Source: an uncultured virus (IMG/VR IMGVR_UViG_3300037840_000096)
Taxonomy: Duplodnaviria > Heunggongvirae > Uroviricota > Caudoviricetes
IMG/VR virus record: IMGVR_UViG_3300037840_000096
Strand: one strand, 5' to 3'
DNA length: 64,000 bases
The position numbers were made by a program, and so were the translations under genes. The notes below the pieces were generated by a model. That model did no database searches. It saw only the letters and a list, made by a program, of their open reading frames with translations, and was not told the DNA's origin. Shown here piece after piece: positions 1 to 64,000 of this stretch; position 1 is the first letter of the stretch, and every line of letters starts with the position of its first letter.

Positions 1-333
1 GAGAACATAACCTCTCGCACCCTTCAGATTCAGGAGGTAGAGGAAGCTGAAGGCAAGATGTGGACACTCAAACGTAGGATCAAGTTAGGTGAGAAGGCTC
101 TGCTCCGAGGGGAGCGGTTAGCACAACTGAACCTGCAAATTGCGAACCTGGAACGAGTAATCCAACTGGAGAATGAACTATGTCAAAGAGCAAAGTCCCT
201 ATGCCTGAAGCAAGAGAAACTCCGAAAGTGGTTGGCGGAAACGTGCCCACTGTGCGGCAGGACGGGGAAGCAGTTGGCATCTTCCTGGCTGACATGCACC
301 TCTCCGAGATGCCCCCGGTGTCCCGCTGTGTAG
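1..333 (+). CDS. C-terminal end of an SbcC/Rad50-like N-terminal-half protein (coiled coil ending in a zinc hook); partial at window edge
   Basis: Frame open from base 1; coiled-coil-like sequence followed by CPLCG; lies directly upstream of, and overlaps, the SbcD-like gene. Confidence 0.6.
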   Translation, partial: ENITSRTLQIQEVEEAEGKMWTLKRRIKLGEKALLRGERLAQLNLQIANLERVIQLENELCQRAKSLCLKQEKLRKWLAETCPLCGRTGKQLASSWLTCTSPRCPRCPAV

Positions 334-1208
334 AGTCTGGAACTGGCTGGTTGAAGGTTCAGAAGGAGTACATGCTTCAGTTGGCTGCTATTCAGTTGGT
401 TCACAAGTGTCCTATCTTTATCGCTGGGGACATCTTCAACAAGTGGGACTGCACCCCTCACCTTCTGAGCCATGCGATCTCATGGTTCAAGGAACTCCGG
501 GATGTGTATGCTATCCCAGGCAACCATGACATACCCAACCATAACAGAATGGAGCTAGGAAGATCGGCATTTTGGGTACTCGTGGAAGCTGGAGTTATTA
601 CCCCTCTGAGCGGCCTGGCAGGAATTGGGCCTTTGGTGGTATACCCGTTTCCCTATGGTTCCAAGGTGGAGAAGAGAGTCCAGAGTAGAAAGGATCTCTG
701 TCTGCATGTGGCTTTGATCCATGACTACATCTGGACGGCTGACACCGGCCATCCCTTCGCAGATGAGGGTAAGCGGGTCAAGCACTGGTATTCCAGATTG
801 GAAGGATACGATGTGGCGTTCTATGGAGACAACCACATTCCGTTCTCTGTGACAAAGGAGGGAAAATGTACAATCGTGAATGCTGGATGCTTTATCAAGC
901 GATCAGCAGACGAGATCAGTTTGGAACCCCGCGTATGGCTGCTGTTCTCGGATGGCTTCGTTTCCTTCAAGAAACTAAACACCTCACAGGACAGGTTCCT
1001 GGAGGCCAAAGGCGAGAAGGTCATGATGGAAAAGGCCCTGGAAATCGACCTGGCAGAATTCACGAACGAACTCCTGAGGCTGAACTCCCAGAGGCTGGAC
1101 TTCTGCCGGACGGTCCTGAGTTGGATCGAGAGGGCTAACATACCAGAGGACGTAAAATCCTACATGCTCCGAGCCATAGGGACTTTGGGAAAGAGAGGGC
1201 CATTGTGA
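180..1208 (+). CDS. SbcD/Mre11-like metallophosphoesterase DNA nuclease
   Basis: Motifs LADMHL, AGDIF, PGNHD, GDNHIP, NAGC. Confidence 0.85.
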   Translation: MSKSKVPMPEARETPKVVGGNVPTVRQDGEAVGIFLADMHLSEMPPVSRCVESGTGWLKVQKEYMLQLAAIQLVHKCPIFIAGDIFNKWDCTPHLLSHAISWFKELRDVYAIPGNHDIPNHNRMELGRSAFWVLVEAGVITPLSGLAGIGPLVVYPFPYGSKVEKRVQSRKDLCLHVALIHDYIWTADTGHPFADEGKRVKHWYSRLEGYDVAFYGDNHIPFSVTKEGKCTIVNAGCFIKRSADEISLEPRVWLLFSDGFVSFKKLNTSQDRFLEAKGEKVMMEKALEIDLAEFTNELLRLNSQRLDFCRTVLSWIERANIPEDVKSYMLRAIGTLGKRGPL

Positions 1209-1432
1209 AACCTCCCACGGTCAGGGAAGTAGAATCCCTGAAAGCCGAAGTGGAGAGAGACAGGCACGAACTCTCCCGATTGGAAGGGGTGGTCCAGCAA
1301 CTGAAGGGAACCCAGAAGACCCTACAGCAGTTGAAAGAAGAGTTAGAGACTTTGGTCACCCAGCGGGATAAACTAGAACAGCAGTTTCGAGAGGCTCTGA
1401 AGAAGTACACAGAGGAGTACGATCATGAGTGA
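1205..1432 (+). CDS. Small coiled-coil protein
   Basis: Heptad-rich 75 aa; start overlaps the upstream stop. Confidence 0.6.
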   Translation: MKPPTVREVESLKAEVERDRHELSRLEGVVQQLKGTQKTLQQLKEELETLVTQRDKLEQQFREALKKYTEEYDHE

Positions 1433-1721
1433 GCAACCCCTGAAAGATCCCAACGAGTTGAGTCACAAGGACATGATGGCTGTTCTCCGCTCTTTGGGGA
1501 AAGCAGCGGAGATGTTCTTCGCTACTCACGGATACAATTGCCCGGCGCTTTGTATCATCGCAGAGCATGGCAACTACTTCCTAGAGGTGAACAACGTCGA
1601 GAAAGGAGAGAGCGAGGCTTTGCTGGGAATGAATCTGGAGAGGATAGGAAAGGCAATGCAGGGACTGGAAAAGTGCATAATAGTTCCCCCCAGGGAGGGA
1701 AAGCCTGATGAGATCCACTGA
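1425..1721 (+). CDS. Hypothetical protein
   Basis: Coupled ORF with GAGGAG upstream. Confidence 0.55.
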   Translation: MSEQPLKDPNELSHKDMMAVLRSLGKAAEMFFATHGYNCPALCIIAEHGNYFLEVNNVEKGESEALLGMNLERIGKAMQGLEKCIIVPPREGKPDEIH

Positions 1722-2307
1722 CCGAGACTCTGCGAGGGCATCCTCTGGCCTACGTCAGAAACTGAACAAGTCCCTCACCCAGCGGGATCTGGCTCAGGCG
1801 TCTCTGACCCGGCAAAAGCAAGAACTCTTAGAGGCTGAGAAAAACCTGGAGGCTGCTACGTTGGCCCAGCAGCACCTCCAAGCTCTCGCCCAATCCCTCC
1901 AAACCCAGGCCCACAAACAGATCGCCCAGGCTGTCTCCACCTGTCTCAACGCCGTCTTCACAGAGTTTGAGGAACCCTATGGATTCTCCATTCATTTTGA
2001 ACGCCGAAGGGGAAAGACCGAAGCTAGATTTCTTCTCGAACGACGCGGAAGGACTTTGTCTCCTGGAACTATTAGTGGGGGCGTGCGGGCTGTCGTTAGT
2101 GTTGCCTTGCGTATCGCACGCCTCTCACTACATCGGCCATCCTCCCGTAAGCTACTATGTCTGGATGAGCCCTTTCGAGGACTATCCCGTCAGAACCTGC
2201 GGAAGATGAACTCGCTCATAGAGACTTTGGCTCGGGATCTCGGGTTCCAGATTGTTCTGGTAACCCATGACGAAGAGATTTCGTGTGGAAAGGTTATCTC
2301 AATATGA
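1708..2307 (+). CDS. SbcC/Rad50-like ABC-ATPase C-terminal half
   Basis: Coiled coil, signature ISGG, Walker B LLCLDEP, H-switch VTHD; no Walker A. Confidence 0.8.
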   Translation: MRSTDRDSARASSGLRQKLNKSLTQRDLAQASLTRQKQELLEAEKNLEAATLAQQHLQALAQSLQTQAHKQIAQAVSTCLNAVFTEFEEPYGFSIHFERRRGKTEARFLLERRGRTLSPGTISGGVRAVVSVALRIARLSLHRPSSRKLLCLDEPFRGLSRQNLRKMNSLIETLARDLGFQIVLVTHDEEISCGKVISI

Positions 2308-2646
2308 TTATGAATCTGTGCCAGTGTCGGAAGCTAACCCGCGTTGTGGTGGGAGGGCTAGAGTTCCTGAACCTGCGGTGTCCCCACTGCATCGACTCGA
2401 TCATCGAATCCAAGAACGAACTGGTCCGAGAGGTTGCCCGGTTGAAACCCCTGGCTGGTCCCTCTCAGATTCCCAAAGCCGACAACTCCCCACGAATGTA
2501 GAGAGTTTCGGACTACTCTACCAGTACCTACGCTACCGGGTAAAGAATTTTCGGATCATTCCTGGAAATTCTTTCCAGAGAGGTATACTACAGTCCACTG
2601 CTCCTTTCTAAGGCCCCTAGCCGGTCCTGCAAGACACTTTGACTGA

Positions 2647-2668
2647 AAGACGACCCAAAGGTCGTCTT
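2647..2668. terminator. Hairpin between convergent gene blocks
   Basis: AAGACGACC-CAAA-GGTCGTCTT. Confidence 0.5.
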
Positions 2669-2713
2669 AGAGATCCAAATGCCACAGTGGGGCTGCCAGG
2701 GGCCTTGTAGAGG

Positions 2714-3163
2714 CTATAGGACCCGGTACTGGCCTTGTAGTTCCACAGTAGACCCTGTTCCCGTGGTGCAGGTGAGTCCTTCCCCGCTATTCGTGTCTCC
2801 GTAACCACACTCCGAGAAGGGAAGAGTAAGAACAGTGTTGGCGGGGATGGTGAAGACCTGAGTGATGGCTGTGCCGGCTCCAGCAGGCTTGGAATTGAAA
2901 ACCACAGAGGTAGCTGTACCTCCAGCCTGGATGACCGCCTGAACGATCCTGAGCCGTCTGCCGGGCACGGCTGCAACCACTGCTCCGTCCGTTGTTGCAG
3001 ATGCAATGTTGGTCTGAAAGGGAAGAGTTCGCACCTTCTGCACTCCTGTATGTAGAGCAAAGTCCCTATGGGATTGCTTGGAAACCGGATGCCACCGCAG
3101 TGACTTCTGTTGGGTTCTGTGGGATGGTAACCTGGGAGTAGATGGTAGATGATAAAGCGCCAT
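2714..3163 (-). CDS. Hypothetical virion-associated protein (true start probably near 3040)
   Basis: Last gene of the structural block; rich in T/G/A. Confidence 0.5.
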   Translation of the reverse strand: MALYHLPSTPRLPSHRTQQKSLRWHPVSKQSHRDFALHTGVQKVRTLPFQTNIASATTDGAVVAAVPGRRLRIVQAVIQAGGTATSVVFNSKPAGAGTAITQVFTIPANTVLTLPFSECGYGDTNSGEGLTCTTGTGSTVELQGQYRVL

Positions 3164-4883
3164 CGGATGCCCTCACTAATCCTACCATAACAAAATAAGT
3201 TCCAGGTGCAAACGGACCAATGGTGGTGTTCAGTATTCTACCAGATACAGCCACCGAGTAGCTAGGTGGGTTCAGAGGATTAGGGACTACAACGTCTATC
3301 CAAATCAACCAGGAAGTAGCTGGGAACTGATCGGTATTCGCAGTGGGATACACACACTGCACGATGATGTTCCCTCCGGCCCTGGGATACAGCACAAGAT
3401 TCTGAGGGGCCGGGATCGGGGGTTCGTAGAGGCCCCCGGTGCTGTCTATCGTGATCGTGCTAATCGTAAACTGGTTCTGGCTCTGAAGCCCGTAGAGATC
3501 CTGTCTCCTAACCACCGCGTAGTAAGTCCACAAAGTCCCTATGGGTGGAGGAGTCAGGTTCACCGAGAAGGGCAAAGAGGCTGAGAACGCTGCCGGTGGT
3601 TGTGTGAGATCAGGAGGCCCGTTCAATCCCAGGTAAAGTAACCAGCCCTCTATTTGGTTCTGGACCCGGTAAGCTCCCACCTGAGAAGAGTTGATAATCA
3701 GAACTGCTACCTTGTAGCCACCTTCCTGAGAGGTGAAGATCCCAGAGGGGAGTGGTTGCAGTCTGAGTTGTTCGTAGTGCTGATAGTTCAGGTTCGGCAG
3801 ATCATCCCATCTCTGTGTTGTCTGGTGTGTAGGGGGAGGGGTAGGAAGCATCCCTTGTGGAATAGGCCAGTGCGTGAACTGCTCCCACCAGGAAGTAAGT
3901 ACCGACAGATCGTCCCATCTCTGAGAGGATTGTTGTGTTGGTGGTTTGGGTGGTATGAACCATTGAGCATAGGGACTTTGCTTGTAATTGCTCCACTCCT
4001 GCCAGTGATCGGGGAGGGTAACAATCACCTGGGAAAGCTGGTGTATCTCTGGCTGGCCAGGAACATAGCTAACCGGGATGGGTTGTAGTTTGAACTGCTC
4101 CCACCAGGAGTCCAGCACTGGCAGAGGAGTCTGGTCCTGGGAGGGTTGGCGAGTAGGAGGAGCGGGTGGTATGAACCACTGAGCATAGGGACTTTGCTTG
4201 TAGTTGCTCCACTCCTGCCAGTAATCCGATAGAGAGATCAGGACCTGGCTCGGCTGCGGATAAGGCACTGGTGCAGGAACCAAAGCCTTGACCGCTAGGG
4301 TGATAGCTCCCCACTGAGTAGAACCTCCCAACGCTGCTGTGTGACTACCCGTTGCTCCTTGTGCCTGGTTGGGTTTGTAGGCCACATCCAGGTTTATCAG
4401 GAGAGTGCCAATAGTTCCCAGATCCGTGAGAGCCCCGTCAGGTGTCATAGACTCCAGGACACCAGCAGTGCTAAAAGCACAGATCAGAAAGTCATTGGCT
4501 ACTGTGGTTGTGACACTGGATGCTGTAGCCGTGGTGCTGTTACCGGAGTTGGTGGTAGCTGCATCTGTAGAACTGGTGTCACTATTTTGGATGGCCAGAA
4601 CCCACACATCCGACTTGTCGATCATGCTAGTGTTGTTGAACGTCCAGGTAGACGGTTCACCACTGGCTGTTTTGGTGTATGCAGTTAGCGTTCCTCCGCT
4701 CCCGAGAGAGACAGACGCTGGAGAAGTCCACCCTGTAGGGTTTGCTGGCTTGCTGGTATTGCTGCACGTCTGGAAAGCAACCAGGCGATCCCCGTCTGCT
4801 GTGCCAGTTGGTTTGCTGACGCTGAACGTGGTTCCAGTCTGATCTGCCGTGGAAGAGGTAGATCGCAGGGATGGGTTTGGCAT
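3066..4883 (-). CDS. Putative tail/fibre structural protein with internal repeats
   Basis: S/T-rich beta-type N-domain, P/Q/W-rich repeat region, position in tail module. Confidence 0.55.
   Translation of the reverse strand: MPNPSLRSTSSTADQTGTTFSVSKPTGTADGDRLVAFQTCSNTSKPANPTGWTSPASVSLGSGGTLTAYTKTASGEPSTWTFNNTSMIDKSDVWVLAIQNSDTSSTDAATTNSGNSTTATASSVTTTVANDFLICAFSTAGVLESMTPDGALTDLGTIGTLLINLDVAYKPNQAQGATGSHTAALGGSTQWGAITLAVKALVPAPVPYPQPSQVLISLSDYWQEWSNYKQSPYAQWFIPPAPPTRQPSQDQTPLPVLDSWWEQFKLQPIPVSYVPGQPEIHQLSQVIVTLPDHWQEWSNYKQSPYAQWFIPPKPPTQQSSQRWDDLSVLTSWWEQFTHWPIPQGMLPTPPPTHQTTQRWDDLPNLNYQHYEQLRLQPLPSGIFTSQEGGYKVAVLIINSSQVGAYRVQNQIEGWLLYLGLNGPPDLTQPPAAFSASLPFSVNLTPPPIGTLWTYYAVVRRQDLYGLQSQNQFTISTITIDSTGGLYEPPIPAPQNLVLYPRAGGNIIVQCVYPTANTDQFPATSWLIWIDVVVPNPLNPPSYSVAVSGRILNTTIGPFAPGTYFVMVGLVRASDGALSSTIYSQVTIPQNPTEVTAVASGFQAIP
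3876..4222. repeat. Intragenic duplication with a 216-bp (72 aa) period
   Basis: 3948-4006 nearly identical to 4164-4222; 3876-3893 matches 4092-4109. Confidence 0.85.
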
Positions 4884-4895
4884 GATCCCTCCCCG

Positions 4896-5237
4896 TTAGT
4901 ATTTGGCAAGCTGGGAGAGAGCCAGATCGTCCACATTGGGGACCACGGTGATTTGCAGAGGCTCTCCGTAGAGCTTATTTCCCAACCCATCTACCGTGTA
5001 AAACTGCACAGTCCATATCCCGATCACAGTTGGCATATAGGATGCCTGGACCACTCCAGCGGAGGGAGGAAGATTGATGGTGGCGGCGATAGTAGCGTAA
5101 AGCTGCCCGTAGAGCTTCACCTCCATGAAAGCAAGTACGGCGTTGGTGAGATCAATGACAGTATTGCTCTGGTCTTTGAACGTATAGACAAAGACCTGAG
5201 CATTGTTGTTTCTCAGGGGAACCTGATACTGTTGCAT
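4896..5237 (-). CDS. BppU-N-like / Ig-like baseplate-associated protein
   Basis: FKDQSNTVIDLTNA-type N-terminus; beta-rich; tail region. Confidence 0.4.
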   Translation of the reverse strand: MQQYQVPLRNNNAQVFVYTFKDQSNTVIDLTNAVLAFMEVKLYGQLYATIAATINLPPSAGVVQASYMPTVIGIWTVQFYTVDGLGNKLYGEPLQITVVPNVDDLALSQLAKY

Positions 5238-5262
5238 CGATCAATCACCAAAGTCCCTATGC

Positions 5263-5679
5263 TCATGTCCCCTGGTTGAACGGTTGGTACGCTGCCACCT
5301 GACCAGCCGCATTCAGTGTCGTGATGATGTTACCGATGGCTGTCTGAGCAGCAGTGTATTGAGCGTAACTGGCGGCTACGCTAAGGCCAGTACAGGTAGG
5401 CGTGCGAGTGTCCATCGGGTTTGTCTGAACAGGGGAACCATCGGCAGTGCCAAGAGTCCCATCACTGCCAGAAGCAGCAGTTGGAAAGTGAAGCCATACT
5501 GACTGTGCTCCGTTGTTGACGTTGAACGCATTGAGCCGCGTCTGAAGGTTCTGTAGCGTTCGTAGTAGTGCCTGAGACGACACCATTGCGGCGGCTACTT
5601 GATTGGCCAGGTCCACTGCGGCAGAGTTCTGAGTATTCGCCACTTTCACTCCTCCCACTGATACGTTGGTAGTGGTCAT
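5263..5679 (-). CDS. Hypothetical protein
   Basis: Protein-like A/T/N-rich ORF in the operon. Confidence 0.5.
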   Translation of the reverse strand: MTTTNVSVGGVKVANTQNSAAVDLANQVAAAMVSSQALLRTLQNLQTRLNAFNVNNGAQSVWLHFPTAASGSDGTLGTADGSPVQTNPMDTRTPTCTGLSVAASYAQYTAAQTAIGNIITTLNAAGQVAAYQPFNQGT

Positions 5680-5907
5680 AGGCTTGGATGGCCGTAGTTG
5701 GTCCGTTCTGCACTTGTGTCTACTACCATCATTCACTCCTCTTCAGTTTACCCGAACTCCGTTGCAATACAGCACAGACATATCCGCTATCTGTGCATTG
5801 ACTCCAACGACAGGCTGGAGGATTACCACTACGCTGGCCGTTGCGATTGTGGGCGTCTGGTTTACCGCTGCGTACAGGTCAGCACATGCCAGTTTCACAT
5901 CATCTCC

Positions 5908-6111
5908 TTATGAGCTTGGGTGATCGTAGTTGAAAACGAACCAAAGATCCCTCATCCTGCTCTCGGCCTCTGCCGGTTCCAGGAACTCAGGGGAGTTATC
6001 CGGGTACTCGCAATTGTGAAGCCTCTCAATGGCTGCAAGATACTCTTCTTGAATATCCATGCCACGCTTTTCATAGAAGGCCGCACGATCTAGCAGTTCA
6101 TCTCTTGTCAT
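5908..6111 (-). CDS. Hypothetical protein
   Basis: ATG ORF, co-oriented. Confidence 0.45.
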   Translation of the reverse strand: MTRDELLDRAAFYEKRGMDIQEEYLAAIERLHNCEYPDNSPEFLEPAEAESRMRDLWFVFNYDHPSS

Positions 6112-6166
6112 TTTATTACGAACTCGGATGAATCACTTCGCCGCAGTAAACAGAACTCGTCATGGC

Positions 6167-6427
6167 TTACTCCTCCTCTAAGTAGGCTCGTAACGATGAA
6201 AGAATAGCCTCGCGTACTTCCAAAACCACTTCCTTCGCCGTGTCCAAGCAGCAGCCTCGATCCAGCCATCCCTGCTTCACCTTTACATCCGTTGCTTGCT
6301 CAACGCGACGGATGCACTCCCGTATCGCTTTCTTGAAGACTTCCGCCTCCAACGCATCCACTTCGTTGACGGAGTAAGTCTTCTCATCCAATTCTGACAT
6401 AGCAAACCTCACGAACTTGGGATACAA
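6167..6427 (-). CDS. Hypothetical protein
   Basis: Charged helical ORF; likely start MSELD after GAGG. Confidence 0.5.
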   Translation of the reverse strand: MYPKFVRFAMSELDEKTYSVNEVDALEAEVFKKAIRECIRRVEQATDVKVKQGWLDRGCCLDTAKEVVLEVREAILSSLRAYLEEE

Positions 6428-7860
6428 GATACCGTTCCCAGAACACCACTGATATCCGCTGCCGCTGCTCCGGTTCCTGCCGCTGCTGCCGAGAGCAGCA
6501 AGATGTTCGTGCCCGACAGCGTCAACCCTGTCAGTGTACCGTCGCTGGTGTACGTTGTCAGGGCGAATCCGAGGATGGTTGCACTACCACTCGGGTCGAA
6601 TCGCACCACAGCACGGCAGGTAGTGGAAGTAACCCGCTGGATGTACCCCGTGATACGCACCGTGCCAGCCGCGGCAAACGTCAAGGCGGTACTGTCGAAG
6701 ATTGTGATACCGCCAAAGGCCAGCTTGATCTCGCGGGTAGCCGTCGCACTGGAGACGATTGTCAGCGTGTAGTCGAAGGTGATCTTGTCACCGTTGATTG
6801 CCAGCGTATTCGCTACCGTCGTGTCGCTGTAGATCGTGTCGAAAGCACCACTGGTGCTGCTACTGCTGACGGTGGCGTAGTGGTCAGCGATACAACCACC
6901 AACATTCCCCAGACTGGCACCGGCGGAGGTTTGGAGTTGAATGAGGGGGGCGGTGCGGGAGGCTATCCCTTGAATTACGAGGACTTTTTCATTGGTATTA
7001 GCACTGTTCAGTTGAACAGACGCTACACTATCTGTAGTAGTGTTCGAGTTTACAGTTAATCTTGATGTAGCAGCTGCCACTGTTGTTGCAATACAAACAT
7101 GAACATTGCCACTGCCGTTGGTAATAGTCAGGGCATTAGAAGCTCCTTGTGCCACTGTAATCGGATTGCTCGTACTAGATGAATAGAAAAGCACACCAGC
7201 AGGAGAAATTAACGACAAATTGTACAAATTATCTACAAAAAACGGCAGCGTATTTATTGAGGTTCTTATCTCAAAAGCATTTCCAGTTGGAGTTGCTGCC
7301 AATTTCAGAACTAGCGGCGTGTGTCCGGCCGCCGACGCCGTGAACCTCCCCGCATACGAATTAGTCAGCGTGGCATTAGTCCCAGCAATAGGCGAAGACA
7401 CATCCAACGTCACTGCCGTCGTAACCATACTCGCCCCCACAAACGCCAGTGTCTGCGGCTTGATGACCATACCACGTTGGGTTGCAATCGCCCCCGTCGA
7501 GAACTGGCACGTCGCGGACAGATCGACCAGGTAGGGGATCGCCTCCGTGCCGGCGGTCAGGGTGGTGTGGGCACCGGCGGTGAGGGTAAAGGCGGTGGGG
7601 GAGCCAGTAGTGGCGATTCCCTGTGTAATGACGATTGGAGTTGTGGAAGTAGTCCAGACGTGCGACCCGGTCCAGGTCAGAGCCTGTCCTTCCAGCAAAG
7701 TTATATACTGACTGAAAGTAGCCCCATAGTTTACCCCACCCTGCACCACCTCTATCTCATCCGTAAAAAGAGCACTTACCAACGGGGAGTTGGTGATGAG
7801 GTAGCTAATCATCCCTGGCTGTGAAGGCATGCTAGTGCTCCAAGATCCGAGGTACTCCAC
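6409..7860 (-). CDS. Tail fibre/spike-like protein
   Basis: T/A/S/G-rich beta protein with an AT-rich central segment. Confidence 0.55.
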   Translation of the reverse strand: MEYLGSWSTSMPSQPGMISYLITNSPLVSALFTDEIEVVQGGVNYGATFSQYITLLEGQALTWTGSHVWTTSTTPIVITQGIATTGSPTAFTLTAGAHTTLTAGTEAIPYLVDLSATCQFSTGAIATQRGMVIKPQTLAFVGASMVTTAVTLDVSSPIAGTNATLTNSYAGRFTASAAGHTPLVLKLAATPTGNAFEIRTSINTLPFFVDNLYNLSLISPAGVLFYSSSTSNPITVAQGASNALTITNGSGNVHVCIATTVAAATSRLTVNSNTTTDSVASVQLNSANTNEKVLVIQGIASRTAPLIQLQTSAGASLGNVGGCIADHYATVSSSSTSGAFDTIYSDTTVANTLAINGDKITFDYTLTIVSSATATREIKLAFGGITIFDSTALTFAAAGTVRITGYIQRVTSTTCRAVVRFDPSGSATILGFALTTYTSDGTLTGLTLSGTNILLLSAAAAGTGAAAADISGVLGTVSCIPSS

Positions 7861-8371
7861 TCTCCAGGAGTCGAATCACGGTGGTTTCCAGACGCCTGTA
7901 ATGAGCAAACACAATAGAGACTTTGGCTGGCACCTGCCAGAACGGTTCCTGAAGTTGCACTGGGTTCTGCCAATGCTCCACCGGCGGCACAAACGCTGGG
8001 ACAATAGGAGTGTGTTGTACTGTCTGTTGCCTTACCTCCACTTCTAACATTCCAAACTGCTGCTGGACTAAAGGAGGAGAGACAAACACGGGAAGAATAG
8101 GAATAGTTCTTCTGGGCTGCTGATCGAACCTTGGCTCCTCTGGAGTGTATCTCTTCTCCCGTACTAAAATGTACTCCTTCCAGATGTACTCGTAGGGGGG
8201 TACATGGATCAGTGGATAGTACAGCCAGTCATCCGCTGCTGGCCATGCACTGCGGTACTTGGACTCGTGTACCTTGGAGGGGATGAAGGGAATAGGCGAC
8301 AGTGGTGCGTAGGGTGTGTTCCCAACCCACGTCACCTGCCTGTTTGTAATTCCCTGCCAGGAGACAGCCAC
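7832..8371 (-). CDS. Hypothetical proline-rich protein
   Basis: Coupled ORF in the operon. Confidence 0.45.
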   Translation of the reverse strand: MAVSWQGITNRQVTWVGNTPYAPLSPIPFIPSKVHESKYRSAWPAADDWLYYPLIHVPPYEYIWKEYILVREKRYTPEEPRFDQQPRRTIPILPVFVSPPLVQQQFGMLEVEVRQQTVQHTPIVPAFVPPVEHWQNPVQLQEPFWQVPAKVSIVFAHYRRLETTVIRLLESGVPRILEH

Positions 8372-8373
8372 CC

Positions 8374-8823
8374 CTACCTCACGAATTGAGTTTCGCCAGA
8401 CCGCATGTTGTGAATGAGGGAGATCATCCCCTCCCGGTCGTACTGGAACTTGATCCCCTTGTCCATTTCGAAGTGACTGTCCTGAGCCACCTTTCTAAGA
8501 GCCCTGGCGACCAATAAGAACGCCTCCAAGGTGGTGAAGGTGAGCCTGTCTGTGTGGTCAAAGACAAGAGCCACCAGACCCTTGTGGTGGCTGAGTCTAA
8601 CCTGGGCCTGCTCTCTGGAGATGAGAGCAAAGTCCCTATGGGCTGTGAACTCTTTGGCCACATCTTTGACCACCTGCTCCATTGTCTTCGCGAGGTTGAA
8701 CGCATCCTCCCAATGAGTGATACAATAGTCACACTTCCGATCCAGAACCAGGAGCAAAGCCTTCGGCCTGTCCTGCACCTCTATCTGGAAGGTGACATTC
8801 TCGCCAAGGATCTTGCCAGGCAT
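8374..8823 (-). CDS. Hypothetical protein
   Basis: ATG with AGGAG upstream. Confidence 0.55.
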   Translation of the reverse strand: MPGKILGENVTFQIEVQDRPKALLLVLDRKCDYCITHWEDAFNLAKTMEQVVKDVAKEFTAHRDFALISREQAQVRLSHHKGLVALVFDHTDRLTFTTLEAFLLVARALRKVAQDSHFEMDKGIKFQYDREGMISLIHNMRSGETQFVR

Positions 8824-8843
8824 GACAATCTCCTACTTAGGAG

Positions 8844-9320
8844 CTACGCCATTTCCTCTATTACCAGATCCGCAGTGATGGTGACCGAGGACCCTGGAGC
8901 CACTGGAAGTTTGAGGCCGATGATGCTGGCCGCGTCCACGAAGATGTACTCTTTGGGAGTTGGCAGAAAGAGCCAGCCGTTCAGATAGTTGAACACGTCC
9001 TGGCGGATGATGTTGGAGTCCGTACCCTCTGCACTGGCGTTGGTTCCTGTAGCAGCGGTTCCTCCCACGGCCGAAGCGGCTGGGTCCGTGGTAGGACCGT
9101 TCTTGAGTGGGGTGAAGCTAGTGACCGTGGCTGCACCAGACTTGCGGTTGATCTGCACCGGCTGTTGGGTGCTGGTCGTAGAGGAGGTCTGACCGATGAC
9201 ACCTCTCACGATCTGGAGAGGTACGGTAGCCCCCGCCACAACCTGAATGAGGGTGATGCCCACGGTGACGGCGACCCGTGTCATGGAAATTGTATATATT
9301 CGAGATGCAGGTGCTGCCAT
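8844..9320 (-). CDS. Hypothetical virion protein
   Basis: T/A/V-rich; AGGAG RBS. Confidence 0.55.
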   Translation of the reverse strand: MAAPASRIYTISMTRVAVTVGITLIQVVAGATVPLQIVRGVIGQTSSTTSTQQPVQINRKSGAATVTSFTPLKNGPTTDPAASAVGGTAATGTNASAEGTDSNIIRQDVFNYLNGWLFLPTPKEYIFVDAASIIGLKLPVAPGSSVTITADLVIEEMA

Positions 9321-9375
9321 ATTCGTTCTCCTATAGGGACTTCAGGTCCCTGTAAAAATGCAGGGACCTTCTGGT

Positions 9376-9744
9376 TCAGGGCTCCAGGCCGAGGGATTCC
9401 GCCAGCTTCTTTCGTTTCTGCTCCAGCATGGCGTGTACCTCCACGTCGGAGGTCCCTTTGGAAACAGAGACGCAGTCCAGAATCTGAGCCCTGGTGCCGG
9501 AGACGACCGTGTTCATCTTCTGCGGGGCCGTGGGATCACCCATGAGAGGGTGGATAACGGGGTGGTGGGCAGGTAGTTCCACGGTGTCGGTGATGGGTCC
9601 GTCAGCGTGAGTCCAGGCCACATCCACATACTCCTGGCCCAGCTTGTCACCTGGGAGTTCCCTCCTCCCCAGGATCTTGTAGCTGAACTTGTGGGCTGCC
9701 GGTGCCGCTGGTGTGGGCGTGGGCTTGGGGGCTGGTGCTGGCAT
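9376..9744 (-). CDS. Hypothetical protein
   Basis: AGGAG RBS; PA-rich N-terminus. Confidence 0.55.
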   Translation of the reverse strand: MPAPAPKPTPTPAAPAAHKFSYKILGRRELPGDKLGQEYVDVAWTHADGPITDTVELPAHHPVIHPLMGDPTAPQKMNTVVSGTRAQILDCVSVSKGTSDVEVHAMLEQKRKKLAESLGLEP

Positions 9745-9753
9745 AGGTGTCTC

Positions 9754-10788
9754 CTAAAACGCCGAGAAGCTGTCTAGGAACTGGTTGAGAGCAAAAGGAG
9801 TGGAGATTATTCCCAAAGGAGTCTGCCTCCACATCCAGATCCCTTGTTGTTGGTTAGGGAGCAAAGTCCCTATCTGTAACCCTGTGGGTGCCGTCAATCC
9901 GTAGTTCCAGGTCACTCCAGTAGGAGGTGTATTCTGGTTTGCCACGGTCTGGATCGCACTTCCTGATGCCTGGACTCCTCCTGGCTCCAGTCCCAGAACC
10001 ACTCCTGGGACTGGATAGACCACGTCGGTTAGATTCCCGGCCTGGGCTGGCAGGGTGAATGCCCCTCTTCCGGCCCCAGGAACAGTCAGGGTGTTACTGG
10101 TCCTTGCAGAGTAGTATACCACTTCTCGTGGACTTCCGCCAGAGGTTTGCACTTGACACCATCCCGTGGTGGGCCAATCAGCAAAAGATCCTGCTGTGGA
10201 GATGGTTCCTGCACCCGAGATTCCCAGGAATGCCGTGTTGGATATCTGCGGGGTTCCCAAAGTCGCTATCCATCTCTGCCAGGAAGAAACCGGAAAGGCT
10301 GCTTCGTTTCTGGCAATGGTTGCTCTGTAGTCGTTTAACTGTGTTCCCGACTGAGCAACAGTTACGTCATCGAACCCAAAGATCCCGTTCACGAGGTAGC
10401 TCAAAGTGATCGTGGAGGGTCCGCCGGCCAGGGGAGTAGTTGCTTGTATACGCAGGTATTGTCCAGGCTGTGGGCCTTCCACGATCTCGGTGTCTGCTAC
10501 CCCCGAGAAGTAGGCCGGCGTGCCCGCTGAGAGGCCGCTAGGTGCCCAGGAAAGGTGATTGGAGTCCACTACCAGAAGTGTTCCGGGGCCTATGGGATTG
10601 GCCCCTCCCGCGTACAAAACGTACAGGTTCGGGATGGGAGTGGCAATCTGTATACCCAGGGAGACAGCTTCCACGCTGGACCTGTACCCACCCAGGCTGT
10701 TGTCGGGGTTGGCTTGCAGCCCTCCATCTACGAGGGCACCAGTGATGTACTCCCGTACAGCATCTGCTCTTGTGTATAGTGCTGGCAT
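9754..10788 (-). CDS. Putative tail protein
   Basis: DPDNSLGGY-like N-terminus (NPDNSLGGY); G/T-rich; tail module. Confidence 0.5.
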   Translation of the reverse strand: MPALYTRADAVREYITGALVDGGLQANPDNSLGGYRSSVEAVSLGIQIATPIPNLYVLYAGGANPIGPGTLLVVDSNHLSWAPSGLSAGTPAYFSGVADTEIVEGPQPGQYLRIQATTPLAGGPSTITLSYLVNGIFGFDDVTVAQSGTQLNDYRATIARNEAAFPVSSWQRWIATLGTPQISNTAFLGISGAGTISTAGSFADWPTTGWCQVQTSGGSPREVVYYSARTSNTLTVPGAGRGAFTLPAQAGNLTDVVYPVPGVVLGLEPGGVQASGSAIQTVANQNTPPTGVTWNYGLTAPTGLQIGTLLPNQQQGIWMWRQTPLGIISTPFALNQFLDSFSAF

Positions 10789-10807
10789 TTTGTATATCCC
10801 AAAGTCC

Positions 10808-11326
10808 CTATGCTAAGATGGTCAGAGCGGGGTTGGAGTAGGTCACTTGTACCTGACCATCTGGTGGTGTTGGTGGTGTCACGATAAAGACATTGTACTG
10901 CCTGGGAGTTGCCTGGTTACCCAGGGAGTCCACAGCGATCACCTGATACTGATAGGGCCTCTCGTCTATCAGAGTGGGAGTCTGGTAGGTGTAGACCCAG
11001 GAGCCTTCCTCGAACTGGCTGCCAACAGTGATCCAATTCCCCGCTACGTTCTGCTGGATGAGGTAAGAATCTGCTCCAGGTTCTGAGTACCACTGCACAA
11101 CTAGGAAAGGTAGATAGAGTTCACTCTGGGCAAAGTCAGTGTCTACTACTTCCAGGGGTGGCGGAAAGGTGTTGTAGCCCTGTCCCTCCCAGGCATAACT
11201 GTTAGTTGTGGTGGTGGCTATCTGCTGGCCGTACAACACCACTCGGTAGGTGGTAGCCCCTGTAGAGTTCCAGGAGAACAACCAACTACCGCTGGACTGT
11301 TTCACGATGGAGGTGAACTGGATCAT
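10808..11326 (-). CDS. Fibronectin-III-like tail-associated protein
   Basis: W...GA..Y and YQYQVIAVDSLGN pattern. Confidence 0.5.
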   Translation of the reverse strand: MIQFTSIVKQSSGSWLFSWNSTGATTYRVVLYGQQIATTTTNSYAWEGQGYNTFPPPLEVVDTDFAQSELYLPFLVVQWYSEPGADSYLIQQNVAGNWITVGSQFEEGSWVYTYQTPTLIDERPYQYQVIAVDSLGNQATPRQYNVFIVTPPTPPDGQVQVTYSNPALTILA

Positions 11327-12384
11327 AGGGACTTTGCCTCGTACTTAGGACAGAACTGGCAAGCCTGGGTCTCAGGAACACCCAAAGGAATCGTACACTC
11401 CTTGTACAAAGCACACTCAAACACCTTCAACTGTGTGCCTGGCTTCCTGCAAGAGGCACACTCTATTCTTTTACCTGTGTCCTTTCCCAAAAACTTGCAG
11501 GGATTTGCTTGCCTATACTGTGGTGGGGCTAGCATTCCCATAAGGGAAGAATTACACAAAGCCTGGAGATGACCGTAAGCAGGATACAAACCGGAACAGT
11601 TACCTGTTGTCTGATAGAGTTGCAATAAGCCAAAGTAGTTGTTCAACGTGGAGACTCCTGTGTAGCAAAATCCTGTACCGTTCTGACAGCGATCACTGGA
11701 GAGATACCCAGGAAGGGAACGCAGGGAGACAGTCACGGGACCAACCCCTCCCGGAACATAGGGACCTGGGAAACCTAAATAGCAGTAGTTTATTTCTTCT
11801 TGCAGGATGTTATAGTCGGGCTGCGGTCCTCCCAACAATATGAAAGAATCACTCACCCCGCGTATGGGACCACAAAACATCCTGATGTTCACCGTGGCAG
11901 AGATGGACGCCGTGTTGTAGAAGTTGTAAGGGTCAGTCACACTCATGTAGAACTGCCAGAACTCTCCATTACCCGTGTCTGGTGGCGGGGGGTTATTCAA
12001 ACAACACCGGACCAGAGATGCCACACCTGGCAACCCGTGACAGTAGGGACCGTTTGGTTCGATAGCCGTACAAGTGTCGCTCAGGTTGGTGTAGAAACTC
12101 CCGCTAAACCCACTCACGGCAAAAGGATTGATAATCCCAGGAGGACCGCCGCTTCCCTGCATTGTAAAAGAGATGCCATCCAATCCTGGGTAGCGAGGAG
12201 CCTGGATGGTGCAACACAAGTTGGGATAAACTAAAAACTCTGGAGGAAAGTTCACAATGGTGCCATCACCAGGACAGCAAGCTATGCACCCTGTAGGAGG
12301 ACCGATGGGAGGGTAGTTCCTTGCGTGGCAAGGTGACTCCACGAAGCCCTTCTCCAGACTGCTTTGAAAAGATCCCAACGTCAT
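11323..12384 (-). CDS. Cys-rich tail-region protein
   Basis: Many Cys; C-terminal CASC...ECALYKECT...CQFCPKY cluster. Confidence 0.5.
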   Translation of the reverse strand: MTLGSFQSSLEKGFVESPCHARNYPPIGPPTGCIACCPGDGTIVNFPPEFLVYPNLCCTIQAPRYPGLDGISFTMQGSGGPPGIINPFAVSGFSGSFYTNLSDTCTAIEPNGPYCHGLPGVASLVRCCLNNPPPPDTGNGEFWQFYMSVTDPYNFYNTASISATVNIRMFCGPIRGVSDSFILLGGPQPDYNILQEEINYCYLGFPGPYVPGGVGPVTVSLRSLPGYLSSDRCQNGTGFCYTGVSTLNNYFGLLQLYQTTGNCSGLYPAYGHLQALCNSSLMGMLAPPQYRQANPCKFLGKDTGKRIECASCRKPGTQLKVFECALYKECTIPLGVPETQACQFCPKYEAKSL

Positions 12385-12998
12385 GATGTTTTCAATGCCC
12401 AGGCTCTGGCAGCAGTGTTCATGTCAGTCCAAGCCAGTTGAGTTTGGTGGTTAGGATCTATGTAGCCGGCAGGAAGTGGGTAGGCAGTGATGATATCTCC
12501 CAGGAAGTAATCTGGGACGATCACCTGATCCTCAGACCCGTTAGCACTACTGGCCGTTCTCATCCCGATCCCTGTGTAGGTGAATGAAACCAGAAGCTGA
12601 TTCAACAGCACTGTCTTCCCAGCAAAGGGTGTTTGCTGAAGCTGGTAGGGCTTCGCCACCGCGTACACGGGTTGCTTACCCTGCCCCAGGTTGGGATCGT
12701 AAAGCTGTGGAGTCCATTGGCCGTACTGATCCAGAGGCTGGTAGAAAGGAGTGCAAATCAGAAAGTCCGTCTGAATCTGCACGATCACAAACTGAGTGAG
12801 GTAATTCCTGACGTCGGGAAGCTGAGGATTTATGTGGTGGGAGTCCAGGAAGACTCTGTCCCCATAGTAACTGCTGTCAACGTGAGCCCCACCACGGATC
12901 TGCCGGAGGACTGCCTGCACGATTTCATTTAGAGACTTTGCCCCTGGAGCGGGGTGGCCCCTCACGAACATATCTGGTTTTGTGTCTAGCTCTGGCAT
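12381..12998 (-). CDS. Putative tail-tip protein
   Basis: Second gene after the tape measure gene. Confidence 0.45.
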   Translation of the reverse strand: MPELDTKPDMFVRGHPAPGAKSLNEIVQAVLRQIRGGAHVDSSYYGDRVFLDSHHINPQLPDVRNYLTQFVIVQIQTDFLICTPFYQPLDQYGQWTPQLYDPNLGQGKQPVYAVAKPYQLQQTPFAGKTVLLNQLLVSFTYTGIGMRTASSANGSEDQVIVPDYFLGDIITAYPLPAGYIDPNHQTQLAWTDMNTAARAWALKTS

Positions 12999-13001
12999 TT
13001 G

Positions 13002-14033
13002 CTATTGCTCGAATTCAGCACCAAACAAGGTATCAAAATCTGCTCGCCTTAGACAGGGAACATTCCAGTACCCCGCTGGTTGCAACCCTGTCGGCCCTCC
13101 CTGAACTGCGAAGAAGTTATATGTGTAGGAGTTGAAAGTCTGATACTGAGTAGGCAGGTTTGGATCAGGTTGGGTAGCCGGCTCCAGGTCAGCTGGCGGT
13201 CTGCCTGTCCTTTGGTCATTGAAAGCCACTCGTGGATCCCAGGTATCAAAGTTGTACTGGAACTCAAATCCAAACTTGTACCGCTGGAGAGGTTGCATCC
13301 CTGTGACTTCATTATTGGATTTGTTATCCATTACCTCAAAGTCCACCTCAGAGCAGAGCCAGGTAAGAGGAGGATACCCGACCCAAGTCTTGGAGTTAAT
13401 ACAAGCAATGAATTTCCTCACCACCACCCACGGGTTGTCGGTGTCCAGATACCCTACGAGTTTGAAGTTAGACTGAGGAAATGGAATGGTGATTTCCCCG
13501 CCCTGAATGATAGTGTAGGGAAACTGAGGCCATGCAAACTGACCGGCCAGACCCGCCGCATTCTCCTTATCAGGATTGAAAGTGTGAGCGGTTAGGATAA
13601 GTGTCCTGGGGGCATTGGTGTCTCCGTAAGGCTGATAGAAGTTGGTAGTCTTCTCCACCACTGAACTTCTACCCTTACCGTAGATGATTCCCGTCGTAGG
13701 GGAATAGAGACTTTGGTTCGGCCCCTCCAGGATGTGTTCATACTTGAGAATCACATCCACACAGCAAGGCTCATTGTTCGCTACGGAGGGAGCCCGCTCC
13801 ACTAGCACGAGGTTGTCATAGCCCATATTTGCCAGAGTGGAGTAGGGAGCCGGCATGTCCTGGGCTTTCAGAGCCTCTGATAGCACTGTGAAATCGCTTG
13901 GCCTGGCAGTGGCTCCAGCGGTGTTGAAAAGCACAGTGGCTTTTCTGGTGAGGGAACGTATGACCCCATTCCTCTCCACGAGGGAAAGGTTGTCCACCCG
14001 ATCCACGAAAGCAATGGGATTGTAAGTTGGCAT
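13002..14033 (-). CDS. Putative distal tail/hub protein
   Basis: Immediately downstream of the tape measure gene. Confidence 0.5.
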   Translation of the reverse strand: MPTYNPIAFVDRVDNLSLVERNGVIRSLTRKATVLFNTAGATARPSDFTVLSEALKAQDMPAPYSTLANMGYDNLVLVERAPSVANNEPCCVDVILKYEHILEGPNQSLYSPTTGIIYGKGRSSVVEKTTNFYQPYGDTNAPRTLILTAHTFNPDKENAAGLAGQFAWPQFPYTIIQGGEITIPFPQSNFKLVGYLDTDNPWVVVRKFIACINSKTWVGYPPLTWLCSEVDFEVMDNKSNNEVTGMQPLQRYKFGFEFQYNFDTWDPRVAFNDQRTGRPPADLEPATQPDPNLPTQYQTFNSYTYNFFAVQGGPTGLQPAGYWNVPCLRRADFDTLFGAEFEQ

Positions 14034-14034
14034 G

Positions 14035-17000
14035 TTACTCCGGTAGCACTGAGAGGGGGAAGTCTCTTCCCCTGGGACGATTTAGTAACTCACCCATCGC
14101 AGCAGCAGTGTCGGCAGTGTTCTTGTTAATGCCCTGCAAGGCTTTCAACTGCTGGTAGTCCAACGCCTCTGCCATAGGACCGCCGATCATGTACCTGGCC
14201 TCGCTGATCTGTTTGAAGGCGTAGCCCGGTCCTTGCTTACCAGAAACAGGAGTAAGCTCCCCATCTCCTTCTGGGATTGCACCTATTGGTCCTTTGAGCC
14301 ACTTCAGGATTCCCTTTATGATATCAGGAGGCAGTCCGGTGAGAATGGCCTTATTCAATCCAGCCCAGGGGGCTTTCAAAGTCTCTATGATTTCTTTGGG
14401 GAGGAGTTCCACAAAATCATCCACGCCTTCCTTCCAGATGGCAGGAATCGCATTCCAAACCTTCTCCCATCCCAACTGCAAACCAGCCGTCGCCATTCCA
14501 AATCCGGTTGTGAGTCCGGCAGCACTCGTCTGAAAAGGCTGCATGTAATCTGCGGGGCTCTTGAGTTCATTCCCCCTGGGACTAATGATTCGCATAAGTG
14601 CCCACTCCTTTTGGAGAGCAGCACTTGCTCGAAGCTCGTCAATCTCCTTTCGTTTCGCTGCGATGAATTCCTCAGTCACCTTAGCTTCCTCCGTCTGTCC
14701 CCATTTTTTCTGCCTCCCTAAGACCAGTTCACGGTGAGCGATCACTCTTTTTATATCAGACACTCTGCTAGCTATGTCATCGTCTATACCACGAAGAGTG
14801 GAGGGAAGAGAAATGATTTCCCTCCATTTTCCAGCGATGGTTCCTATGTTCCAAACAAGAGCCTTGATGAAAGCCTGAAACATCATGGTCATATCTGCTA
14901 GTATGTTTCCCCACTGATCCCTGATCCAGGTAAAGGGAACTGATGCGTAAATAGCAAATGACACCCAAAGCATTCTGAAGAGTTTCCCTCCAATATCCAT
15001 AATAGTTTGGAGTAAAGTCTCTATGTTCGTGGCCAGGTTCTCCAGAATCGTCATGGTAACCAACACCACATCGTGAAACGCCGCTGCCCAATGTTCCTTG
15101 AGCCAATCCAGAATGATCTTTACATTGGCCCGGAAGTTCCAGAAGAACCCTGCTACAATCCCCATCCGAACTCCAAGATCAACCGAGATATTGTCGAAAG
15201 TCTTTCGGAAGTCCACCCAAACCCCCACCAAAGAGTTCTTGATGTTCCTTGCGTTAGCAGCAACGTACTGTCCAGTTTGAATTGCTCCCTGCTTGACAGA
15301 GTCCCAAAGCTGTTTGACTACAGACATTACCACTGCAAAAACCGCCCCGATGGTGGTGGCGACAGTGACTATGGCTCCAAGAGCCACCGGCACAAGCAAA
15401 ATGAAGCCTACGAGATTGATAAAGAAACTCACCAAACCAATGAGTCCCGATACCATCAACTGAAACACCCCCTTGATGATTGTGGTTGCCAAATCTCCTA
15501 CTAGCTTAGTGACTTTGGTTATGGACCACTCTACTATTCGCATGGTAGTTCCAAAAGCACGACCCAACCAATAAACCAAAGTCCCTATGCCTTTTATACC
15601 CGTCCACATAGCGGAGAAGGCCAGAGAAGCCATACTCCACATGAACGCGATGGCTTTTCCTGCCAGGATGAAAGGTCCTACCAGGAACTTGCCCACCATG
15701 AGAATAATGGAAAGCATGGGAACAAACAAAACGTAGAGCAGTCCCGCTCCTATTATAAGACTCCTCATAGCTGGGTTCAGACCCATAAAGCTCTTAAACA
15801 AAGTCCCTATACCATCGGCCAGGTGAGACAAAGCAGGGGCCAGGGTATTGCCAATGGCAGTAGCAACAACCATTGCCTGGTGAGCAAGCCTGGATATCAC
15901 AGCCAGGAAGCTGCCCCGGAGCATGTCTGCCATCTTGTCCATGACTCCGTGGGTGAGATCCACTTCCTTTCTCAGTCTGGCGAACTCGTCTCCCATCCCA
16001 ACAAGCTGTAGGATTGCGTTCAGGGTTCTAGGCTCGAACCCAAGTTTCAGCAAACGCCCCGTAGCCGGCAGAGTCTCCATTCCAGCCAAATGATTCTGGA
16101 GATTCTGAAGAATGTCTCCAATACCTAGCATCTTCATGCCGGCACCGTACACTTTGATGCCCATAGCATCCCATTCTTCGGCGTTCCTCTCGGCTAGGAT
16201 AGCCGTCTGCCGAAGGGCCATTGACGCCATGTCACTTGCATGAGAACCTCTTACCCCTCTCTCGGAATACACCCCTAAGAGGGCAATAGCATCCTTCAAC
16301 TCCATCTTCGTAAGCTGCATGATTCCAACAAACTTACTCCCCATAGCCTCTGTAAGCTCTTTAGTGGAACTCCCCACCATCGGAGCCATTCCTACAAACA
16401 GATCCCCAAGCTGGGTCATATTTTTGAAGTGGGTTTCCACATCCCCGCTGGACATACCCAGCGTGTTCTGAAGCCGGATGAGTTCCTTGGTGGCCTCTCC
16501 CATTTTCATGTGACTAGCTACAGCAAAGGACTCTGCCACTCCCATTGCTCTGACCGCCATCGCGGCACTCATACCCTGGCTGGCAAACAGGTCCAGGCCC
16601 TCTGTAAGGTCCGTCATGCCAATCCGAGAAGACATAGCCAGGTTCTGTACACCTTGCTCCAAAGTGGCTCTGGTGCCGGGATGGGTGGCTTTGTCTGTCC
16701 ACTCTCGCATGTGGGCAAGGACTCTGGTGATGCTATCATCCAGCTTGGCAAAGAGGTAAGTACCATAAGCCACAGCACCTAGCATGGAGAGCCTAAAGGT
16801 GTTGAAGGCTCCTCCCAAAGTCGCTATGGTCGGCAGGAGATCCCGGAACCTTTGTCGGAGAGTAACAGAAGCTGCACTGGCCCTTCCCATCGCTGGAGGA
16901 AGGTTGTTAATAGAGTTGGTGACGTTAGCCACCACAGGCGGGATAGGTCCAGCAGCACCAGCCAGGTTGTAGTAGTTCACTAGATTCTTTGCTGCTGTTC

Positions 17001-18840
17001 CAATTCTGGAGAAGATACCTGCCACTGCTGTAGCATTAGGAGTGACAACTATAGAATTGAGTTGAGTGAAAAACCCCTGAAGGGCTATACCCACTTTGGG
17101 AAGCATGTTCAGATCCACAGCCCAAAGTCGGCGTAGAGCATTAGTAAGCTTTCCAAGTTGCTGTATAGCATCCGCAGCAGCGGGCAACTGTGTAGTTCCA
17201 ATCCCTTCCAAAGCAGTAAATAAGCCCACCAATGGGATTCTCAAATCCGTAAGTTTGGTGGGATCTACTGAACCAAAACGCATCAACATCGTAGCAAGCC
17301 GGCCTAGCTGAGTAATGGTATTAGCAGCCACAGTAACGGGTGCTGCTGCCAGTCCCACAAACATATCCATAACCGGCTTGGCAATCCGATTCGTTCCAAT
17401 CCATGAAGGGTCGAACCTGCCAAACCTGATGAGAGCACTGGCCAGCCTCCCGATCTGTACAGCCACGGGAGCTACATTCACAACGGAGATGCTACCGATG
17501 GTGTTTGCAAAATTGGATATAGCCTGGGCCATAGGTTGCATCCAGGCAAACTGCATTTTGCCCATGCCACGCAAAGCTGCCAGGAGTTTGCCTAGTGTAA
17601 AAGCAACATTGGCCACATCAGGCAGGTTTACGTTCACCAAAGCATCTGACAAGGATTTGAGCCCAGGCCCAAACCCCGCCATGTTCTTTGTAAAAGCACC
17701 AGCATCAAGCCTGGCCAGCCCTGCCAGGGAAAGAGCCAGCTTACGAAGGTTGTTGACCACAACGGTAATGGCATCTCCTCCCAACCCACTCTGGGAGAGG
17801 ATGTTTGCCATATCTTTGCCACCAAACATCGTGGTCAGGATGTCCTGAACATTGGGAAGGTCTTTCAAGTTGGAGAGCATCTTCAGAGATGCTGCCAAAC
17901 GGTACAAGTTCTGGATGACTCTGGTTGGGAAAACCTTATCAAGCTTGGACCCTACCAGCAAGTTTCTGAGGGTGTCCCCTCCAAACAAGTTTCCCAGAGC
18001 ATCCCGAATAGCGGTGAACTTTGTTGGATCAATAGAGACTTTGCCCAAAATTCCCATCGTCGTGATGAGAGCCTGTAGGTTAGGCAGAGAGCGGGTGATA
18101 GCAACGTAGTGGAGTTTTGCCTGGGCCAGTCCCTCTCCGATAGACTTCATGGCTCCAGAGATAGCCGTACCTGCACTGGTTATGAGAGAGGCGTCCACTC
18201 CCGAGATGTTTCGTAGAGAATCCCCGAGTGCATTCAGATTAACAGCCGCAGTAGCAGCACGTTTAAAGTGGAGAGAAGCCCCCAGAAGGCTTACTCCCAT
18301 TTGTTGAACAGCGTCCCCAATAGCTGCTAGATGAATAGACGACAACCCGGAGATACCCTGGGAGATAGAGGCGAAAGCTGCACCCAAGTCTCTAAGGTTG
18401 ACTACGACCTTTCCGAAGTTGTCTGAGTAGAACCTCTTATCCATGAGGGCAGTAGCCACCCCCGCCATCTTCTTTCCGATCTCTTCCAGAGGTGCTGTTG
18501 CCAGTCCTTTCAAAACATTCGTAAGTTGTGCCACAGAACCCGATAGATTGGCCTGGCCAATATTTGCAAGCCCTGTGGCAAGGGCACTAACAGAAGCAAT
18601 AGCAGCACTGGATTCGAGGAGGGGAACTGCGTTCCCCAAAGCTGTTGTGGCCAACGCCAGAGCAGCAATGCCTTCAGCGGCAGCACTCGCCATGCTGCCA
18701 AGTTCCTTCATCTTGGCAGCAATCCCATCAACAGCAGCAGCGACTTCCTTCTGAGCAGCCTGAAGTTGCTTAATCCCTGAGATGGCAATTTCCACCAGCA
18801 GGGATTCCAGAGTCAGAGTAGGGGCGGCAGTGTCAGCCAT
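14035..18840 (-). CDS. Tail tape measure protein
   Basis: 1601 aa, A/L/G-rich helical; TP901-like core and hydrophobic segments; follows tail chaperones. Confidence 0.9.
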   Translation of the reverse strand: MADTAAPTLTLESLLVEIAISGIKQLQAAQKEVAAAVDGIAAKMKELGSMASAAAEGIAALALATTALGNAVPLLESSAAIASVSALATGLANIGQANLSGSVAQLTNVLKGLATAPLEEIGKKMAGVATALMDKRFYSDNFGKVVVNLRDLGAAFASISQGISGLSSIHLAAIGDAVQQMGVSLLGASLHFKRAATAAVNLNALGDSLRNISGVDASLITSAGTAISGAMKSIGEGLAQAKLHYVAITRSLPNLQALITTMGILGKVSIDPTKFTAIRDALGNLFGGDTLRNLLVGSKLDKVFPTRVIQNLYRLAASLKMLSNLKDLPNVQDILTTMFGGKDMANILSQSGLGGDAITVVVNNLRKLALSLAGLARLDAGAFTKNMAGFGPGLKSLSDALVNVNLPDVANVAFTLGKLLAALRGMGKMQFAWMQPMAQAISNFANTIGSISVVNVAPVAVQIGRLASALIRFGRFDPSWIGTNRIAKPVMDMFVGLAAAPVTVAANTITQLGRLATMLMRFGSVDPTKLTDLRIPLVGLFTALEGIGTTQLPAAADAIQQLGKLTNALRRLWAVDLNMLPKVGIALQGFFTQLNSIVVTPNATAVAGIFSRIGTAAKNLVNYYNLAGAAGPIPPVVANVTNSINNLPPAMGRASAASVTLRQRFRDLLPTIATLGGAFNTFRLSMLGAVAYGTYLFAKLDDSITRVLAHMREWTDKATHPGTRATLEQGVQNLAMSSRIGMTDLTEGLDLFASQGMSAAMAVRAMGVAESFAVASHMKMGEATKELIRLQNTLGMSSGDVETHFKNMTQLGDLFVGMAPMVGSSTKELTEAMGSKFVGIMQLTKMELKDAIALLGVYSERGVRGSHASDMASMALRQTAILAERNAEEWDAMGIKVYGAGMKMLGIGDILQNLQNHLAGMETLPATGRLLKLGFEPRTLNAILQLVGMGDEFARLRKEVDLTHGVMDKMADMLRGSFLAVISRLAHQAMVVATAIGNTLAPALSHLADGIGTLFKSFMGLNPAMRSLIIGAGLLYVLFVPMLSIILMVGKFLVGPFILAGKAIAFMWSMASLAFSAMWTGIKGIGTLVYWLGRAFGTTMRIVEWSITKVTKLVGDLATTIIKGVFQLMVSGLIGLVSFFINLVGFILLVPVALGAIVTVATTIGAVFAVVMSVVKQLWDSVKQGAIQTGQYVAANARNIKNSLVGVWVDFRKTFDNISVDLGVRMGIVAGFFWNFRANVKIILDWLKEHWAAAFHDVVLVTMTILENLATNIETLLQTIMDIGGKLFRMLWVSFAIYASVPFTWIRDQWGNILADMTMMFQAFIKALVWNIGTIAGKWREIISLPSTLRGIDDDIASRVSDIKRVIAHRELVLGRQKKWGQTEEAKVTEEFIAAKRKEIDELRASAALQKEWALMRIISPRGNELKSPADYMQPFQTSAAGLTTGFGMATAGLQLGWEKVWNAIPAIWKEGVDDFVELLPKEIIETLKAPWAGLNKAILTGLPPDIIKGILKWLKGPIGAIPEGDGELTPVSGKQGPGYAFKQISEARYMIGGPMAEALDYQQLKALQGINKNTADTAAAMGELLNRPRGRDFPLSVLPE

Positions 18841-19315
18841 CTAGCTTCCCCTCCTTTTTCATCCTGGCCTCTAGCTCCGCGAAGGGATTGAATCCTGGTG
18901 GGAGAGTAGACTCAGGCAAAGTCTCTATGCCGCCGATCCTCTTGGCCCATTGGGACTTTGCTTCCGAGTTGACAGCAGCCCAGCGAGGATCACGCATGGC
19001 CTCTGGCCCGCACTCGATCTCTGGCCTACCGGAGTGAGGGGAAGCAGGTTTGTCTGAGTCCTGGAGGATACAGTCCTCTATGCTCACCCCTTCTTTCTTC
19101 CCCGAAAAACCAAAGCGGATGGCTCTGATCTCAGCAGCGATCTGAGCCAGATAGTAGTCCTGTTTGGTCCGTTGCTCCCACCTTCTCATCTTGAGAAACA
19201 TCTGCCATTCCATGAACTCCGTGGAGGAGGTTTTTCTCATGCACTCCTGAAGGGGAAGGTGAAGCTCTGCTGCAATCTCCAGCCAGGCCAGACGCTCCCC
19301 CGTCAGTCGTTTTTT
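18833..19315 (-). CDS. Tail assembly chaperone, frameshift extension (gpT-like)
   Basis: -1 frame open across the slippery site A AAA AAC; LAWLEIAAELHLPL...EFMEW pattern. Confidence 0.7.
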   Translation of the reverse strand, partial: KKRLTGERLAWLEIAAELHLPLQECMRKTSSTEFMEWQMFLKMRRWEQRTKQDYYLAQIAAEIRAIRFGFSGKKEGVSIEDCILQDSDKPASPHSGRPEIECGPEAMRDPRWAAVNSEAKSQWAKRIGGIETLPESTLPPGFNPFAELEARMKKEGKLDG

Positions 19316-19671
19316 ACTTCTTCTGCTTTCTGGTTGAGGCCGGAGAGAGCGACGGCCTTCCTGAACCATTGCTCCTGAAGAGTAGCTGGCCAGGTCTGCA
19401 CGACCGAAATGGGAATGCGATTGTTCTCTTCGTCGAACACGCAGCGAAACAACAGATCCGCCATGATCTCGCTGTGGTCCCTGACCCCCTTGGGCGTTCC
19501 GTCGGGGTTCATCTCGATCCGTTTGTTCATGCCGTTCATGAACTTGTCGCGTTCCCCGCCAGGGAGTTCACGGATTGTGTAGTGAACGATGTTCCCATCT
19601 TTGGTCTTGACCTTGACCACCTCCTCTTTGAGAGTCAGATCGTAGACAGGTTCTCCGTTTGTTTCAGACAT
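19303..19671 (-). CDS. Tail assembly chaperone (gpG-like)
   Basis: Between tail tube and tape measure genes; ends GTA AAA AAC GAC TGA. Confidence 0.75.
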   Translation of the reverse strand: MSETNGEPVYDLTLKEEVVKVKTKDGNIVHYTIRELPGGERDKFMNGMNKRIEMNPDGTPKGVRDHSEIMADLLFRCVFDEENNRIPISVVQTWPATLQEQWFRKAVALSGLNQKAEEVKND

Positions 19672-19774
19672 GATACTCTCCTGGGATCAGAAAAAGCCTC
19701 CACTCCACCGTGGAGAGAAGGCTCTTTCGAGACGAACTGAAGGTCTGGACGTTGCCAGCCCATAGAGACTTTGC

Positions 19775-20311
19775 TCAGGGCGTTCCAGCAGAGAAGGAGC
19801 CAATCCCTTCCACCGCAGTAGTAGAGATAGACCCGCCCAGAGCACCGGGGAAGCCGCTGGAAGTCCCACTGTTCAGACCCGAGGTGTTCGGGAAGCAGAA
19901 CTTGATCTCTGCTGTGGGCATCTCTCCCTCTTTGTGAGAGGTGGGCTTGAAGCTGTCCAACCAGGCCAGCTTCGTCACAATAGCCCCATCTGGGAATAGA
20001 ATAGCGAGGGTGCCAATTACCCCCATAACGGAAGCACTTGGAAATCCCAACGGTACAGGATTGTAGCAGTTGGGATCGTACTGCACCTGGAGGGTACACT
20101 CACCATAAGAGATCAAACTCTTGGGGGCCTCCGTTCGGAGCCGGGTGTTTCTCATGGTGGTTATGTCGATCTTGCCCAACTCCAGATCGGGAGGCTGCAC
20201 TTCTTTCTCGAAGAAGAACAGAGTCGATTGACCACCCGGAGCCGTGGGAACCCCTGTTCCCAGAACAGTGAAGCCTATGACTGTTCTGAATCCATCGGTC
20301 AGCTTGGCCAC
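19775..20311 (-). CDS. Major tail tube protein
   Basis: IDITTM...APKSL...VQYDP...FPDG pattern; position; GGAG before GTG. Confidence 0.75.
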   Translation of the reverse strand: MAKLTDGFRTVIGFTVLGTGVPTAPGGQSTLFFFEKEVQPPDLELGKIDITTMRNTRLRTEAPKSLISYGECTLQVQYDPNCYNPVPLGFPSASVMGVIGTLAILFPDGAIVTKLAWLDSFKPTSHKEGEMPTAEIKFCFPNTSGLNSGTSSGFPGALGGSISTTAVEGIGSFSAGTP

Positions 20312-20322
20312 GACTGTCTCCC

Positions 20323-20994
20323 TTAGTGAGTGATAGCTGCTGCCTGCATGGTGGTGACCGGACCCGAGACGTAACTGTGGCTCATCCACACGCTGGTAGG
20401 AACGAGTCCTGCCAGAGGGTTTGCAGCCGGAGCCGTGGTGTCCCAGGTGAACACCCGCCCTCCCACGACGTACTCAGCGAGAACATCGCTGGAACTGGCG
20501 TCGAAGACGAAGTAGCCATTCTGTGGAGTGGACAGCACCAGGGCCGTAAGGTTATTTCCAGTCAGACTGAAAGTGGTCTGGAGAGGAATCCCAACAGTAA
20601 CAGCAGTGGAGGATGCAGGGAGGTTGGAACCACCCGAGACGCTGGCGATGGGGACCACAGCCCCAGCTACAGTCCCAGCCACAGCACCGTAGCACTGTCC
20701 TCCAGTCCAATAGATATCAATTCTTTGACCCGTGATGATGCCATGACTGGCATTGGTCATGGTCAGAGAGCCGGTCGTGTTGGTGGTGTGGGTGGTGAGA
20801 ACGCCGGGTTGGGCTGCCAGTACAGAGGCAGGGCTGGCGATGATGCCTTCGTTATCCGTAAGAGAAACCCCATCGCTCGCAGCGACAAAGCCAGAGACAT
20901 TGTGGGTGATGTTGAGAGACACCACTCCCAAGATGACCAGGCTCACGAACAAGAGCACTGCAATCAGACCAGCAACGAGCAAAGTCTCTATCAT
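20323..20994 (-). CDS. Hypothetical structural protein
   Basis: T/A/S/G-rich; between neck and tail genes; start uncertain. Confidence 0.5.
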   Translation of the reverse strand: MIETLLVAGLIAVLLFVSLVILGVVSLNITHNVSGFVAASDGVSLTDNEGIIASPASVLAAQPGVLTTHTTNTTGSLTMTNASHGIITGQRIDIYWTGGQCYGAVAGTVAGAVVPIASVSGGSNLPASSTAVTVGIPLQTTFSLTGNNLTALVLSTPQNGYFVFDASSSDVLAEYVVGGRVFTWDTTAPAANPLAGLVPTSVWMSHSYVSGPVTTMQAAAITH

Positions 20995-21005
20995 AAAAGG
21001 ACTCC

Positions 21006-21497
21006 TTAGCCTATCATCGGTTCTCTGTCCTGCATGGCCACTCTGGCATTTATGGTCCAGAGGTTTCGTTTCTTGTTGGGTTCTTCACCCAGATAGATCG
21101 GAGTCCCAACCAGATAGATACTCTTGAGGTAGTGGGGAGAGCCCACGCCGGCCAGGTCGGGAACGATCACAGTGGTATTATCTACAGAACTCAAGCCATT
21201 GGCAATAGCAAACTTGAGAGCATCTCCCGTGGGAAAGTCAAGAGCACGAATAGTGACTTTGATCCCGTGATGGCTCAGGTACTTGCCATCTAGTTGCCTT
21301 CTGGCAAAGAGGATACCCGCCACGTCTCGGATGTGAACCAGTTGATCTATCTCGTCTGGTATGGCAGCTACGAAGCAAAGTGTGGTCCCGTCCCCTGGAG
21401 TCTGAGAGAAAGGCACGAGTTCGTTGGCCAGGTCTGGCAGTTTTACCAGTCCCAGATCCACGAGAACAGATCGTGCCATCTCCGCTGGACTTGCCAC
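21006..21497 (-). CDS. Tail terminator-like (minor capsid family) protein
   Basis: Size, position and C-terminal PIYLGEE..KR..W.IN. Confidence 0.6.
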   Translation of the reverse strand: MASPAEMARSVLVDLGLVKLPDLANELVPFSQTPGDGTTLCFVAAIPDEIDQLVHIRDVAGILFARRQLDGKYLSHHGIKVTIRALDFPTGDALKFAIANGLSSVDNTTVIVPDLAGVGSPHYLKSIYLVGTPIYLGEEPNKKRNLWTINARVAMQDREPMIG

Positions 21498-21498
21498 G

Positions 21499-21960
21499 TT
21501 ACCTCATGTGGGTGTGAAACACAGTCCTCAACTCTGCAAGACCTTCCCGCAAAGGCGTTGCCAGGAACTCAATCTGTCCTGGAGAATGTGGAAGACGCAC
21601 ATTCGCAAAATCGACTTTGCCCGCTTCGTGCATGAATACTGCATAGTTGTAAGGAACGCGGGTCACAGATTTTCCTTCTCTGGGGGAGAACACATTCTCA
21701 TAGATGTCCCCTTCGATCCCGTATCCCACGATGATCTTGACGGCGAAGCCTGTTCCTTCCTCCCTGACGTGACTGCTTTCCTGGAGAGAGCCTGTGTCAT
21801 CAGGGCAAAGTGCCAAAGACTTTTCGTGGAGATGCTTCCCCGTTGCCAGCATAGCGGCTTTGAGTTTGGCAATGGGAATGCACTGTCCACTCCTGATCCG
21901 AGCAGCAGTAGCTCCGGCACCTCTGTGTGTGAAAGTGAAACGAATCATTAGACGTAACAC
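21499..21960 (-). CDS. HK97 gp10-like neck/tail-completion protein
   Basis: CPDDTGSLQES...YAVFMHE...EFL motifs. Confidence 0.7.
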   Translation of the reverse strand: MLRLMIRFTFTHRGAGATAARIRSGQCIPIAKLKAAMLATGKHLHEKSLALCPDDTGSLQESSHVREEGTGFAVKIIVGYGIEGDIYENVFSPREGKSVTRVPYNYAVFMHEAGKVDFANVRLPHSPGQIEFLATPLREGLAELRTVFHTHMR

Positions 21961-22319
21961 TCGCTGACGACGTTGGTTCCCCGGATGTCTGGAGTGGTGT
22001 TGTTCTTTATAACTTCCCTGCCTCCCTGTCCGGCTGTGGGGAGAGCAGGCCAGTTAGGAAGGGCCTCCCAGGAGAGCAAAGTCCCTAAGTAAACCCAGGA
22101 CCCTACTGCTACTCCCGGAGGAGTCATGAGGATGTAAGCATGACTCATAACCTTCCTCTGGTCCGGTAACCAGATCTCCTGAACCTTATCCTCCCACCTT
22201 GCCGGCATCTCCACGGGATCAGCGAAGGTAGGTTTGCCAAAGTTATCGCTGCCGATCTTGGCCCAGACCACAATGGTCTGGTTGGTGAACTTCCTGACTA
22301 CAGCAGCGAGATTGGCCAT
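21948..22319 (-). CDS. Head-closure protein
   Basis: DNFGKPTF..PVE..ARWED motif; position. Confidence 0.6.
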   Translation of the reverse strand: MANLAAVVRKFTNQTIVVWAKIGSDNFGKPTFADPVEMPARWEDKVQEIWLPDQRKVMSHAYILMTPPGVAVGSWVYLGTLLSWEALPNWPALPTAGQGGREVIKNNTTPDIRGTNVVSECYV

Positions 22320-22333
22320 GACCAAAGTCCCTA

Positions 22334-22780
22334 TCACTGAGAAATCGTAATGTCTGCCCCGTAGCTTACGTCCCCAGGATAGCGGTCCCTCTTGCCAAGC
22401 CAGATCAGAGCAACATTGATCTGACGCTTCACCTGATTGGTATTGGAGACTGCTGCCAGGAGTCCCTTGTAGTCCAGCATCATCGCTTGCTGGCCATACA
22501 TGGAATTGAACAACATCAGCTTTACATCGTACTGATAGCGAACGGCCACGGTGCCAGCTTTGGCAGCAGCGAGTTGGTTGTCGAAGATGGTGTAGAGGTG
22601 AGCCGAGAGCCAACGCTCTATCAACTCCATTGTGGAACCGATTCCGGTGTCATCGTAACCACCCGGCCCGCAGATGTTGGTGGTAAGACTGTTGGCAGCA
22701 GCGATGAAAGGAGTCAAATCCACGTTGGGCGTCGTAGCTATGATTCCTTCTACCAGTGCTGCTGTTGTCCTGACCGCCAT
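22334..22780 (-). CDS. Head-tail adaptor protein
   Basis: IERWLSAH...SMYGQQA motifs; position after capsid. Confidence 0.65.
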   Translation of the reverse strand: MAVRTTAALVEGIIATTPNVDLTPFIAAANSLTTNICGPGGYDDTGIGSTMELIERWLSAHLYTIFDNQLAAAKAGTVAVRYQYDVKLMLFNSMYGQQAMMLDYKGLLAAVSNTNQVKRQINVALIWLGKRDRYPGDVSYGADITISQ

Positions 22781-22783
22781 AGG

Positions 22784-23347
22784 TCACCCGTGGGAGACTC
22801 TCTCCGAGAGGTATCGCTCGATCCACTCGTCCACCTTTCCCGAACTCAACGGAGTCGGGTTCACTGGACGGTTAGGGGTGGTCCCCTCCGTGACCTGATG
22901 CTTGCCTCCGGGAGTCCTGAAGACCTTCAGGCCTTCATCGTAGGCCCTCTGGAAGCTGCTGGTGACATCCTGCCCCAGGGTTGACTCTGTGAGCTTGGGG
23001 GCGTCCTGGTCGGCTTTAGGGGCCACTGGAGCCCCCTGGGCACACAGTTTGGTGAACCCCCTCTCTGGCATGGTTTCCAGCCAGGAGCGGTCGGACTCCT
23101 CCCAGGCTCCAGCCTCTATAAGCTGGGAGACGAGCAGCTTCCTGGAATCGGAAACCGGGGAGGGAGGAGACAGGTGTGTGACCTTCTCGAACTTGTTCAA
23201 GAAGATCAGGTCCAAAGGCCGTTCAGATTCTATCGTGTCTCCGGCCTTGAAACACTTGATCCGATCCTGGTCGTGGCGGTTGGCTCCTGTCCAATCGGGG
23301 TTGCGATCCCAATGGGTGCCGCCTATGACCCTGTACTTCTCTGCCAT
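22784..23347 (-). CDS. Hypothetical protein
   Basis: GGAG RBS; follows capsid gene. Confidence 0.55.
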   Translation of the reverse strand: MAEKYRVIGGTHWDRNPDWTGANRHDQDRIKCFKAGDTIESERPLDLIFLNKFEKVTHLSPPSPVSDSRKLLVSQLIEAGAWEESDRSWLETMPERGFTKLCAQGAPVAPKADQDAPKLTESTLGQDVTSSFQRAYDEGLKVFRTPGGKHQVTEGTTPNRPVNPTPLSSGKVDEWIERYLSERVSHG

Positions 23348-23385
23348 GTGTCTCTCCAAAGTCCCTATGTCAAGGACCTTAAGCA

Positions 23386-24582
23386 TCACGAACCATGCAC
23401 GACACCTGTGTTTCCGAAGAAATCTCCCCTTAGTTGAGGGAGAATGACGCACATAACTTTGAAGTTCAGGAGCATTCCGCCGTGGGACTCCCACTGAACC
23501 GTGGTGATATCCATGCCGATGACCATGCGAATCACATCCGTGGTCATCTGTACGAGGATGATACTCATGTCCGGGATGTAGTCCACCGTCCGCACGTCCA
23601 GGATGCCGTCGATCTCCCGGATACGCTGCCTGAGCGTCATGTCGTTGTAGGTAGGCTTGTAGTCGTCATCCATGTACGGATCCCACCCCAGCCCGACATA
23701 GCACTGCCAGGGGCCGTAGTGGAAAGCCTGCTGGGACAACTTCTTCATCTGAAGAACGTCGTCCACGGTGTTCTGGGGAATCCAACCCGCAGAGGTGGGC
23801 TGAACGATGGAGTAGGTGATCCTACCCGTGAAGTTCATCAGCCCCTGGATTGTCCCTCCACCCCAGGTGTAGCTGTTCACACCCTGAAGCTGTCCAGGGG
23901 TGGTGAGGTTGGTGTTGGCCGTGCAGCCCAAGGTGAGTTGCTCCACCTGCTCTGCCACTCGCCTGCCAGCGAGTTCAGCCGTAGTGGTGTCCAGCGGGCT
24001 GTAGCCAGTGCGGGATGCCAGCACCTGCCGCAACGGGAACTGAAAGTCCTTGTGAATGATCGGAATGGGGAAGTTGATGAGGCCGAACACCGGTCGGTCG
24101 GACTCACTCTGCCGCAGAGCGTCCATGCTGATGATGGCACCAGTGATATCCGACTGCTGCTGGAACTGCATCACCGTCTTGGCAATGCCATTGGGCAGCA
24201 TGTAGACCAGACCCGCTTCGCGAATGTCCTTGGCCACTCGCAGACGGGGTTTGGATGCCCGGACAATCGCCTCATCCAGTTGAATCCAGTCCAGGACCCG
24301 TAGAGTCGCGTTGGTGTCATTGCGAAGCAGAACCGCTTTGCCATGAGTCACCATCTTCCTTTGCTTGGAGTCCCAGGAAACCTGATTCCTGGTGATGTAG
24401 CTCTGCTCTCTCCCGTAGCGATCCCTGGCCCGATATGGACGCATGGCCCCCACGTCCAACTCGTTCTCCAGCAGCAGCCTGGCCCAATTCCCAGAAGCGT
24501 AGTTCTCGCTGGGAACCATGTAGTCCATGTGCGGCGGGGCATCGGGATCGGGATTGAAGTTTTCCAGCAGATCAAGGGCCAT
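23386..24582 (-). CDS. Major capsid protein (HK97 fold, encapsulin/linocin-like family)
   Basis: PIPIIHKDF, PLDTT.AE.AGRRVAE, GNTGVVH; GAGGAG RBS; strongly biased codons. Confidence 0.85.
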   Translation of the reverse strand: MALDLLENFNPDPDAPPHMDYMVPSENYASGNWARLLLENELDVGAMRPYRARDRYGREQSYITRNQVSWDSKQRKMVTHGKAVLLRNDTNATLRVLDWIQLDEAIVRASKPRLRVAKDIREAGLVYMLPNGIAKTVMQFQQQSDITGAIISMDALRQSESDRPVFGLINFPIPIIHKDFQFPLRQVLASRTGYSPLDTTTAELAGRRVAEQVEQLTLGCTANTNLTTPGQLQGVNSYTWGGGTIQGLMNFTGRITYSIVQPTSAGWIPQNTVDDVLQMKKLSQQAFHYGPWQCYVGLGWDPYMDDDYKPTYNDMTLRQRIREIDGILDVRTVDYIPDMSIILVQMTTDVIRMVIGMDITTVQWESHGGMLLNFKVMCVILPQLRGDFFGNTGVVHGS

Positions 24583-24619
24583 GACTTCTCCTCGGGAATA
24601 GGGACTTTGCCCTTGAGTC

Positions 24620-25567
24620 TTATGGAACGTAGCAGCGGATGAAGGCTGCCGTGTTGAAGCCACTCACCGGGTTACTGCCAGCCCCCGCAGAGTTGTTGAT
24701 TGCCTCTGCGGAGTAGAGGATGGTGCTGCTTCCCCCGGCCCGTTGCAGGTCGATCTCGAACTCTTGCAGAGCGATGACGTTGCCCGCACTGGTAGCGGAA
24801 ACCGTCGCTGTGACTGTCACTGCCTCTGTCACAGTCGTATCGATAGTAGTCGCTGCGACAGTAGCTGGAGTTTCAGTTGGGGTTCCGGCGGGGTTGACTG
24901 TGGTGACCACATCCGCTACGAGCTTACCGCCTGTTCCAACGGAGCGGATAGTCATGAAGATATCGAAACTGGCGAAGTTCCCAGCAGCGAGAGCGGAAGC
25001 ACCGCAGTCAGCCAGAAGGGTTGACCCGATCAACACCTTCACCTGATGGGTGTTGGTCGAGTTCTGAGCAGACACCACGGCTTTGCCGTGGATGTGGTAC
25101 ACATCCCCAGCCTGGAGAGTGTTGGCTGCGAAGGTGTAGGTGCCGTTGGAGAAGGTAGTTGGTCCAGGAAGGTTGGTGATGTTGGCAGAAGCCGCCAGGA
25201 TCTGGTAGAGAACGGACGAGAAGGTTGCTGTGGAAGCAATCAGCGTCCCATCCCCGGCACTCATAAGCGGGGTCTGAGCAGCCACGTTCTGACCGTTCTG
25301 GAGAAGGCACAGAAACTCATCACCCCTGGCTGGCCGGTAGAATGAGGTGGCATCACCAGACGGGAGTTTCTGAGTGATATCCAAACCACGCAGAGCCTCT
25401 TCTGTGGCGATCAGAAGGGGATTCACCCCTCCCACAACATTGTGGGGAATGACGTGATTGCTGCTATTTTGCAGCAGGATCATCCCCGGCCAGGCGTCAG
25501 CATCAGAGATTGCCTCATCGTGCCGGCCTCGGGAGATCAGCACAATCCTGTTAGGGGTAAGGCTCAT
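24620..25567 (-). CDS. Capsid decoration/cement-like protein with an inserted domain
   Basis: Between protease and MCP; PGM...L.SAGDGTL...AE pattern split by a ~150 aa insert. Confidence 0.55.
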   Translation of the reverse strand: MSLTPNRIVLISRGRHDEAISDADAWPGMILLQNSSNHVIPHNVVGGVNPLLIATEEALRGLDITQKLPSGDATSFYRPARGDEFLCLLQNGQNVAAQTPLMSAGDGTLIASTATFSSVLYQILAASANITNLPGPTTFSNGTYTFAANTLQAGDVYHIHGKAVVSAQNSTNTHQVKVLIGSTLLADCGASALAAGNFASFDIFMTIRSVGTGGKLVADVVTTVNPAGTPTETPATVAATTIDTTVTEAVTVTATVSATSAGNVIALQEFEIDLQRAGGSSTILYSAEAINNSAGAGSNPVSGFNTAAFIRCYVP

Positions 25568-25620
25568 GTGTTACTTCCAATCTCCTGAAGAGGACTCAGG
25601 CCCATAGAGACTTTGCCCGG

Positions 25621-27621
25621 TCAGTTGCCGTTCTTTTGCGGAGTGAAGTCCCACACCGGCAGTTGCAACGTTTCAGGCTCATACTGCTGGTTGTTGGTCA
25701 GCTGAGGTTCGCCCTGGAACATCGGGATGTCAGCCTGACCGCCGTAGTTCATCACCGGACGGGGAGCCTGAGCCGGCTGCACCAGATCGGCCATCCCGCG
25801 TAGCATGGGGATAGCCAAGGTCTGGAGATACTGCGGGGTGAAGCGGTTGCCACGGCTGTTGGTGATGAGCCCAACCAGCCTGGTCTTCTCGGCGTTCTGG
25901 CTGGCCACGAGTTCCATGAGCCCTTCTCGGATGCCGGATGGTGCGTTGGCGATGTACTGCTCTGTGGTCTGCTGGCTCATGTTGTGTGATCCGTGTACGG
26001 AACTACGATCCCCGATGCCCTCGTAGGAGTAACGGCCGGCGATGGGTTCAGTGGCTCCCTTCATGACGTACTTGCTCACCTTCTCCCAGCCGTCGTCGGG
26101 AAGGTCCATGAACCACTTCTTGTCGTCCTCGTGGACTCCCAGCTTGTCCACCATCGCCTTCCGGGACTGCGTCTTGTGATCTTCGCTGTCACCCTTGCCA
26201 CCGGGATTCATAGGGTGGTGAGTCCTCACCTGGCCGTCTGATTGCGGGTGCTCCGGGGGAAGGTTGGCGTCGAACTGTCCCATGCCGGGATCGTGAAGGA
26301 GTTCGTGGGCTCCCTGGTGGATGGCATTGAGGGTCAGCTTCTGATCCCTCGCCATTTGGAACAGACGGTTGAGCGTCTGGAGATGCTTCTGGGTGATGGT
26401 AGGAGTCGCCACGATCTGTCCCTCTTGATTCACTGAATAGGGACTTTGCGTCCCATCAATCGGCTCTTTCCGCCGGTATTCGCTCACACGTTCTACTTCT
26501 TCCGGTTCGCCATCAAACCGGATCATATCATCATCGTAGGTGTATGGCAAGCGGAATTGTTTACCATCTTTGCTGTAGACAGCGTAGTTGGCATAAAGGT
26601 CGGTCACCCAACCACCCCAATCACCCTCTTGCATGACGCCCGAGTAGTGCTGCTCCAGTGCCTTTTGCATCTGCTGCCGCTTCATCGGATCAGAGAGATC
26701 ACTGGCTTTTGGCTTGGGCATTTTGAGAGGGCCTTGCTTCTGCTCTCCGTCGTTGCTGATGAACTGCCCGTTCATGGTGATGTATCCCTCTCCCTGAACC
26801 TGCTCGTTGTTGGCAGTGACGTAGGAGGTGACCTTCCGTACCTCTTCAGGCTCTCCATCAATAGAGACTTTGCCACTGCGAACCTTGTACCCCACCTTGT
26901 AGCACTTGTCGTCGCATTCAACAATAGCGTACTTGGAGTACACATCCCGAACCCAATGCCACTTGCTCGTGTTGCCCTCTGAGATAAGATCCGGACTTTT
27001 GGGATTGAGGCAGGAACGGATTTGGTCGCGGATATCCTCAAACGACAACTCAGTGGTGGTCTTGTCTGCGTTTCTGAGAAGACCAGCCCCGTCCTGAATG
27101 GAACAGGCTCCCTTCTGATCGTAGAGAACCGCCAGGTGGTCAGGTTGCATATTGACCACTTCGGCGTTGTAGGCTTCTCCGTTCCAGGTGCCAGGAGTTT
27201 CGTTCAGTCCATGATAGAGTCCCGTGGAGACTTCCACCATCTTGTTGTTGTTGAGAGCGTCCAGAATCCTGCTGTCGATCCTCTTGAGCTTCTCTTCCTC
27301 CAACCACGCTTCCATCTTGAGCCGGCCGTCATAGGAGGAGTTGAATGTAAGCCCCACCCCCTGGGATTCAACTACGGTTGGATCGCAAGCACTCACGCCC
27401 TCTCCATTGAGGACGGGATGATAGACCACCACGGGGCGGTGATTCCAAGCCATCGGGTTCCTGGCCAACTCCTCTTTCTTGTAGAGAAGTGGACCCTCGC
27501 TGCCCGTATGGACCCCCTCCGTCAGAGCCACAGCAGGAACGACGAGGTACTGCTTGCCATTCAGCGTCTCGTAACGCTTCTTGGCACCAACGAAGTTCAG
27601 CGTGACTCGTGTGTATGGCAT
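25621..27621 (-). CDS. Head maturation protease/scaffold (DUF2213-like)
   Basis: WNHRPVVVYHP, EVSTG, PDHLAVL..GACS..DGAG. Confidence 0.75.
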   Translation of the reverse strand: MPYTRVTLNFVGAKKRYETLNGKQYLVVPAVALTEGVHTGSEGPLLYKKEELARNPMAWNHRPVVVYHPVLNGEGVSACDPTVVESQGVGLTFNSSYDGRLKMEAWLEEEKLKRIDSRILDALNNNKMVEVSTGLYHGLNETPGTWNGEAYNAEVVNMQPDHLAVLYDQKGACSIQDGAGLLRNADKTTTELSFEDIRDQIRSCLNPKSPDLISEGNTSKWHWVRDVYSKYAIVECDDKCYKVGYKVRSGKVSIDGEPEEVRKVTSYVTANNEQVQGEGYITMNGQFISNDGEQKQGPLKMPKPKASDLSDPMKRQQMQKALEQHYSGVMQEGDWGGWVTDLYANYAVYSKDGKQFRLPYTYDDDMIRFDGEPEEVERVSEYRRKEPIDGTQSPYSVNQEGQIVATPTITQKHLQTLNRLFQMARDQKLTLNAIHQGAHELLHDPGMGQFDANLPPEHPQSDGQVRTHHPMNPGGKGDSEDHKTQSRKAMVDKLGVHEDDKKWFMDLPDDGWEKVSKYVMKGATEPIAGRYSYEGIGDRSSVHGSHNMSQQTTEQYIANAPSGIREGLMELVASQNAEKTRLVGLITNSRGNRFTPQYLQTLAIPMLRGMADLVQPAQAPRPVMNYGGQADIPMFQGEPQLTNNQQYEPETLQLPVWDFTPQKNGN

Positions 27622-27658
27622 GGAGCAAAGTCCCTATGGGCTGGTAGCACCCAGATCC

Positions 27659-27835
27659 TCAGCCCTTGATGACGAATCCGAAGACCTTCCACCCCAGGAG
27701 AAAGAGCAGGATGAAGAGAAGAAGGTTCCCGCCGAAGACCCCGTAGTTGCCAGTCCCGAACTCTCCTCTGTTCCAGTACAGGCCGAACAACAGCCACAGT
27801 AGCATGAGAATCCAGAAAATCATGCTGATTTCCAC
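27659..27835 (-). CDS. Small two-TM membrane protein
   Basis: IFWILMLLWLLFGL and LLLFILLFLLGW. Confidence 0.55.
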   Translation of the reverse strand: MEISMIFWILMLLWLLFGLYWNRGEFGTGNYGVFGGNLLLFILLFLLGWKVFGFVIKG

Positions 27836-27845
27836 TTCGCACCTC

Positions 27846-28166
27846 TTACTTTCTTTCCACGGCACGGGTTTGCGTGTCGATGGCTTGTTTGAGGATTGTT
27901 GTCTGCTCATCCACCGCTTTGCGGACGTTCACCAACTCCGTCCGGTTCGCAGTCGCCACTTCCGCAGCCAGACGAGACACCTCTTCCAGCTTCACGGTTT
28001 GCAGGGCTACATGCTCCTTCATCGTGGCCAACAGGCTCATATGAGCCTGAACTACCGGCTCAACGACAGCAGTGCGTGCCCACGCCAACACCTTCCACAG
28101 TCCCAGAACAAGGACAGCGAGAAGGGTCATGGGAAGCCCGTAGTTAACAACTTGTGCCCAATCCAT
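27846..28166 (-). CDS. Holin-like membrane protein
   Basis: N-terminal TM followed by a coiled coil. Confidence 0.4.
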   Translation of the reverse strand: MDWAQVVNYGLPMTLLAVLVLGLWKVLAWARTAVVEPVVQAHMSLLATMKEHVALQTVKLEEVSRLAAEVATANRTELVNVRKAVDEQTTILKQAIDTQTRAVERK

Positions 28167-28167
28167 T

Positions 28168-28782
28168 TCAGTGCCCCTTCATTATCAGTATGGATATGAT
28201 GACCGCAGCAGCAGAAACCAATCCAGCGACGCCAACAATGATCCCCCACAGGTTTCCAGCCCCGGTCGCCTTCCCTTCAATGATCGTGAGACGGGATTTG
28301 ATGTCATCTATCTTATCGTTGAACCCGGCGGTGTTCGTTTGGATGATGACACCGATCTGATCGATTTGCTTTGTGGTCGCGGCTTCACTTTTGGCAATGG
28401 CCATAGCAGAACTTTTATTCTGCTCTCCCACAGCTTCTTTGGCCGCTTGAAGGGCAGCATCCACAGCGACTTTGGAGTCTCTCGACGTTTGCTCGGTGCG
28501 AGTGTCTCGCTCGACGAACTGAATGGCAACGGAGCGGAACTTCTCCTCGTGCAGCCTCTGAAGCTGCATTATCTGAGACTCGATAAAATTCGGCTGCTTG
28601 TCGGTGGTTTTCTGAAGGAGTTCAATGGCCTTATCCATGCCATCAAGACGAGTCTCGATGAGTTCCCTTACTATCGCCACTTCCCGCCACAACTGCTGTG
28701 TAGTAAGGACAGTGGGATCGGGAACAGGTCGCAATGTCCCATCCGTTGCCAAAGTTGGTGCAATAGATACTGGATCTGGCAT
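28168..28782 (-). CDS. Coiled-coil protein with C-terminal membrane anchor
   Basis: Coiled coil, then WGIIVGVAGLVSAAAVIISIL. Confidence 0.55.
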   Translation of the reverse strand: MPDPVSIAPTLATDGTLRPVPDPTVLTTQQLWREVAIVRELIETRLDGMDKAIELLQKTTDKQPNFIESQIMQLQRLHEEKFRSVAIQFVERDTRTEQTSRDSKVAVDAALQAAKEAVGEQNKSSAMAIAKSEAATTKQIDQIGVIIQTNTAGFNDKIDDIKSRLTIIEGKATGAGNLWGIIVGVAGLVSAAAVIISILIMKGH

Positions 28783-28840
28783 GACACTCGACTCCAGAAA
28801 AAGCCGGCACTGGTGCTTGCCAGTGCCGGCTCCCGTCCGG

Positions 28841-29080
28841 TCAGGGCTTCTTGGGAGTGGCAGTCGCAGTCGGGGTAGCAGCGGCTCGGGCCACCGTGAC
28901 TGACGTGGCCGGGTTGCCGGAGAACTCCACCTTGTCGCCGGATCGCAGGTCGGCCAGGTTTGCCGTCTTGCCGTCCAGGGTGATGGTGGCGTGCAGATCC
29001 ACACTCATGCTGCCAGTGGTCCCGTCATCGTTCTTGAACGTGACGCTCTGACCGCTGATGTTGGTGATGGTCTTCGTCAT
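28841..29080 (-). CDS. Small OB-fold-like protein
   Basis: ITLDGKTANLADLRSGDKV; AAGGAG RBS. Confidence 0.5.
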   Translation of the reverse strand: MTKTITNISGQSVTFKNDDGTTGSMSVDLHATITLDGKTANLADLRSGDKVEFSGNPATSVTVARAAATPTATATPKKP

Positions 29081-29281
29081 GACAAACTCCTTTGGGATTC
29101 CGGGCGACCTTTGCTTACTTCTGGTGGCCAGCCTCGTCTTTGGTGTTGGCGTATAGGGCTCTCAACTGAGCGTTGGCCTTGCCCTTTAATTGAGGCTTGC
29201 TGCTGTAGGACTTGGAAGTTCCCTTGTGGAAAACCTTGTAGCCTCCCTTGGATTTTCGTATCTCGTAGGGCATGGCCAGCC

Positions 29282-29689
29282 TCAGAACTGGATTATTGGG
29301 GAGACGACGATGGAACCATCCGGCATGCACACCACCATGTAGTAGGCTACAGGAGAAGCAGTCTGGATGATGTTGAGATCGAACTGGCCCAGCTTGTTCG
29401 TAATCACGCTCACAGCCTTTGTCGCCGTGGGAGTGGCGATGAGAACACCGTTGGTGCCAATGACAATGGGAGAGGTAGGAACCGTGGCGGTCAGGGTGCT
29501 GCCATCAGCGTTGTCTGATAGGTACACATCGACATAGCCGATCTGAGCGATGTTCTGTCCCCGTGCATCCTGAAGCTGCACAGCCACATTGATTGTGTTT
29601 GTAGCCTTGGCTCCAACGGTAAACACCGACAGGTTGTAGGCAGTGTAGGCCCTGGCTGCGGCTTGCTTGGCTGGCTGTGGGTTCGGCAT
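29282..29689 (-). CDS. Hypothetical Ig-like protein
   Basis: Beta-rich; AAGGAG RBS. Confidence 0.5.
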   Translation of the reverse strand: MPNPQPAKQAAARAYTAYNLSVFTVGAKATNTINVAVQLQDARGQNIAQIGYVDVYLSDNADGSTLTATVPTSPIVIGTNGVLIATPTATKAVSVITNKLGQFDLNIIQTASPVAYYMVVCMPDGSIVVSPIIQF

Positions 29690-29728
29690 GGTAATCTCTC
29701 CTTGCTTTTAGCATAGGGACTTTGGCCC

Positions 29729-29775
29729 AAAAAGGGAAGAGGGGTGGAACCCCTGGCCGAGTTGTCCACCCCTCT
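29729..29775 (-). terminator. Rho-independent terminator
   Basis: Stem AGAGGGGTGGA/TCCACCCCTCT followed on - strand by TCCCTTTTT. Confidence 0.5.
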
Positions 29776-29834
29776 GCGGGTCACACACATAACCCGCCTT
29801 GTCCAGGAATCTGACTCTCCACCAGACTCCTGTT

Positions 29835-30218
29835 TCAAGGTTGCTTCTCCAACCGTACCCAGATACAACTGGCCCCGTGCTTCACAGGACCACAAAGAGT
29901 GCGAGGGTCCAACTCGATAGTGTAGCTCTGAAACAACTTTGGTTCACTTGTGTAACTCGTCTCAGTGATCCAGAGTTGTCCTTTGGAGTCCACACCCCAC
30001 GAACCCGTGTACTCTGCTCCCGGCCAGTGGCAGATATAAGTCCCATCTCTGGAGAACATCACCCTGGATCGCACATTGCTCCAGTGCATGATCCAGGAGC
30101 CCACCAACTGCTCTTTGCATAGAGACTTTGCTCTGGTAGTTTTCGGAAATGGAGCAGGAGCAGCATACAGTGTCGCTGTCATCACCAGAAGTAGTAACCC
30201 GACCAATCGGTTTCTCAC
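29835..30218 (-). CDS. Secreted planctomycete-type protein
   Basis: Signal peptide, then AAPAPFPK and LVGSW. Confidence 0.55.
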   Translation of the reverse strand: MRNRLVGLLLLVMTATLYAAPAPFPKTTRAKSLCKEQLVGSWIMHWSNVRSRVMFSRDGTYICHWPGAEYTGSWGVDSKGQLWITETSYTSEPKLFQSYTIELDPRTLCGPVKHGASCIWVRLEKQP

Positions 30219-30383
30219 GTCGCCCCTCGCGATCCCCGACTGATCGGGTTAGCTCCCCTATTTCAGGGTTTGCAAAGCGTGCATGTTGTACTGGATGACA
30301 TCCATCAACAGCACTTGCTGTGCTTCCAGATCCGCTACAGTCTGGGCCGAACTATCTGTTGTGCTCGGCTCCAACTCACCCCC

Positions 30384-31541
30384 CTAACGCTTGGGTGGAA
30401 CCACGGGATGAGGGGGAGGTGCCGGCGGTACAGGTGGATGCGATACCGGAACCGGATGCGGGGGTACAGTAGGATGCCCAGGAGGGGCAGGAGGAGTCAC
30501 CGGATGAGGCATCGGTAGTGGCCTCGCCGGCATCTGAACCACGTTCCAACCCGTAGGCACATAGGCCACGGGAGGCTGCAGATCACAATACAGAACCACC
30601 ACTCCTAGCGAAGGGGTAGGTCCAGGAGTCGGGACCGGCCCCGGAGGGGGAGGTGGGACCGGAACGGGTGGAGGAACCGGAGTCGGCGGACCTGGAGGGA
30701 CAGGGATCGGAGTGGGAGTCGGAGTCGGAACCACGTTGAACGGGTTAGGAGGCAGAGGATTCCCTCCCATCGCCACCCACAGAGCCGCCAGAGTGTCGTA
30801 GCTGTCCCCGTTGGGAGAGAGGCCCGTGGTGGGATCGAACCAGTCCAGAGAGAAGACCACGTCCACCGCTGGATCACAGACTAGCAGCCCAGCCGGTGTC
30901 AGAACGATGGGAGGGTTGAAACCCCAGGTCTGGAGCTTGTAGTTGGTTCCATCCCAACCGTTCAGCCAGACCCCGTGGCCGTTGTTGTCGTCTGCAACCA
31001 CGGCTGCTCCACCGTCCCAGGTTGCTCCTGGCTGGTTGAGAGCATCCGTGAGCCAGGCATCGGGAATGCCCATCGTCAGAAGGCCACCACCGAACTTCTG
31101 CATCGCGTACTGAAGAGTGGCACTGTCGGAGGGGGTGATGGTCATGTCGTCCAGAATCGCTGCCTTCGTACCAGCGATGCCGGTCTTCCACCCTGCCATC
31201 AGAGTGTCCATGTCCAACCCGATATCCTGCCCTCCGGTGAGCGAGAGATACCAGGCGATGATCTGAGCGTCGGTGTAGGTCGCCTCCGTGCCCACCATGC
31301 CCGTGAAGGTCTGATCGCCATGGGTGGCACCCACGGCCATGCAGTCACCCTCCGTGCCATTCCCCAGCAGAGGGAAATCCAGAGTGTTGGCCTTGGTGTA
31401 GTCGAACGGAGTAGCAGGGGGCTGCCCCTTCATCCGGGGCTTCATCCGCTTGGCCGGCTTCTTGCGTCTGATAGACGCCCGGTCCTGAAGCAGGACCCAC
31501 TTGTTGAGAGCCTTGACGTACACATGCTTGATAGCCACCAC
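30384..31541 (-). CDS. Papain-fold cysteine peptidase-like protein with a Pro-rich tail
   Basis: LGN..EGDC (Cys), GHGV..NGWD (His), QTWG. Confidence 0.65.
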   Translation of the reverse strand: MVAIKHVYVKALNKWVLLQDRASIRRKKPAKRMKPRMKGQPPATPFDYTKANTLDFPLLGNGTEGDCMAVGATHGDQTFTGMVGTEATYTDAQIIAWYLSLTGGQDIGLDMDTLMAGWKTGIAGTKAAILDDMTITPSDSATLQYAMQKFGGGLLTMGIPDAWLTDALNQPGATWDGGAAVVADDNNGHGVWLNGWDGTNYKLQTWGFNPPIVLTPAGLLVCDPAVDVVFSLDWFDPTTGLSPNGDSYDTLAALWVAMGGNPLPPNPFNVVPTPTPTPIPVPPGPPTPVPPPVPVPPPPPGPVPTPGPTPSLGVVVLYCDLQPPVAYVPTGWNVVQMPARPLPMPHPVTPPAPPGHPTVPPHPVPVSHPPVPPAPPPHPVVPPKR

Positions 31542-31999
31542 TATCCTCCTGTGAAGGGGATAAGAGTTCCGAGTACGGAAGCGATGGCAGGAGTAACACT
31601 GCCAGCGAGGGGGTGTCCAGTAGCCGCCAACGCCGCACCGGCAAGCTGGCCAACCCCAGCGGCTATGTTAGGGTTTGCTGACGGTCCTCCACCAGCACCT
31701 GGCCCACGACCAGGAGGCTTGACCTTCTGGATCAGCCCGGAGAGGTTGGGCTGGTCGGGTGCTCCAGCCAGAGCCACCAGCCACCAGTAGTAGGTTTTGG
31801 TCAGGTTGACCATCTCGGTGGTCAGAGGCACATCGTCGGTCCCGGAGAGGCCGGGATCTGCTGGATGGCCACCAGGAATCGCACCCATGCGGGTAGAGGT
31901 TGCCAGAGCCATGACGGCAGCAGCGACGTAGAAGTTAGCCCGAATTGCCAACTCCTGTGGGTCAGTCTGCTGCGGGGTCGAAGCGTTCGGATCTGCCAT
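31541..31999 (-). CDS. Hypothetical protein
   Basis: GGGAGG RBS; A/G/P-rich. Confidence 0.5.
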   Translation of the reverse strand: MADPNASTPQQTDPQELAIRANFYVAAAVMALATSTRMGAIPGGHPADPGLSGTDDVPLTTEMVNLTKTYYWWLVALAGAPDQPNLSGLIQKVKPPGRGPGAGGGPSANPNIAAGVGQLAGAALAATGHPLAGSVTPAIASVLGTLIPFTGG

Positions 32000-32048
32000 A
32001 TTGTCCTCCCTTGAGAATAGGGACTTTGCTTCAGAGCGAGCGACGGGT

Positions 32049-32840
32049 CTACTTCTTCCTCCACAGAGCCTTGACTGTGCCATTCTTCGTCCTGGTCAGA
32101 CGAAGGAACGCCGATGCGTCACTATCACTGCTGGCGGGCAGCATGATAGGAGGTGCTCCCTTGGAAGGAGCAGAAGTTGGCGGTGGTGGTGCCGGGGGCA
32201 GAGCAGCAGGAGGTGGGGGAGAGCCTCCAGGTGGAGGACCACTGCTGGGAGGAGCAATCGGAGGAGCACCCGATACTGGTGGAGCAATTGGTGGTGCTCC
32301 AGACACCGGGGGAACGATGATGGGAGCACCACTGACAGGAGGGACAATGATTGGTGCTCCAGAGACTGGAGGAATGATGATCGGGGCTCCCGCTGCGGGA
32401 GGGTTGATGACGATGGGGGCAGTAGCCGCCGGGGGATGGTAGACAATCGGAGCAGTAGGCGGGGTGATGATGATTGGAGCGGGAGCCACTGGTGGAGTGG
32501 CATTCCTCGCCTGAGCCAGTGCCACCAGCTTCTGCAACTCTGCCAGATTGGCTTGTTGGAGTTGAACACCCTGAGCGTGCAGATCACTCAGCCTCCTGAG
32601 TTCTGCCAGTACAGCAGGGTCGCTGAGAGGAACCGGGGGAGCAGGACTCGTTTTCTGACGGCGACCCCCACCCACGTTGATGAATCCGATCTGCACTCCA
32701 GTCTTCGTCACCACCGGATAGCGTTTGATGTTGTCCGTGACGGTCATCTTGGACCGTAAAGGAGCCTGACGTGGTGCCTGTGCCTGGCACTCTGAGAAGC
32801 ACAGTGGTAGAGACAGCAGAACGAAGACTATCAGTCGCAT
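32049..32840 (-). CDS. Secreted Pro-rich repeat protein
   Basis: Signal peptide; 10-aa repeats GAPIIVPPVS. Confidence 0.6.
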   Translation of the reverse strand: MRLIVFVLLSLPLCFSECQAQAPRQAPLRSKMTVTDNIKRYPVVTKTGVQIGFINVGGGRRQKTSPAPPVPLSDPAVLAELRRLSDLHAQGVQLQQANLAELQKLVALAQARNATPPVAPAPIIITPPTAPIVYHPPAATAPIVINPPAAGAPIIIPPVSGAPIIVPPVSGAPIIVPPVSGAPPIAPPVSGAPPIAPPSSGPPPGGSPPPPAALPPAPPPPTSAPSKGAPPIMLPASSDSDASAFLRLTRTKNGTVKALWRKK

Positions 32841-33085
32841 AGTGTGACTCCTTTGGTGCTGTCGGGAACGTCAGCCACCCTCACATCATCGGCGTGGAGA
32901 CAGTCCTTGAGGTTTGGGCATGGATCACTTGAACTCGTAACGGCGATTCGGCCATTGCAGTAGTCGTTGCCCGCCACGGCATCGTAAAGAATGCCAGCCA
33001 CAGGCGGGCCGTAAGCGGACAAGACAATAACCTTGTCTCCGTTCTTGGCCTCACGACCGTTCTTGTAGTGCATGCACTTCTCCAT
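32831..33085 (-). CDS. Hypothetical protein
   Basis: MHYKNGREAKNGDKV; co-oriented. Confidence 0.55.
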   Translation of the reverse strand: MEKCMHYKNGREAKNGDKVIVLSAYGPPVAGILYDAVAGNDYCNGRIAVTSSSDPCPNLKDCLHADDVRVADVPDSTKGVTLCD

Positions 33086-33124
33086 AGAGACTTTGGACCC
33101 CCACGGGGTCTATCTGAAGTTTGG

Positions 33125-33805
33125 TCAGTGGTCACACGGCAGAGCACCAGGCCCGTCGCGGTGTTCAGTAATCTTGAACCTGTCACCTGGAGATGAGAGA
33201 ACAGCCCGTTCGTAGCCCAGGAACTGCATGATGCAGCGATGACTCACATACACTCCCGGTCCTGGACGGCGTGGTTCCCCTCTGTAACCGACTACAGTGC
33301 CCACCAAAACATTCTTATCCGGGTCCAGGAGTGCCCCTCCGCTTCTCCCGTGCCAGGGAGCCTCTCTGGTGATGGTGTTGCACCCCTCGTAGCGTAGCAC
33401 TGTGGCCACCCGGATAGTGACTTTGGGCCGCATCTCATCGTAGCCAATGCTCCAGGTGCGGTTGAATCGATGGTAAGCCTCTGCACAGGGGGTGACGTAG
33501 GGCAGAGGCCCATAGCCCACTTCGATCAGTGCCAGATCCTTTTCAAGATCCAACTTGACGAGCCTGATGCCGCTGGTGCGGGTAGCTCCCGACCTTCCGC
33601 AGGGAACATCCAGAGTGATCCTTGTGGCCCGATCCTTTCTCGTCTCGAAGGCGTGCCCGCAGGTGAGAACATAGCTCTTGCCCTGCCCGGTCCAGATGAC
33701 AGTACCGCTGCATCCGTGGCTCATAATCCTCACCACGCTGTCCTGTGGAGCAGCCTGGGAAAGAGAAGCCAGGACCAGGAGAGCCAGAAGTCCCAATCTC
33801 ACCAT
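33125..33805 (-). CDS. Trypsin-like serine protease with signal peptide
   Basis: GCSGT, LTCGH, DLAL, GRSGG triad motifs. Confidence 0.8.
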   Translation of the reverse strand: MVRLGLLALLVLASLSQAAPQDSVVRIMSHGCSGTVIWTGQGKSYVLTCGHAFETRKDRATRITLDVPCGRSGATRTSGIRLVKLDLEKDLALIEVGYGPLPYVTPCAEAYHRFNRTWSIGYDEMRPKVTIRVATVLRYEGCNTITREAPWHGRSGGALLDPDKNVLVGTVVGYRGEPRRPGPGVYVSHRCIMQFLGYERAVLSSPGDRFKITEHRDGPGALPCDH

Positions 33806-33915
33806 TGGGTCACCCCGAACATGACCAGAAGGAAGATGAATCCTGCGATGCCACACACTAGCACCGCAGCGATACATCCCCATAGGGTCCAGACTGTACC
33901 TACGTCGTTCATCGC

Positions 33916-34401
33916 TCAATGCTTCCGAATGGACTCGATGAGCCGGCGATCCTCTGCCTGCTGAAGATCCGCGTTGAGATGGTCGATGATGGAGTCGGCC
34001 ACTTTCTCCACCCTCAGTTCCTCTCCCAGACCCTTGATCCGGGGGAGGATATCTTTCTTGTCAGCCAGGATGGACTTCAGCTTTCCGCTGACGTAGTGGA
34101 TGACCAGATTCCCTGCCACCAACTCTCCCTTGACAGGGTCCCAGAGAACATCCTTCGTAGTCAGTACGTCCACCACTGACTGAGAGACGACTGACAGCGG
34201 AGGCGGTGGTTCGGGAGGAGGGGTGGAGAGGAGCCAGACGGTTCCCTGATGAGCCTTCCTTCCAGCCCACCAGAGACTCCGACTGAAGACTTTGAGGACG
34301 GTCGCACCCCCACCGACCAGACAGGCCAGGATAGCGGGTCCTACCGCTCCCTTGAACCCCCACTCCTCTGCGAAACCCACGAATCCCTGGTAGTCGAGCA
34401 T
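33916..34401 (-). CDS. Hypothetical membrane-associated protein
   Basis: N-terminal hydrophobic segment; GAGG RBS. Confidence 0.45.
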   Translation of the reverse strand: MLDYQGFVGFAEEWGFKGAVGPAILACLVGGGATVLKVFSRSLWWAGRKAHQGTVWLLSTPPPEPPPPLSVVSQSVVDVLTTKDVLWDPVKGELVAGNLVIHYVSGKLKSILADKKDILPRIKGLGEELRVEKVADSIIDHLNADLQQAEDRRLIESIRKH

Positions 34402-34532
34402 GATGTCTTCCTCACCATAGGGACTTTGGACGAAGGATCTGTTCCTCTACCCACTCAGCCACCCGTCTCGTCGCCAGGTCGTAAGTTTCCGCTGATGGCG
34501 AGGAGAAACCCCGATGGCTAATCGGAATCTGC

Positions 34533-34787
34533 CTAGGGCCGGCGAAACATAGCGGGGGGCGTACCCCCGGACGCCACCCAGGCAGCGATATCGGTCTGGA
34601 GTTGCTGGGCTGCCGTGTTAGCAGTACCAGTGGCTGCCGTTACAGCCGTATCGGCGTTTGTCTTGGCGGTTTGAGCGGTAGCGAGAGTGGTAGCGGCTGT
34701 GGCGGCAGTGGCTACTGCTTGCTGCTCGGCAGTGACAGCAGCGTCCAGAGCAGCGAGATCGGCGGTGACGTTTGCAGGAATGGCCAT
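34533..34787 (-). CDS. Ala/Thr-rich coiled-coil protein
   Basis: AGGAGG RBS. Confidence 0.55.
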   Translation of the reverse strand: MAIPANVTADLAALDAAVTAEQQAVATAATAATTLATAQTAKTNADTAVTAATGTANTAAQQLQTDIAAWVASGGTPPAMFRRP

Positions 34788-34877
34788 GACAATCCTCCTG
34801 GGGTGAAGGGGCTGGGGACTTTGTGTTACTCTACCCAGAGAATTTCCTACTGTCAATCCCAACAATGTCGGGAACCC

Positions 34878-36713
34878 TCAAGAGGACATTCCTTCAGATT
34901 TCTTATCAGCAGTGTCCCTCTTGGCCGGTCTGGAACTAGAGGTGCCAGTACGCTCACCCTTTGTGGTGTTGTTCTCTCTCACGCCGTTCTGCCCGGCTCC
35001 CTGATCGGGGTCTACTGCCTTGAGTTTCTCGTAACCCCCCTGGCTCCTGATGTACTCATCTATCCTCACCGCGTCCCTGGGAGTGAGTCCTAGCACTATC
35101 ATCATATAGTCCAAAGGGGAGATAAAGTGTATGACCCCGCTGGCCACATACTGAGAGAGTGCCTGAGTCCACTTCAGAGCCAGGTTGGCCTTATCCTCAT
35201 CCGTTGGAGAGTTGAGATCGTCCCAACCGACGTAGTACCTCCCTGAACTTGGAGGGGGCATAATCCCAATCATGATGAGGCGGTCGATGAAGTTCCTGAG
35301 AATGAACGGTTCTACAAACCTCTTGATCCTCCTCTTGAGCCGCACATTCCAGGTGGTCTTGTCCTGGCTGGAAGCCATTTTGGCTTCCTCGCTACCCTTC
35401 CAGATCCGGTAAGGGACTCCCTGACAGGTAGCGATGGCTTCTTCTTGAATCCTCACGAACTTCTCGGGGTTCTCAACGATGTTGGGTTGGAGCGTGGTTG
35501 CCTTCATTCCGACTAAAAGAAGCTGCCTCTGGAGCCCGTCCATGTAATGCTGAACTTGCTCCCTGAGTTCATCCTTGTCAAAAGTAGGGTTGTCCGCCAC
35601 GAACTGAGGATCGAGTTCGATAGAGAGTCCTGGGAAGCCACCCCTCCAGAGCATCTCTGCGGAGGAGCCTTTGATCTTCCGCAGATCCAGCAGCCTGTTG
35701 AACATTGGCTGCATGCGTGGTATTCCAAACACCAAAGAGGACTGGAGATTGTCAGCCACATGCACCACCCTGGACCAGTGAACCCTCCTATTGAGCCGAG
35801 TCCCTATACTGGCTCCGGCCGCGTCTATAGTCATGTCCAGGAACACAAGGTTGTAGAACTTCGGCAGTCCGTACCGTGGGCTCATCACGTCTGTTTCGTA
35901 CTGATGGATGAAGCTCAGATACTCGTCAAACGGCCTCATGTAGAGAAGGCTTCTCTGCACGTCCTTGTACCTAGGATCTCTTCCCCAGGGAGTGACTCCG
36001 TCAATAGGCTTCTCCAGATCCTCTCCGTCATCGATTCCGAGTAAGAGGGCTCCGTAGTGACCGATCCCGGCAAGACGATCCATCCGGTATAGCATGGCGA
36101 GGAGATTGTGTTTGTCGCATAACTCCTGCCAGGCAAGTTCGAAAGGAGTCCAAGTTGATTCATCTTCCGTCTCGTAAACAACAGGATCAGTAGCCCAGGA
36201 TTCCTCTGGGAAGATATCTACCACTCTTCGTGCCACGTCATCCCGGTCGTACATATACCTGTACATAATCGGGGTGATGAACTTGGGATAACCACACTCC
36301 TCGTCTATGTGGTGCCGTGGGTCCACAATGGTATCGAAGTCCAGGTAAGCATACCTGGGAAGGAGAAACTGCCGCAGCACGTTGCTGTAGGACTGATACT
36401 CCTCCATAGGCTCATTCATAATGAGCCTGGAATTCGTGACGTAGTTTCCGTTTAGCTGGTGCCTGACGTTTTGCAGCTTGCCACTGGCAAGGCAGGCGTT
36501 TATAGCAAAGTCTACTGCTGCTCCCGCTGCGGCAGGACCGACGCTGTTGAGAAGGGTTGCATCGCTATCCTGCTGAGATGGCTCTATGGCCAGGCCAAAG
36601 TCCCTATGGGCCTGATTGACCACACCCAGGAGAAGTAGCCGCTTTACCTCACTGAATTGAGTGACAAGATTGGAACCGTTGAGCGATTTAAGAAATTCCT
36701 TCCGATCCAGCAT
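34878..36713 (-). CDS. Portal protein (DUF1073-like); start may be at 36419
   Basis: ARRVVDIFPEESW, RVHWSRVVH, G.P....FNRL.DL.K; follows the terminase. Confidence 0.85.
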   Translation of the reverse strand: MLDRKEFLKSLNGSNLVTQFSEVKRLLLLGVVNQAHRDFGLAIEPSQQDSDATLLNSVGPAAAGAAVDFAINACLASGKLQNVRHQLNGNYVTNSRLIMNEPMEEYQSYSNVLRQFLLPRYAYLDFDTIVDPRHHIDEECGYPKFITPIMYRYMYDRDDVARRVVDIFPEESWATDPVVYETEDESTWTPFELAWQELCDKHNLLAMLYRMDRLAGIGHYGALLLGIDDGEDLEKPIDGVTPWGRDPRYKDVQRSLLYMRPFDEYLSFIHQYETDVMSPRYGLPKFYNLVFLDMTIDAAGASIGTRLNRRVHWSRVVHVADNLQSSLVFGIPRMQPMFNRLLDLRKIKGSSAEMLWRGGFPGLSIELDPQFVADNPTFDKDELREQVQHYMDGLQRQLLLVGMKATTLQPNIVENPEKFVRIQEEAIATCQGVPYRIWKGSEEAKMASSQDKTTWNVRLKRRIKRFVEPFILRNFIDRLIMIGIMPPPSSGRYYVGWDDLNSPTDEDKANLALKWTQALSQYVASGVIHFISPLDYMMIVLGLTPRDAVRIDEYIRSQGGYEKLKAVDPDQGAGQNGVRENNTTKGERTGTSSSRPAKRDTADKKSEGMSS

Positions 36714-37006
36714 AGTCAGGGTCCTCTACAACCTTCCGAGGCATGTAGGCGACAATGTAACCATGTAGAATCGTAGCAGATCCCTCAGGATGGCCATAGG
36801 CTACAAGTGACAGGTGGAAGGGTTTGCCCGTTTCGTCTGTGCTCTCCACCCTGAGAAGAACCGGAACCCACTCCACGCCATCAGGAGTTGTTATCTGCTT
36901 CACCAGTTCCATTGCCTTCCTCCCAAACCACGGGAGCAACGGTCCAGGACTCTTCTGGAATGATCTCCACCGTCCTCCAGGAAACGTCCTCCCGGTCGTA
37001 CATAGT

Positions 37007-38458
37007 TTACTTCCTCGCTGGAATAGCCCCCACCACCAGTTGCGGCTTCGTAAGCTGTGCGACTGCTCCAGAGGAGGAGTCCACCTGATCCTTGTATTTG
37101 CTCCTGGGAAAGAACTTGAGTTCGTGAACAAAGTCCCTATTCCAGTGAGCGGTCACCAGGATCACATTTCCGATGTTGACGTGCTGGGAGAACACGTCTG
37201 CTCTTAGCTCTTTGTCCCCGGACACCTTGTCAGCCTTGCAGCGGAATCCCTTCAGGGAGAGCCTCTTTATGGTTGCCTCTGCTGATTCTACGCCAGAAGA
37301 GGCCGGCTCCTGTTCCACCCAGACGATAGTCTCCTTTCCGTCTGCTTTGGCCGTATCCAGGATGAGTTGCTCCCTGTCAGCGGAATTCCACTGACCCCGG
37401 ATCACATCGGTGACCCAGACCTGATCCAGTTCATCCATAGCGACTTTGGTTCCTACGGTAAAGCAGGCCCCCTTCTTCGTAGAGATGGCCTTGTCCCAAT
37501 ACCTGACCGGCCCCTTCTTCCACTTTCTCTTGCCTGAAGGCATGGGAGCGTATCGGAGTTTGTCTGTCTTAAATGTCCCACCGCCTCGTGGGATTGGCTG
37601 GTTTCCGTACTGGCAAGCGTATCCCACCTCCCGTAGGGTGTCCAGAGCCTCTTCCAGAGCGGGTATGGGAAGTCTGACCGGGTCCAAAAGGCCATCCTGG
37701 TAGAAGTCTTTTAGCTCTGGTGGTTTGATTTCCCAGGTAGTGTCGCAGGGAATCACAAAGTGCTTGATTCGTCTCTTGCTCTCCAGAGCCTCCCCTGTTG
37801 GGTCCCACTCGTGTAACCTTTGCATGATGAGGACTGTGGGAGTCAGAGTGAGACGGATCTTTCGTCTGGAGAGGGTTTCTGTCATCCAGGAGTTAGCTTC
37901 AGCCAGGATAAGATCCGAAAGAGCACCTTGAGGATCAATAGGATCATCCACACTGATAAAATGAGCGTGCATGCCAATGACACTGCCACCCACACCCACC
38001 GCGTAACGCATTCCTCCGAAGGTGTTGGTGAAGTATCCTTTGGTGTTTTGGTCTTCACGAAGTTGGATCTCCGGGTACATCTCTTTGTACTTGTCACAGA
38101 GCACGATATCTCTGGACTTTCGAGAATGATCCAGGGCAAGGCGTTCAGAGTAAGAACCTGAGATGAATCTCGCAGAAGGCATCCGGGTCCAGATCCAGGG
38201 TTGCCAGAGGATAGAGACTATGGAGGATTTGGATGTGCCGGGAGGGCAGTTCCAGATCAGGTCGTACTCCTTATCCTTGTCATCAAACACTCTCTCCGAG
38301 ATCACCTGGAGTTCATCACACAGCTTCCTGATATACCAACTGGCCACCAGCTTCTCAGCTGAAGCCAGTGACCAGAAGGTGAGGAAGAACTGGTAGTAGC
38401 TCTCCCGGCAATACTCTGCCTGGAACTTTGTAACAGAAGCCTTGCTCTTGAGCACCAT
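37007..38458 (-). CDS. Terminase large subunit
   Basis: Walker A PPGTSKS, Walker B SVDDP, MQRLHE, RYWD, KDQVDS. Confidence 0.92.
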   Translation of the reverse strand: MVLKSKASVTKFQAEYCRESYYQFFLTFWSLASAEKLVASWYIRKLCDELQVISERVFDDKDKEYDLIWNCPPGTSKSSIVSILWQPWIWTRMPSARFISGSYSERLALDHSRKSRDIVLCDKYKEMYPEIQLREDQNTKGYFTNTFGGMRYAVGVGGSVIGMHAHFISVDDPIDPQGALSDLILAEANSWMTETLSRRKIRLTLTPTVLIMQRLHEWDPTGEALESKRRIKHFVIPCDTTWEIKPPELKDFYQDGLLDPVRLPIPALEEALDTLREVGYACQYGNQPIPRGGGTFKTDKLRYAPMPSGKRKWKKGPVRYWDKAISTKKGACFTVGTKVAMDELDQVWVTDVIRGQWNSADREQLILDTAKADGKETIVWVEQEPASSGVESAEATIKRLSLKGFRCKADKVSGDKELRADVFSQHVNIGNVILVTAHWNRDFVHELKFFPRSKYKDQVDSSSGAVAQLTKPQLVVGAIPARK

Positions 38459-38809
38459 GAGAGTTACGCCGCCTGGAGTCCTGCCAATCCCAGGACTCCA
38501 GAGGGCTTCCTGGGATTCAAGTCTTGCAGTTCTTCCTGGAAGAAGATGTGACCACCACCATGCTCTAGCTGCACGGCGAAGGTCCCGTCCAGGAAATCGT
38601 ACACAATCCTACCCCGCCCAAGCGGGGTGAGGACATTCGGAGCCAGTGGGATCGCCTTTTCTCTTTCGTACATGGTTGCTTCTCCGCTGGGGGTGACGAA
38701 CGCAGAAGATAGTCTGGAATTCTGCCCATACACGAGCAAAGTCCCTATCGTCAGTATAGACACAAAATCCTGGGAAATGTTCCCCAGGTGCGTGATTTTC
38801 TTGAGAATT

Positions 38810-39172
38810 TCACGTCCGTTCCTGAGTGCTATGGGTCTGGTTGGGGAGAAAACCACCTCCGGTATCAGATGCGGCGTATTCCTGTTTCACCACAAAGAGT
38901 TCCCCTTCTGCCAGGGTGATCTCGATTCTCCTGGTCTTGAGTCCCCACATTATCCCTGCTCGTTTGCAAAACGCCTGGAACTCTGGCCAGTGATAGACGG
39001 AGTAACCATCCGCTGCCACAGGATGGCTCATAAGCTCCTCCACCCTCTCCTCCAAGGTGCCAGCCTTCTCCTCCAGAAGTTTGTCTGCCAGGGCGTAGGC
39101 AGCCAGCATATCCCCAGCCAGGACCGCCAGAGCCATGCTCTTGCCAATATCCAGTTCATGTTTGCTTGGCAT
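38810..39172 (-). CDS. Hypothetical protein
   Basis: Coupled ORF between the terminase genes. Confidence 0.45.
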   Translation of the reverse strand: MPSKHELDIGKSMALAVLAGDMLAAYALADKLLEEKAGTLEERVEELMSHPVAADGYSVYHWPEFQAFCKRAGIMWGLKTRRIEITLAEGELFVVKQEYAASDTGGGFLPNQTHSTQERT

Positions 39173-40043
39173 GATCTAGTACCACCTTTCCCGCTACTTC
39201 CTGGATTTCCAGTTCCAGGCGTTCCTGTACAGTTAGGCGTTTGGGAAGAACCTTGTCCAGTTCCTTCTCCTCCACCGAACGTATGGCCCCCATGACTTCG
39301 GCCTTGCAGGTTTCCGACAGCAATGGTAGAATCTGCACCAGATCGAAAACACCGTGGAGAACCCGACCTTGTACATTTACGTCCAATTTGCTGTGCGGAG
39401 CGTATCCCCTCTCAGCATTGTACGTCTTGTTGGCGAAGAGAACCGCCGCAGTATCCCCCTGGGAAATCAGGTTCACCAGGGCTTCCTCGAAAAAGTTACC
39501 CTTGTGCCAATCCATTTCGGTGATGAGTTCCGCAAAACCCAGATCCGTAGCAATCCAGCGGTCCAGTTCCTGTTTGCTAACGTTCACCTTTCGCAGTGCC
39601 TGGGATTGGGAAAAGTTGCAGGAGCACAGTGCGTACAGGAAAAGCTGCTGCCGGACATGCTTTCCCTCCTCCTGGAGCATAAGTTCTATCTTTTTCACTC
39701 CCCCGTCCTGCTTCTCCCAGGTGTTGATCTTCTTCCAGAGTTTCTGGAGTTCCGGGGACAGCCTGGAGTAAACCCAATCCTGGAACGTTTCTGTGCCTTC
39801 CCGTTCCTTTCTCGCCATCTCCAGCACGGTGATGATCTCGGGATGCTCCCTTTTCCATGCCACCAGCGTTTCCGGCCGGATGGGTGGTTTTAGATTCCTG
39901 GCAATCTCCTTCTCCGTAAGGCCCACCTTGGCCATCTTGTAGATGTGGACCAGCATGAGCGGAGCCCACTTCCGCTTATAGTTTCTGGTGTCCACAGGTT
40001 TCCTGGGACCAACCCTTCCGTCTTTTTTCTTTTTCTCTGTCAT
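39156..40043 (-). CDS. Putative terminase small subunit (HTH)
   Basis: GLTEKEIA...TL.AWK..HPE; GDTAAVLF..K...RGY; upstream of TerL. Confidence 0.65.
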   Translation of the reverse strand: MTEKKKKDGRVGPRKPVDTRNYKRKWAPLMLVHIYKMAKVGLTEKEIARNLKPPIRPETLVAWKREHPEIITVLEMARKEREGTETFQDWVYSRLSPELQKLWKKINTWEKQDGGVKKIELMLQEEGKHVRQQLFLYALCSCNFSQSQALRKVNVSKQELDRWIATDLGFAELITEMDWHKGNFFEEALVNLISQGDTAAVLFANKTYNAERGYAPHSKLDVNVQGRVLHGVFDLVQILPLLSETCKAEVMGAIRSVEEKELDKVLPKRLTVQERLELEIQEVAGKVVLDHAKQT

Positions 40044-40083
40044 AACCCTTCTCCCTCCTTCGTAGTATCCCACCATAGAGACT

Positions 40084-40416
40084 TTGCTCATACTTCGCAA
40101 TGCCGGGAACCCTATAGGAGTGACAATCATGTCCTGGCAACCAGACGGCGAATGGAAACGGGTGGAGAAGCCCCTCACCCCAGCAGCACTGTACACAGCA
40201 CTCTCCTACGCAACAGAGGCAGCGTACCAAGACCAACTTGCTCGCTTTATCTCCATGATTCACCCAGAGGACATCCTGACGGAGGTTTCAGAAGGCAACA
40301 ACAACGGAGTCACGAACTACTACCTGGGAATAGGAACACGACTCTCTCCCAACGGCACAACCAGAATCCCCAACGGAGTGAGCTACCGGCTAGTGATCTC
40401 TGCGTGGATGAGTTAA
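40084..40416 (+). CDS. Hypothetical protein on the opposite strand (start probably 40129)
   Basis: AGGAG before ATG; fills the gap between - strand genes. Confidence 0.45.
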   Translation: MLILRNAGNPIGVTIMSWQPDGEWKRVEKPLTPAALYTALSYATEAAYQDQLARFISMIHPEDILTEVSEGNNNGVTNYYLGIGTRLSPNGTTRIPNGVSYRLVISAWMS

Positions 40417-41087
40417 CCCTGGGAAGGGAGAAAGTAGGGCCGGATATGGGCCAGGTAGTCCTGGTTTCCAAGTTGCTCCTCCTCTATCAAGTCCAGCAGA
40501 GCATAAAGCTGAACCGGGTCCTGGGATTCTAAAAACGCCTTCCACATAGCTCCCACCGCCGGAGTCTTGCTAATCTCCAGAATCTGCTCCTGGAGATAGT
40601 AAACCTGTTTCCACTCCATCCTCGCCGTGGCCCCTTTCCCTCTAACCAGTGCAACCTCCCATAGGGACTTTGCCCCCAGAGACAACTTCACCTCTACAGC
40701 CAGTTCCAGTGAAGCCTGGGATTTATTGGCAAAGAATTCCCGAGTCCACCAGTTCTGAAAATCCACGATGTTCCAGCCATGATTCTCACATGCTGCTACC
40801 CAATCCTCCCAGAAGGCCCTGCAAGCAGAAACAGTGGGAATACTCTCAGTACCACGCCAAAGAGTATAAATCAGGGGATGAGCAACCCAATACACAAAAG
40901 TCCGACCACCTTCTCTTGGACTGAACCCAGGCTGTATATCCCACGGGGCATCTGGCTCCCCATAACCCAGCCTCTGCCCTCCGGCCTGTAACTCCTGGGA
41001 AAGAGCTACCAGACCTTCTCTCTCCAGTACCGGAACCAATCCGTACCTAAAAGTGCATTTCCACGCTGCTAACGCTTGCTGTGCCAT
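40413..41087 (-). CDS. Hypothetical protein, paralog of 45172-45762
   Basis: Shared GL.AL, P..Y, DF..WW, EL..V.LS, .LD..E/D pattern. Confidence 0.55.
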   Translation of the reverse strand: MAQQALAAWKCTFRYGLVPVLEREGLVALSQELQAGGQRLGYGEPDAPWDIQPGFSPREGGRTFVYWVAHPLIYTLWRGTESIPTVSACRAFWEDWVAACENHGWNIVDFQNWWTREFFANKSQASLELAVEVKLSLGAKSLWEVALVRGKGATARMEWKQVYYLQEQILEISKTPAVGAMWKAFLESQDPVQLYALLDLIEEEQLGNQDYLAHIRPYFLPSQG

Positions 41088-41890
41088 GTTCCTCTCCCAT
41101 CGTACCAGGGCTGCTACTATAGTACGCGAGTGCTGGTTTTCTAGCTATTCCACCCACCTCTCTATACTTCTGTACAGGCCAAAGTCCCTATGGTCCTAGA
41201 CCTATATTTCTAGGAAATTTTTATTCACCTGATGTCGTTTCTAAGAAAACCTAGAAATACCAGATTTTTACAAATCTCATTCACTTGATGTCAGTCCAAA
41301 GTCCCTATGGTAAAGTGCCAGTAGATACCAAAAATTCTAAATTCTCATTCAGTTGGTGGCGGACCCCTCTCCCCCCGCTCAGCACCACTGGCCTACCAAC
41401 GCAACCGGGTGGGGACCCCACGGCTAGGTATATACCTGCTATACCCTCTGAAAGTGGCTATACATCACGCACGCGATCACGCAAGGACTCTGTACACTCT
41501 CTGTACAGCGTTTTCTAGCGTATACAGGCTAACAACCCCTGTTTTCACTGCTAAACAGCCTGTATGGTAGTTGTACAGCGATTGTGCAACTTCTGTACAC
41601 AACAGGTCAATACTACCCGATATGATGGGGTGAACAGCATTTTGTGCCAAATAGTTGTAACTCCAATAGGCACTTTGCTTTATGGTGTGGAGGATGTGGA
41701 TTACTATGTACAATACTCATGACCTACAACCATTTGGCATGAGGGATGCTATAGAGAGATTTCGCCACGGACGGCACGGGGGAAACGTTCTCCCGGACAC
41801 GCCAGGGAAAGGCAGAACCAGATAGATCAGGTGGGCCGGACAGGTGTACTCTCCGGCCGGATAGATCAGGTGGGCACACGGGAAGAGGAT
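41088..41890. promoter_or_regulatory. AT-rich divergence region between late (-) and early (+) blocks
   Basis: No convincing ORF; strand switch; repeated TGTACA; two motif copies. Confidence 0.55.
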
Positions 41891-42244
41891 GATGAGATGA
41901 AGATTCGCAACGTGAGCACTGGTAAGGGCAAATGGTACATCCGGAACAACCGCACTGGTGAAACGTTCGGATGGTACGCTACCAAGTCGCAAGCCTTGCT
42001 CGTGTGCGGCATCTGCCCGCACCTGTCCGTTCACCAGAGCTAACCCTCCCTACGCTCCCATACCGCTCTACCAAGAGCAACCTGTTCCGCACATATGGTT
42101 ACGATCCCATCGGGACACACCATCGCGGGAAGGGTCAAACGGTTCTGACACGTCACCCTAGCGGGACAGGACACATTGTGCCCGCCGTTAGGATCGTGAG
42201 ATACGCTCTTCCGCTGCTAACTGCACGGTGGGAGGGTACAGCAC

Positions 42245-42706
42245 TTGCAGTTTGGAGTTACTCTCATGACTACCCTGTCTACCATCGTCTCTCGCATCGA
42301 CACCATTCTGGCCGTTGCCACTGGTGAATCTAACGCCGCTGTCACCATCCGTCTTCCCTACACCATCACCAGTCCTGCCGGCAAAGCCACGGACGCAGTG
42401 TTGCGTTTCCGCCTGAACCATCCCGTCACCCTGGCTACCCTGGAAACCTATCTCTCCGGACTCAAGGTGCGGGTGAACGTCACCCGCCCGAAGGTCTCTG
42501 ACGGGATCATCTCCATCGGCATTCGGGACCAGATGACCGGCCCTGAACTTGTGTCTGTCATCGTCGCCATCCGCAAGCTGTGGGCGGATCTGTCCACCAT
42601 CACCGCCGACGTGGACGCCAGCAAGGCCGGCAAGGGCAAAGGCAAGGGGAAAGACAAGCCGGCCGCAGACACCACCTTGACCGCTGCTGCTAACGCCGCT
42701 GTCTGA
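42245..42706 (+). CDS. Hypothetical early protein
   Basis: Strongly biased codons; GGAG before MTTL; followed by a hairpin. Confidence 0.6.
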   Translation: MQFGVTLMTTLSTIVSRIDTILAVATGESNAAVTIRLPYTITSPAGKATDAVLRFRLNHPVTLATLETYLSGLKVRVNVTRPKVSDGIISIGIRDQMTGPELVSVIVAIRKLWADLSTITADVDASKAGKGKGKGKDKPAADTTLTAAANAAV

Positions 42707-42730
42707 TTCTGCTACGGTTCGCACTACTAA

Positions 42731-42762
42731 ACCCCACTGGTGTTATGCCAGTGGGGTCTTAT
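42731..42762 (+). terminator. Hairpin terminator
   Basis: ACCCCACTGG-TGTTATG-CCAGTGGGGT then CTTAT. Confidence 0.55.
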
Positions 42763-42806
42763 GGTCTGTACCGTGGTTCCCTCCCTTCCTCTGGAGCATA
42801 GTCCCT

Positions 42807-43634
42807 ATGGAACGCTCCCTTCCTTCCCGTCGCGTAAAGGCACGTTGCGGCCGTCGCGAGGTTGGTCTTAAATCCTGCTTCTTCTTCGTCCGTCGGCGTG
42901 TTGGTAGTTCCGTTGGGGACTACTCCCGGGACCGCCGGGATGATCTGGCTAAACTTCGTGCTATGGGATACACTCCCTTGCACGTTGACACCGTTTCCCT
43001 TGACCGCGTTTGCTCAGATGAGCAACGAATGCACGACTGGATAGCAGACGTTTACCGTCTACCCATCCCGGCTGGCCGCACCCTTCAAGACGTTGAGAAA
43101 GACTTCTCCCGTTGTCGGCATTTGCCTGGCATTTGCTGGGATGTGTCTCGGATGCAAGAAACCAACCGCGAAGACGGTAGCGTTCGCGTTACTGCGTTCG
43201 GAAGCGGAAGTGAAGAAGACTTGGCCAAGGCACGCAAACGCCAGGTTTCAGCCCACAAGAGCAAGGTGCGTTCCTGGGACAAGGATCATCCCCGCTCACC
43301 AGACGCGTGTCCCTCTGATTGGCTGTGGTCTGGTCGGGAATGGGGCCGGTTGTCCGATTCTCTTCCCGGCTTGGCCCGGACGTGGCGGATCGTAAACGAC
43401 ATGGTGACCGGCAGTGAATCCGGTCCTGAAGATGTGTACTCCTTCTGGCTAGATCGCCAGGGTGAGCTGTTCCGCCAGTGTTCCGCCCGTCTGGGATATG
43501 AGGAAGCAACCACCTACAACGTGCCTGATAGTGGCAGCAAATCACTTCCTACCGTCTGGGATGAATTCTCTGTCCTGACTGTATGGTTCGGAAGCGAATA
43601 CCCCGTTTCCACTGGCCCTATCTGGCGAATCTGA
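42807..43634 (+). CDS. Hypothetical protein
   Basis: GGAG RBS; ATG lies within a near-motif copy. Confidence 0.55.
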   Translation: MERSLPSRRVKARCGRREVGLKSCFFFVRRRVGSSVGDYSRDRRDDLAKLRAMGYTPLHVDTVSLDRVCSDEQRMHDWIADVYRLPIPAGRTLQDVEKDFSRCRHLPGICWDVSRMQETNREDGSVRVTAFGSGSEEDLAKARKRQVSAHKSKVRSWDKDHPRSPDACPSDWLWSGREWGRLSDSLPGLARTWRIVNDMVTGSESGPEDVYSFWLDRQGELFRQCSARLGYEEATTYNVPDSGSKSLPTVWDEFSVLTVWFGSEYPVSTGPIWRI

Positions 43635-44922
43635 CCTATCCCGTTCCCTGCCCTTCACCACACTAGCGTTGTTGCTAGTGTGGTTGTGTTGTAACCACCC
43701 GAAAGTCCGGGTGGTTATTCGCGTTTCCCCTCTGGAGGATTCTCTCATGACGAAGCACCAGCTAGCCAGCATGCTGTTCAGCGTATCCCCATCCTCTCCG
43801 GTCACAGTCAAGGGAGTGACGGGGTATCTTCGCAGTGTCTCCCGCGAGGATGGGTCTGGTTCGTCCTTCATAGTGTCTCTCTTCACCCAGGACGGCAAAT
43901 CTGTATCCGTCCATGTTCGGACAGTGGACTAACCCCGCACTATCGCCCATGTACCCCTCTGGAGCAAAGCCCCTATGTGCCTGTTCTTGGCTGATGTGTC
44001 TGTTCTGATTCTGGTGACCATCCTGGCAGCGGGGGCAATTGCCGTCGCTTGCGATGTGTTCCATCTCAGTACCGAATGGCGATAGCTATGTGTGAGTGCA
44101 TCTGCCTGTTCTTCGTCGTGGATCTTGTGATTCTGCTGGTGGTCGCCTATCTTCGGAGGTGAATCCTCATGTCCTGGCATCGAGATTCCAACTGCTACTC
44201 CGTGTTCTGGGTGGACAGTACGGGTGGGTTTTCGTGCTGGCCTACGGGCATGCACGAAAACCAGCGTACCCCTATCTGGAGTCTGTTCAGCGGAGGAGAT
44301 TACATCTGCTCCGGGCCTCTCAGTACCTGTTTTCAAGAAGCGGAATCCATTCTAAATGGGTTGGACGGCATGGAAACATCCCTGCCCGGACTTACTCTGG
44401 CTGGCTGAGTGCCTGACCATAGGGACTTTGCTCTGTCCTGGAATCCAAATCCAGGAGCAAAGTCCCTATGGTGAATTGCCCTAACCTGAATCCAAATCAG
44501 GACTTAGGGAAATAGTCAAGATTCTGCACCCCAGAGCGTATATCTCTGTAGGGTGAATCTGCAAGGGAAAACCGTGTGGAGTTCCCTTGGTAAGTGTAAG
44601 ATCCACACAAAGCGAAAACTGGAGGCAAGATGATACTTGATTTTCATCGTGTTTGTACCGGGCCGGGGTGAGCCCGGAAACGGAAAGTTTGGCCAGATAG
44701 CAGATACCCCAACCCCTTACCCCCATGCAACGGGTTGGCCTTTTCTCCTATCACCGGCGAATTCTTTCCCGTACCTTGCCAATCAGGTAGGATTGGCAAA
44801 CCGGATTCTGCGTGCGAACTCTCGCGATGCTACCTTTCTCTCTACTGATTGTCCGGCCGGCAATCCCCAGAGAAACAGGACCAGCACCCGAAAGAGAACA
44901 ACGGAAAGCAGAATCCACTTCT

Positions 44923-44977
44923 GGGCCGGACTTCCGGTGAAGTCAGCATGCTAGGGGTTCGACTCCCCTCCGGTCCA
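44923..44977 (+). ncRNA. Short tRNA-like structure (Ala-type acceptor stem plus T-arm, no anticodon arm)
   Basis: GGGCCGG/CCGGTCC-A stem with G3:U70; AGGGG-TTCGACT-CCCCT T-arm. Confidence 0.6.
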
Positions 44978-45171
44978 TTTACCCGACCAAAGTCCCTATC
45001 GCCCTGGGAGATTAGCTGTGCTTCCCCGCATCGTCGCCGTGTACGTTCTGCTCCTGCTCTCCCTGCTGGGATGTGCATGTTTTATCATGACATGGCATCC
45101 CCTGGCAGGAGCAGGGTGTCTGATCTGTTCCGCACTCGCTCTGTTCCTCTCAGAGGAAAGGAGGTGAATCC

Positions 45172-45762
45172 GTGGCCAGTTGGCAAGAAGACTGGCAGAA
45201 AATGGCTGAGTTCCTACCCCTAACAGGGCTGCGAGCACTTCGGGACATGCTTTCGGGGAATGATCCCAGGGTGTCCCAGGGGGTTTTTACTGTGCCCCTG
45301 GACGTACCAGGAGGCTATTACGAGCCCCTCCGGGTGGGGAATCCCATAGCGTGGTGCTACGCCCTGGAAAGGTCCGGAGAGCCCCTTCTGACAGAAAGAA
45401 TCTGGAGGTCCCGGAGGAGTCTCGAACGCTGGCTCCGGGATAAGCATGGAAGTATTTCAGCCCTCCTGGATTTCAATGCCTGGTGGAATCAGCATCCCGA
45501 CGTGGGACGGGCCAGAGCAGAATTACTCCCCCAGGTGGACCTGAGTGTAAAACTCAAAACCCTGGCAATGAGGATACCGGGTCTGTCCCGAGAGGAGATA
45601 GAGACTTTGCTCACCCTGGGAACTGGATCTGGAATCCTGGAGGAATTCTTTGTCTCTGGTAGCGAGAAAGACTTGCTGATCTTCCTGGATTGGCTTTCAG
45701 ACCAGCCAAATCCAGATGACCATTTGATCCTGAAATGTCGCCTCATGTTGGAGGAATCATGA
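45172..45762 (+). CDS. Hypothetical protein (resembles a Gemmataceae-type family)
   Basis: GLRALRDML..NDPRV.QG..T.P; AAGGAGG RBS. Confidence 0.6.
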   Translation: MASWQEDWQKMAEFLPLTGLRALRDMLSGNDPRVSQGVFTVPLDVPGGYYEPLRVGNPIAWCYALERSGEPLLTERIWRSRRSLERWLRDKHGSISALLDFNAWWNQHPDVGRARAELLPQVDLSVKLKTLAMRIPGLSREEIETLLTLGTGSGILEEFFVSGSEKDLLIFLDWLSDQPNPDDHLILKCRLMLEES

Positions 45763-46640
45763 CCAAATTCTATCTGATAGAGGGCTCCGTTACTGAGAGA
45801 CAACTGGACGATGGAGAGGTTTTGAAATCCTGGGAATGTACCAGGCAGGTTCCCAGGTTCTACATCTCTGTCAACCAGTACGGGATCGTGAGCGAGAATC
45901 ACGCTGTCCAGATCGCTCTGGGAATTCTCTGTCTGGTTCCCAGAAAGGACAACGATCCCGACTGGAATCTGAGGGCAACCCTGGTGGAGATATCATGACG
46001 AAGTTCGACAGATTTGATATCGTGTCTGCCCACTACTGTTTCTGTGCCCTGCACTATGCTGGCCAGTGGTGTCCGCTGTACCGGCGTTTGTGCAAGATCA
46101 TCATCAGCAAAATCGGCTTCCGCCCTGGGATGTTCGCCGCTGATCCAGATTCCCTGACAGAGAATGCCAGGGAAATCTATGACCAACTTGCTACCCAATA
46201 CGAGTCTCGCCCTGCACGATAGTGACTTTGGTTTAGTGTAAGCCCATACACTACTGTAACTCTGCCCATTGTATACTGAGAAACCCGTCTAGCGGGCTCA
46301 CCAAGGCCCGCTAATCCTGAAAGTGACCCCTGACCCGTCTTATGCCCTCAGAGTGTCTCTGAGGGGCTGGCAGGGGCCTTCCCATGGCGATTAGGAGAAC
46401 AACCGTGTGCAAGATCATCAACAGGGAGAGTGTGTTAACGTTCCTGGCCCCGATGCGGGGGCGGATCGGGGCAGAGGGGGTGGCCCTCAACCTGTACGGG
46501 AGTACACCGCTCCCGAAACAGGTACAAAAGGCCAAAAACATCCTGAACCAGTTGGTTCGGGACGGAGAGGTGAAGTGTGAGGACACCCCTACGGAGGTGG
46601 TGTACAGCAAAGGGTAAAATACCCAGGATCGCTCCGGTGA

Positions 46641-47156
46641 GTGCAGTGGGCAGGTACATCCCATCCAGCAGAGAGGTCCGACTCCTCTCCGGTCCATTTG
46701 CCCAAAGTCCCTATGGAAAGCAACAGCATGAAGAGTGAACAAGAACCCCAGAGTCTCCTGGAGAAGGCTCCTGCCCCACCAGAGGGCAGTCCATTCAGGC
46801 TCCAGAAACTGGAGTACATCTCCGTACCCCATCCTTACTGTCTCACCCCAAAGCATGTGGAGGTGGCAGCAGACCACCACGGAGGCATTCTGGATCATGA
46901 TGCGATCCTGGACGTGGAGAGGAGGGGGGCCAGGTGTGGGATCGGCAGGCATGGCAGTCCTATCGGGGGAGAATCCCCCTGCAACCTGCCTTACGACCAA
47001 CACGAACACCTACTCACCCTGTTCGTGGAGATGGACGATAACACCCACATCTCCACCACACCCGGCCTGCACCCGTACCTCCTGGCTCTGAAACAGTGGA
47101 GTCAGGAAGAGAAAGCGGAAGTGGAGGGATTCTGCTTCCCGCAGAAGGGTGAGTGA
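46641..47156 (+). CDS. Hypothetical protein
   Basis: VPHPYC.TPKHV; true start downstream of the track start. Confidence 0.5.
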   Translation: MQWAGTSHPAERSDSSPVHLPKVPMESNSMKSEQEPQSLLEKAPAPPEGSPFRLQKLEYISVPHPYCLTPKHVEVAADHHGGILDHDAILDVERRGARCGIGRHGSPIGGESPCNLPYDQHEHLLTLFVEMDDNTHISTTPGLHPYLLALKQWSQEEKAEVEGFCFPQKGE

Positions 47157-47407
47157 GAAAGCAAAGTCCCTATGGTCAGAGGTGCTAAAGTGAGCCATTA
47201 CGACAGGTCAGAAACCATCCCAGCGCCAAAAGTCCCGAAGATCCCTGGGATGTGTGATTGGTGCGGAAGAAGGAAAGCCCTCATCCGCGTGAAAAGCGTG
47301 GATTTTCAGATGTGCAAGCAGGGCTGGAAGTGGGACCTTTGTGGTCCCTGTCTGGCCAGACAGACGGAGGCGGTGGAGAGAACCGAGTTGTTCCTGGGAG
47401 TGGAAAC

Positions 47408-47989
47408 ATGACAGAATTCGAAAAGTGGCTCCTGGGAAACTCACCAGTCCTAACCCGTCTTGATCTCCTCCAGCAGTGGAGGGCCAGGCAAAGGGCTATC
47501 TCGGAGTTCTCGTTCGCCATCCTGAACGAGAAAACCGTAAAGACCCTCCTGCCTTATGGCCCGTTCCTGGAGGTAGGGGCAGGAACGGGGTATTGGGCCT
47601 GGGAACTGTCCCAGGCAGGAGCAGACATCATAGCGGTGGACCCTCACCCCTATAAGGGCATTGCCTACAAAGCCTCCAGGACGTGGGGTATTGTCCTTCC
47701 CATGACCGCAGAGGAAGCCATCTGGAGATACATCTCCTTCCTGGAGCCTCGCACACTTCTTATGGTGTGGCCATCCTACAACGAGGATTGGCCCGCTCAG
47801 ACCCTGGAGAAGTTCCAGGAGGCAGGGGGGCAGAGGCTCATCTACGTCGGGGAGGGATCTGGAGGATGCACGGCAAACGACAGGTTCCATTCGCTCCTGG
47901 AGGAGAGCTGGGAATCTGTGGATTCTTTATCTATCCCACAGTGGCAGGGGCTCCACGACTACATAGAGGTATTCAGGAGAAAAACATGA
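47408..47989 (+). CDS. Class I SAM-dependent methyltransferase-like protein
   Basis: LEVGAGTGYWA, IIAVD, LMVWP, YVGEG.GGCTA. Confidence 0.7.
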   Translation: MTEFEKWLLGNSPVLTRLDLLQQWRARQRAISEFSFAILNEKTVKTLLPYGPFLEVGAGTGYWAWELSQAGADIIAVDPHPYKGIAYKASRTWGIVLPMTAEEAIWRYISFLEPRTLLMVWPSYNEDWPAQTLEKFQEAGGQRLIYVGEGSGGCTANDRFHSLLEESWESVDSLSIPQWQGLHDYIEVFRRKT

Positions 47990-48354
47990 CCACCCTGGAA
48001 AGCATCTGGGAAGAAATGGCGGAGAATCCTGATGATTTCCTGCTCCACCTCGTCCTGGCAGATTGGATAGAGGAGTTCGGAGATGAGTCTGAACAGCACA
48101 AAGCTGCCTGCTTGCGGTGGACAAGCAGGAAGAGGAAAAGACCCTGGATGAACGCCATACACTGGTATCCAGAGTCCTATGAGAAGCACTGGCCACACGA
48201 TCTTGAGTCCAACCTACCCGATAAGATGTTCAGCCTGCTCCCAAACATAGGGGGATCTGTGAACAAGATAGACCAAAGAGTTGCCGAGTTCGCCACCTAC
48301 CGGGAGGCGATGGAGGCATTGTTTCTGGTATGGAAAAGGTGCCCGCAGGAGTAG
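47986..48354 (+). CDS. TIGR02996-like domain protein, copy 1
   Basis: ENPDDFLLHLVLADWIEEFGD. Confidence 0.65.
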   Translation: MTTLESIWEEMAENPDDFLLHLVLADWIEEFGDESEQHKAACLRWTSRKRKRPWMNAIHWYPESYEKHWPHDLESNLPDKMFSLLPNIGGSVNKIDQRVAEFATYREAMEALFLVWKRCPQE

Positions 48355-48361
48355 CAAAAGA

Positions 48362-48760
48362 ATGGCCACTTATCAAGAAACCCAGAAAAAGCTCTGGGAA
48401 GAGATGAAGGAGAATCCTGATGATTTCCTGCTCCATCTAGTGATGGCTGATCTTATCTCCGACTTCGGAGATGAGTCTGAGCAGTACAAGGCTGCCTGCT
48501 TGCGGTGGACTGCCAAAGAGAAAAAAAGGCCATATCCACCAGAAGATGATCCAGAGGATGACCCCTACAGGCAGTGGTACAAAATAGACCGGGATAGATC
48601 GTCCGGTTTTGACCTCGAATCGGATCTGCCAAACGCTCTGGTAGATCAGATGATAAAGAATGGATGCCTTCTGAAATCTGGCGATCATGTAGACTTCCCC
48701 GGCTATCAGGAGGCGATGGAGGCATTGTTTCTGGTGTGGAAAAGGTGCCCGCAGGAGTAG
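48362..48760 (+). CDS. TIGR02996-like domain protein, copy 2
   Basis: ENPDDFLLHLVMADLISDFGD; C-terminus nearly identical to copy 1. Confidence 0.65.
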   Translation: MATYQETQKKLWEEMKENPDDFLLHLVMADLISDFGDESEQYKAACLRWTAKEKKRPYPPEDDPEDDPYRQWYKIDRDRSSGFDLESDLPNALVDQMIKNGCLLKSGDHVDFPGYQEAMEALFLVWKRCPQE

Positions 48761-48765
48761 AGACT

Positions 48766-49581
48766 GTGGCAAAACCAGAACTGATTACAGGATTCGTGTG
48801 GATGAACACGGACCCACAAAACCGTCAACATGGCCAGGTGAATCTGGACTGCATTCAGATTCCCACGTTCCAAAGAAACGCCTGCAAGGGACACAAGATC
48901 AAAGGAACGTTCCAGGAAAGGATATGCCTGCCTTTGGTCCTGTCCTATAGGGGCGGGATCATCTGGATCGTGGACGGCAGGCAAAGACTGGAGGCCCTGC
49001 GGACCAGAAAGATCGACCGCTGGCGTGGGATCTTGTTCACAGGACTGGAGAAAAAAGAGGAAGCGGAGTTATTCTTCCTGTTGAATGACGTGCCCATGCG
49101 AATGTCGGCCTGGGAGAGGTTCAGAGCAGGGTTGGAGGCAGAAATGCCAATGCAGGTCACCTGCAAGCAGGAGATGGATTGCCGGAATCTCACCTGGCCA
49201 GGTGATAGGGGGACAGGCCCCAGAAACTCCGATGTAACCAGTTGCAGTGCGTTGCAACTGGCTTACGACGGTGGGGTGATTGTGCTGAAGAGATTCCTCT
49301 CTGTGCTGAATGAGGCGTGGAGGGAGGGTCCTGGCCAGCCCGTGGAGAAACTAGCGAAGGAGGTGGAATTACAGAGAGCACTCGTGGAGGTGATAAAGGA
49401 AAGACCAGAGGTGACCACGGAACGGTGGGTGAGTCTGTTCCGAGTGCATCGCCCTGCTACTATTCTGGCTTCTGCCAAGGATCAACCGAAGTCGGCCAGA
49501 GTCAGTAAGAAGCAGATGAGGAGTGTGATGGAAACCCTGGTGGATGGGATTCCCGTAGTGGACCGGATGAAGAGGAAGTGA
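48766..49581 (+). CDS. ParB/Srx-fold protein
   Basis: FQR...IVDGRQRLEAL...EEAELF..LN. Confidence 0.7.
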   Translation: MAKPELITGFVWMNTDPQNRQHGQVNLDCIQIPTFQRNACKGHKIKGTFQERICLPLVLSYRGGIIWIVDGRQRLEALRTRKIDRWRGILFTGLEKKEEAELFFLLNDVPMRMSAWERFRAGLEAEMPMQVTCKQEMDCRNLTWPGDRGTGPRNSDVTSCSALQLAYDGGVIVLKRFLSVLNEAWREGPGQPVEKLAKEVELQRALVEVIKERPEVTTERWVSLFRVHRPATILASAKDQPKSARVSKKQMRSVMETLVDGIPVVDRMKRK

Positions 49582-49707
49582 TAAAAAGAGAGGGCCGGGA
49601 GGATTGCAGCTTCCCGGCCCTCCGCACCGCAGGGACCTTGAGATGTCAGAGTAGCACATCTCCCCTGGTGTGGCAAGGCCAGGTTCATCTGCAATAGAGA
49701 CTTTGCC

Positions 49708-50199
49708 ATGAGCAAGAACAGACCGTCTCTCAAGATCGTTCATCCTGGGATAAACGACACCCCGTCTGAAAAGGAACTGAAGGAAGCCACAAGCTGGGAG
49801 AGGATGTTCCCAAAGATCCAGTTTACAATGTGCCCGCTGGTCTTCCTCCAGTTCCCCGTCCCGACCTACAAACTCAACAACCGCACGGTGGGAAGACACA
49901 CCCTCACCCCTCACGAGGTTCTTCTTCTCTCCTACCTGATCGACAGGCACCGCTACCTCGCTGGGGACTTCAGGTGGTGGAAGAAAGATGGCTACTACTT
50001 CCACACCCGAAAAGACCTGAAACTCTACTGCAAGATCAGCCCCTTCCTGCAAAAGCGCTACTTCCGATCCCTCAAAGAGATTGGCGTCATCAACATCGAC
50101 ATCCGCATAGAGGGGATAACAAAAAGCCGCTGGGTCAAGATCAACGTGGATGAGATCAACAGACTGGCAGAGAAGCACAAGCTGAGAGATCCAGAGTAG
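49708..50199 (+). CDS. Winged-helix, replication-initiator-like protein
   Basis: KDGYYFHT..DL......SP..Q......LKE.G.I pattern. Confidence 0.55.
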   Translation: MSKNRPSLKIVHPGINDTPSEKELKEATSWERMFPKIQFTMCPLVFLQFPVPTYKLNNRTVGRHTLTPHEVLLLSYLIDRHRYLAGDFRWWKKDGYYFHTRKDLKLYCKISPFLQKRYFRSLKEIGVINIDIRIEGITKSRWVKINVDEINRLAEKHKLRDPE

Positions 50200-50263
50200 A
50201 GGGGTGCTACAGCAGCCTTCCGAGGGGTGCTACAGCAGCCTTCCGAGGGGTGCTACAGCAGCC
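50199..50263 (+). repeat. 23-bp tandem repeat (about 2.8 copies), iteron-like
   Basis: GAGGGGTGCTACAGCAGCCTTCC at 50199, 50222 and partially at 50245. Confidence 0.9.
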
Positions 50264-50594
50264 ATAATATACATACTACAGTGAACCAGAGGAGAATAAG
50301 CATACCACGCCGGCCAGCGGCTCGCTGTCGCTCGCCCTGCCGGCAAGGTGTCTCCTGGTTGGTTCTGGTAGAAACATGGGAAGCAGATGAGAAAGCAGAA
50401 GATCCAATTCCCAGGTCGCTCTTGCCAGCACCTGCACCAATCCAAACTAGGAGAAAGGGATCATACTATTCCCCCAGGCTCGCCCGTCAGGGCCGGCACC
50501 CTCGCCAATGAAATCCAGGAAAGGGGAGCACGACCGCCTGGAGTAAAAAGGTCTTAAATGTAGGAATCCAAAGTCTCTATGGAGAAGCAAGCAC

Positions 50595-50807
50595 ATGACG
50601 ACACGAGCAGAACACATTCGGTGGTGCAAGAAGAGAGCCCTGGAGTACCTGCCAGGTCAACCTCGCGGAGCTATAAACTCCATGCTGTCCGATCTGGGAA
50701 AGCATGAAGACACGGTAGGCATGCAGCGACTCGCCTTTCTCCTCTCGATGGCAATTGAGATGACGCCGGAAGCAGTGCGTAAGTGGGTTGAAGGGTTCAC
50801 AGAGTAG
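50595..50807 (+). CDS. Hypothetical protein
   Basis: MTTRAEHIRWCKKRALEYL; GGAG RBS. Confidence 0.55.
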   Translation: MTTRAEHIRWCKKRALEYLPGQPRGAINSMLSDLGKHEDTVGMQRLAFLLSMAIEMTPEAVRKWVEGFTE

Positions 50808-50823
50808 CAGGAGCAAAGTCACT

Positions 50824-51354
50824 ATGCGAATGCACGTTCGATGGATGATCCGCCGGGACATGGAGGAAGTTCTGGCGATAGAAAATACCCTGACAGAGGT
50901 TCCTCCCTGGGAAGAGGAAGACTTCCTTCGGCTTCTCCGGCAGCGGAACTGCATCGGGATGGCGGTGGAGGACACCAGCCTGGAGATTCCAGACCCTCTT
51001 GGCCCTGCCCATCCCGTAGTAGGATTCATGATCTACGGCCTGCACAAGTTCAAACTGGACCTCCTGCGGTTGGCTGTGCATCCCTCCTGGCGAAGGCAGG
51101 GAGTGGCCCGGAAGATGATGGAAGTCCTCTCCTCCAAGCTGTCCAGCCATCGGCGTTCAGTCATCTCCTGTATTCTTCAGGAGAGCAACCTCCAGATGCA
51201 GATGTTTTTCAAGCATCTGGGCTGGACGTGCAGCAAGATTCACAAGGATCACTTCGGTCCTGGTGAGCATGGGTACTACTTCTTCAAACGGTTCTTCCCG
51301 GTGAGTGAGGAAGAACTGGACTACCTGGAATCGCAAAGGAAAGAAAATGCCTGA
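50824..51354 (+). CDS. RimI-like GNAT N-acetyltransferase
   Basis: HVRWMIRRDM.EVL.IE, LRQRNCIGM, VVGFMIY, AVHP.WRRQGVAR, ESNL. Confidence 0.8.
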   Translation: MRMHVRWMIRRDMEEVLAIENTLTEVPPWEEEDFLRLLRQRNCIGMAVEDTSLEIPDPLGPAHPVVGFMIYGLHKFKLDLLRLAVHPSWRRQGVARKMMEVLSSKLSSHRRSVISCILQESNLQMQMFFKHLGWTCSKIHKDHFGPGEHGYYFFKRFFPVSEEELDYLESQRKENA

Positions 51355-51645
51355 AATTCAGGGCATCACCGTGAACGCGGCCTACAACCACGACTACGCC
51401 CTCACGCTCACGGTAATCCCGTGGCAGAGCGAGTACGCTGCTAGTGTCTCCAAGGAGAACTACCACTCCGTAGGAGACAAGATCGCCACAGAGTTCTGGG
51501 AACACCTCCCAGCGGAGGTCGTAGACGCCTTCATGCTCTACATCCTGGTCCAGGAGGATGGGTTCTGTGATCCTGATATTCACCCCGAGAAGAAGAAAGC
51601 CTTCGCCACTCTGATCTGGATGTACAAAAGGAGGATGGGGAAGAC

Positions 51646-51972
51646 ATGATAACGAAAGAGGACGCCATCGCCGGGGGAGAGTTCTACCACGTCACCCTGC
51701 GAAACGCCGATGGATCTGCCCTACGTTGCCGGTCCAACGGCAAATGCAAAACCTGGAAACGCAATCCAGAACGCTTCCGCCTGCCTGTCAAGTACGGTTG
51801 TCGGGCATACCTCTACATCACCTCCGAGAATGCCAAGGATTGGCTTTTGGAAGATCCCACTGCGTGGAAAAGGACCCGCAAGCGGGTCATAAAACAGCAC
51901 AAACTGGCCGAAGATATCCCGGATGGTATCCTCCGGGACTTCATGCAAGACAAGGGGATTACATGCCCGTGA
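51646..51972 (+). CDS. Hypothetical protein
   Basis: R.NGKCKTWKRNPERFRLPVKYG. Confidence 0.55.
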   Translation: MITKEDAIAGGEFYHVTLRNADGSALRCRSNGKCKTWKRNPERFRLPVKYGCRAYLYITSENAKDWLLEDPTAWKRTRKRVIKQHKLAEDIPDGILRDFMQDKGITCP

Positions 51973-52829
51973 AGATGTACCTACCCGACACCACCGTTCA
52001 AGCAGTGGTCTTCCTGGAACCCGAAAACAAGCAAAGTCTCTATGTCGTGGGCCGGGACGGCATGGACTTTTTCGAGTTCATGAACTGCTATGGCTCCGTG
52101 GCCAAACATGCCACGGGAGTCAACCTGGACGGCAGCGAGGAGAGGTTCTTCCTGGTCTGGGTGGCTGATTGCATGGATCCTCCCCTGGCTGTGGTGAGGG
52201 CAGACGATGCCTCTGATGCCCAGGAGTGGTTCGTGGAGGAACTGACCTGGGCTGATATCTCTGAGATGGATCTGGAGGACTACTACGGTGAGGATGGGGA
52301 GTTGTCGGAGTTTTGCTACTGGACAGGCAGGGGCAAATGGGCGAACACAGAGCAAATCGAGATGAGGGAGATTCATCTCCTGAGAGTGGAGGTAAGGTGA
52401 TGTTACTTGGGATCTTCAACTACGGCCAGCAGAAGACACCCACCCCTGACACTTTGGGAGTGGATCTGGGCTGGATTCGAGTGTACTACTCCTATACCAC
52501 AGTGGTAGCTATCAAGATTTGTGCCCCTGTCGGGTTCAAAAACAGACTCCTGATTTCCCAGAACATCTGGAGCAGGACCACAGGCAAGCACATAAACTGG
52601 ATCAAGGAACACAACGATATGGGATCTTCTGTAATCCATACCGTACCCAACGACCAGTTTGAGTCGATCTGTGCTCTCGTCTCGAACCTTATTCCCTACC
52701 CCAACTCGGACACCCGGATCGAGATTCTGGCCCTGATGGGAGATCCAGAAGCCCAGGAAATTATGAACAAGGGTTGACAACTCCACAGGCTCCTGATACT
52801 CTAGGAGCAGAAAGGCAAAGGAGCGACAG

Positions 52830-53906
52830 GTGGCGACTACGAACAAAGAAAAGACCCAACTCTGCCGATTCCAATATGCAGATGAGTGGATCACTTGCAA
52901 AGGTAAGACCTGCACTCTGGAGATCAACGTCTCCTGCATCCCGCAGAATTGGGATTTGTTTACCCAGGACGAGAAGACCTTCCTCGACTGGCTCACAGAC
53001 CACAACCAGATGCCCTCTCCTTTCGAGAGGGAGTTAACTTCTTCCCAGATGAGGAAGTTTCAAGAACTGGCTGCACGGTGTCAAGAGGAAATCCACGCGG
53101 ATGATCCTCTTGAGGAGAAGCCAGAAACTCCTCCGAAGGCAGCCAAAGTCCCTATGGACCCGAGGCCGGCCAGTGAGAACGGCTCCCTGAACCAGCATAT
53201 TGTTGCCCACGAAACCCGAAAGAGTGTGGTGGGCAACGTCCAGCAGAGGTTGGAGGGAGCCCAGAAGGTCATCGACAAGGTATCCACGGAAGCCTACTGG
53301 CTTGTGTGGTACTACATTCCAATCCAACTGGACCCAGAGGGTCTTAACCCGTCCAGAACCTTCCGACGACTTGGGTTCCGGTTCGATGGGTCCTGTTGGA
53401 TCATGCCCGAATCCAGCCTGAATTCCCCAGCGTTCAAGGAAGTGCTGGCGATGTGGGACGAATGGAAGGCTCCCACAGACGGCCGTCCTGGGATGGACTA
53501 CTGCTACATCAAACAGGATTCCGCCTACCAGAACATGCTTCGGGACAGGGCTTTGCTCTACCTGGAACGCACGGTGATGGATGCCCACACGTCCCTCATC
53601 ACCAGCATAGACTCTGCCAGCAAGAGCTACGACACGGCTATGAAGCTGGCAGAGGAAGCCGGAGACAACCTGCGGTCCAGGGAGGGGAAGAAGAAAGTGG
53701 ACAAGCTCCTCTCCCGCAGAATCTCCCATGTGAAGGGAGCCCTGAAGGAAGTCCGGGAGAAGCTGACAGCAGCGATAGAGTGTGCTGTTCTCTTCGACCA
53801 GAGCATGGCCATTCAGGACTTGCTGCGTGGACTCCGAGAGGTGATTGCCTCTGGGGATCAGGGTCTGAAAGTCCTCCAGGAAGCACGGGAACTCCACAAC
53901 GGGTGA
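52830..53906 (+). CDS. Hypothetical protein
   Basis: 358 aa; AAGGAG RBS. Confidence 0.6.
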   Translation: MATTNKEKTQLCRFQYADEWITCKGKTCTLEINVSCIPQNWDLFTQDEKTFLDWLTDHNQMPSPFERELTSSQMRKFQELAARCQEEIHADDPLEEKPETPPKAAKVPMDPRPASENGSLNQHIVAHETRKSVVGNVQQRLEGAQKVIDKVSTEAYWLVWYYIPIQLDPEGLNPSRTFRRLGFRFDGSCWIMPESSLNSPAFKEVLAMWDEWKAPTDGRPGMDYCYIKQDSAYQNMLRDRALLYLERTVMDAHTSLITSIDSASKSYDTAMKLAEEAGDNLRSREGKKKVDKLLSRRISHVKGALKEVREKLTAAIECAVLFDQSMAIQDLLRGLREVIASGDQGLKVLQEARELHNG

Positions 53907-53909
53907 TTT

Positions 53910-54356
53910 GTGTCTGAGCAAGAGGCCATCCTGGGTGTACAGGGCATGCTGCATTCACTTGCAGCATCGTTCTCCCGCACCTATGGCCTGGATGCTCAGG
54001 AGTTGTTCCAGGAGGTTCAGATTCCTGCCCTCCTCGCCATCCGAAAGTGGCAGGAGGGTAAGGGGACGAAGCTCTCCACCTACGTCTACCTCTGCGTGAA
54101 GAGGTGGTTGATATCCAAAGGCAGGCGAAAACAACACAAGATGGAGCAGATTCCCATAGGGACTTTGCCTGCCCGGAGCTTCTCCCTGCGTAGGTTGTTC
54201 ACGGATCTAAACACTGATCTTGCCAAGATTGCTGTGAGGCTTGCCCTGGCCGGGCTGTCGCAGCGGGAGATCATAAAAAGCCTCCAGGAGGACTTTGCTC
54301 TGGAGGTAGAGGAAATCGGCCAGGTGTTCCGAGAAGTAAGAGAGGCTCTATCATGA
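53910..54356 (+). CDS. Sigma-70-like factor (compact)
   Basis: ELFQE...ALLAIRKW...KG.KLSTY (region 2-like); C-terminal GLSQREI. Confidence 0.6.
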   Translation: MSEQEAILGVQGMLHSLAASFSRTYGLDAQELFQEVQIPALLAIRKWQEGKGTKLSTYVYLCVKRWLISKGRRKQHKMEQIPIGTLPARSFSLRRLFTDLNTDLAKIAVRLALAGLSQREIIKSLQEDFALEVEEIGQVFREVREALS

Positions 54357-54588
54357 ATCTGTACATGGTCACTGTTTCGGGTTTTCCAAAGGTGTTCGTC
54401 CGGGCGACCAGTTCCGAAGAGGCCCTGAAGCTGTACAAACGAGGACTTACCCCAAACTTCATCAGAGACTCCTTCCAGGTGGTGCAACTCACCACTCTCC
54501 AGGAGTTCCTGGATCAGATCCCGCCGGGCCTCTCCGATGAGTTCATGCTTACCCAAGCAGAGTTCTGAGAAGAGAGAAAGGTTTCATC

Positions 54589-55107
54589 ATGAGTAATCCC
54601 CGCACGTTGACCTTCCAGGTCAAGTTCCAGGTTCTGGAATGGGTTCGAGACAAGACTGAATGGATTCTGGAGAAGAAGCCTACCATGCAGGAGTTGGCAG
54701 ATCACATCTCCAAGGAATTAAATGTGAGGCCATTCTCTGCCCGAGTCATGGGGGAGATTTGCCATACCATCGGTCTTTCCTGGGAATCCACTGCTCCAGG
54801 TGCTGCTACCAATGCGAGAACATTAGCAGCTACCCGACATCTGGAGGAGAAACTGCGAAAGCAAGAGGAGGAGTTGGAGCAGTTCCGCAAGCAGGCAGCG
54901 GCTACGGATGCTATCTACAGCGAGTTTCAGAGCCAAGTGGATGCCTCCCTGGCCCGGATGAGTGCAGATATCGCCACCCTGCGAGGGCTGGTTCACGAGT
55001 TGTACCGGCATACCAAAGCCATCCCGATTCCTGGGTACGAGATCCCGGCCCGTAACTACGATCACCGAGCTACCCGAGTGATCCCAGATGGGAACAACAA
55101 GCCATGA
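54589..55107 (+). CDS. Hypothetical HTH/coiled-coil protein
   Basis: PTMQELADHISKEL followed by a coiled coil. Confidence 0.5.
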   Translation: MSNPRTLTFQVKFQVLEWVRDKTEWILEKKPTMQELADHISKELNVRPFSARVMGEICHTIGLSWESTAPGAATNARTLAATRHLEEKLRKQEEELEQFRKQAAATDAIYSEFQSQVDASLARMSADIATLRGLVHELYRHTKAIPIPGYEIPARNYDHRATRVIPDGNNKP

Positions 55108-55275
55108 TCCGAAAAGCAAGAAAGCAATACACTCCCACTCCTGAAGAAGAGGAGTTGTGGAAAGCACGCTGGCAGGGATACGAGGGCTGGCCCTGCCCTA
55201 GATGTGGGCAGAGAACAACTATATCTAGCGGCAGGGTCTGGAAATGCGACAACTGCGAAGTAGTGGGGGTTTGCC

Positions 55276-56661
55276 ATGACCAAACTCAAACCCTTCCAGA
55301 GGGAGGATGTGGACAGGATTCACTCTCTGGAGGGGCGAGTCCTGCTGGCTAACGAGTTAGGTCTGGGTAAGACTTTGGAGGCCCTTACCTGGCTGGTGGA
55401 GAGCAAGGCTTTCCCCGCATTGGTAGTTTGCCCTGCTTTCCTGAAGCCTCACTGGAAAAGAGAAGCCTGGAGGCACTGTAGGCTGCGATCCACCGTTCTC
55501 TCCACCACCAGAGCTAATATGAAAGCCCTGCATGGTGAGGGGCTGTTCATCGTGAACTACGAGATCCTGCAATACTGGCGAAAGAGGCTACAAAAGAAGG
55601 GGTTCCAGACCCTCATCGCTGATGAGATCCACTATGTAGGGGCTATCAAGGCCAGGAGAACAAAGTCTCTAACTCTCCTGGCCCGAGAAGTTCCCTACTT
55701 CCTTGGCCTGTCTGGAACGCCTCTCACAAACAGACCCTGGGAGTTGTTTCCCATCCTGCGTATTCTCCACCCAGAGAAATACGACTCGCCTCTTGCTTTC
55801 GGATTTGAGTTTTGTGAGCCATCTCGCGTATTCGGTAGATGGGAGTTTCGTGGGGCTAGAAACCTGGAGGGGCTGCACGAACAGTTGTTGGAATTCATGA
55901 TTCGACGAAGGAAGGTGGATGTTCTGGATCAGTTGCCTACCATGCGGAGGTTCGTGATTCCTCTGGAGATAGAGAGGAGAGAGGAATATGACGAAGCCCA
56001 CGCGGATGTGGTAAAGTGGCTAGCCAAGACCGACAAGGCAGCAGCACTCAGGGCCAAGCGTGCAGAGGGCCTTGCCAGGTTCTCTTACCTGAAACAACTG
56101 GCAGCGAAACTCAAACTCAAGAACTTTCTGGCCTGGTTGGATTCCCACCTGGAGGAAGCAGAGGGGAAAGTGCTAGTGGGAGTGATTCACCACTCTACAC
56201 GGGAAGCCATCCTGGAGCATTACAGCAAAGTCCCTATGAGGTCCTCGGCAACGCCGGGGCTTTCTGTCACCATCCACGGCAAACAATCCCAGGTGAAGAA
56301 GGACAGAGCGGAGACTGCCTTCAGAACCGATCCCAGGGTTCGTTTGCTGGTGGGGCAGATGAAAGCCTGCGGAGTAGGATTGAATCTCCCAGAGGCAAGT
56401 AGCGTGGTTCACTGTGAACTACCCTGGGCTCCAGGTACGGTGAGGCAGTTTGCCGGCAGGGCTCACCGTATGACTTCTACAGGGCAAGTGGATGAGTTCT
56501 TCCTGATTGCTCAGGGGACTGTAGAAAAAGATATCTGCCGAATCCTGGAGAAGAAGTCCAAGACCCTGGATAGGGTTCTAGATGGTGTAGTAGAGAGCGA
56601 CGAAAGCCTGACAGTGTACGACGAGTTGTGTCAGGCTCTGAAGGAAAGGAACAGAAGGTAA
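55276..56661 (+). CDS. SNF2-family helicase
   Basis: ELGLGKT, DEIH, LSGTP..N, GVGLNL, GRAHR. Confidence 0.9.
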   Translation: MTKLKPFQREDVDRIHSLEGRVLLANELGLGKTLEALTWLVESKAFPALVVCPAFLKPHWKREAWRHCRLRSTVLSTTRANMKALHGEGLFIVNYEILQYWRKRLQKKGFQTLIADEIHYVGAIKARRTKSLTLLAREVPYFLGLSGTPLTNRPWELFPILRILHPEKYDSPLAFGFEFCEPSRVFGRWEFRGARNLEGLHEQLLEFMIRRRKVDVLDQLPTMRRFVIPLEIERREEYDEAHADVVKWLAKTDKAAALRAKRAEGLARFSYLKQLAAKLKLKNFLAWLDSHLEEAEGKVLVGVIHHSTREAILEHYSKVPMRSSATPGLSVTIHGKQSQVKKDRAETAFRTDPRVRLLVGQMKACGVGLNLPEASSVVHCELPWAPGTVRQFAGRAHRMTSTGQVDEFFLIAQGTVEKDICRILEKKSKTLDRVLDGVVESDESLTVYDELCQALKERNRR

Positions 56662-57162
56662 TGAGTAGAAAAACCGCGGAAATCAGACAAGTGATAGAAG
56701 AGACTCTGAAGTGCCCAGATTGCAGAAAGGGCCTGGAGCACGTCCTTCTCAGATTGGAGGCTCATGGGGCTAAGGTCCCCCGGCCAGCAGTCCTTCTGGA
56801 TCTGGGCTGTGCTATCTCCTCCTTTGCGGAGGCAGTCATAACCAACAAAGAGCCTGGTATGCGAGCCTCTCACGCAACAGTGCTCAAGGATATCTCCATA
56901 GGTATCTCTAACCTTCTCCATCTCTCGATCATAAAGGAGCAAAACGGTGTCCGAGAAACCCAAGCCCAAGAACAGAAACCAGAAGACCAACACCCACTGT
57001 AGCCAATACATCCAGAGGGTTCCCATAGACCTGAAGAGGAGCTTTGCTGCTGCCAACCATCTCCGGGGGCTCACAATCCGCAGGACCCTCCTGCGTCTCA
57101 TGAGACTATGGTTGGAAAACCCCAACATCCTCCCCTCTGAAGAAGGAGACGAGTAGAGTCCT

Positions 57163-58026
57163 ATGGAATTCACTGATCTGTTGGATGAGCATGGTGTGGC
57201 TTACCACGTTACAGGAGCCAAGTGTACCCAGGGATGGGTGAACTTCACCTGCCCGTGGTGCATGCGTGATCCCTACATGGGCTACAACATTCAGAACAGG
57301 TATGTTTCCTGCTGGAACTGTGGCTATCACCCTCTGGGAATGACTCTCCGGCTCCTTACTGGATTGTCACTTCCAGAGTGTTTTCGCCTAACAGCAGAGT
57401 TTCCCAGGCTGTTCCTGGGGCACAAACCCCACACCGGGAGGTACAAAGAGCCTCCGAATCTGGAGCCTTTGACTACCTCTGGTCTTCACAGAGACTATTT
57501 AGCAAACAGAGGGCTTTGGCCGGCAATCGTATCCAAAATGTGGGGAGTGAGGGCCATAGGGCCTTTGGGAGGCAGGATGAAGTGGAGACTCTGGATTCCC
57601 ATTCATCTGAGAGGAGAAATAGTCTCCTGGACAACCCGACACATCTCCCCGGAGAACCCTCTTCGCTACCTGAACGCTCCTGATGAGGAATCCTCCTACC
57701 CAGTGAGCGATCTCCTGTATGGAATTGACCATGCCAGGTGTGCCATCATCGTAGTGGAAGGCCCCGTGGATGTGTGGAAGATCGGGCCTGGAGCGGTAGC
57801 CACTTTGGGAACCAACGTAACCCCCACCCGGCTGCTCCAGATCGCCAGATTTCCCTACCGGGTGGTGTGTTTCGATAACGAACCGGATGCTCAGGTACGA
57901 GCAAAGTCTCTATGCAAAGAACTCTCCATGTACCCAGGGACCACGAAGAATGTAACCCTGGATTCCAAGGACCCAGGTTTCTGTACCCCACAGGAACTGG
58001 ACTCTCTCAGGAGGTTAATTTTGTGA
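57163..58026 (+). CDS. DNA primase (Zn finger plus TOPRIM)
   Basis: CPWC...CWNCG; IVVEGPVD; CFDNE. Confidence 0.85.
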   Translation: MEFTDLLDEHGVAYHVTGAKCTQGWVNFTCPWCMRDPYMGYNIQNRYVSCWNCGYHPLGMTLRLLTGLSLPECFRLTAEFPRLFLGHKPHTGRYKEPPNLEPLTTSGLHRDYLANRGLWPAIVSKMWGVRAIGPLGGRMKWRLWIPIHLRGEIVSWTTRHISPENPLRYLNAPDEESSYPVSDLLYGIDHARCAIIVVEGPVDVWKIGPGAVATLGTNVTPTRLLQIARFPYRVVCFDNEPDAQVRAKSLCKELSMYPGTTKNVTLDSKDPGFCTPQELDSLRRLIL

Positions 58027-58028
58027 TA

Positions 58029-58322
58029 ATGACAGATGGGCTGCCGGTCGGTGAGATCGTTAAAAAGCATCTCACAGAGAAATGCCTCTCTGTGAGGAAA
58101 GCAGCCAAAGAGTGCGATCTGTGCTGGCTTACAATTCAGAGGATGATAAAATCCTACGGGAGAAAGGTAACCCTAGAATCCTTTCTGAGGGTCTGTAAAG
58201 CCTTGAAGGTGCCAGCCAGTCAGATTTTGAAAGAAGCGGAGGAGTTACATGAAGCCAGAAGAGAAAACACTGGTGTCCAGCCTGCCGGTGGGGTTAGTTC
58301 TGAAACGAGCAAGGCTGTATAA
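58029..58322 (+). CDS. XRE-family HTH protein
   Basis: LSVRKAAKEC...TIQR...VCKALKV. Confidence 0.6.
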   Translation: MTDGLPVGEIVKKHLTEKCLSVRKAAKECDLCWLTIQRMIKSYGRKVTLESFLRVCKALKVPASQILKEAEELHEARRENTGVQPAGGVSSETSKAV

Positions 58323-58578
58323 GGGACTCTCCGCTCGAAACTGTGCCAGGAGAGCAAAGATTTGTCTTCATACCTGGTTACGGTTTGAAAACGGAACACG
58401 CGGGACAGGATCTGGTCCTGTAAGTATACAACTGTCCACTCTAATCATAGCGTGTCAATCGCTTGGGCTGTCTCCCGGTAAGGTACTTCTGGAGGCTGAA
58501 AGACTGAAAGCCACGGGAAGGCCCCTGGAAGACCCTGTAACGCCATTGCTGGCCGAAACGGAGCGTAGGTCCCTTTGA
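58249..58578 (+). CDS. XRE-family HTH protein
   Basis: LKRARLYKGLS....ARRA......RFENG. Confidence 0.65.
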   Translation: MKPEEKTLVSSLPVGLVLKRARLYKGLSARNCARRAKICLHTWLRFENGTRGTGSGPVSIQLSTLIIACQSLGLSPGKVLLEAERLKATGRPLEDPVTPLLAETERRSL

Positions 58579-58767
58579 GAGTTGGAGTGCCTTGGCGGGG
58601 CTGCCAGGGGCCTAGAAAAGGCTCCCGGTAAGACGGGGACCAAAGACAAACCGGCCAGGAGGTGAATCCCAGCCGGCTTGCCCGGAACAACAGAGTGGTG
58701 GTGCAGCGGAGGCAATGCCAATGTACACCATCTGCTCCTTCTGACACAAGATATACAGGAGTACACC

Positions 58768-59505
58768 ATGTCCTTTATGAAGGAAGAACCCAGAGATCCC
58801 AGGGCGGCGTACATAGCCCAAAGTCTCTATGCCAAACTCAGGGAGAAGAAAGTTCTGTACACGGGGGCTTCCCTCCGCTCCATGAGATCCTGCGTGTATG
58901 AGCTAGTGAAAAAACACGGTCTGGAGGAAGTGGAGAAAGCCCTGGAGTGGTATGGCAATCATCTGGGAGAGGAGTGGGTTCCGCATGCCTACTCTGGTAG
59001 CTCACTCCGGGTGAAGTTCGACCAGATCCACCAGGCCATGCAGAGGATAGCAGAAGAAGCTCCACCAGAGGAGATCAGCGAGGAAGCAAAAAGACTGGCT
59101 ACATGGGCCATGAAAAACTGGTCCTGGCCAGCAGCGATAGAGGCATCTCTGGAGACGGTGATCCAAAAGTCTCTGGAAAACTGGAGGTCTTTCTCCCAGA
59201 GAATAGAGACTTTGGTCAGGAAGCCCTATATGAAGGCCATGCTTCGGGAGGTTGATTTTATCACCCGAATTCAGGTCATGTACTCCCCCACGTTCCTCCA
59301 GCAATGGCTGGAACTCCTGCACGAGGCTTACGGATGGCAAAGTCATTATCTGGGAAGGATGAACAAGCTCGTGTTCCAACCGGGATCTGTACTATTCCGG
59401 GAACATATGTGGAGGGGATGGGCTCAGGTATGGACAGGATCAGCGACCGCATTCGACAGTCTGTTGAAGTCGCTGCTGATATCCTCCGGGGAGAAGCAAA
59501 CGTGA
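58768..59505 (+). CDS. Hypothetical replication-region protein
   Basis: EEVEKALEWY...S..SLR.KFDQI; AGGAG RBS. Confidence 0.5.
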   Translation: MSFMKEEPRDPRAAYIAQSLYAKLREKKVLYTGASLRSMRSCVYELVKKHGLEEVEKALEWYGNHLGEEWVPHAYSGSSLRVKFDQIHQAMQRIAEEAPPEEISEEAKRLATWAMKNWSWPAAIEASLETVIQKSLENWRSFSQRIETLVRKPYMKAMLREVDFITRIQVMYSPTFLQQWLELLHEAYGWQSHYLGRMNKLVFQPGSVLFREHMWRGWAQVWTGSATAFDSLLKSLLISSGEKQT

Positions 59506-60364
59506 AAGGAGAGTGGGAAGGCGTGATGCTGGTGGATCTCAAGCCAGGGGACATAGTGGAGTACCCGGAAGACGAACCCTGCGACACGTTTTCAGTTGTG
59601 AGTGTGGAACTTCGACCGTCAGAACTGGTTCGGATTCGGATGACAAGGTTGGACAACGGAGCAGAGCAGAGGATGTTTATGGCTGGAGGCCAGATAATCA
59701 GGAGAAAAGTTGTGAGTGAACTCACTCCCGCTGCTCTGGCAGCAACCGCGAAGATAATCCTGTCTGTTTTTCACGATAAAGACGACTGCCTAGGTGAGAT
59801 AGCCCACAGGACCATCGGCCTCCAGGTCATGGAGATTCTGACCCTGCTGGATATAGATGCACAACCCCACTTCGACCAAATCCTGGAGCACATGCTCTCC
59901 TACCTGGATAATAACTGCCAGGCTGGTTATTTGCGAGTTCTGCAAGATTTCCTCATGGAGGCGAATGTGGTCCCTCCCTATCTTGCTCTGGTTCTCATGG
60001 TCTGTACAACCCTGGGCCGGTGCAGGCAGTGGGTTCAGAACACCATGAAGAGCCAGCCCAATCATCAAGCACAGCAAGTCTCCAGTTCCCTGAACAAATT
60101 GGAGAAGTGCATGCGGGTCATGCGGTTTGGGGTGCTGGAGGGAAGTAGAGGGGGAAATCATGAGTGAATCACGTTGGGTACATCTGAATGTAGAAAGAGT
60201 CCAGGCAGCTACAGAAAAAGCTGCCTTGTGCTTCCTGGAGGATCGTGAAGAGGAAGTCTGGATTCCTTTCTCCCAGATGGAAGATCCAGACAACGTGTCG
60301 GTGGGGGATAAGAACTGCACTATCTCGGTCACCAGATGGTGGGCTGAGAAGCAAGGGATAGAAG

Positions 60365-61798
60365 ATGAAGGTTGAGGAGTTCGACGGAGCCAGAGAGCAG
60401 GAAGCTCTGTTTCTCTGCGTGAAGGTAACAGAGTTTCTCTCCAGGGTCGCGGGAAGGATTGGCAAAGATCCCTGGAGAGCGAAATCCTCTAATCTGATTT
60501 GGAAATGGAGTGAGGAGTATTTCGCCAGGTACAAGCAGGCCCCTGATAGAGAGATCATGGCTCCTTTTCAGGAATGGGCCAGAAAATCAGGAAAAGACGA
60601 AGCTAGCCACAAGAACATAGACCGGCTTCTCTCCTGGATTCTTGACAGAGAAGTAGCAAAGTCCCTATCCCTGGCTCATGCCCTAGATAGGGCTCAGGAG
60701 CATCTGAATGACGTGCGGCTGGGAAGGCATCTGGAGGAACTTACGAGGTTTCGAGAGCAAGGACAGGTAAGGGAAGCCCTAGTTTGTGTGCAGAGTTTCG
60801 TGAAGCTGGATCTGGAATCAGCACCCTATGTGGACGTGCTGCGGGATCTGGCAGCACATAAAGAGGCCCTGGAAGCGTCTCAGAGGGTTCTGGTGGAGAT
60901 GCCGGGAGCAGCGGGAGAGTTCTTTGGCAACGAGCTATCTGAGAACGCCTTCGTGGCTTTTATGGCTGCTGCCAAAGGTGGAAAGTCTTACGCCCTCCTG
61001 GACATTGCCTGGCGGGCCTTTCGGCAGGGCAGGAAAGTGGCCTACTTCCAAGTAGGTGACCTTTCGCGGGATCAGATAATTCGCAGGTTCCAGCGTAGAA
61101 TCGTATACCGAAAGCTGGAACCTGGGATTTTCCAGAAACCAGTACGCATTACCGTTCCCAGCGAATCTCGTGGGCTGGCTGTCGTGGAGTATGAGCAGAA
61201 GGAGTTCACGAGAGAGGTGTCCTTCGCGAAACTTAACAAAGCCATAGAGACTTTGGCCGGCTCCCGGCCTGATCCTGATTCGGGTGGGGAGTTACGGCTT
61301 TCTTACCATCCGATCAAAACTGTGTCTACGGTAGACATAAAAAACATTCTGGATTCCTGGGACCAAAGTGGTTTCCAGAGCCAGGTGATTTGCGTAGACT
61401 ATGCTGGCAACCTTGCCCACTCTGGTGCCAGCAGGGATTTCGACAACATCTCCCAGACCGCTCATACCTGGGCCATGTTGCGGCAGTTGTCAGAGGTGCG
61501 GAAGTGTTTGGTGGTTACGGCCAACCAGACCAACAAGGAAGGGTTCACTTCCTGGGTGCTAACCCGAAAGAACTTTGCAGATTCCAAGATGATTCTTGCA
61601 CACTGCACCGCTTTCCTTGGCGTGAACATGACAGATGAGGAGAAGCAGAGAGGCATCCTGCGATATAACTTCGTCGTAAGACGAGAGGATGCCTACAGTG
61701 AGTCGTTCTGTTTGTATGCGGGGAGCTATCTGGCGGCTGCTGACCCGCTTGCAGTTACAACCTTGCCGCCGAAAGGGTTCCCAGCAAAGCTGGGATGA
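60365..61798 (+). CDS. DnaB-like replicative helicase
   Basis: Walker A AAAKGGKS, ICVDY, VTANQTN. Confidence 0.8.
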   Translation: MKVEEFDGAREQEALFLCVKVTEFLSRVAGRIGKDPWRAKSSNLIWKWSEEYFARYKQAPDREIMAPFQEWARKSGKDEASHKNIDRLLSWILDREVAKSLSLAHALDRAQEHLNDVRLGRHLEELTRFREQGQVREALVCVQSFVKLDLESAPYVDVLRDLAAHKEALEASQRVLVEMPGAAGEFFGNELSENAFVAFMAAAKGGKSYALLDIAWRAFRQGRKVAYFQVGDLSRDQIIRRFQRRIVYRKLEPGIFQKPVRITVPSESRGLAVVEYEQKEFTREVSFAKLNKAIETLAGSRPDPDSGGELRLSYHPIKTVSTVDIKNILDSWDQSGFQSQVICVDYAGNLAHSGASRDFDNISQTAHTWAMLRQLSEVRKCLVVTANQTNKEGFTSWVLTRKNFADSKMILAHCTAFLGVNMTDEEKQRGILRYNFVVRREDAYSESFCLYAGSYLAAADPLAVTTLPPKGFPAKLG

Positions 61799-62670
61799 AA
61801 GGGGATGAGAATGGCTTTTCGTGAGTTCAAAGAATCCCAGGAGGGAGGAGGTAACTCCGTTGGGGATTTCAAAAACGCAGCCAACAGTCAAGCGAAGAGA
61901 AGGCGTTTGGTCAGTGTGGCTACATACTACAATCCCGATCACTCCATTCACGGGAGGATTTGTATTCGTGCAGTCCACGCCGACGCCAATCCAGTCCTCA
62001 CCCTGCATACCGCAGCGGCCCTGGAGGTGGTGAAGGGCATCCTGGAGAACCTCCCAGACTCTGTGATTCTGGACGAGGAACTCCAGAGGATTATCAGCGA
62101 AAGGATCGGGAGGGCCTCTGGAGTGCAAGAAACCCAAAGCGAATCGGAGGGATCGTGACCACACCGCAGAAACTGAGAATTCTGAAGCAGGAAGCCACTC
62201 TGTTCCGGGACGGCAAAGTCCCTATCTACCTGATGCCCGATGGCAGGTTTGCCTGCTGCTGGGGAGGGAAATGGCTGGTCAGGGCCAGCGTAAAGTCGCT
62301 GGAGAAACACACCAACGCTCACAGACCCTTCGTGAAGTTGATGTGTGTCGCAGAGAACTTTCCTTCCTATCAGGACATGGCTCCCGTGGTGATGGAAGTC
62401 TCTGACATGCAGCAGTCCTACGTTTTCGACAAGGAGGGGAAACGCCGGACCCGGCATTCTGGGTGCTGGACGAGGTACGATTCTGAGTTGTATGCTCAAG
62501 CTCTGGCTCTGGAGAAGAAACGCTTGAAATACCAGGAAGAACTCCAGGCAGAGTACGAAAAGATCCGGGAAGCTGTCAGAGGGAGGAGGATCTATCCTTC
62601 TTCTTTCAAGGATCTCCTGGAGAAGGAAGAGGAAGAAGAGGAGTAGTTTCGCCCGACAGGAGAGCAATGG

Positions 62671-63183
62671 ATGTTCGACAAGGAGGTTCCGCTGTGGCAG
62701 TTGATTTCGAGGCTCTGGAGATATGGCAACATGGCAGACAAGCAAGCAACTCGGACGTGGTTCGGGCTCAGAGGGCCTATCACAAGAGAACTGGCTCTCG
62801 GAGCCAGCCAGCACCTTCGGGATCTTCTCCCAGAGGACTTCCCGCAGATCGTGACCCTCTGTGGGTCCACGAAGTTCAAGGAAGAGTTCATTCAGATGAA
62901 CTTTGAACTCACGATGGCGGGACGCATCGTAATCTCTGTGGGGTGGTTCTCTCACGTTGATGGCAGGATTTACACTCCCACGGAGGAAGAGAAAAAAAAG
63001 CTGGACGAGCTTCACCTGCGTAAGATTGACCTGAGCGATGCAATCTTCGTAGTGTCCAGGGATGGATACATCGGAGAAAGCACCACCAGGGAGATCGAGT
63101 ACGCTCTCAAGACGGGCAAAACCGTCTGGTGGATGGAGAAAACAGCAGAAGAGAAGTTCATGAATCGCTCCCTTTCACAGTGA
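62671..63183 (+). CDS. Nucleoside-deoxyribosyltransferase-like fold protein
   Basis: IVTLCGSTKF, HLRKIDLSDAIFVV..DGYIGEST..EIEYA. Confidence 0.6.
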   Translation: MFDKEVPLWQLISRLWRYGNMADKQATRTWFGLRGPITRELALGASQHLRDLLPEDFPQIVTLCGSTKFKEEFIQMNFELTMAGRIVISVGWFSHVDGRIYTPTEEEKKKLDELHLRKIDLSDAIFVVSRDGYIGESTTREIEYALKTGKTVWWMEKTAEEKFMNRSLSQ

Positions 63184-63286
63184 AAGGCGAGCAAAGTCCC
63201 TATAGTCCCAGCGATGCTGGGAGCCCTATGGACTTGGCTTCTGACCAACAGCAGGGATAGTCGCCTACAACAGCGAGAGGTGCAAG

Positions 63287-64000
63287 ATGGCGAAGAACGG
63301 CAAGAAATCCAAGACCGAAACCGAGATCCCCGGACTCAAGATCATCAGCGTGGACACGCTGATGGTGCCGGTGGACGAGTTCGTGGACAACAGTGCTCAG
63401 TCCCGTGGCATGGGGATCTTCTCCAAGCTGGGAGGGGAGGGCTATGGCCTCTTCGAGCGAAAGGGGGTCAACAAGAAAAGCATTTGGGAGATGCTGCACT
63501 CTGACAAGGAGGAGCAGCGGTCAGCGGCTCTGACCCTCCTGGAGGAACACGAGGGGGAGGAGTCGGAGGACCGGCAGAAGAAGCTGCCCGCTTCCGGTGG
63601 GAACTCCCTCTGGGCTCTGGCCAAGGACCTGCACGACAACCCCGCTGGGCTGCTCCAGCCCATTCTGGCCTGGGACACAGGGGATGGATTCGACTGCATT
63701 GCTGGTGCCCGTAGGCTGGTTTCCTACGCCATCAACAAGGCCCTGTACCCCGACGAGGATCGTTGGGGTGAGATCGAGACACGAGTCTTCAAGTTCGATG
63801 GCACTCCTTCTCCCCTGGCTCTGCGACTCATGGCCAGGAGCGAGAACAAGATTCGCCGGGGGGAGAGTCCGCTGGATCGGGCCATGTCCTTCTCCCAGGA
63901 CATGAAGGACGGAGGGTACACCATCGCTCAGTATTCCAGGATCGTCGGATTCTCGGAGCAGTACATCTCCGACTACACGAAGCGACTTCTGGACAAGAGG
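63287..64000 (+). CDS. ParB/Spo0J-like protein, truncated by the window end (absent from the ORF track)
   Basis: My translation: GLLQPILAW...IAGARR...SENKIR..ESPLDRA...HTH-like YTIAQYSRIVGFSEQYIS; GAGGTG RBS. Confidence 0.75.
   Translation, partial: MAKNGKKSKTETEIPGLKIISVDTLMVPVDEFVDNSAQSRGMGIFSKLGGEGYGLFERKGVNKKSIWEMLHSDKEEQRSAALTLLEEHEGEESEDRQKKLPASGGNSLWALAKDLHDNPAGLLQPILAWDTGDGFDCIAGARRLVSYAINKALYPDEDRWGEIETRVFKFDGTPSPLALRLMARSENKIRRGESPLDRAMSFSQDMKDGGYTIAQYSRIVGFSEQYISDYTKRLLDKR

Follow-up and report, generated by a model that had tools for sequence, protein, structure and literature searches.

Why would a phage chromosome carry one 12-bp word about once per kb, in both directions, inside genes as well as between them, and what would read it? 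The question is raised by the window, i.e., the whole 64-kb stretch of DNA analysed here, which comes from an uncultured soil phage of the Caudoviricetes and in which CAAAGTCHCTAT has 63 exact matches (34 on the plus and 29 on the minus strand), the same number as had been counted by hand. When any base is allowed at position 8 (CAAAGTCNCTAT), there are 66 window copies between 191 and 63203, with 36 on the plus strand and 30 on the minus strand. The initial annotation was complete for the variants with C, T, or A at this position but missed the three copies with G (10258+, 16816+, and 37437−). All 34 of its plus-strand starts are exact, and its eight one-mismatch copies were all recovered, each within one base; its minus-strand copies are real, but each approximate left end is one base too low (e.g., 1175 listed, 1176 found). 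The estimate of 0.02 expected copies agrees with 100 dinucleotide-preserving shuffles of the window, which gave a mean of 0.02 copies of CAAAGTCHCTAT and a maximum of 1, and Markov models of order 1–4, trained on the window itself, predict at most 0.05 copies per variant. The extended consensus, G-A-[G/C]-CAAAGTC[C/T]CTAT-G-[G/C], has a weak flanking preference on both sides, and its 17 bases are without dyad symmetry, so the word is asymmetric. In a non-coding stretch at 44416–44472 (both strands), two words face each other and make up a perfect inverted repeat whose 18-nt arms are 21 nt apart.

An IMG/VR contig links both ends of the window and closes the genome to a circle of about 76,852 bp. 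The circular genome has 77 copies of the word, 44 on the plus and 33 on the minus strand; the 12.85 kb beyond the window adds 11 of them, so the lattice does extend over the whole chromosome, as had been proposed. Two independent IMG/VR contigs contain the sequence at 100% identity, and the same DNA is present in contigs of two soil-metagenome runs, which rules out an artefact. No tRNA gene was predicted by ARAGORN, and no known RNA was matched above the Rfam gathering thresholds. Against the 77 exact copies, only 16 one-mismatch copies were identified on the whole genome. In 6 of these 16, the sole change is T>A at the last base, and as a group they occupy larger gaps than random points do (1829 vs. 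1421 bp, P 0.015).

The copies are spaced more evenly than chance allows. With both strands pooled, the coefficient of variation of the spacing is 0.65, compared with 0.99 under random placement, and this value was reached by none of 20,000 uniform and none of 10,000 gene-aware simulations. On single strands, the evenness is no greater than after random relabelling or thinning of the lattice (P 0.92 and 0.52), and plus and minus copies follow each other in random order along the genome, with 38 runs vs. 38.7 expected in a runs test. Orientation had been described as independent of transcription, and this was confirmed. When assigned by transcription block, 46 of the 77 copies are sense and 31 antisense, which fits a ratio of 3:2 (binomial P = 1.0 against 0.6, P = 0.11 against 0.5); such a ratio is expected because one of the antisense frames would read a stop codon. 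Because the pooled strands are evenly spaced, neither strand is so alone, and the strand order is random, the word is most likely read on double-stranded DNA, with its direction indifferent.

Placement relative to genes bears on the level at which the signal acts. Forty-two window copies are fully intragenic (24 sense, 18 antisense) and use all five open frames, while the 24 intergenic or boundary copies are present in both orientations. Coding sequence has 0.80 copies per kb, compared with 2.04 per kb for non-coding or boundary sequence, and the word supplies minor codons, as 10% of the ATA codons and 7% of the CTA codons fall within its copies. The excess of exact over one-mismatch copies, the use of all open frames, the minor codons, and the non-coding enrichment indicate that the signal acts at the DNA level and that selection most likely maintains the lattice at a density of roughly one copy per kb. 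A protein-level repeat was ruled out by the five different frames in use. A translation-start signal (GAG, a 10-nt spacer, ATG) was ruled out too, as 21 of the 50 word-linked ATGs open an ORF of at least 50 codons compared with 38% of all ATGs. A few copies overlap real starts, at 11325, 33084, and 50814. The evidence supports the view that the word is no coding, promoter, or translation-start signal.

Three related contigs, G408, L236, and L316, carry related but distinct words at about 0.8–0.9 per kb. The G408 version is GGAAGACTCTAY-type with 12 copies in 14.2 kb, the L236 version is AAAGACTCTA with four copies in 5.1 kb, and the L316 version has an AAACGCCYTA core with four exact copies in 5.7 kb, or five in a shorter form. 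All are a few letters from the word of the window; they were chosen as top k-mers, so their shuffle statistics are post hoc. Four complete distant relatives (G409–G412) have no such lattice. A scan for the G408 version gave several matches in G408 alone, among the 80 of 117 matches listed. Relatives with TerL at 62–69% identity sit on contigs of 75–79 kb, and single-protein scans of IMG/VR, which recovered none of these contigs, returned one distant locus in one case and 77 loci at up to 54% identity in the other. The idea of many lineage-specific lattices in the wider TerL family was rejected, as the repeats there were mostly tandem arrays, terminal-repeat arrays, or strand-specific words associated with starts.

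The candidate reader is P0121, an orphan ParB-family protein of 444 aa. The 5′ part of its gene lies at 63287–64000 on the plus strand, and the gene continues past the window (L112:1766-3100). The 36 members of its family share N35/Q38/R40, G140/R143, and E186/N187/R190, followed by a helix-turn-helix; the three groups of residues we take to be ParB boxes I–III. An AlphaFold2 model (mean pLDDT 86) has Noc, ParB (ParB-CDP), Spo0J, and KorB as its best PDB matches, with E of 4e-6 to 1e-4, both domains covered, and 14–22% identity; against the Noc model, the sequence scores 18 bits at a cut-off of 315. The predicted layout comprises a nucleotide-binding N-domain, the helix-turn-helix, and, beyond a linker, a C-terminal domain whose tail is rich in lysine. 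The family is tiny, with 68 representatives among 1.84 billion proteins (HMMER), and no sequence homologues were found in 50,697 cultured-phage records. No ParA-type ATPase was matched among the ORFs scanned against Pfam, a search that weak or novel homologues could escape, and the ParA-binding motif, as defined in the available text of PMC12704722, was not seen by eye in P0121.

Co-occurrence also points to this protein. A ParB-like protein occurs in both testable lattice genomes (the window phage and G408) and in none of the four lattice-free relatives, a count of two genomes with both and four with neither, from which L236 and L316 were left out as too short. Within the replication block of 14 kb that is syntenic with G408, seven of the eight substantial shared proteins have orthologues in all four distant relatives, and the one exception, i.e., the sole shared protein of this testable block that tracks the lattice, is the ParB-like protein. 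Furthermore, a copy of the word at 63192–63203 on the plus strand lies 84 nt upstream of the P0121 start codon in the orientation of the gene, where it is possibly an autoregulatory site. In G408, the ParB-like gene is likewise preceded, at a distance of about 21 nt and on the gene strand, by a copy of that phage's version.

Other genes complete the picture of the phage. It encodes a DnaG-like primase, a DnaB-like helicase, a UvsX-like recombinase, and SbcCD-like proteins, and no integrase or repressor family was matched among the ORFs scanned against Pfam, with weak or novel homologues able to escape; judged from its genes, it looks lytic, with its own replication machinery. A second ParB/Srx-fold protein, P0122 (48664–49581, plus strand), belongs to DUF6551 (PF20188, E 2e-7; also a ParB-like PHROG) and is an alternative reader or a partner. 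Phage fusions of a ParB fold with DUF6551 bind ATP, according to the available text of Kaljevic 2025 (PMC12704722). A SAM-methyltransferase-like protein at 47258–47989 on the plus strand has weak matches under the curated cut-offs, except for phrog_19090, which is of unknown function. A small sigma-70 region-2 protein, a phage sigma-like factor, is encoded at 53910–54356 on the plus strand (PF04542, E 1.5e-8, above the cut-off); it was ruled out as the reader, since the orientation and placement of the word are unlike those of promoters.

The explanation that we favour, tentatively and at somewhat less than an even chance, is that the word is a phage-specified site, kept by selection about once per kb, with the phage's own P0121 as its likeliest reader. 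P0121 would recognise each copy by its helix-turn-helix and would then become a nucleotide-bound clamp, as ParB, Noc, and KorB do, which would spread from the site or bridge sites. As loading sites are roughly 1 kb apart, the phage chromosome would be coated or condensed over its full length, and no other DNA would be. In related phages, slightly different words together with diverged recognition helices would let each lineage mark its own DNA. The coating could serve protection against nucleases, organisation of replication or packaging, or global silencing. Of the earlier proposal of a protein-binding or self-marking lattice, the genome-wide lattice at the DNA level has held, and a candidate protein that co-occurs with it can now be named; the binding of the word by P0121, its spreading, and the purpose of a coat are what we infer. 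Speaking against P0121 as reader is the asymmetry of the word, which differs from the palindromic sites of the ParB family, and phage ParB-fold proteins may instead act by activating DNA-modifying enzymes (PMC13229309, available text). Other lineage-specific genes could also encode the reader, because about 60 of the roughly 97 phage ORFs have no BLASTP match in the four distant relatives and G408 covers just 14 kb. A broader proposal, which we regard as rather unlikely, is that an orphan ParB-type nucleotide switch serves a lytic phage to mark its own DNA along the whole genome, with asymmetric loading sites about 1 kb apart and clamps that coat or condense the complete chromosome but nothing else in the cell. 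The DNA would thereby be shielded against translocating nucleases of the host or drawn together for replication and packaging, and the lineage-specific word and helix would also tell own DNA from that of co-infecting relatives.

Among the alternatives, the word could be the target of a sequence-specific covalent mark, i.e., a base modification or a nick, set by a phage enzyme that is perhaps guided or activated by ParB-fold proteins; the lattice would then be chemical and not a coat. Nicks at specific sites occur in T5 and in some Pseudomonas phages, and the methyltransferase-like, GNAT, and DUF6551 ParB-fold genes of this phage stand together within 47.2–51.4 kb. According to the available text of PMC13229309, phage ParB homologues activate thymine dioxygenases in pathways that co-occur with methyltransferases and GNAT enzymes; however, the ParBs associated with dioxygenases have no DNA-binding domain there, while P0121 has a predicted one, and the modification contexts described are of 2–3 bases, not 12. 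Among the ORFs scanned, there was no match to TET/JBP, glycosyltransferase, DNA methyltransferase, or nickase families, and enrichment of target sites would need an extra benefit, so we consider a covalent mark unlikely. The same logic of docking on the duplex may instead be served by another phage protein, such as P0122, a small terminase subunit, or an unannotated lineage-specific protein. P0122, the methyltransferase-like protein, and candidate small-terminase ORFs beside TerL are among the ORFs unmatched in relatives, and an asymmetric word would suit a protein that binds as a monomer, as the Cluster A repressor does (PMC9283540, available text). Nevertheless, no sequence-specific DNA-binding domain was detected in these candidates, and within the testable block P0121 alone among the shared proteins goes with the lattice, so that a different phage reader seems to us unlikely too.

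A host signal copied by the phage, either a self marker like an uptake sequence or a site for a DNA-binding protein of the host that the phage exploits, with the versions in relatives reflecting different hosts, is improbable. Uptake sequences of Neisseriaceae and Pasteurellaceae are asymmetric words of 10–12 bases that occur about once per kb on both strands, evenly, in and between genes, and with lineage "dialects"; they are chromosomal signals of competent bacteria and are read by a host pilus protein. The word resembles them in length, asymmetry, density of about one per kb, presence on both strands, even spacing, location inside and between genes, one inverted pair, and related versions. 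Unlike them, it belongs to a phage that encodes replication proteins of its own, and among the bacterial genomes searched, none is enriched in it. The planctomycete host suggested in the initial annotation was not borne out: 401 sampled Planctomycetota genomes have at most 10 copies each, about equal to a reversed control, i.e., chance level. Five assorted soil-type genomes have the word at chance level, a genome-contig scan gave scattered single matches among the 121 matches listed, and the phage GroES, taken as a host clue, matched viral clusters alone. Moreover, the apparently lytic lifestyle of the phage and the replication machinery that it encodes make recombination-driven spread of a host word unlikely, and a candidate reader is encoded on the phage itself.

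Sites of DNA metabolism read on one strand, such as primase sites for the lagging strand or Chi-like signals for phage recombination nucleases, are very improbable. The phage does have the primase, helicase, recombinase, and SbcCD-like proteins listed above, and a spacing of about 1 kb is close to the length of Okazaki fragments. However, such sites predict evenness on each strand and here the pooled strands alone are even, the four lattice-free relatives share the conserved primase, helicase, and nucleases, and known primase and Chi words are of 3–8 bases. Least probable of all is a transcription signal, either stoperator-like sites of an elongation-blocking repressor or promoters for the sigma-like factor: Cluster A stoperators are asymmetric 13-bp sites that occur genome-wide and vary with the repressor between related phages (PMC6550527, available text), the sigma-70 region-2 protein is encoded, and copies are 2.5-fold denser outside coding sequence, but stoperators face mainly one way in that source while the split here is the one that codon constraint alone predicts, the intergenic and boundary copies face both ways, word-linked ATGs open ORFs about as often as other ATGs, and neither integrase nor repressor was found among the scanned ORFs.

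Dispersed repeats were already known in phages of Cluster O and Cluster A, and their purpose is unexplained apart from stoperators. In the open-access literature, to which the search was confined with subscription journals outside its scope, no earlier asymmetric and evenly spaced lattice tied to a phage ParB was found. If the link between P0121 and the word is true, orphan phage ParBs gain a function, i.e., coating or marking the whole viral chromosome, and the coding cost paid for 77 identical words is explained. Orphan ParB-CTPase members on phages and mobile elements were surveyed only in 2025 and are mostly without a known role (PMC12704722, available text). Both the protein and the sites are short and defined, so the idea is open to direct bench work.

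As had been noted initially, the word is unlike stoperators, Chi/KOPS, and parS, being free in orientation, frequent inside genes (stoperators are mostly intergenic), not polar, numerous, and non-palindromic. Chi and KOPS are polar, while here 44 plus and 33 minus copies stand in random strand order without evenness per strand. Like P0121, the ParB of ParABS systems combines a nucleotide-binding N-domain with a helix-turn-helix, and parS sites are palindromic, few, and clustered near an origin; the word has no dyad symmetry and 77 dispersed copies, and ParA was not found. The sites of ParB, Noc, and KorB are palindromes bound by dimers, and to our knowledge no characterised site of the ParB family is asymmetric. 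KorB sites number about a dozen on RK2, and Noc sites number tens on a 4-Mb chromosome, far sparser than here. Noc is an orphan without ParA, as P0121 is, and both Noc and KorB are among the best structural matches of P0121, which shares with them the fold alone. KorB of plasmid RK2 and Noc of the Bacillus chromosome combine the ParB-CTPase fold with a helix-turn-helix, have many sites over their replicons, and act at a distance as sliding clamps, as described in the available text of PMC11790492.

Cluster A stoperators share with the word an asymmetric site of about 13 bp (12 bp here), dozens of copies per genome, and versions that vary among relatives, which track the phage's own DNA-binding protein (PMC6550527, available text). 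They face mostly one direction relative to transcription and are found in temperate phages, which have an immunity repressor and an integrase or parABS, whereas the word is free in orientation and of higher density, and its phage has no repressor or integrase found. Cluster O mycobacteriophages, Corndog and its relatives, are not obviously temperate and carry on siphovirus genomes of about 70 kb a 17-bp repeat throughout, with 34 copies in Corndog; the repeat is invariant, lies between and inside genes, and is absent from the host genome, and its authors judged a transcription signal unlikely (PMC4351075, available text). The same text reports no integrase and no parAB, gives an orphan ParB-like protein as one of three candidate DNA binders, and draws no link between it and the repeat. 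That repeat and the word here thus have in common invariance, spread throughout a non-temperate siphovirus genome, no tie to promoters, and an orphan ParB-like protein. The Cluster O repeat has dyad symmetry and about half the density, whereas the word is asymmetric at about one per kb, and it is set apart by demonstrably even spacing and by variation between relatives. To these known repeats, the present phage adds a quantitative signature (about one copy per kb, even pooled spacing, free orientation, and few near-misses), related versions of the word in related phages, and an asymmetric word with a specific candidate reader from the ParB-CTPase family.

The pattern CAAAGTCHCTAT has 63 matches in the 64-kb window, 34 on the plus strand and 29 on the minus strand, and the finding is real and strong. 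All the copies listed in the initial annotation were found as matches of the pattern; its plus-strand coordinates are exact, while its minus-strand ends are off by one base. The enrichment that it reported was upheld, as 100 dinucleotide-preserving shuffles gave 0.02 copies on average and 1 at most, against 63 observed, and Markov models of order 1–4 trained on the window predicted at most 0.05 copies per variant. The 12-base word is by a wide margin the most over-represented word of the sequence. Another three window copies have G at the eighth, variable position, which brings the matches of CAAAGTCNCTAT there to 66. Across the whole genome the count is 77 (44 plus, 33 minus), with C at the eighth base in 45, T in 25, A in 4, and G in 3. 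The flanks are weakly informative (G, A, and G/C on the 5' side; G and G/C on the 3' side). Copies with one mismatch outside the variable position number 16 against the 77 exact ones, the opposite of the ratio expected from a decaying repeat, and in 6 of the 16 the last base alone is altered. Two copies (3969–3980 and 4185–4196, minus strand) lie within an internal duplication of the gene for a 605-aa protein. Both encode ...KQSPYAQ..., and because their flanks are near-identical over more than 30 bases, at least one of them comes from duplication, not from point selection.

With strands pooled, neighbouring copies are on average 998 bp and at most 3,122 bp apart, and the CV of the gaps is 0.65, which is more even than chance, as random placement gives about 0.99. 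The observed evenness was reached in none of 20,000 uniform simulations and in none of 10,000 preserving the coding/non-coding split. Single strands have CVs of 0.92 and 0.81, no more even than after the strand labels are shuffled (P 0.92 and 0.52), and strand order is random (38 runs, 38.7 expected). Since the pooled copies are even and each strand alone is not, the evenly spaced object is both orientations together, which suggests that the reader recognises duplex DNA in either direction. One-mismatch copies favour wide gaps; those that hold them average 1,829 bp, vs 1,421 bp for random points (P = 0.015).

The signal of the word acts at the level of DNA, not of protein or RNA. Called genes entirely contain 42 of the 66 window copies, 24 in sense (frames 0/1/2, 6/5/13) and 18 in antisense (15/3/0), and in the unused antisense frame the word would read a stop codon. 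Orientation had been said not to follow transcription, and the whole genome agrees: by transcription block, 46 copies are sense and 31 antisense (n = 77), a ratio that fits the 3:2 predicted by constraint (P = 1.0), and 1:1 is not significantly rejected (P = 0.11). Minor codons are used, as 10% of the genome's ATA and 7% of its CTA codons fall within the word. Copies are denser in non-coding or boundary sequence (2.04 per kb) than in coding sequence (0.80 per kb). A role as general translation-start signal was rejected; of 50 ATGs that follow the word, 21 open an ORF of at least 50 codons, and the share among ATGs overall is 38%.

The window encodes tape-measure, portal, large terminase (TerL), and capsid-type proteins, SNF2 helicase, DnaG-like primase, DnaB-like helicase, SbcCD-like proteins, and two ParB-like proteins, and it therefore belongs to a tailed phage. 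Genes are arranged in a minus-strand block (about 2.6–41.1 kb) and a plus-strand block. In the divergent control region that separates the two blocks (41088–41700) are several TGTACA-centred palindromes (CTGTACAG-type) and short direct repeats, possible operators with no relation to the 12-base word. A 148-aa protein (53910–54356, plus strand) in which region 2 is the sole sigma-70 part (Pfam E 1.5e-8, above cut-off) is a possible sigma factor serving the phage's own promoters. Two elements, 44922–44984 and 46672–46703, are 88% similar and mini-tRNA-like, with acceptor-like stem and perfect T-arm, and a word copy follows immediately after each; ARAGORN predicted no tRNA in them, and Rfam tRNA-like matches were sub-threshold only (E 0.3–0.5).

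Two contigs with multiple matches were obtained from IMG/VR with a 14-base extended word as query. One matches window 33897–40742 at 100% identity; the other matches, again at 100% identity, the window's final 2,479 and initial 2,782 bases and joins them through 12,852 extra bases. Because this contig bridges the window ends, the genome is a circle or circular permutation of about 76,852 bp. The part outside the window encodes a split family-A DNA polymerase, clamp loader, UvsX-like recombinase, ThyX, dCTP deaminase, and GroES. The polymerase (contig L112:5098-6393 and 7604-9001; genome 66.6–70.5 kb) comes as two proteins, one UDG-like plus 3'-5' exonuclease and the other the polymerase itself; three small ORFs, of which one is the dCTP deaminase, lie between them, and this split arrangement is kept in all relatives compared. 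No match to integrase, repressor, or ParA families was found among the phage ORFs scanned. DNA of the phage was found in contigs of two soil-metagenome runs.

The large terminase is a member of a big family of ~70–80-kb phages. Among the matches listed, 80 IMG/VR and 80 metagenome TerL-relative loci were compared, and a further IMG/VR scan with the TerL protein P0010 gave 77 loci, 74 of them new. In none of the 80 IMG/VR loci does the window's word go beyond one chance copy. The idea of own lattices in many TerL relatives was rejected, as top words were mostly tandem arrays, terminal-repeat arrays, and strand-specific start-associated sequences. A 13,684-bp contig (L237 and L317 are the same) has CCCAAAGAA 9 times with very regular spacing (CV 0.34) and the 8-mer CCAAAGAA 15 times, 14 on one strand, and may represent a strand-specific lattice of a different kind in a TerL relative.

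Three contigs carry dispersed two-strand words close to the window's word. L236 (5.1 kb, TerL 59% identical to that of the window phage) has four copies of AAAGACTCTA; L316 (5.7 kb, TerL 61% identical) has four copies of AAACGCCYTA, or five with a shorter core; and G408 (14.2 kb, syntenic replication block) has a GGAAGACTCTAY-type word, with 12 copies of the 8-base core and nine of the 11-base form. These words were picked as top k-mers and their shuffle statistics are therefore post hoc, so the independent evidence is their resemblance to the window's word. The four complete distant relatives G409–G412 (73–80 kb), three of which have direct terminal repeats, showed no lattice of this kind; their top-ranked 10-mers have at most 15 copies, are one-stranded, and are either start-associated or terminal. 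In the early-gene clusters of G410 (22.3–31.2 kb) and G412 (23.7–33.4 kb), a shared extended ribosome-binding word, AAGGGAAAG... or AGGAGAACA... and then ATG, is start-associated and stands before nearly every small gene.

The best reading, tentatively preferred at somewhat under even chances, takes the lattice as a set of sites at which the ParB-like protein P0121 (444 aa; window 63287 onward; L112:1766-3100) docks or loads. On the lattice, P0121 would coat, condense, or mark the whole phage chromosome, and the finding matters as it is directly testable. The family is tiny, with 68 representatives at E ≤0.001 among 1.84 billion proteins. Invariant in its 36-member alignment are N35/Q38/R40, G140/R143, and E186/N187/R190, which we equate with boxes I–III of the nucleotide-binding domain in ParB proteins. 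After these groups come a helix-turn-helix, a linker with little order, and a C-terminal domain that has a lysine-rich tail. AlphaFold2 models the protein with confidence (mean pLDDT 86), and the model's best PDB matches, Noc, ParB with CDP, Spo0J, and KorB (E 4e-6 to 1.5e-4), cover the nucleotide-binding and DNA-binding domains. The ParA-binding motif of PMC12704722 was not seen by eye, and the ORFs scanned include no ParA; P0121 is an orphan ParB.

G408 is the sole other IMG/VR contig with a full-length P0121 homologue, and it carries its own version of the lattice and is syntenic with the replication block of the window phage. Orthologues of SNF2 helicase, primase, DnaB-like helicase, a 338-aa protein, both polymerase parts, and clamp loader are in G408 and all four distant relatives, while that of P0121 is in G408 and in none of the four. 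The recognition-helix region diverges strongly between the two ParB-like proteins, as do the respective words. Shortly before each gene stands a copy of that phage's word, at a distance of 84 nt (window phage) or about 21 nt (G408). This evidence for P0121 as the candidate reader is suggestive, not decisive, with a sample of two positive and four negative genomes and with about 60 of roughly 97 phage ORFs likewise without matches in the four. The last ~75 residues of P0121 have a weak match in three of them (G409, G411, and G412). In G409 (G409:C1:36133-36783, minus strand) it sits in a different, shorter protein adjoining the helicase gene, in the corresponding stretch, followed by a lysine-rich stretch and a putative DNA-binding end, winged-helix by eye; this suggests DNA-binding heads swapped on a common adaptor domain.

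A covalent mark at the sites, either base modification or a nick, is an unlikely explanation; according to PMC13229309, certain phage ParBs, themselves without a DNA-binding domain, activate thymine dioxygenases. That a different phage protein reads the word is marginally less likely still. A host signal is improbable: bacterial genomes showed no enrichment, with scattered single matches among the first 121 listed collection-wide, and the suggested planctomycete host found no support, as five assorted genomes and 401 Planctomycetota genomes have at most 10 copies each, similar to the reversed-pattern control. Three one-strand CAAAGTCTCTAT copies about 2.3 kb apart in a Planctomycetota genome (G291:C1:3803340-3808051) are probably inside a tandemly repeated gene and are not a genome-wide signal. 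Strand-specific replication or recombination signals, of primase or Chi-like type, are very improbable, as evenness resides in the pooled strands, not in each strand. Transcription signals are the least probable, as evenness in the union of orientations argues for a direction-indifferent duplex reader.

Phages and other mobile elements commonly encode orphan proteins of the ParB-CTPase fold, and fusions of this fold to DUF6551 in phages bind ATP (PMC12704722); KorB of plasmid RK2 is presented as a multi-site sliding clamp (PMC11790492). The literature searched did not describe any asymmetric, evenly spaced lattice linked to a phage ParB. Stoperators of Cluster A, 13 bp long and asymmetric, come in versions that follow the repressor and mostly have one orientation relative to transcription (PMC6550527); unlike these mostly one-way sites, the word here is 46 sense and 31 antisense. 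The nearest known system in the material covered is the unexplained repeats of Cluster O mycobacteriophages, 34 copies of a 17-bp dyad repeat across the genome. According to PMC4351075, these phages are not obviously temperate, have neither integrase nor parAB, and encode an orphan ParB-like protein; the authors considered a role of the repeat in transcription improbable and did not settle on a function. Compared with the Cluster O repeats as described there, the present lattice differs in its asymmetry, its density, its demonstrated even spacing, and its related versions in relatives.

Follow-up and report, generated by a model that had tools for sequence, protein, structure and literature searches.

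The genome of an uncultured soil phage carries a 12-letter DNA word about once per kb, on both strands, and this word is kept by strong selection on the DNA itself. The core, AAAGTCNCTAT (reverse complement ATAGNGACTTT), was rebuilt from the peptides listed in the original prediction. In the window, i.e., the whole 64,000-nucleotide stretch analyzed, which is part of a circular tailed-phage assembly of ~76.85 kb, the core has 67 exact matches (37 on the plus and 30 on the minus strand) vs 0.11 expected from 100 dinucleotide-preserving shuffles (sd 0.35, with no shuffle giving more than 2). The whole genome contains 78 sites. The word-bearing span had been given as 191..62226; the first site is 192..202, and the last, at 63193..63203, lies beyond the end of this span.

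The core is directly preceded by C in 66 of the 67 sites, and its variable base is C in 38, T in 22, A in 4 and G in 3. The flanks carry weak information (G at -4, A at -3, G/C at -2, G at +11 in 43/67 sites, G/C at +12), the consensus being (G/A)A(G/C)C-AAAGTC[C>T>>A,G]CTAT-G(G/C) and the footprint ~17 bp. Across the 67 sites, no conservation is found beyond these flanks, so that the word is not part of a longer repeat. Copies of the 12-mer with one mismatch outside the C/T position number only 6, vs 70 with C or T.

Reading frames and location of the sites

The first gene model leaves 23 window sites not wholly within a gene; the coding sites comprise 24 in sense and 20 in antisense orientation, with three sense and two antisense frames open to the word. 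The sixth frame reads TAG. A frame check places all the peptides listed in the original prediction (KVPM, QSPY, KSLC, IGTL, HRDF and others) where it had put them, and its gene assignments, including that of ORF 8374-8823, hold. All six frames are indeed used: the word codes in five and supplies a stop in the sixth.

Sense frame 0 accounts for 12 sites. KVPM is encoded in the SbcD-like gene 180-1208 (192..202, +), in ORF 46641-47156 (46704..46714, +, right behind the repeat element 46672-46703), in ORF 52830-53906 (53145..53155, +) and in the SNF2 helicase gene 55276-56661 (56227..56237, +). KVSI is found in ORF 7832-8371 (7914..7924, -), the tape measure gene 14035-18840 (18032..18042, -) and the head protease gene 25621-27621 (26861..26871, -), and KVTI in ORF 21006-21497 (21250..21260, -) and the trypsin-like ORF 33125-33919 (33414..33424, -). 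The remaining variants are KVAM in TerL, 37007-38458 (37437..37447, -; the family sequence at this position being K[MLCEI]A[LVQE]), KVSM in the weakly TerS-like ORF 39156-40196 (40075..40085, -) and KVTM in the GNAT-like ORF 50788-51354 (50815..50825, +).

Six sites each fall in sense frames 1 and 2. In frame 1, QSPY is encoded twice in ORF 3066-4883, within an internal repeat of the gene (3969..3979, -) and in copy two of this repeat (4185..4195, -), as well as in the major-capsid-like gene 23386-24663 (24598..24608, -) and the head protease gene (26437..26447, -); QSLY is encoded in ORFs 13002-14033 (13704..13714, -) and 51726-52400 (52033..52043, +). In frame 2, the word encodes AKSLC in ORF 29835-30218 (30119..30129, -) and the primase gene 57163-58026 (57903..57913, +), AKSLF in ORF 31541-32083 (32017..32027, -), AKSLW in ORF 40413-41087 (40661..40671, -), AKSLS in the DnaB-like helicase gene 60365-61798 (60658..60668, +) and AKSL* at the end of ORF 11323-12384 (11325..11335, -).

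Antisense frame 0 is the most populated, with 16 sites. IGTL is encoded opposite the word in the SbcD-like gene (1176..1186, -), the 605-aa ORF 3066-4883 (3532..3542, +), ORF 9754-10788 (9863..9873, +), the tape measure gene (15578..15588 and 15800..15810, both +), ORF 38464-38856 (38738..38748, +) and the sigma-factor-like gene 53910-54356 (54156..54166, -). IETL is found in the SbcC C-terminal half, 1708-2307 (2218..2228, -), the tape measure gene (14378..14388 and 15014..15024, both +), ORFs 18833-19369 (18918..18928, +), 20323-20994 (20981..20991, +) and 45172-45762 (45598..45608, -) and the DnaB-like helicase gene (61244..61254, -), and IATL in ORF 9754-10788 (10259..10269, +) and the tape measure gene (16817..16827, +). 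Antisense frame 1 holds four sites, among them HRDF in ORF 8374-8823 (8629..8639, +) and in the portal gene 34878-36713 (36597..36607, +) and NRDF in TerL (37130..37140, +), at the family-conserved WN..F position.

Several sites coincide with gene boundaries. The TAG of sites 3059..3069 (+) and 10801..10811 (+) is the stop of two ORFs on the minus strand, 3066-4883 and 10808-11326, respectively, so that the coordinates bear out the stop codons predicted for the genes ending at 3066 and 10808. The word and the following G supply the ATG start codon of ORF 10808-11326 (the site at 11325..11335) and of ORF 32831-33085 (33084..33094, -). The 25 bp separating ORF 4896-5237 from ORF 5263-5736 are filled by the site 5250..5260 (+). 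Four sites lie within uncertain gene calls, namely 22324..22334 (+) in ORF 21948-22613, 23358..23368 (+) in ORF 22784-23494, and 58820..58830 (+) and 59203..59213 (-) in ORF 58678-59505.

Intergenic sites include 19762..19772 (-), 2 bp from ORF 19775-20389; 25604..25614 (-), between 24620-25567 and 25621-27621; 27627..27637 (+), 5 bp from 25621-27621; 44989..44999 (+), right behind the repeat element 44953-44984; 47163..47173 (+), 84 bp upstream of a methyltransferase-like gene; 49694..49704 (-), 3 bp from ORF 49708-50199; 63193..63203 (+), 83 bp upstream of a ParB-family gene; and 29713..29723 (-), 34417..34427 (-), 46219..46229 (-), 50570..50580 (+) and 62215..62225 (+). Two more sites, 41181..41191 and 41298..41308 (both +), are located in the long non-coding region 41088-42244. 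The sites 44419..44429 (-) and 44459..44469 (+) form the left and right arms, respectively, of a perfect 18-nt inverted repeat (44416-44433 / 44455-44472) in the intergenic region between divergent genes, near the lowest cumulative GC skew (4-kb windows); such an inverted pair is formed by only 1 of the 78 sites.

Selection on the DNA word

The original prediction held that selection acts on the DNA word rather than on peptide or codon use, and this claim is supported. When synonymous codons are shuffled with all proteins kept (200 shuffles each), the test set beforehand, the word is lost: of the 42 in-codon sites, on average 0.51 (shuffling within genes) or 0.40 (genome-wide) remain, with a maximum of 3. 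Peptides compatible with the word exceed expectation 8.6-fold (67 positions in the whole genome vs 7.8 +/- 2.8 after shuffling the amino acids within proteins, with at most 19 in 200 shuffles), and in the window the word is actually spelled at 43 of 50 such positions. The word employs minority codons (outside the motif, ATA makes up 15% of Ile, CTA 7% of Leu and AGT 15% of Ser codons). Finally, 21 of the 78 sites are intergenic vs 10% expected, a 2.6-fold enrichment, and the word is crowded into short gaps between genes. Thus, the DNA word is the selected object.

Alignment with homologs shows that, in conserved proteins, the word falls on variable or unalignable residues. It therefore shapes essential proteins, as had been proposed, but in their permissive parts and not in their conserved cores. 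No 4-codon indel is present at the alignable sites in TerL, the SbcC half, the protease and the primase, and the word at these sites arose by substitution at poorly conserved residues, not by insertion.

To our knowledge, no uptake step is known for a phage. The likeness to the uptake sequences of Pasteurellaceae and Neisseria drawn in the original prediction holds for the pattern but not for membership in this class, given that no word-carrying host genome was found. According to Findlay and Redfield 2009 (PMC2817400), uptake sequences are likewise located at permissive parts of proteins, the same pattern as that of the phage word.

Relatives and potential hosts

Judging from the genomes searched, the word is specific to this lineage. 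Each of five complete relatives contains 0-2 word sites and has no both-strand word of its own; among relatives' loci, 53 of 54 lack the word and one has a single site, and among further loci, 43 of 46 lack it and three have one each. This comparison covers distant relatives (TerL 41-59% identical), the closer ones (TerL 62-69%) being available as protein records only. A 16-mer scan of 185,579 species genomes, which requires the phage flanking bases and would miss host sites with other flanks, yields 101 stretches with one match each, and the 80 loci fetched contain exactly one core site each. In five Bacteroidota genomes, 7-18 sites are present, not above the reversed-word control, and among 401 Bacteroidota genomes, 26 have a 13-mer match, with at most 2 each.

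Candidate readers of the word

The sites are spaced evenly: the gap CV is 0.656 vs 0.98 +/- 0.10 by chance (0/5000 simulations as low), and only 2 gaps are shorter than 200 bp vs 14.3 expected. Each strand alone is less even (CVs of 0.92 and 0.80), so that evenness is a property of the combined set. The order of strands along the genome has no pattern (runs test z = -0.25), and orientation is linked neither to transcription nor to neighboring sites; it seems to be that predicted from frame availability. Together with the near absence of near-miss copies, the orientation and even spacing suggest a single sequence-specific factor that recognizes the word in duplex DNA, whichever way it points, and requires one site about every kb.

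Since neither the relatives nor any of the bacterial genomes searched carry the word, the most likely source of the reader is this phage itself. A host-encoded reader is less likely; no bacterial genome searched is enriched in the word.

Tentatively, and with less than even confidence, the sites could be scattered points at which a phage DNA-binding protein loads or nucleates, the best candidate for this protein being a full-length one of the ParB/Noc/KorB family. The loaded protein would mark, organize or silence the phage chromosome, as Noc does at scattered NBS sites, and the inverted pair 44416-44472 would be its strongest site. According to PMC8429893, Noc nucleates on 16-bp sites scattered round the chromosome and then spreads. 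The parS and NBS oligonucleotides given there are palindromic, whereas the word is asymmetric. Each known system compared has a defining feature that the word lacks. The same statistics fit both-strand nicking at the word, the main rival to dispersed loading sites, and they also fit modification or recombination at the word.

The ParB/Noc/KorB-family gene starts at 63287 on the plus strand and runs past the window end at 64000 (L039:1766-3097). Its 444-aa product matches the PHROG ParB-like partition protein (E 4.9e-8), and in the ESM Atlas it neighbors ParB_N plus HTH_ParB clusters, Noc and Spo0J among them. The translation contains GARRL, which we take to sit where ParB has its arginine box, and behind it a stretch resembling a helix-turn-helix. 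This gene has no tblastn match in the five relatives without the word, which is weak evidence because the ORFs called at 40.4-55.1 kb and most other accessory ORFs likewise have no match there. Another candidate reader, also without a match in the five relatives, is a ParB/Srx-superfamily protein (DUF6551) encoded at 48664..49581 (+), the translation of which contains a DGxxR-type motif.

Sequence, reading frames and placement of the word

The core deduced from the peptides listed in the original prediction is AAAGTCNCTAT (reverse complement ATAGNGACTTT), which occurs 67 times in the window (37 copies on the plus strand and 30 on the minus strand), with 0.11 copies expected and a maximum of 2 among 100 dinucleotide-preserving shuffles. 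An IMG/VR contig of 18,113 bp (L039, the same phage) matches each end of the window with 100% identity and joins the two, so that the genome is a circular assembly of 76,852 bp; the 12.85 kb beyond the window contain 11 additional sites, and the whole circular genome has 78 (45 plus, 33 minus). The base preceding the core is C in 66 of the 67 aligned window sites, and the variable base is C in 38, T in 22, A in 4 and G in 3 of them. With the weak flank preference included, the consensus reads GAGC-AAAGTCCCTAT-GG, and nothing is conserved past about 17 bp, which indicates a compact asymmetric site that is no part of a longer repeat. No dyad symmetry is found in the word and its flanks, and copies of the 12-mer with a single mismatch outside the C/T position number only 6 in the whole genome.

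A sequencing or assembly artefact is ruled out given that the phage is identical in the contigs of two runs (zero differing letters across window positions 1–20000) and in fragments of two IMG/VR records; the reading frames, which stay open, also count against this explanation. One public run yields the genome as a single 76,847-nt contig and the second yields fragmented contigs; both are labelled soil metagenome, and no RNA run containing the phage is listed.

PHROGs and Pfam matches identify a tailed phage, with genes for an SbcD-like protein (180–1208), the C-terminal half of SbcC (1708–2307), the tape measure (14035–18840), a capsid-like protein (23386–24663), the head protease (25621–27621), the portal (34878–36713), TerL (37007–38458), an SNF2 helicase (55276–56661), the primase (57163–58026; with a zinc-finger-like CxxC...CxxC motif) and a DnaB-like helicase (60365–61798). 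The assignments of the word to particular genes in the original prediction all hold in the gene model and in the PHROGs and Pfam matches. Using a codon-usage-based gene model, 12 window sites are read in sense frame 0 as KV[PSTA][MI], 6 in sense frame 1 as QS[PL]Y, 6 in sense frame 2 as AKSL., 16 in antisense frame 0 as I[GEA]TL and 4 in antisense frame 1 as [HN]RDF; the remaining 23 lie outside or partly outside the genes of this model. The sixth frame contains TAG and, as had been noticed from the sequence alone, the sites at 3059 and 10801 supply the stop codons of ORFs 3066–4883 and 10808–11326, respectively. Together with the following G, the word also forms the ATG start codon of 10808–11326 and of 32831–33085.

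Strong selection acts on the asymmetric DNA word, which is lineage-specific and sharply defined, occurs in either orientation without preference and is spread evenly. The claim that selection acts on the word itself was beforehand to stand or fall by a synonymous shuffle that keeps the proteins, and it stands: 42 sites are located wholly in shuffled codons, and on average only 0.51 of them are left when codons are shuffled within genes and 0.40 when they are shuffled genome-wide (200 shuffles each, maximum 3 sites). The word uses minority codons, namely ATA (15% of Ile), CTA (7% of Leu) and AGT (15% of Ser, all as used outside the word), and 43 of the 50 word-capable peptide positions in the window spell it. 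The further claim that the word shapes proteins is borne out as well: the whole genome, with 106 gene models and a coding share of 90.6%, has 67 word-capable peptide positions compared with 7.8 +/- 2.8 when amino acids are shuffled (maximum 19 in 200 shuffles), an approximately 8.6-fold excess of word-capable tetrapeptides, which implies that the protein sequences themselves are bent. The residues affected are permissive ones.

When TerL is aligned to 19 homologues (62–69% identity), the KVAM site corresponds to the family pattern K[MLCEI]A[LVQE] and the NRDF site to a conserved W-N-x-x-F, with NRDF present also in 2 homologues. Comparison with five complete related phage genomes shows that in SbcC, the protease and the primase the word residues align to variable positions with no indels, which shows substitution at permissive residues to be the origin of the word at the alignable sites; in SbcD, the capsid protein, the portal and SNF2 they fall into unalignable segments. 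A 12-bp mobile insertion element is ruled out as the source wherever sites can be aligned, given that indels of 4 codons are absent there. Protein termini are not favoured (11 of 57 sites in the first or last tenth). Uptake sequences are likewise found at poorly conserved residues (Findlay and Redfield 2009; PMC2817400). Among 120 TerL homologues, the peptides of the word are absent from 91, found once in 27 and found twice in 2, including the TerL of this phage, a test that has little power given that TerL contains only 2 word sites.

The 78 sites are spaced more evenly than random placement would have them (coefficient of variation of the gaps 0.656 against 0.98 +/- 0.10, with none of 5000 simulations as low), with a largest gap of 3,121 bp and only 2 gaps below 200 bp where 14.3 are expected. 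Each strand taken singly is less even (0.92 and 0.80). Along the genome, plus and minus sites follow one another at random (runs test z = -0.25), and the 24 sense and 20 antisense coding sites match the prediction from three open sense and two open antisense frames. Accordingly, these counts reveal no link of orientation to the direction of transcription, and the runs test detects neither an orientation bias nor a strand switch that fits the direction of replication. Most sites (57 of 78) are inside genes; the 21 that are not wholly within genes exceed the 10% expected (P = 2.5e-5), and several intergenic sites, in either orientation, fill gaps of 20–40 bp between genes. With 78 near-perfect copies, the 8.6-fold distortion of tetrapeptides, the even spacing and no orientation rule, this word is among the cleanest cases found.

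Only one pair of sites is inverted, at 44416–44472, with perfect 18-nt arms (the word and its flanks) and a 21-bp spacer, flanked by divergent genes. The cumulative GC skew, calculated in 4-kb windows, has its minimum in the interval ending at 44 kb, close to this pair, which is a candidate origin or master operator. The spacer contains a small hairpin of its own.

Occurrence in relatives, hosts and metagenomes

A scan of IMG/VR with a 15-mer of the word identified 34 stretches, among which a single contig is matched more than once (L011/L012, 18,113 bp), and it comes from the same phage; no other IMG/VR phage with more than a single 15-mer match was found. Scanning IMG/VR with the TerL protein by itself brought up nothing beyond an identical fragment. 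In the TerL scans for closer relatives, the best identity among the matches listed is 59%, and homologues with 62–69% identity exist as protein records. The nearest named relative by TerL tblastn is Croceibacter phage P2559Y, with only 39% identity, and megablast and tblastn searches with two regions gave no match to a named phage. The phage belongs with a large uncultured clade represented in metagenomes by contigs of about 75–80 kb.

The TerL-relative loci number at least 80 among the matches listed; the 54 of at least 8 kb were analysed and, from the shorter ones, only L041. The word is absent from 53 of the 54 and present once in the remaining one. In a further 46 loci of relatives, 3 have one site, so that 4 of 100 loci carry a single site. 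In L041, one of these 3 (an IMG/VR locus with TerL 59% identical), the single copy is located at 3465–3475, at the codons for WNRDF, and is orthologous to the window site at 37130. Either codon choice happened to produce this copy, or it represents an ancestral seed site.

The five complete relatives (TerL 41–49% identical) have 2, 0, 2, 0 and 0 sites. The four sites in two of them (G006 and G008, two each) are treated as chance, given that the preceding C is missing and that their positions are outside shared genes. No both-strand word of their own was found in these five genomes, in which the most dispersed words are A-rich and of low complexity or present in 16 copies at most, mostly on one strand. 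The over-represented 9-mers in the loci of relatives proved to be tandem arrays, clustered intergenic repeats and single-strand promoter-like motifs. For example, 9 copies of TTGGAGTCCTA(T) are packed into about 500 bp of L043 (250–773), with a core that resembles the word; L052 contains 7 one-strand copies of GTGATACTACCCCTGTACC over 6.4 kb (14479–20902), and L047 clustered repeats of AAATGTAGTTCCTAGGA (11663–12335). These three sets of repeats are probably promoters or regulatory arrays.

Among the bacterial genomes searched (representatives of 185,579 species and the Bacteroidota samples), none enriched for the word was found. The species scan used a 16-mer that requires flanks of the phage type, so that a host with differently flanked sites would escape it, and returned 101 stretches with one match each; the 80 loci fetched contain exactly one core site each. 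The only genome with two matches, that of Dyella humi, has 5 core sites in total, and the double match is explained by a duplicated gene segment: the first 6.6 kb of the contig (L121, L122) contain paralogous segments 2.7 kb apart that have about 80 nt in common, including the 16-mer, which is a coincidence unrelated to the phage. Five Bacteroidota genomes contain 7–18 sites, which is not above the reversed-word control, and 26 of 401 Bacteroidota genomes match a 13-mer, at most twice each. In metagenomes, the 16-mer scan gave at least 119 stretches; among the matches listed, 118 have one core site and one has two.

Candidate readers and alternative explanations

To our knowledge, few forms of genome-wide recognition words have been described, namely uptake sequences, Chi, FtsK-orienting sequences, stoperators and phage nick sites, and for several such words it took decades to find the reader or the purpose. 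The present word fails a defining feature of each known class compared, and no report of an orientation-free, coding-embedded word at such density in any phage was found in the open-access literature, where searches for an equivalent led to phages with nick sites, to Chi-rich lambdoid phages and to papers on other subjects.

The likeness to uptake sequences put forward in the original prediction survives in part. As described for the USS of Pasteurellaceae and the DUS of Neisseriaceae (PMC2817400), the word is short and asymmetric, has weak flanks, occurs about once per kb in either orientation and in all coding frames, falls on poorly conserved residues and makes the encoded peptides more frequent. 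The likeness breaks down in that the carrier is a phage rather than a competent bacterium, no enriched host was found among the genomes searched, the relatives share neither the word nor a dialect of it, near-miss copies are rare, and the excess is about 8.6-fold for tetrapeptides compared with about 2-fold for tripeptides in that study.

We infer that one sequence-specific factor would read the word in the duplex and would need a site about every kilobase; most likely, this reader would be encoded by the phage itself. Several of its genes are candidates. The protein of 444 amino acids that starts at 63287 belongs to the ParB family (PHROG ParB-like, E 4.9e-8); a GARRL box and a stretch resembling an HTH can be read in its translation, and it has as Atlas neighbours clusters with ParB_N and HTH_ParB, including Noc and Spo0J. 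The DUF6551 protein (48664–49581; 381 representatives of this family were found) is a member of the ParB/Srx superfamily, and its gene is adjoined by one with a weak match to the SAM-methyltransferase fold (47258–47989). A small sigma-like protein (148 amino acids, sigma-70 region 2 match, 53910–54356) and an ORF with a weak HTH match (58249–58578) complete the set. A solved-structure search with the methyltransferase-like and DUF6551 proteins gave weak matches or none. By tblastn, none of the genes for the ParB-family, DUF6551 and methyltransferase-like proteins matches the five word-less relatives, a co-absence that carries little weight given that no called ORF in 40.4–55.1 kb matches these relatives either.

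The explanation ranked first, which we put forward tentatively, is that the copies of the word would be dispersed points at which a DNA-binding protein of the phage loads or binds, with the ParB-family protein as the candidate. RK2 KorB has 12 operators. Noc, another ParB-family protein, nucleates at many scattered sites (PMC8429893), and this phage encodes a protein resembling ParB_N and HTH_ParB on the same replicon as the word. The asymmetry of the word counts against reading by a ParB-type protein, considering that sites of this family are palindromes of 14–16 bp, that the parS and NBS oligonucleotides in PMC8429893 are palindromic and that the word is asymmetric save for the one inverted pair. 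A search of the Pfam and PHROGs matches for a ParA-like partner found none.

Nicking, ranked second, is the less likely explanation: a phage enzyme would nick virion or replicating DNA at the word on whichever strand carries it, and a swivel about every kb, for which either strand would serve, would ease torsion or make the DNA more flexible while it is packaged or ejected. Some members of the ParB/Srx superfamily nick DNA, and the DUF6551 protein is a second representative of this superfamily in the phage. The indifference of function to orientation, the even spacing and the depletion of close pairs (2 gaps below 200 bp against 14.3), which would avoid double-strand breaks, are all compatible with nicking, as are the properties of the nick sites of T5, phiKMV-like phages and Pseudomonas phage tf described in PMC3517423. 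These have an asymmetric, short, lineage-specific and sharply defined consensus that is partly located in coding DNA; phage tf, for example, has 14 sites TACTRTGMC in 46 kb and only 17 when single substitutions are included, and the word analysed here is equally sharp and equally lineage-specific. However, the sites in those phages are all on one strand and number 4–14 per genome, compared with 45 plus and 33 minus here, two opposite-strand sites of this phage are only 40 bp apart, and, SbcCD aside, the Pfam and PHROGs matches include no recognisable nuclease of the HNH, GIY-YIG or any other type. The function of nick sites, according to PMC3517423, is unexplained even in the model phages.

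A Chi-like role, in which the word would switch a helicase-nuclease (a host enzyme of the RecBCD or AddAB type or the phage SbcCD and RecA) from degradation to repair, appears improbable. A circularly permuted genome would need both orientations everywhere, the spacing gives even coverage, and the phage has SbcD, a split SbcC and a RecA-like protein of its own. Some lambdoid phages indeed accumulate Chi up to about one site per 1–2 kb, such as LLS with 23 sites, or one per 1.86 kb (PMC12315714). In the phages described there, however, Chi is an 8-nt word abundant in the host, its copies point predominantly one way (20 of 23 sites in LLS, 32 of 32 in MD8), and recombination genes of the phage's own are lacking, whereas the present word has 11–12 fixed bases, no orientation bias and no enrichment in any genome searched, and resides in a phage with both a RecA-like protein and SbcCD.

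Improbable to the same degree is a stoperator-like function, with a monomeric phage repressor binding the asymmetric word genome-wide and blocking transcription. Repressors of the L5 gp71 type in Cluster A mycobacteriophages bind more than 20 asymmetric 13-mers dispersed through the phage genome, at promoters and in short intergenic spaces (PMC9283540), and the word, with its 12-mer core, footprint of about 17 bp and 78 copies, is of comparable design and also prefers intergenic positions (21 of 78 against 10%, P = 2.5e-5). The inverted pair is located in a divergent control region, and the small ORF 58249–58578 has a weak HTH match. Yet the stoperators in PMC9283540 follow the direction of transcription and are inactive when reversed, whereas the orientation of the word reflects frame availability only and 57 of its 78 copies are in genes. 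The gene content, with a replisome of the phage's own, looks lytic, and neither an integrase nor an immunity repressor is recognised by Pfam and PHROGs, in which about two thirds of the ORFs scanned lack any family match.

Still less probable is modification of a base in the word by a phage enzyme as a mark of self against non-self. The methyltransferase-fold gene at 47258–47989 adjoins the ParB/Srx-superfamily gene at 48664–49581, and neither is found in the five relatives, but the matches to methyltransferases, besides being weak, look like enzymes that act on small molecules, and a modification target needs neither enrichment nor even spacing.

The same low probability applies to a preferred start site for the primase and to a bias that would propagate itself by biased gene conversion without serving the phage. 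The length of Okazaki fragments is on the order of 1 kb, comparable to the spacing of the sites; the word contains GTC, the recognition triplet of the T7 primase, and the phage primase has the zinc-finger-like motif. Primases, however, generally read 3 nt rather than 12, and no strand switch fits the direction of replication.

Least probable is a host genome-wide signal, e.g. an uptake sequence, shared by the phage: the pattern is uptake-like, but the 185,579 species representatives yield isolated 16-mer matches only, the Bacteroidota samples are at the chance level, the metagenome stretches have single core sites with one exception among the matches listed, and we know of no DNA-uptake step in phages.

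Beyond the choice of a reader, it is possible, although doubtful, that the word belongs to a phage "self-word" system of an undescribed kind, an orientation-free 12-mer present about every kb and read by the virus's own reader. If so, this reader (a ParB-type clamp loader, a both-strand nickase or another protein) would recognise, organise or protect phage DNA, which would be singled out against host DNA at a measurable cost to proteins, and the word would represent a viral counterpart of the bacterial uptake and Chi words, virus-encoded and virus-read. With so short and exact a word in so small a genome, the question of who reads it and what for is directly testable. A phage-encoded reader would make a compact, programmable-looking pair, a site of 12–17 bp and a protein, and a new example of viruses telling their own DNA from that of the host.

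Other features of the phage genome

The 12.85 kb beyond the window encode a UDG-like domain with a 3'-5' exonuclease, a family A polymerase, a clamp-loader-like ATPase and a RecA-like protein, as well as a GroES-like protein, ThyX, a dCTP-deaminase-like protein and the N-terminal half of SbcC. In the coordinates of L039, the GroES (Cpn10) homologue is located at 3320–3730, and at 5098–6390 the UDG-superfamily domain is fused to the 3'-5' exonuclease of the split family A polymerase. The SbcC/Rad50-like ATPase is also split (window 1–2307 and L039:14714–15661): its N-terminal half ends at window position 333, and the two halves are separated by the SbcD-like gene and two small ORFs. The SbcD-like gene and that for the C-terminal half of SbcC are common to all five complete relatives.

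In the assembled contigs of the two runs, no association of contig ends with the word is seen except at an internal repeat. This direct repeat of about 50 nt (3945–4215) is part of the 605-aa ORF 3066–4883 and bears the word twice, at 3969 and 4185. Two contigs of the low-coverage run meet at 4199/4200, beside the second copy.

The searches detected no tRNA genes and no Rfam families. A 32-nt element is present in two copies that are 88% identical (44953–44984 and 46672–46703), each directly followed by the word. Neither copy has an ARAGORN or Rfam match or folds better than shuffled sequences. The element resembles the T-arm and 3' acceptor end of a tRNA (GGTTCGACTCC... then TCCGGTCCA), and the differences between the copies in the T-stem are paired changes. 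It may be what is left of an attachment site, or else a tRNA-like element.
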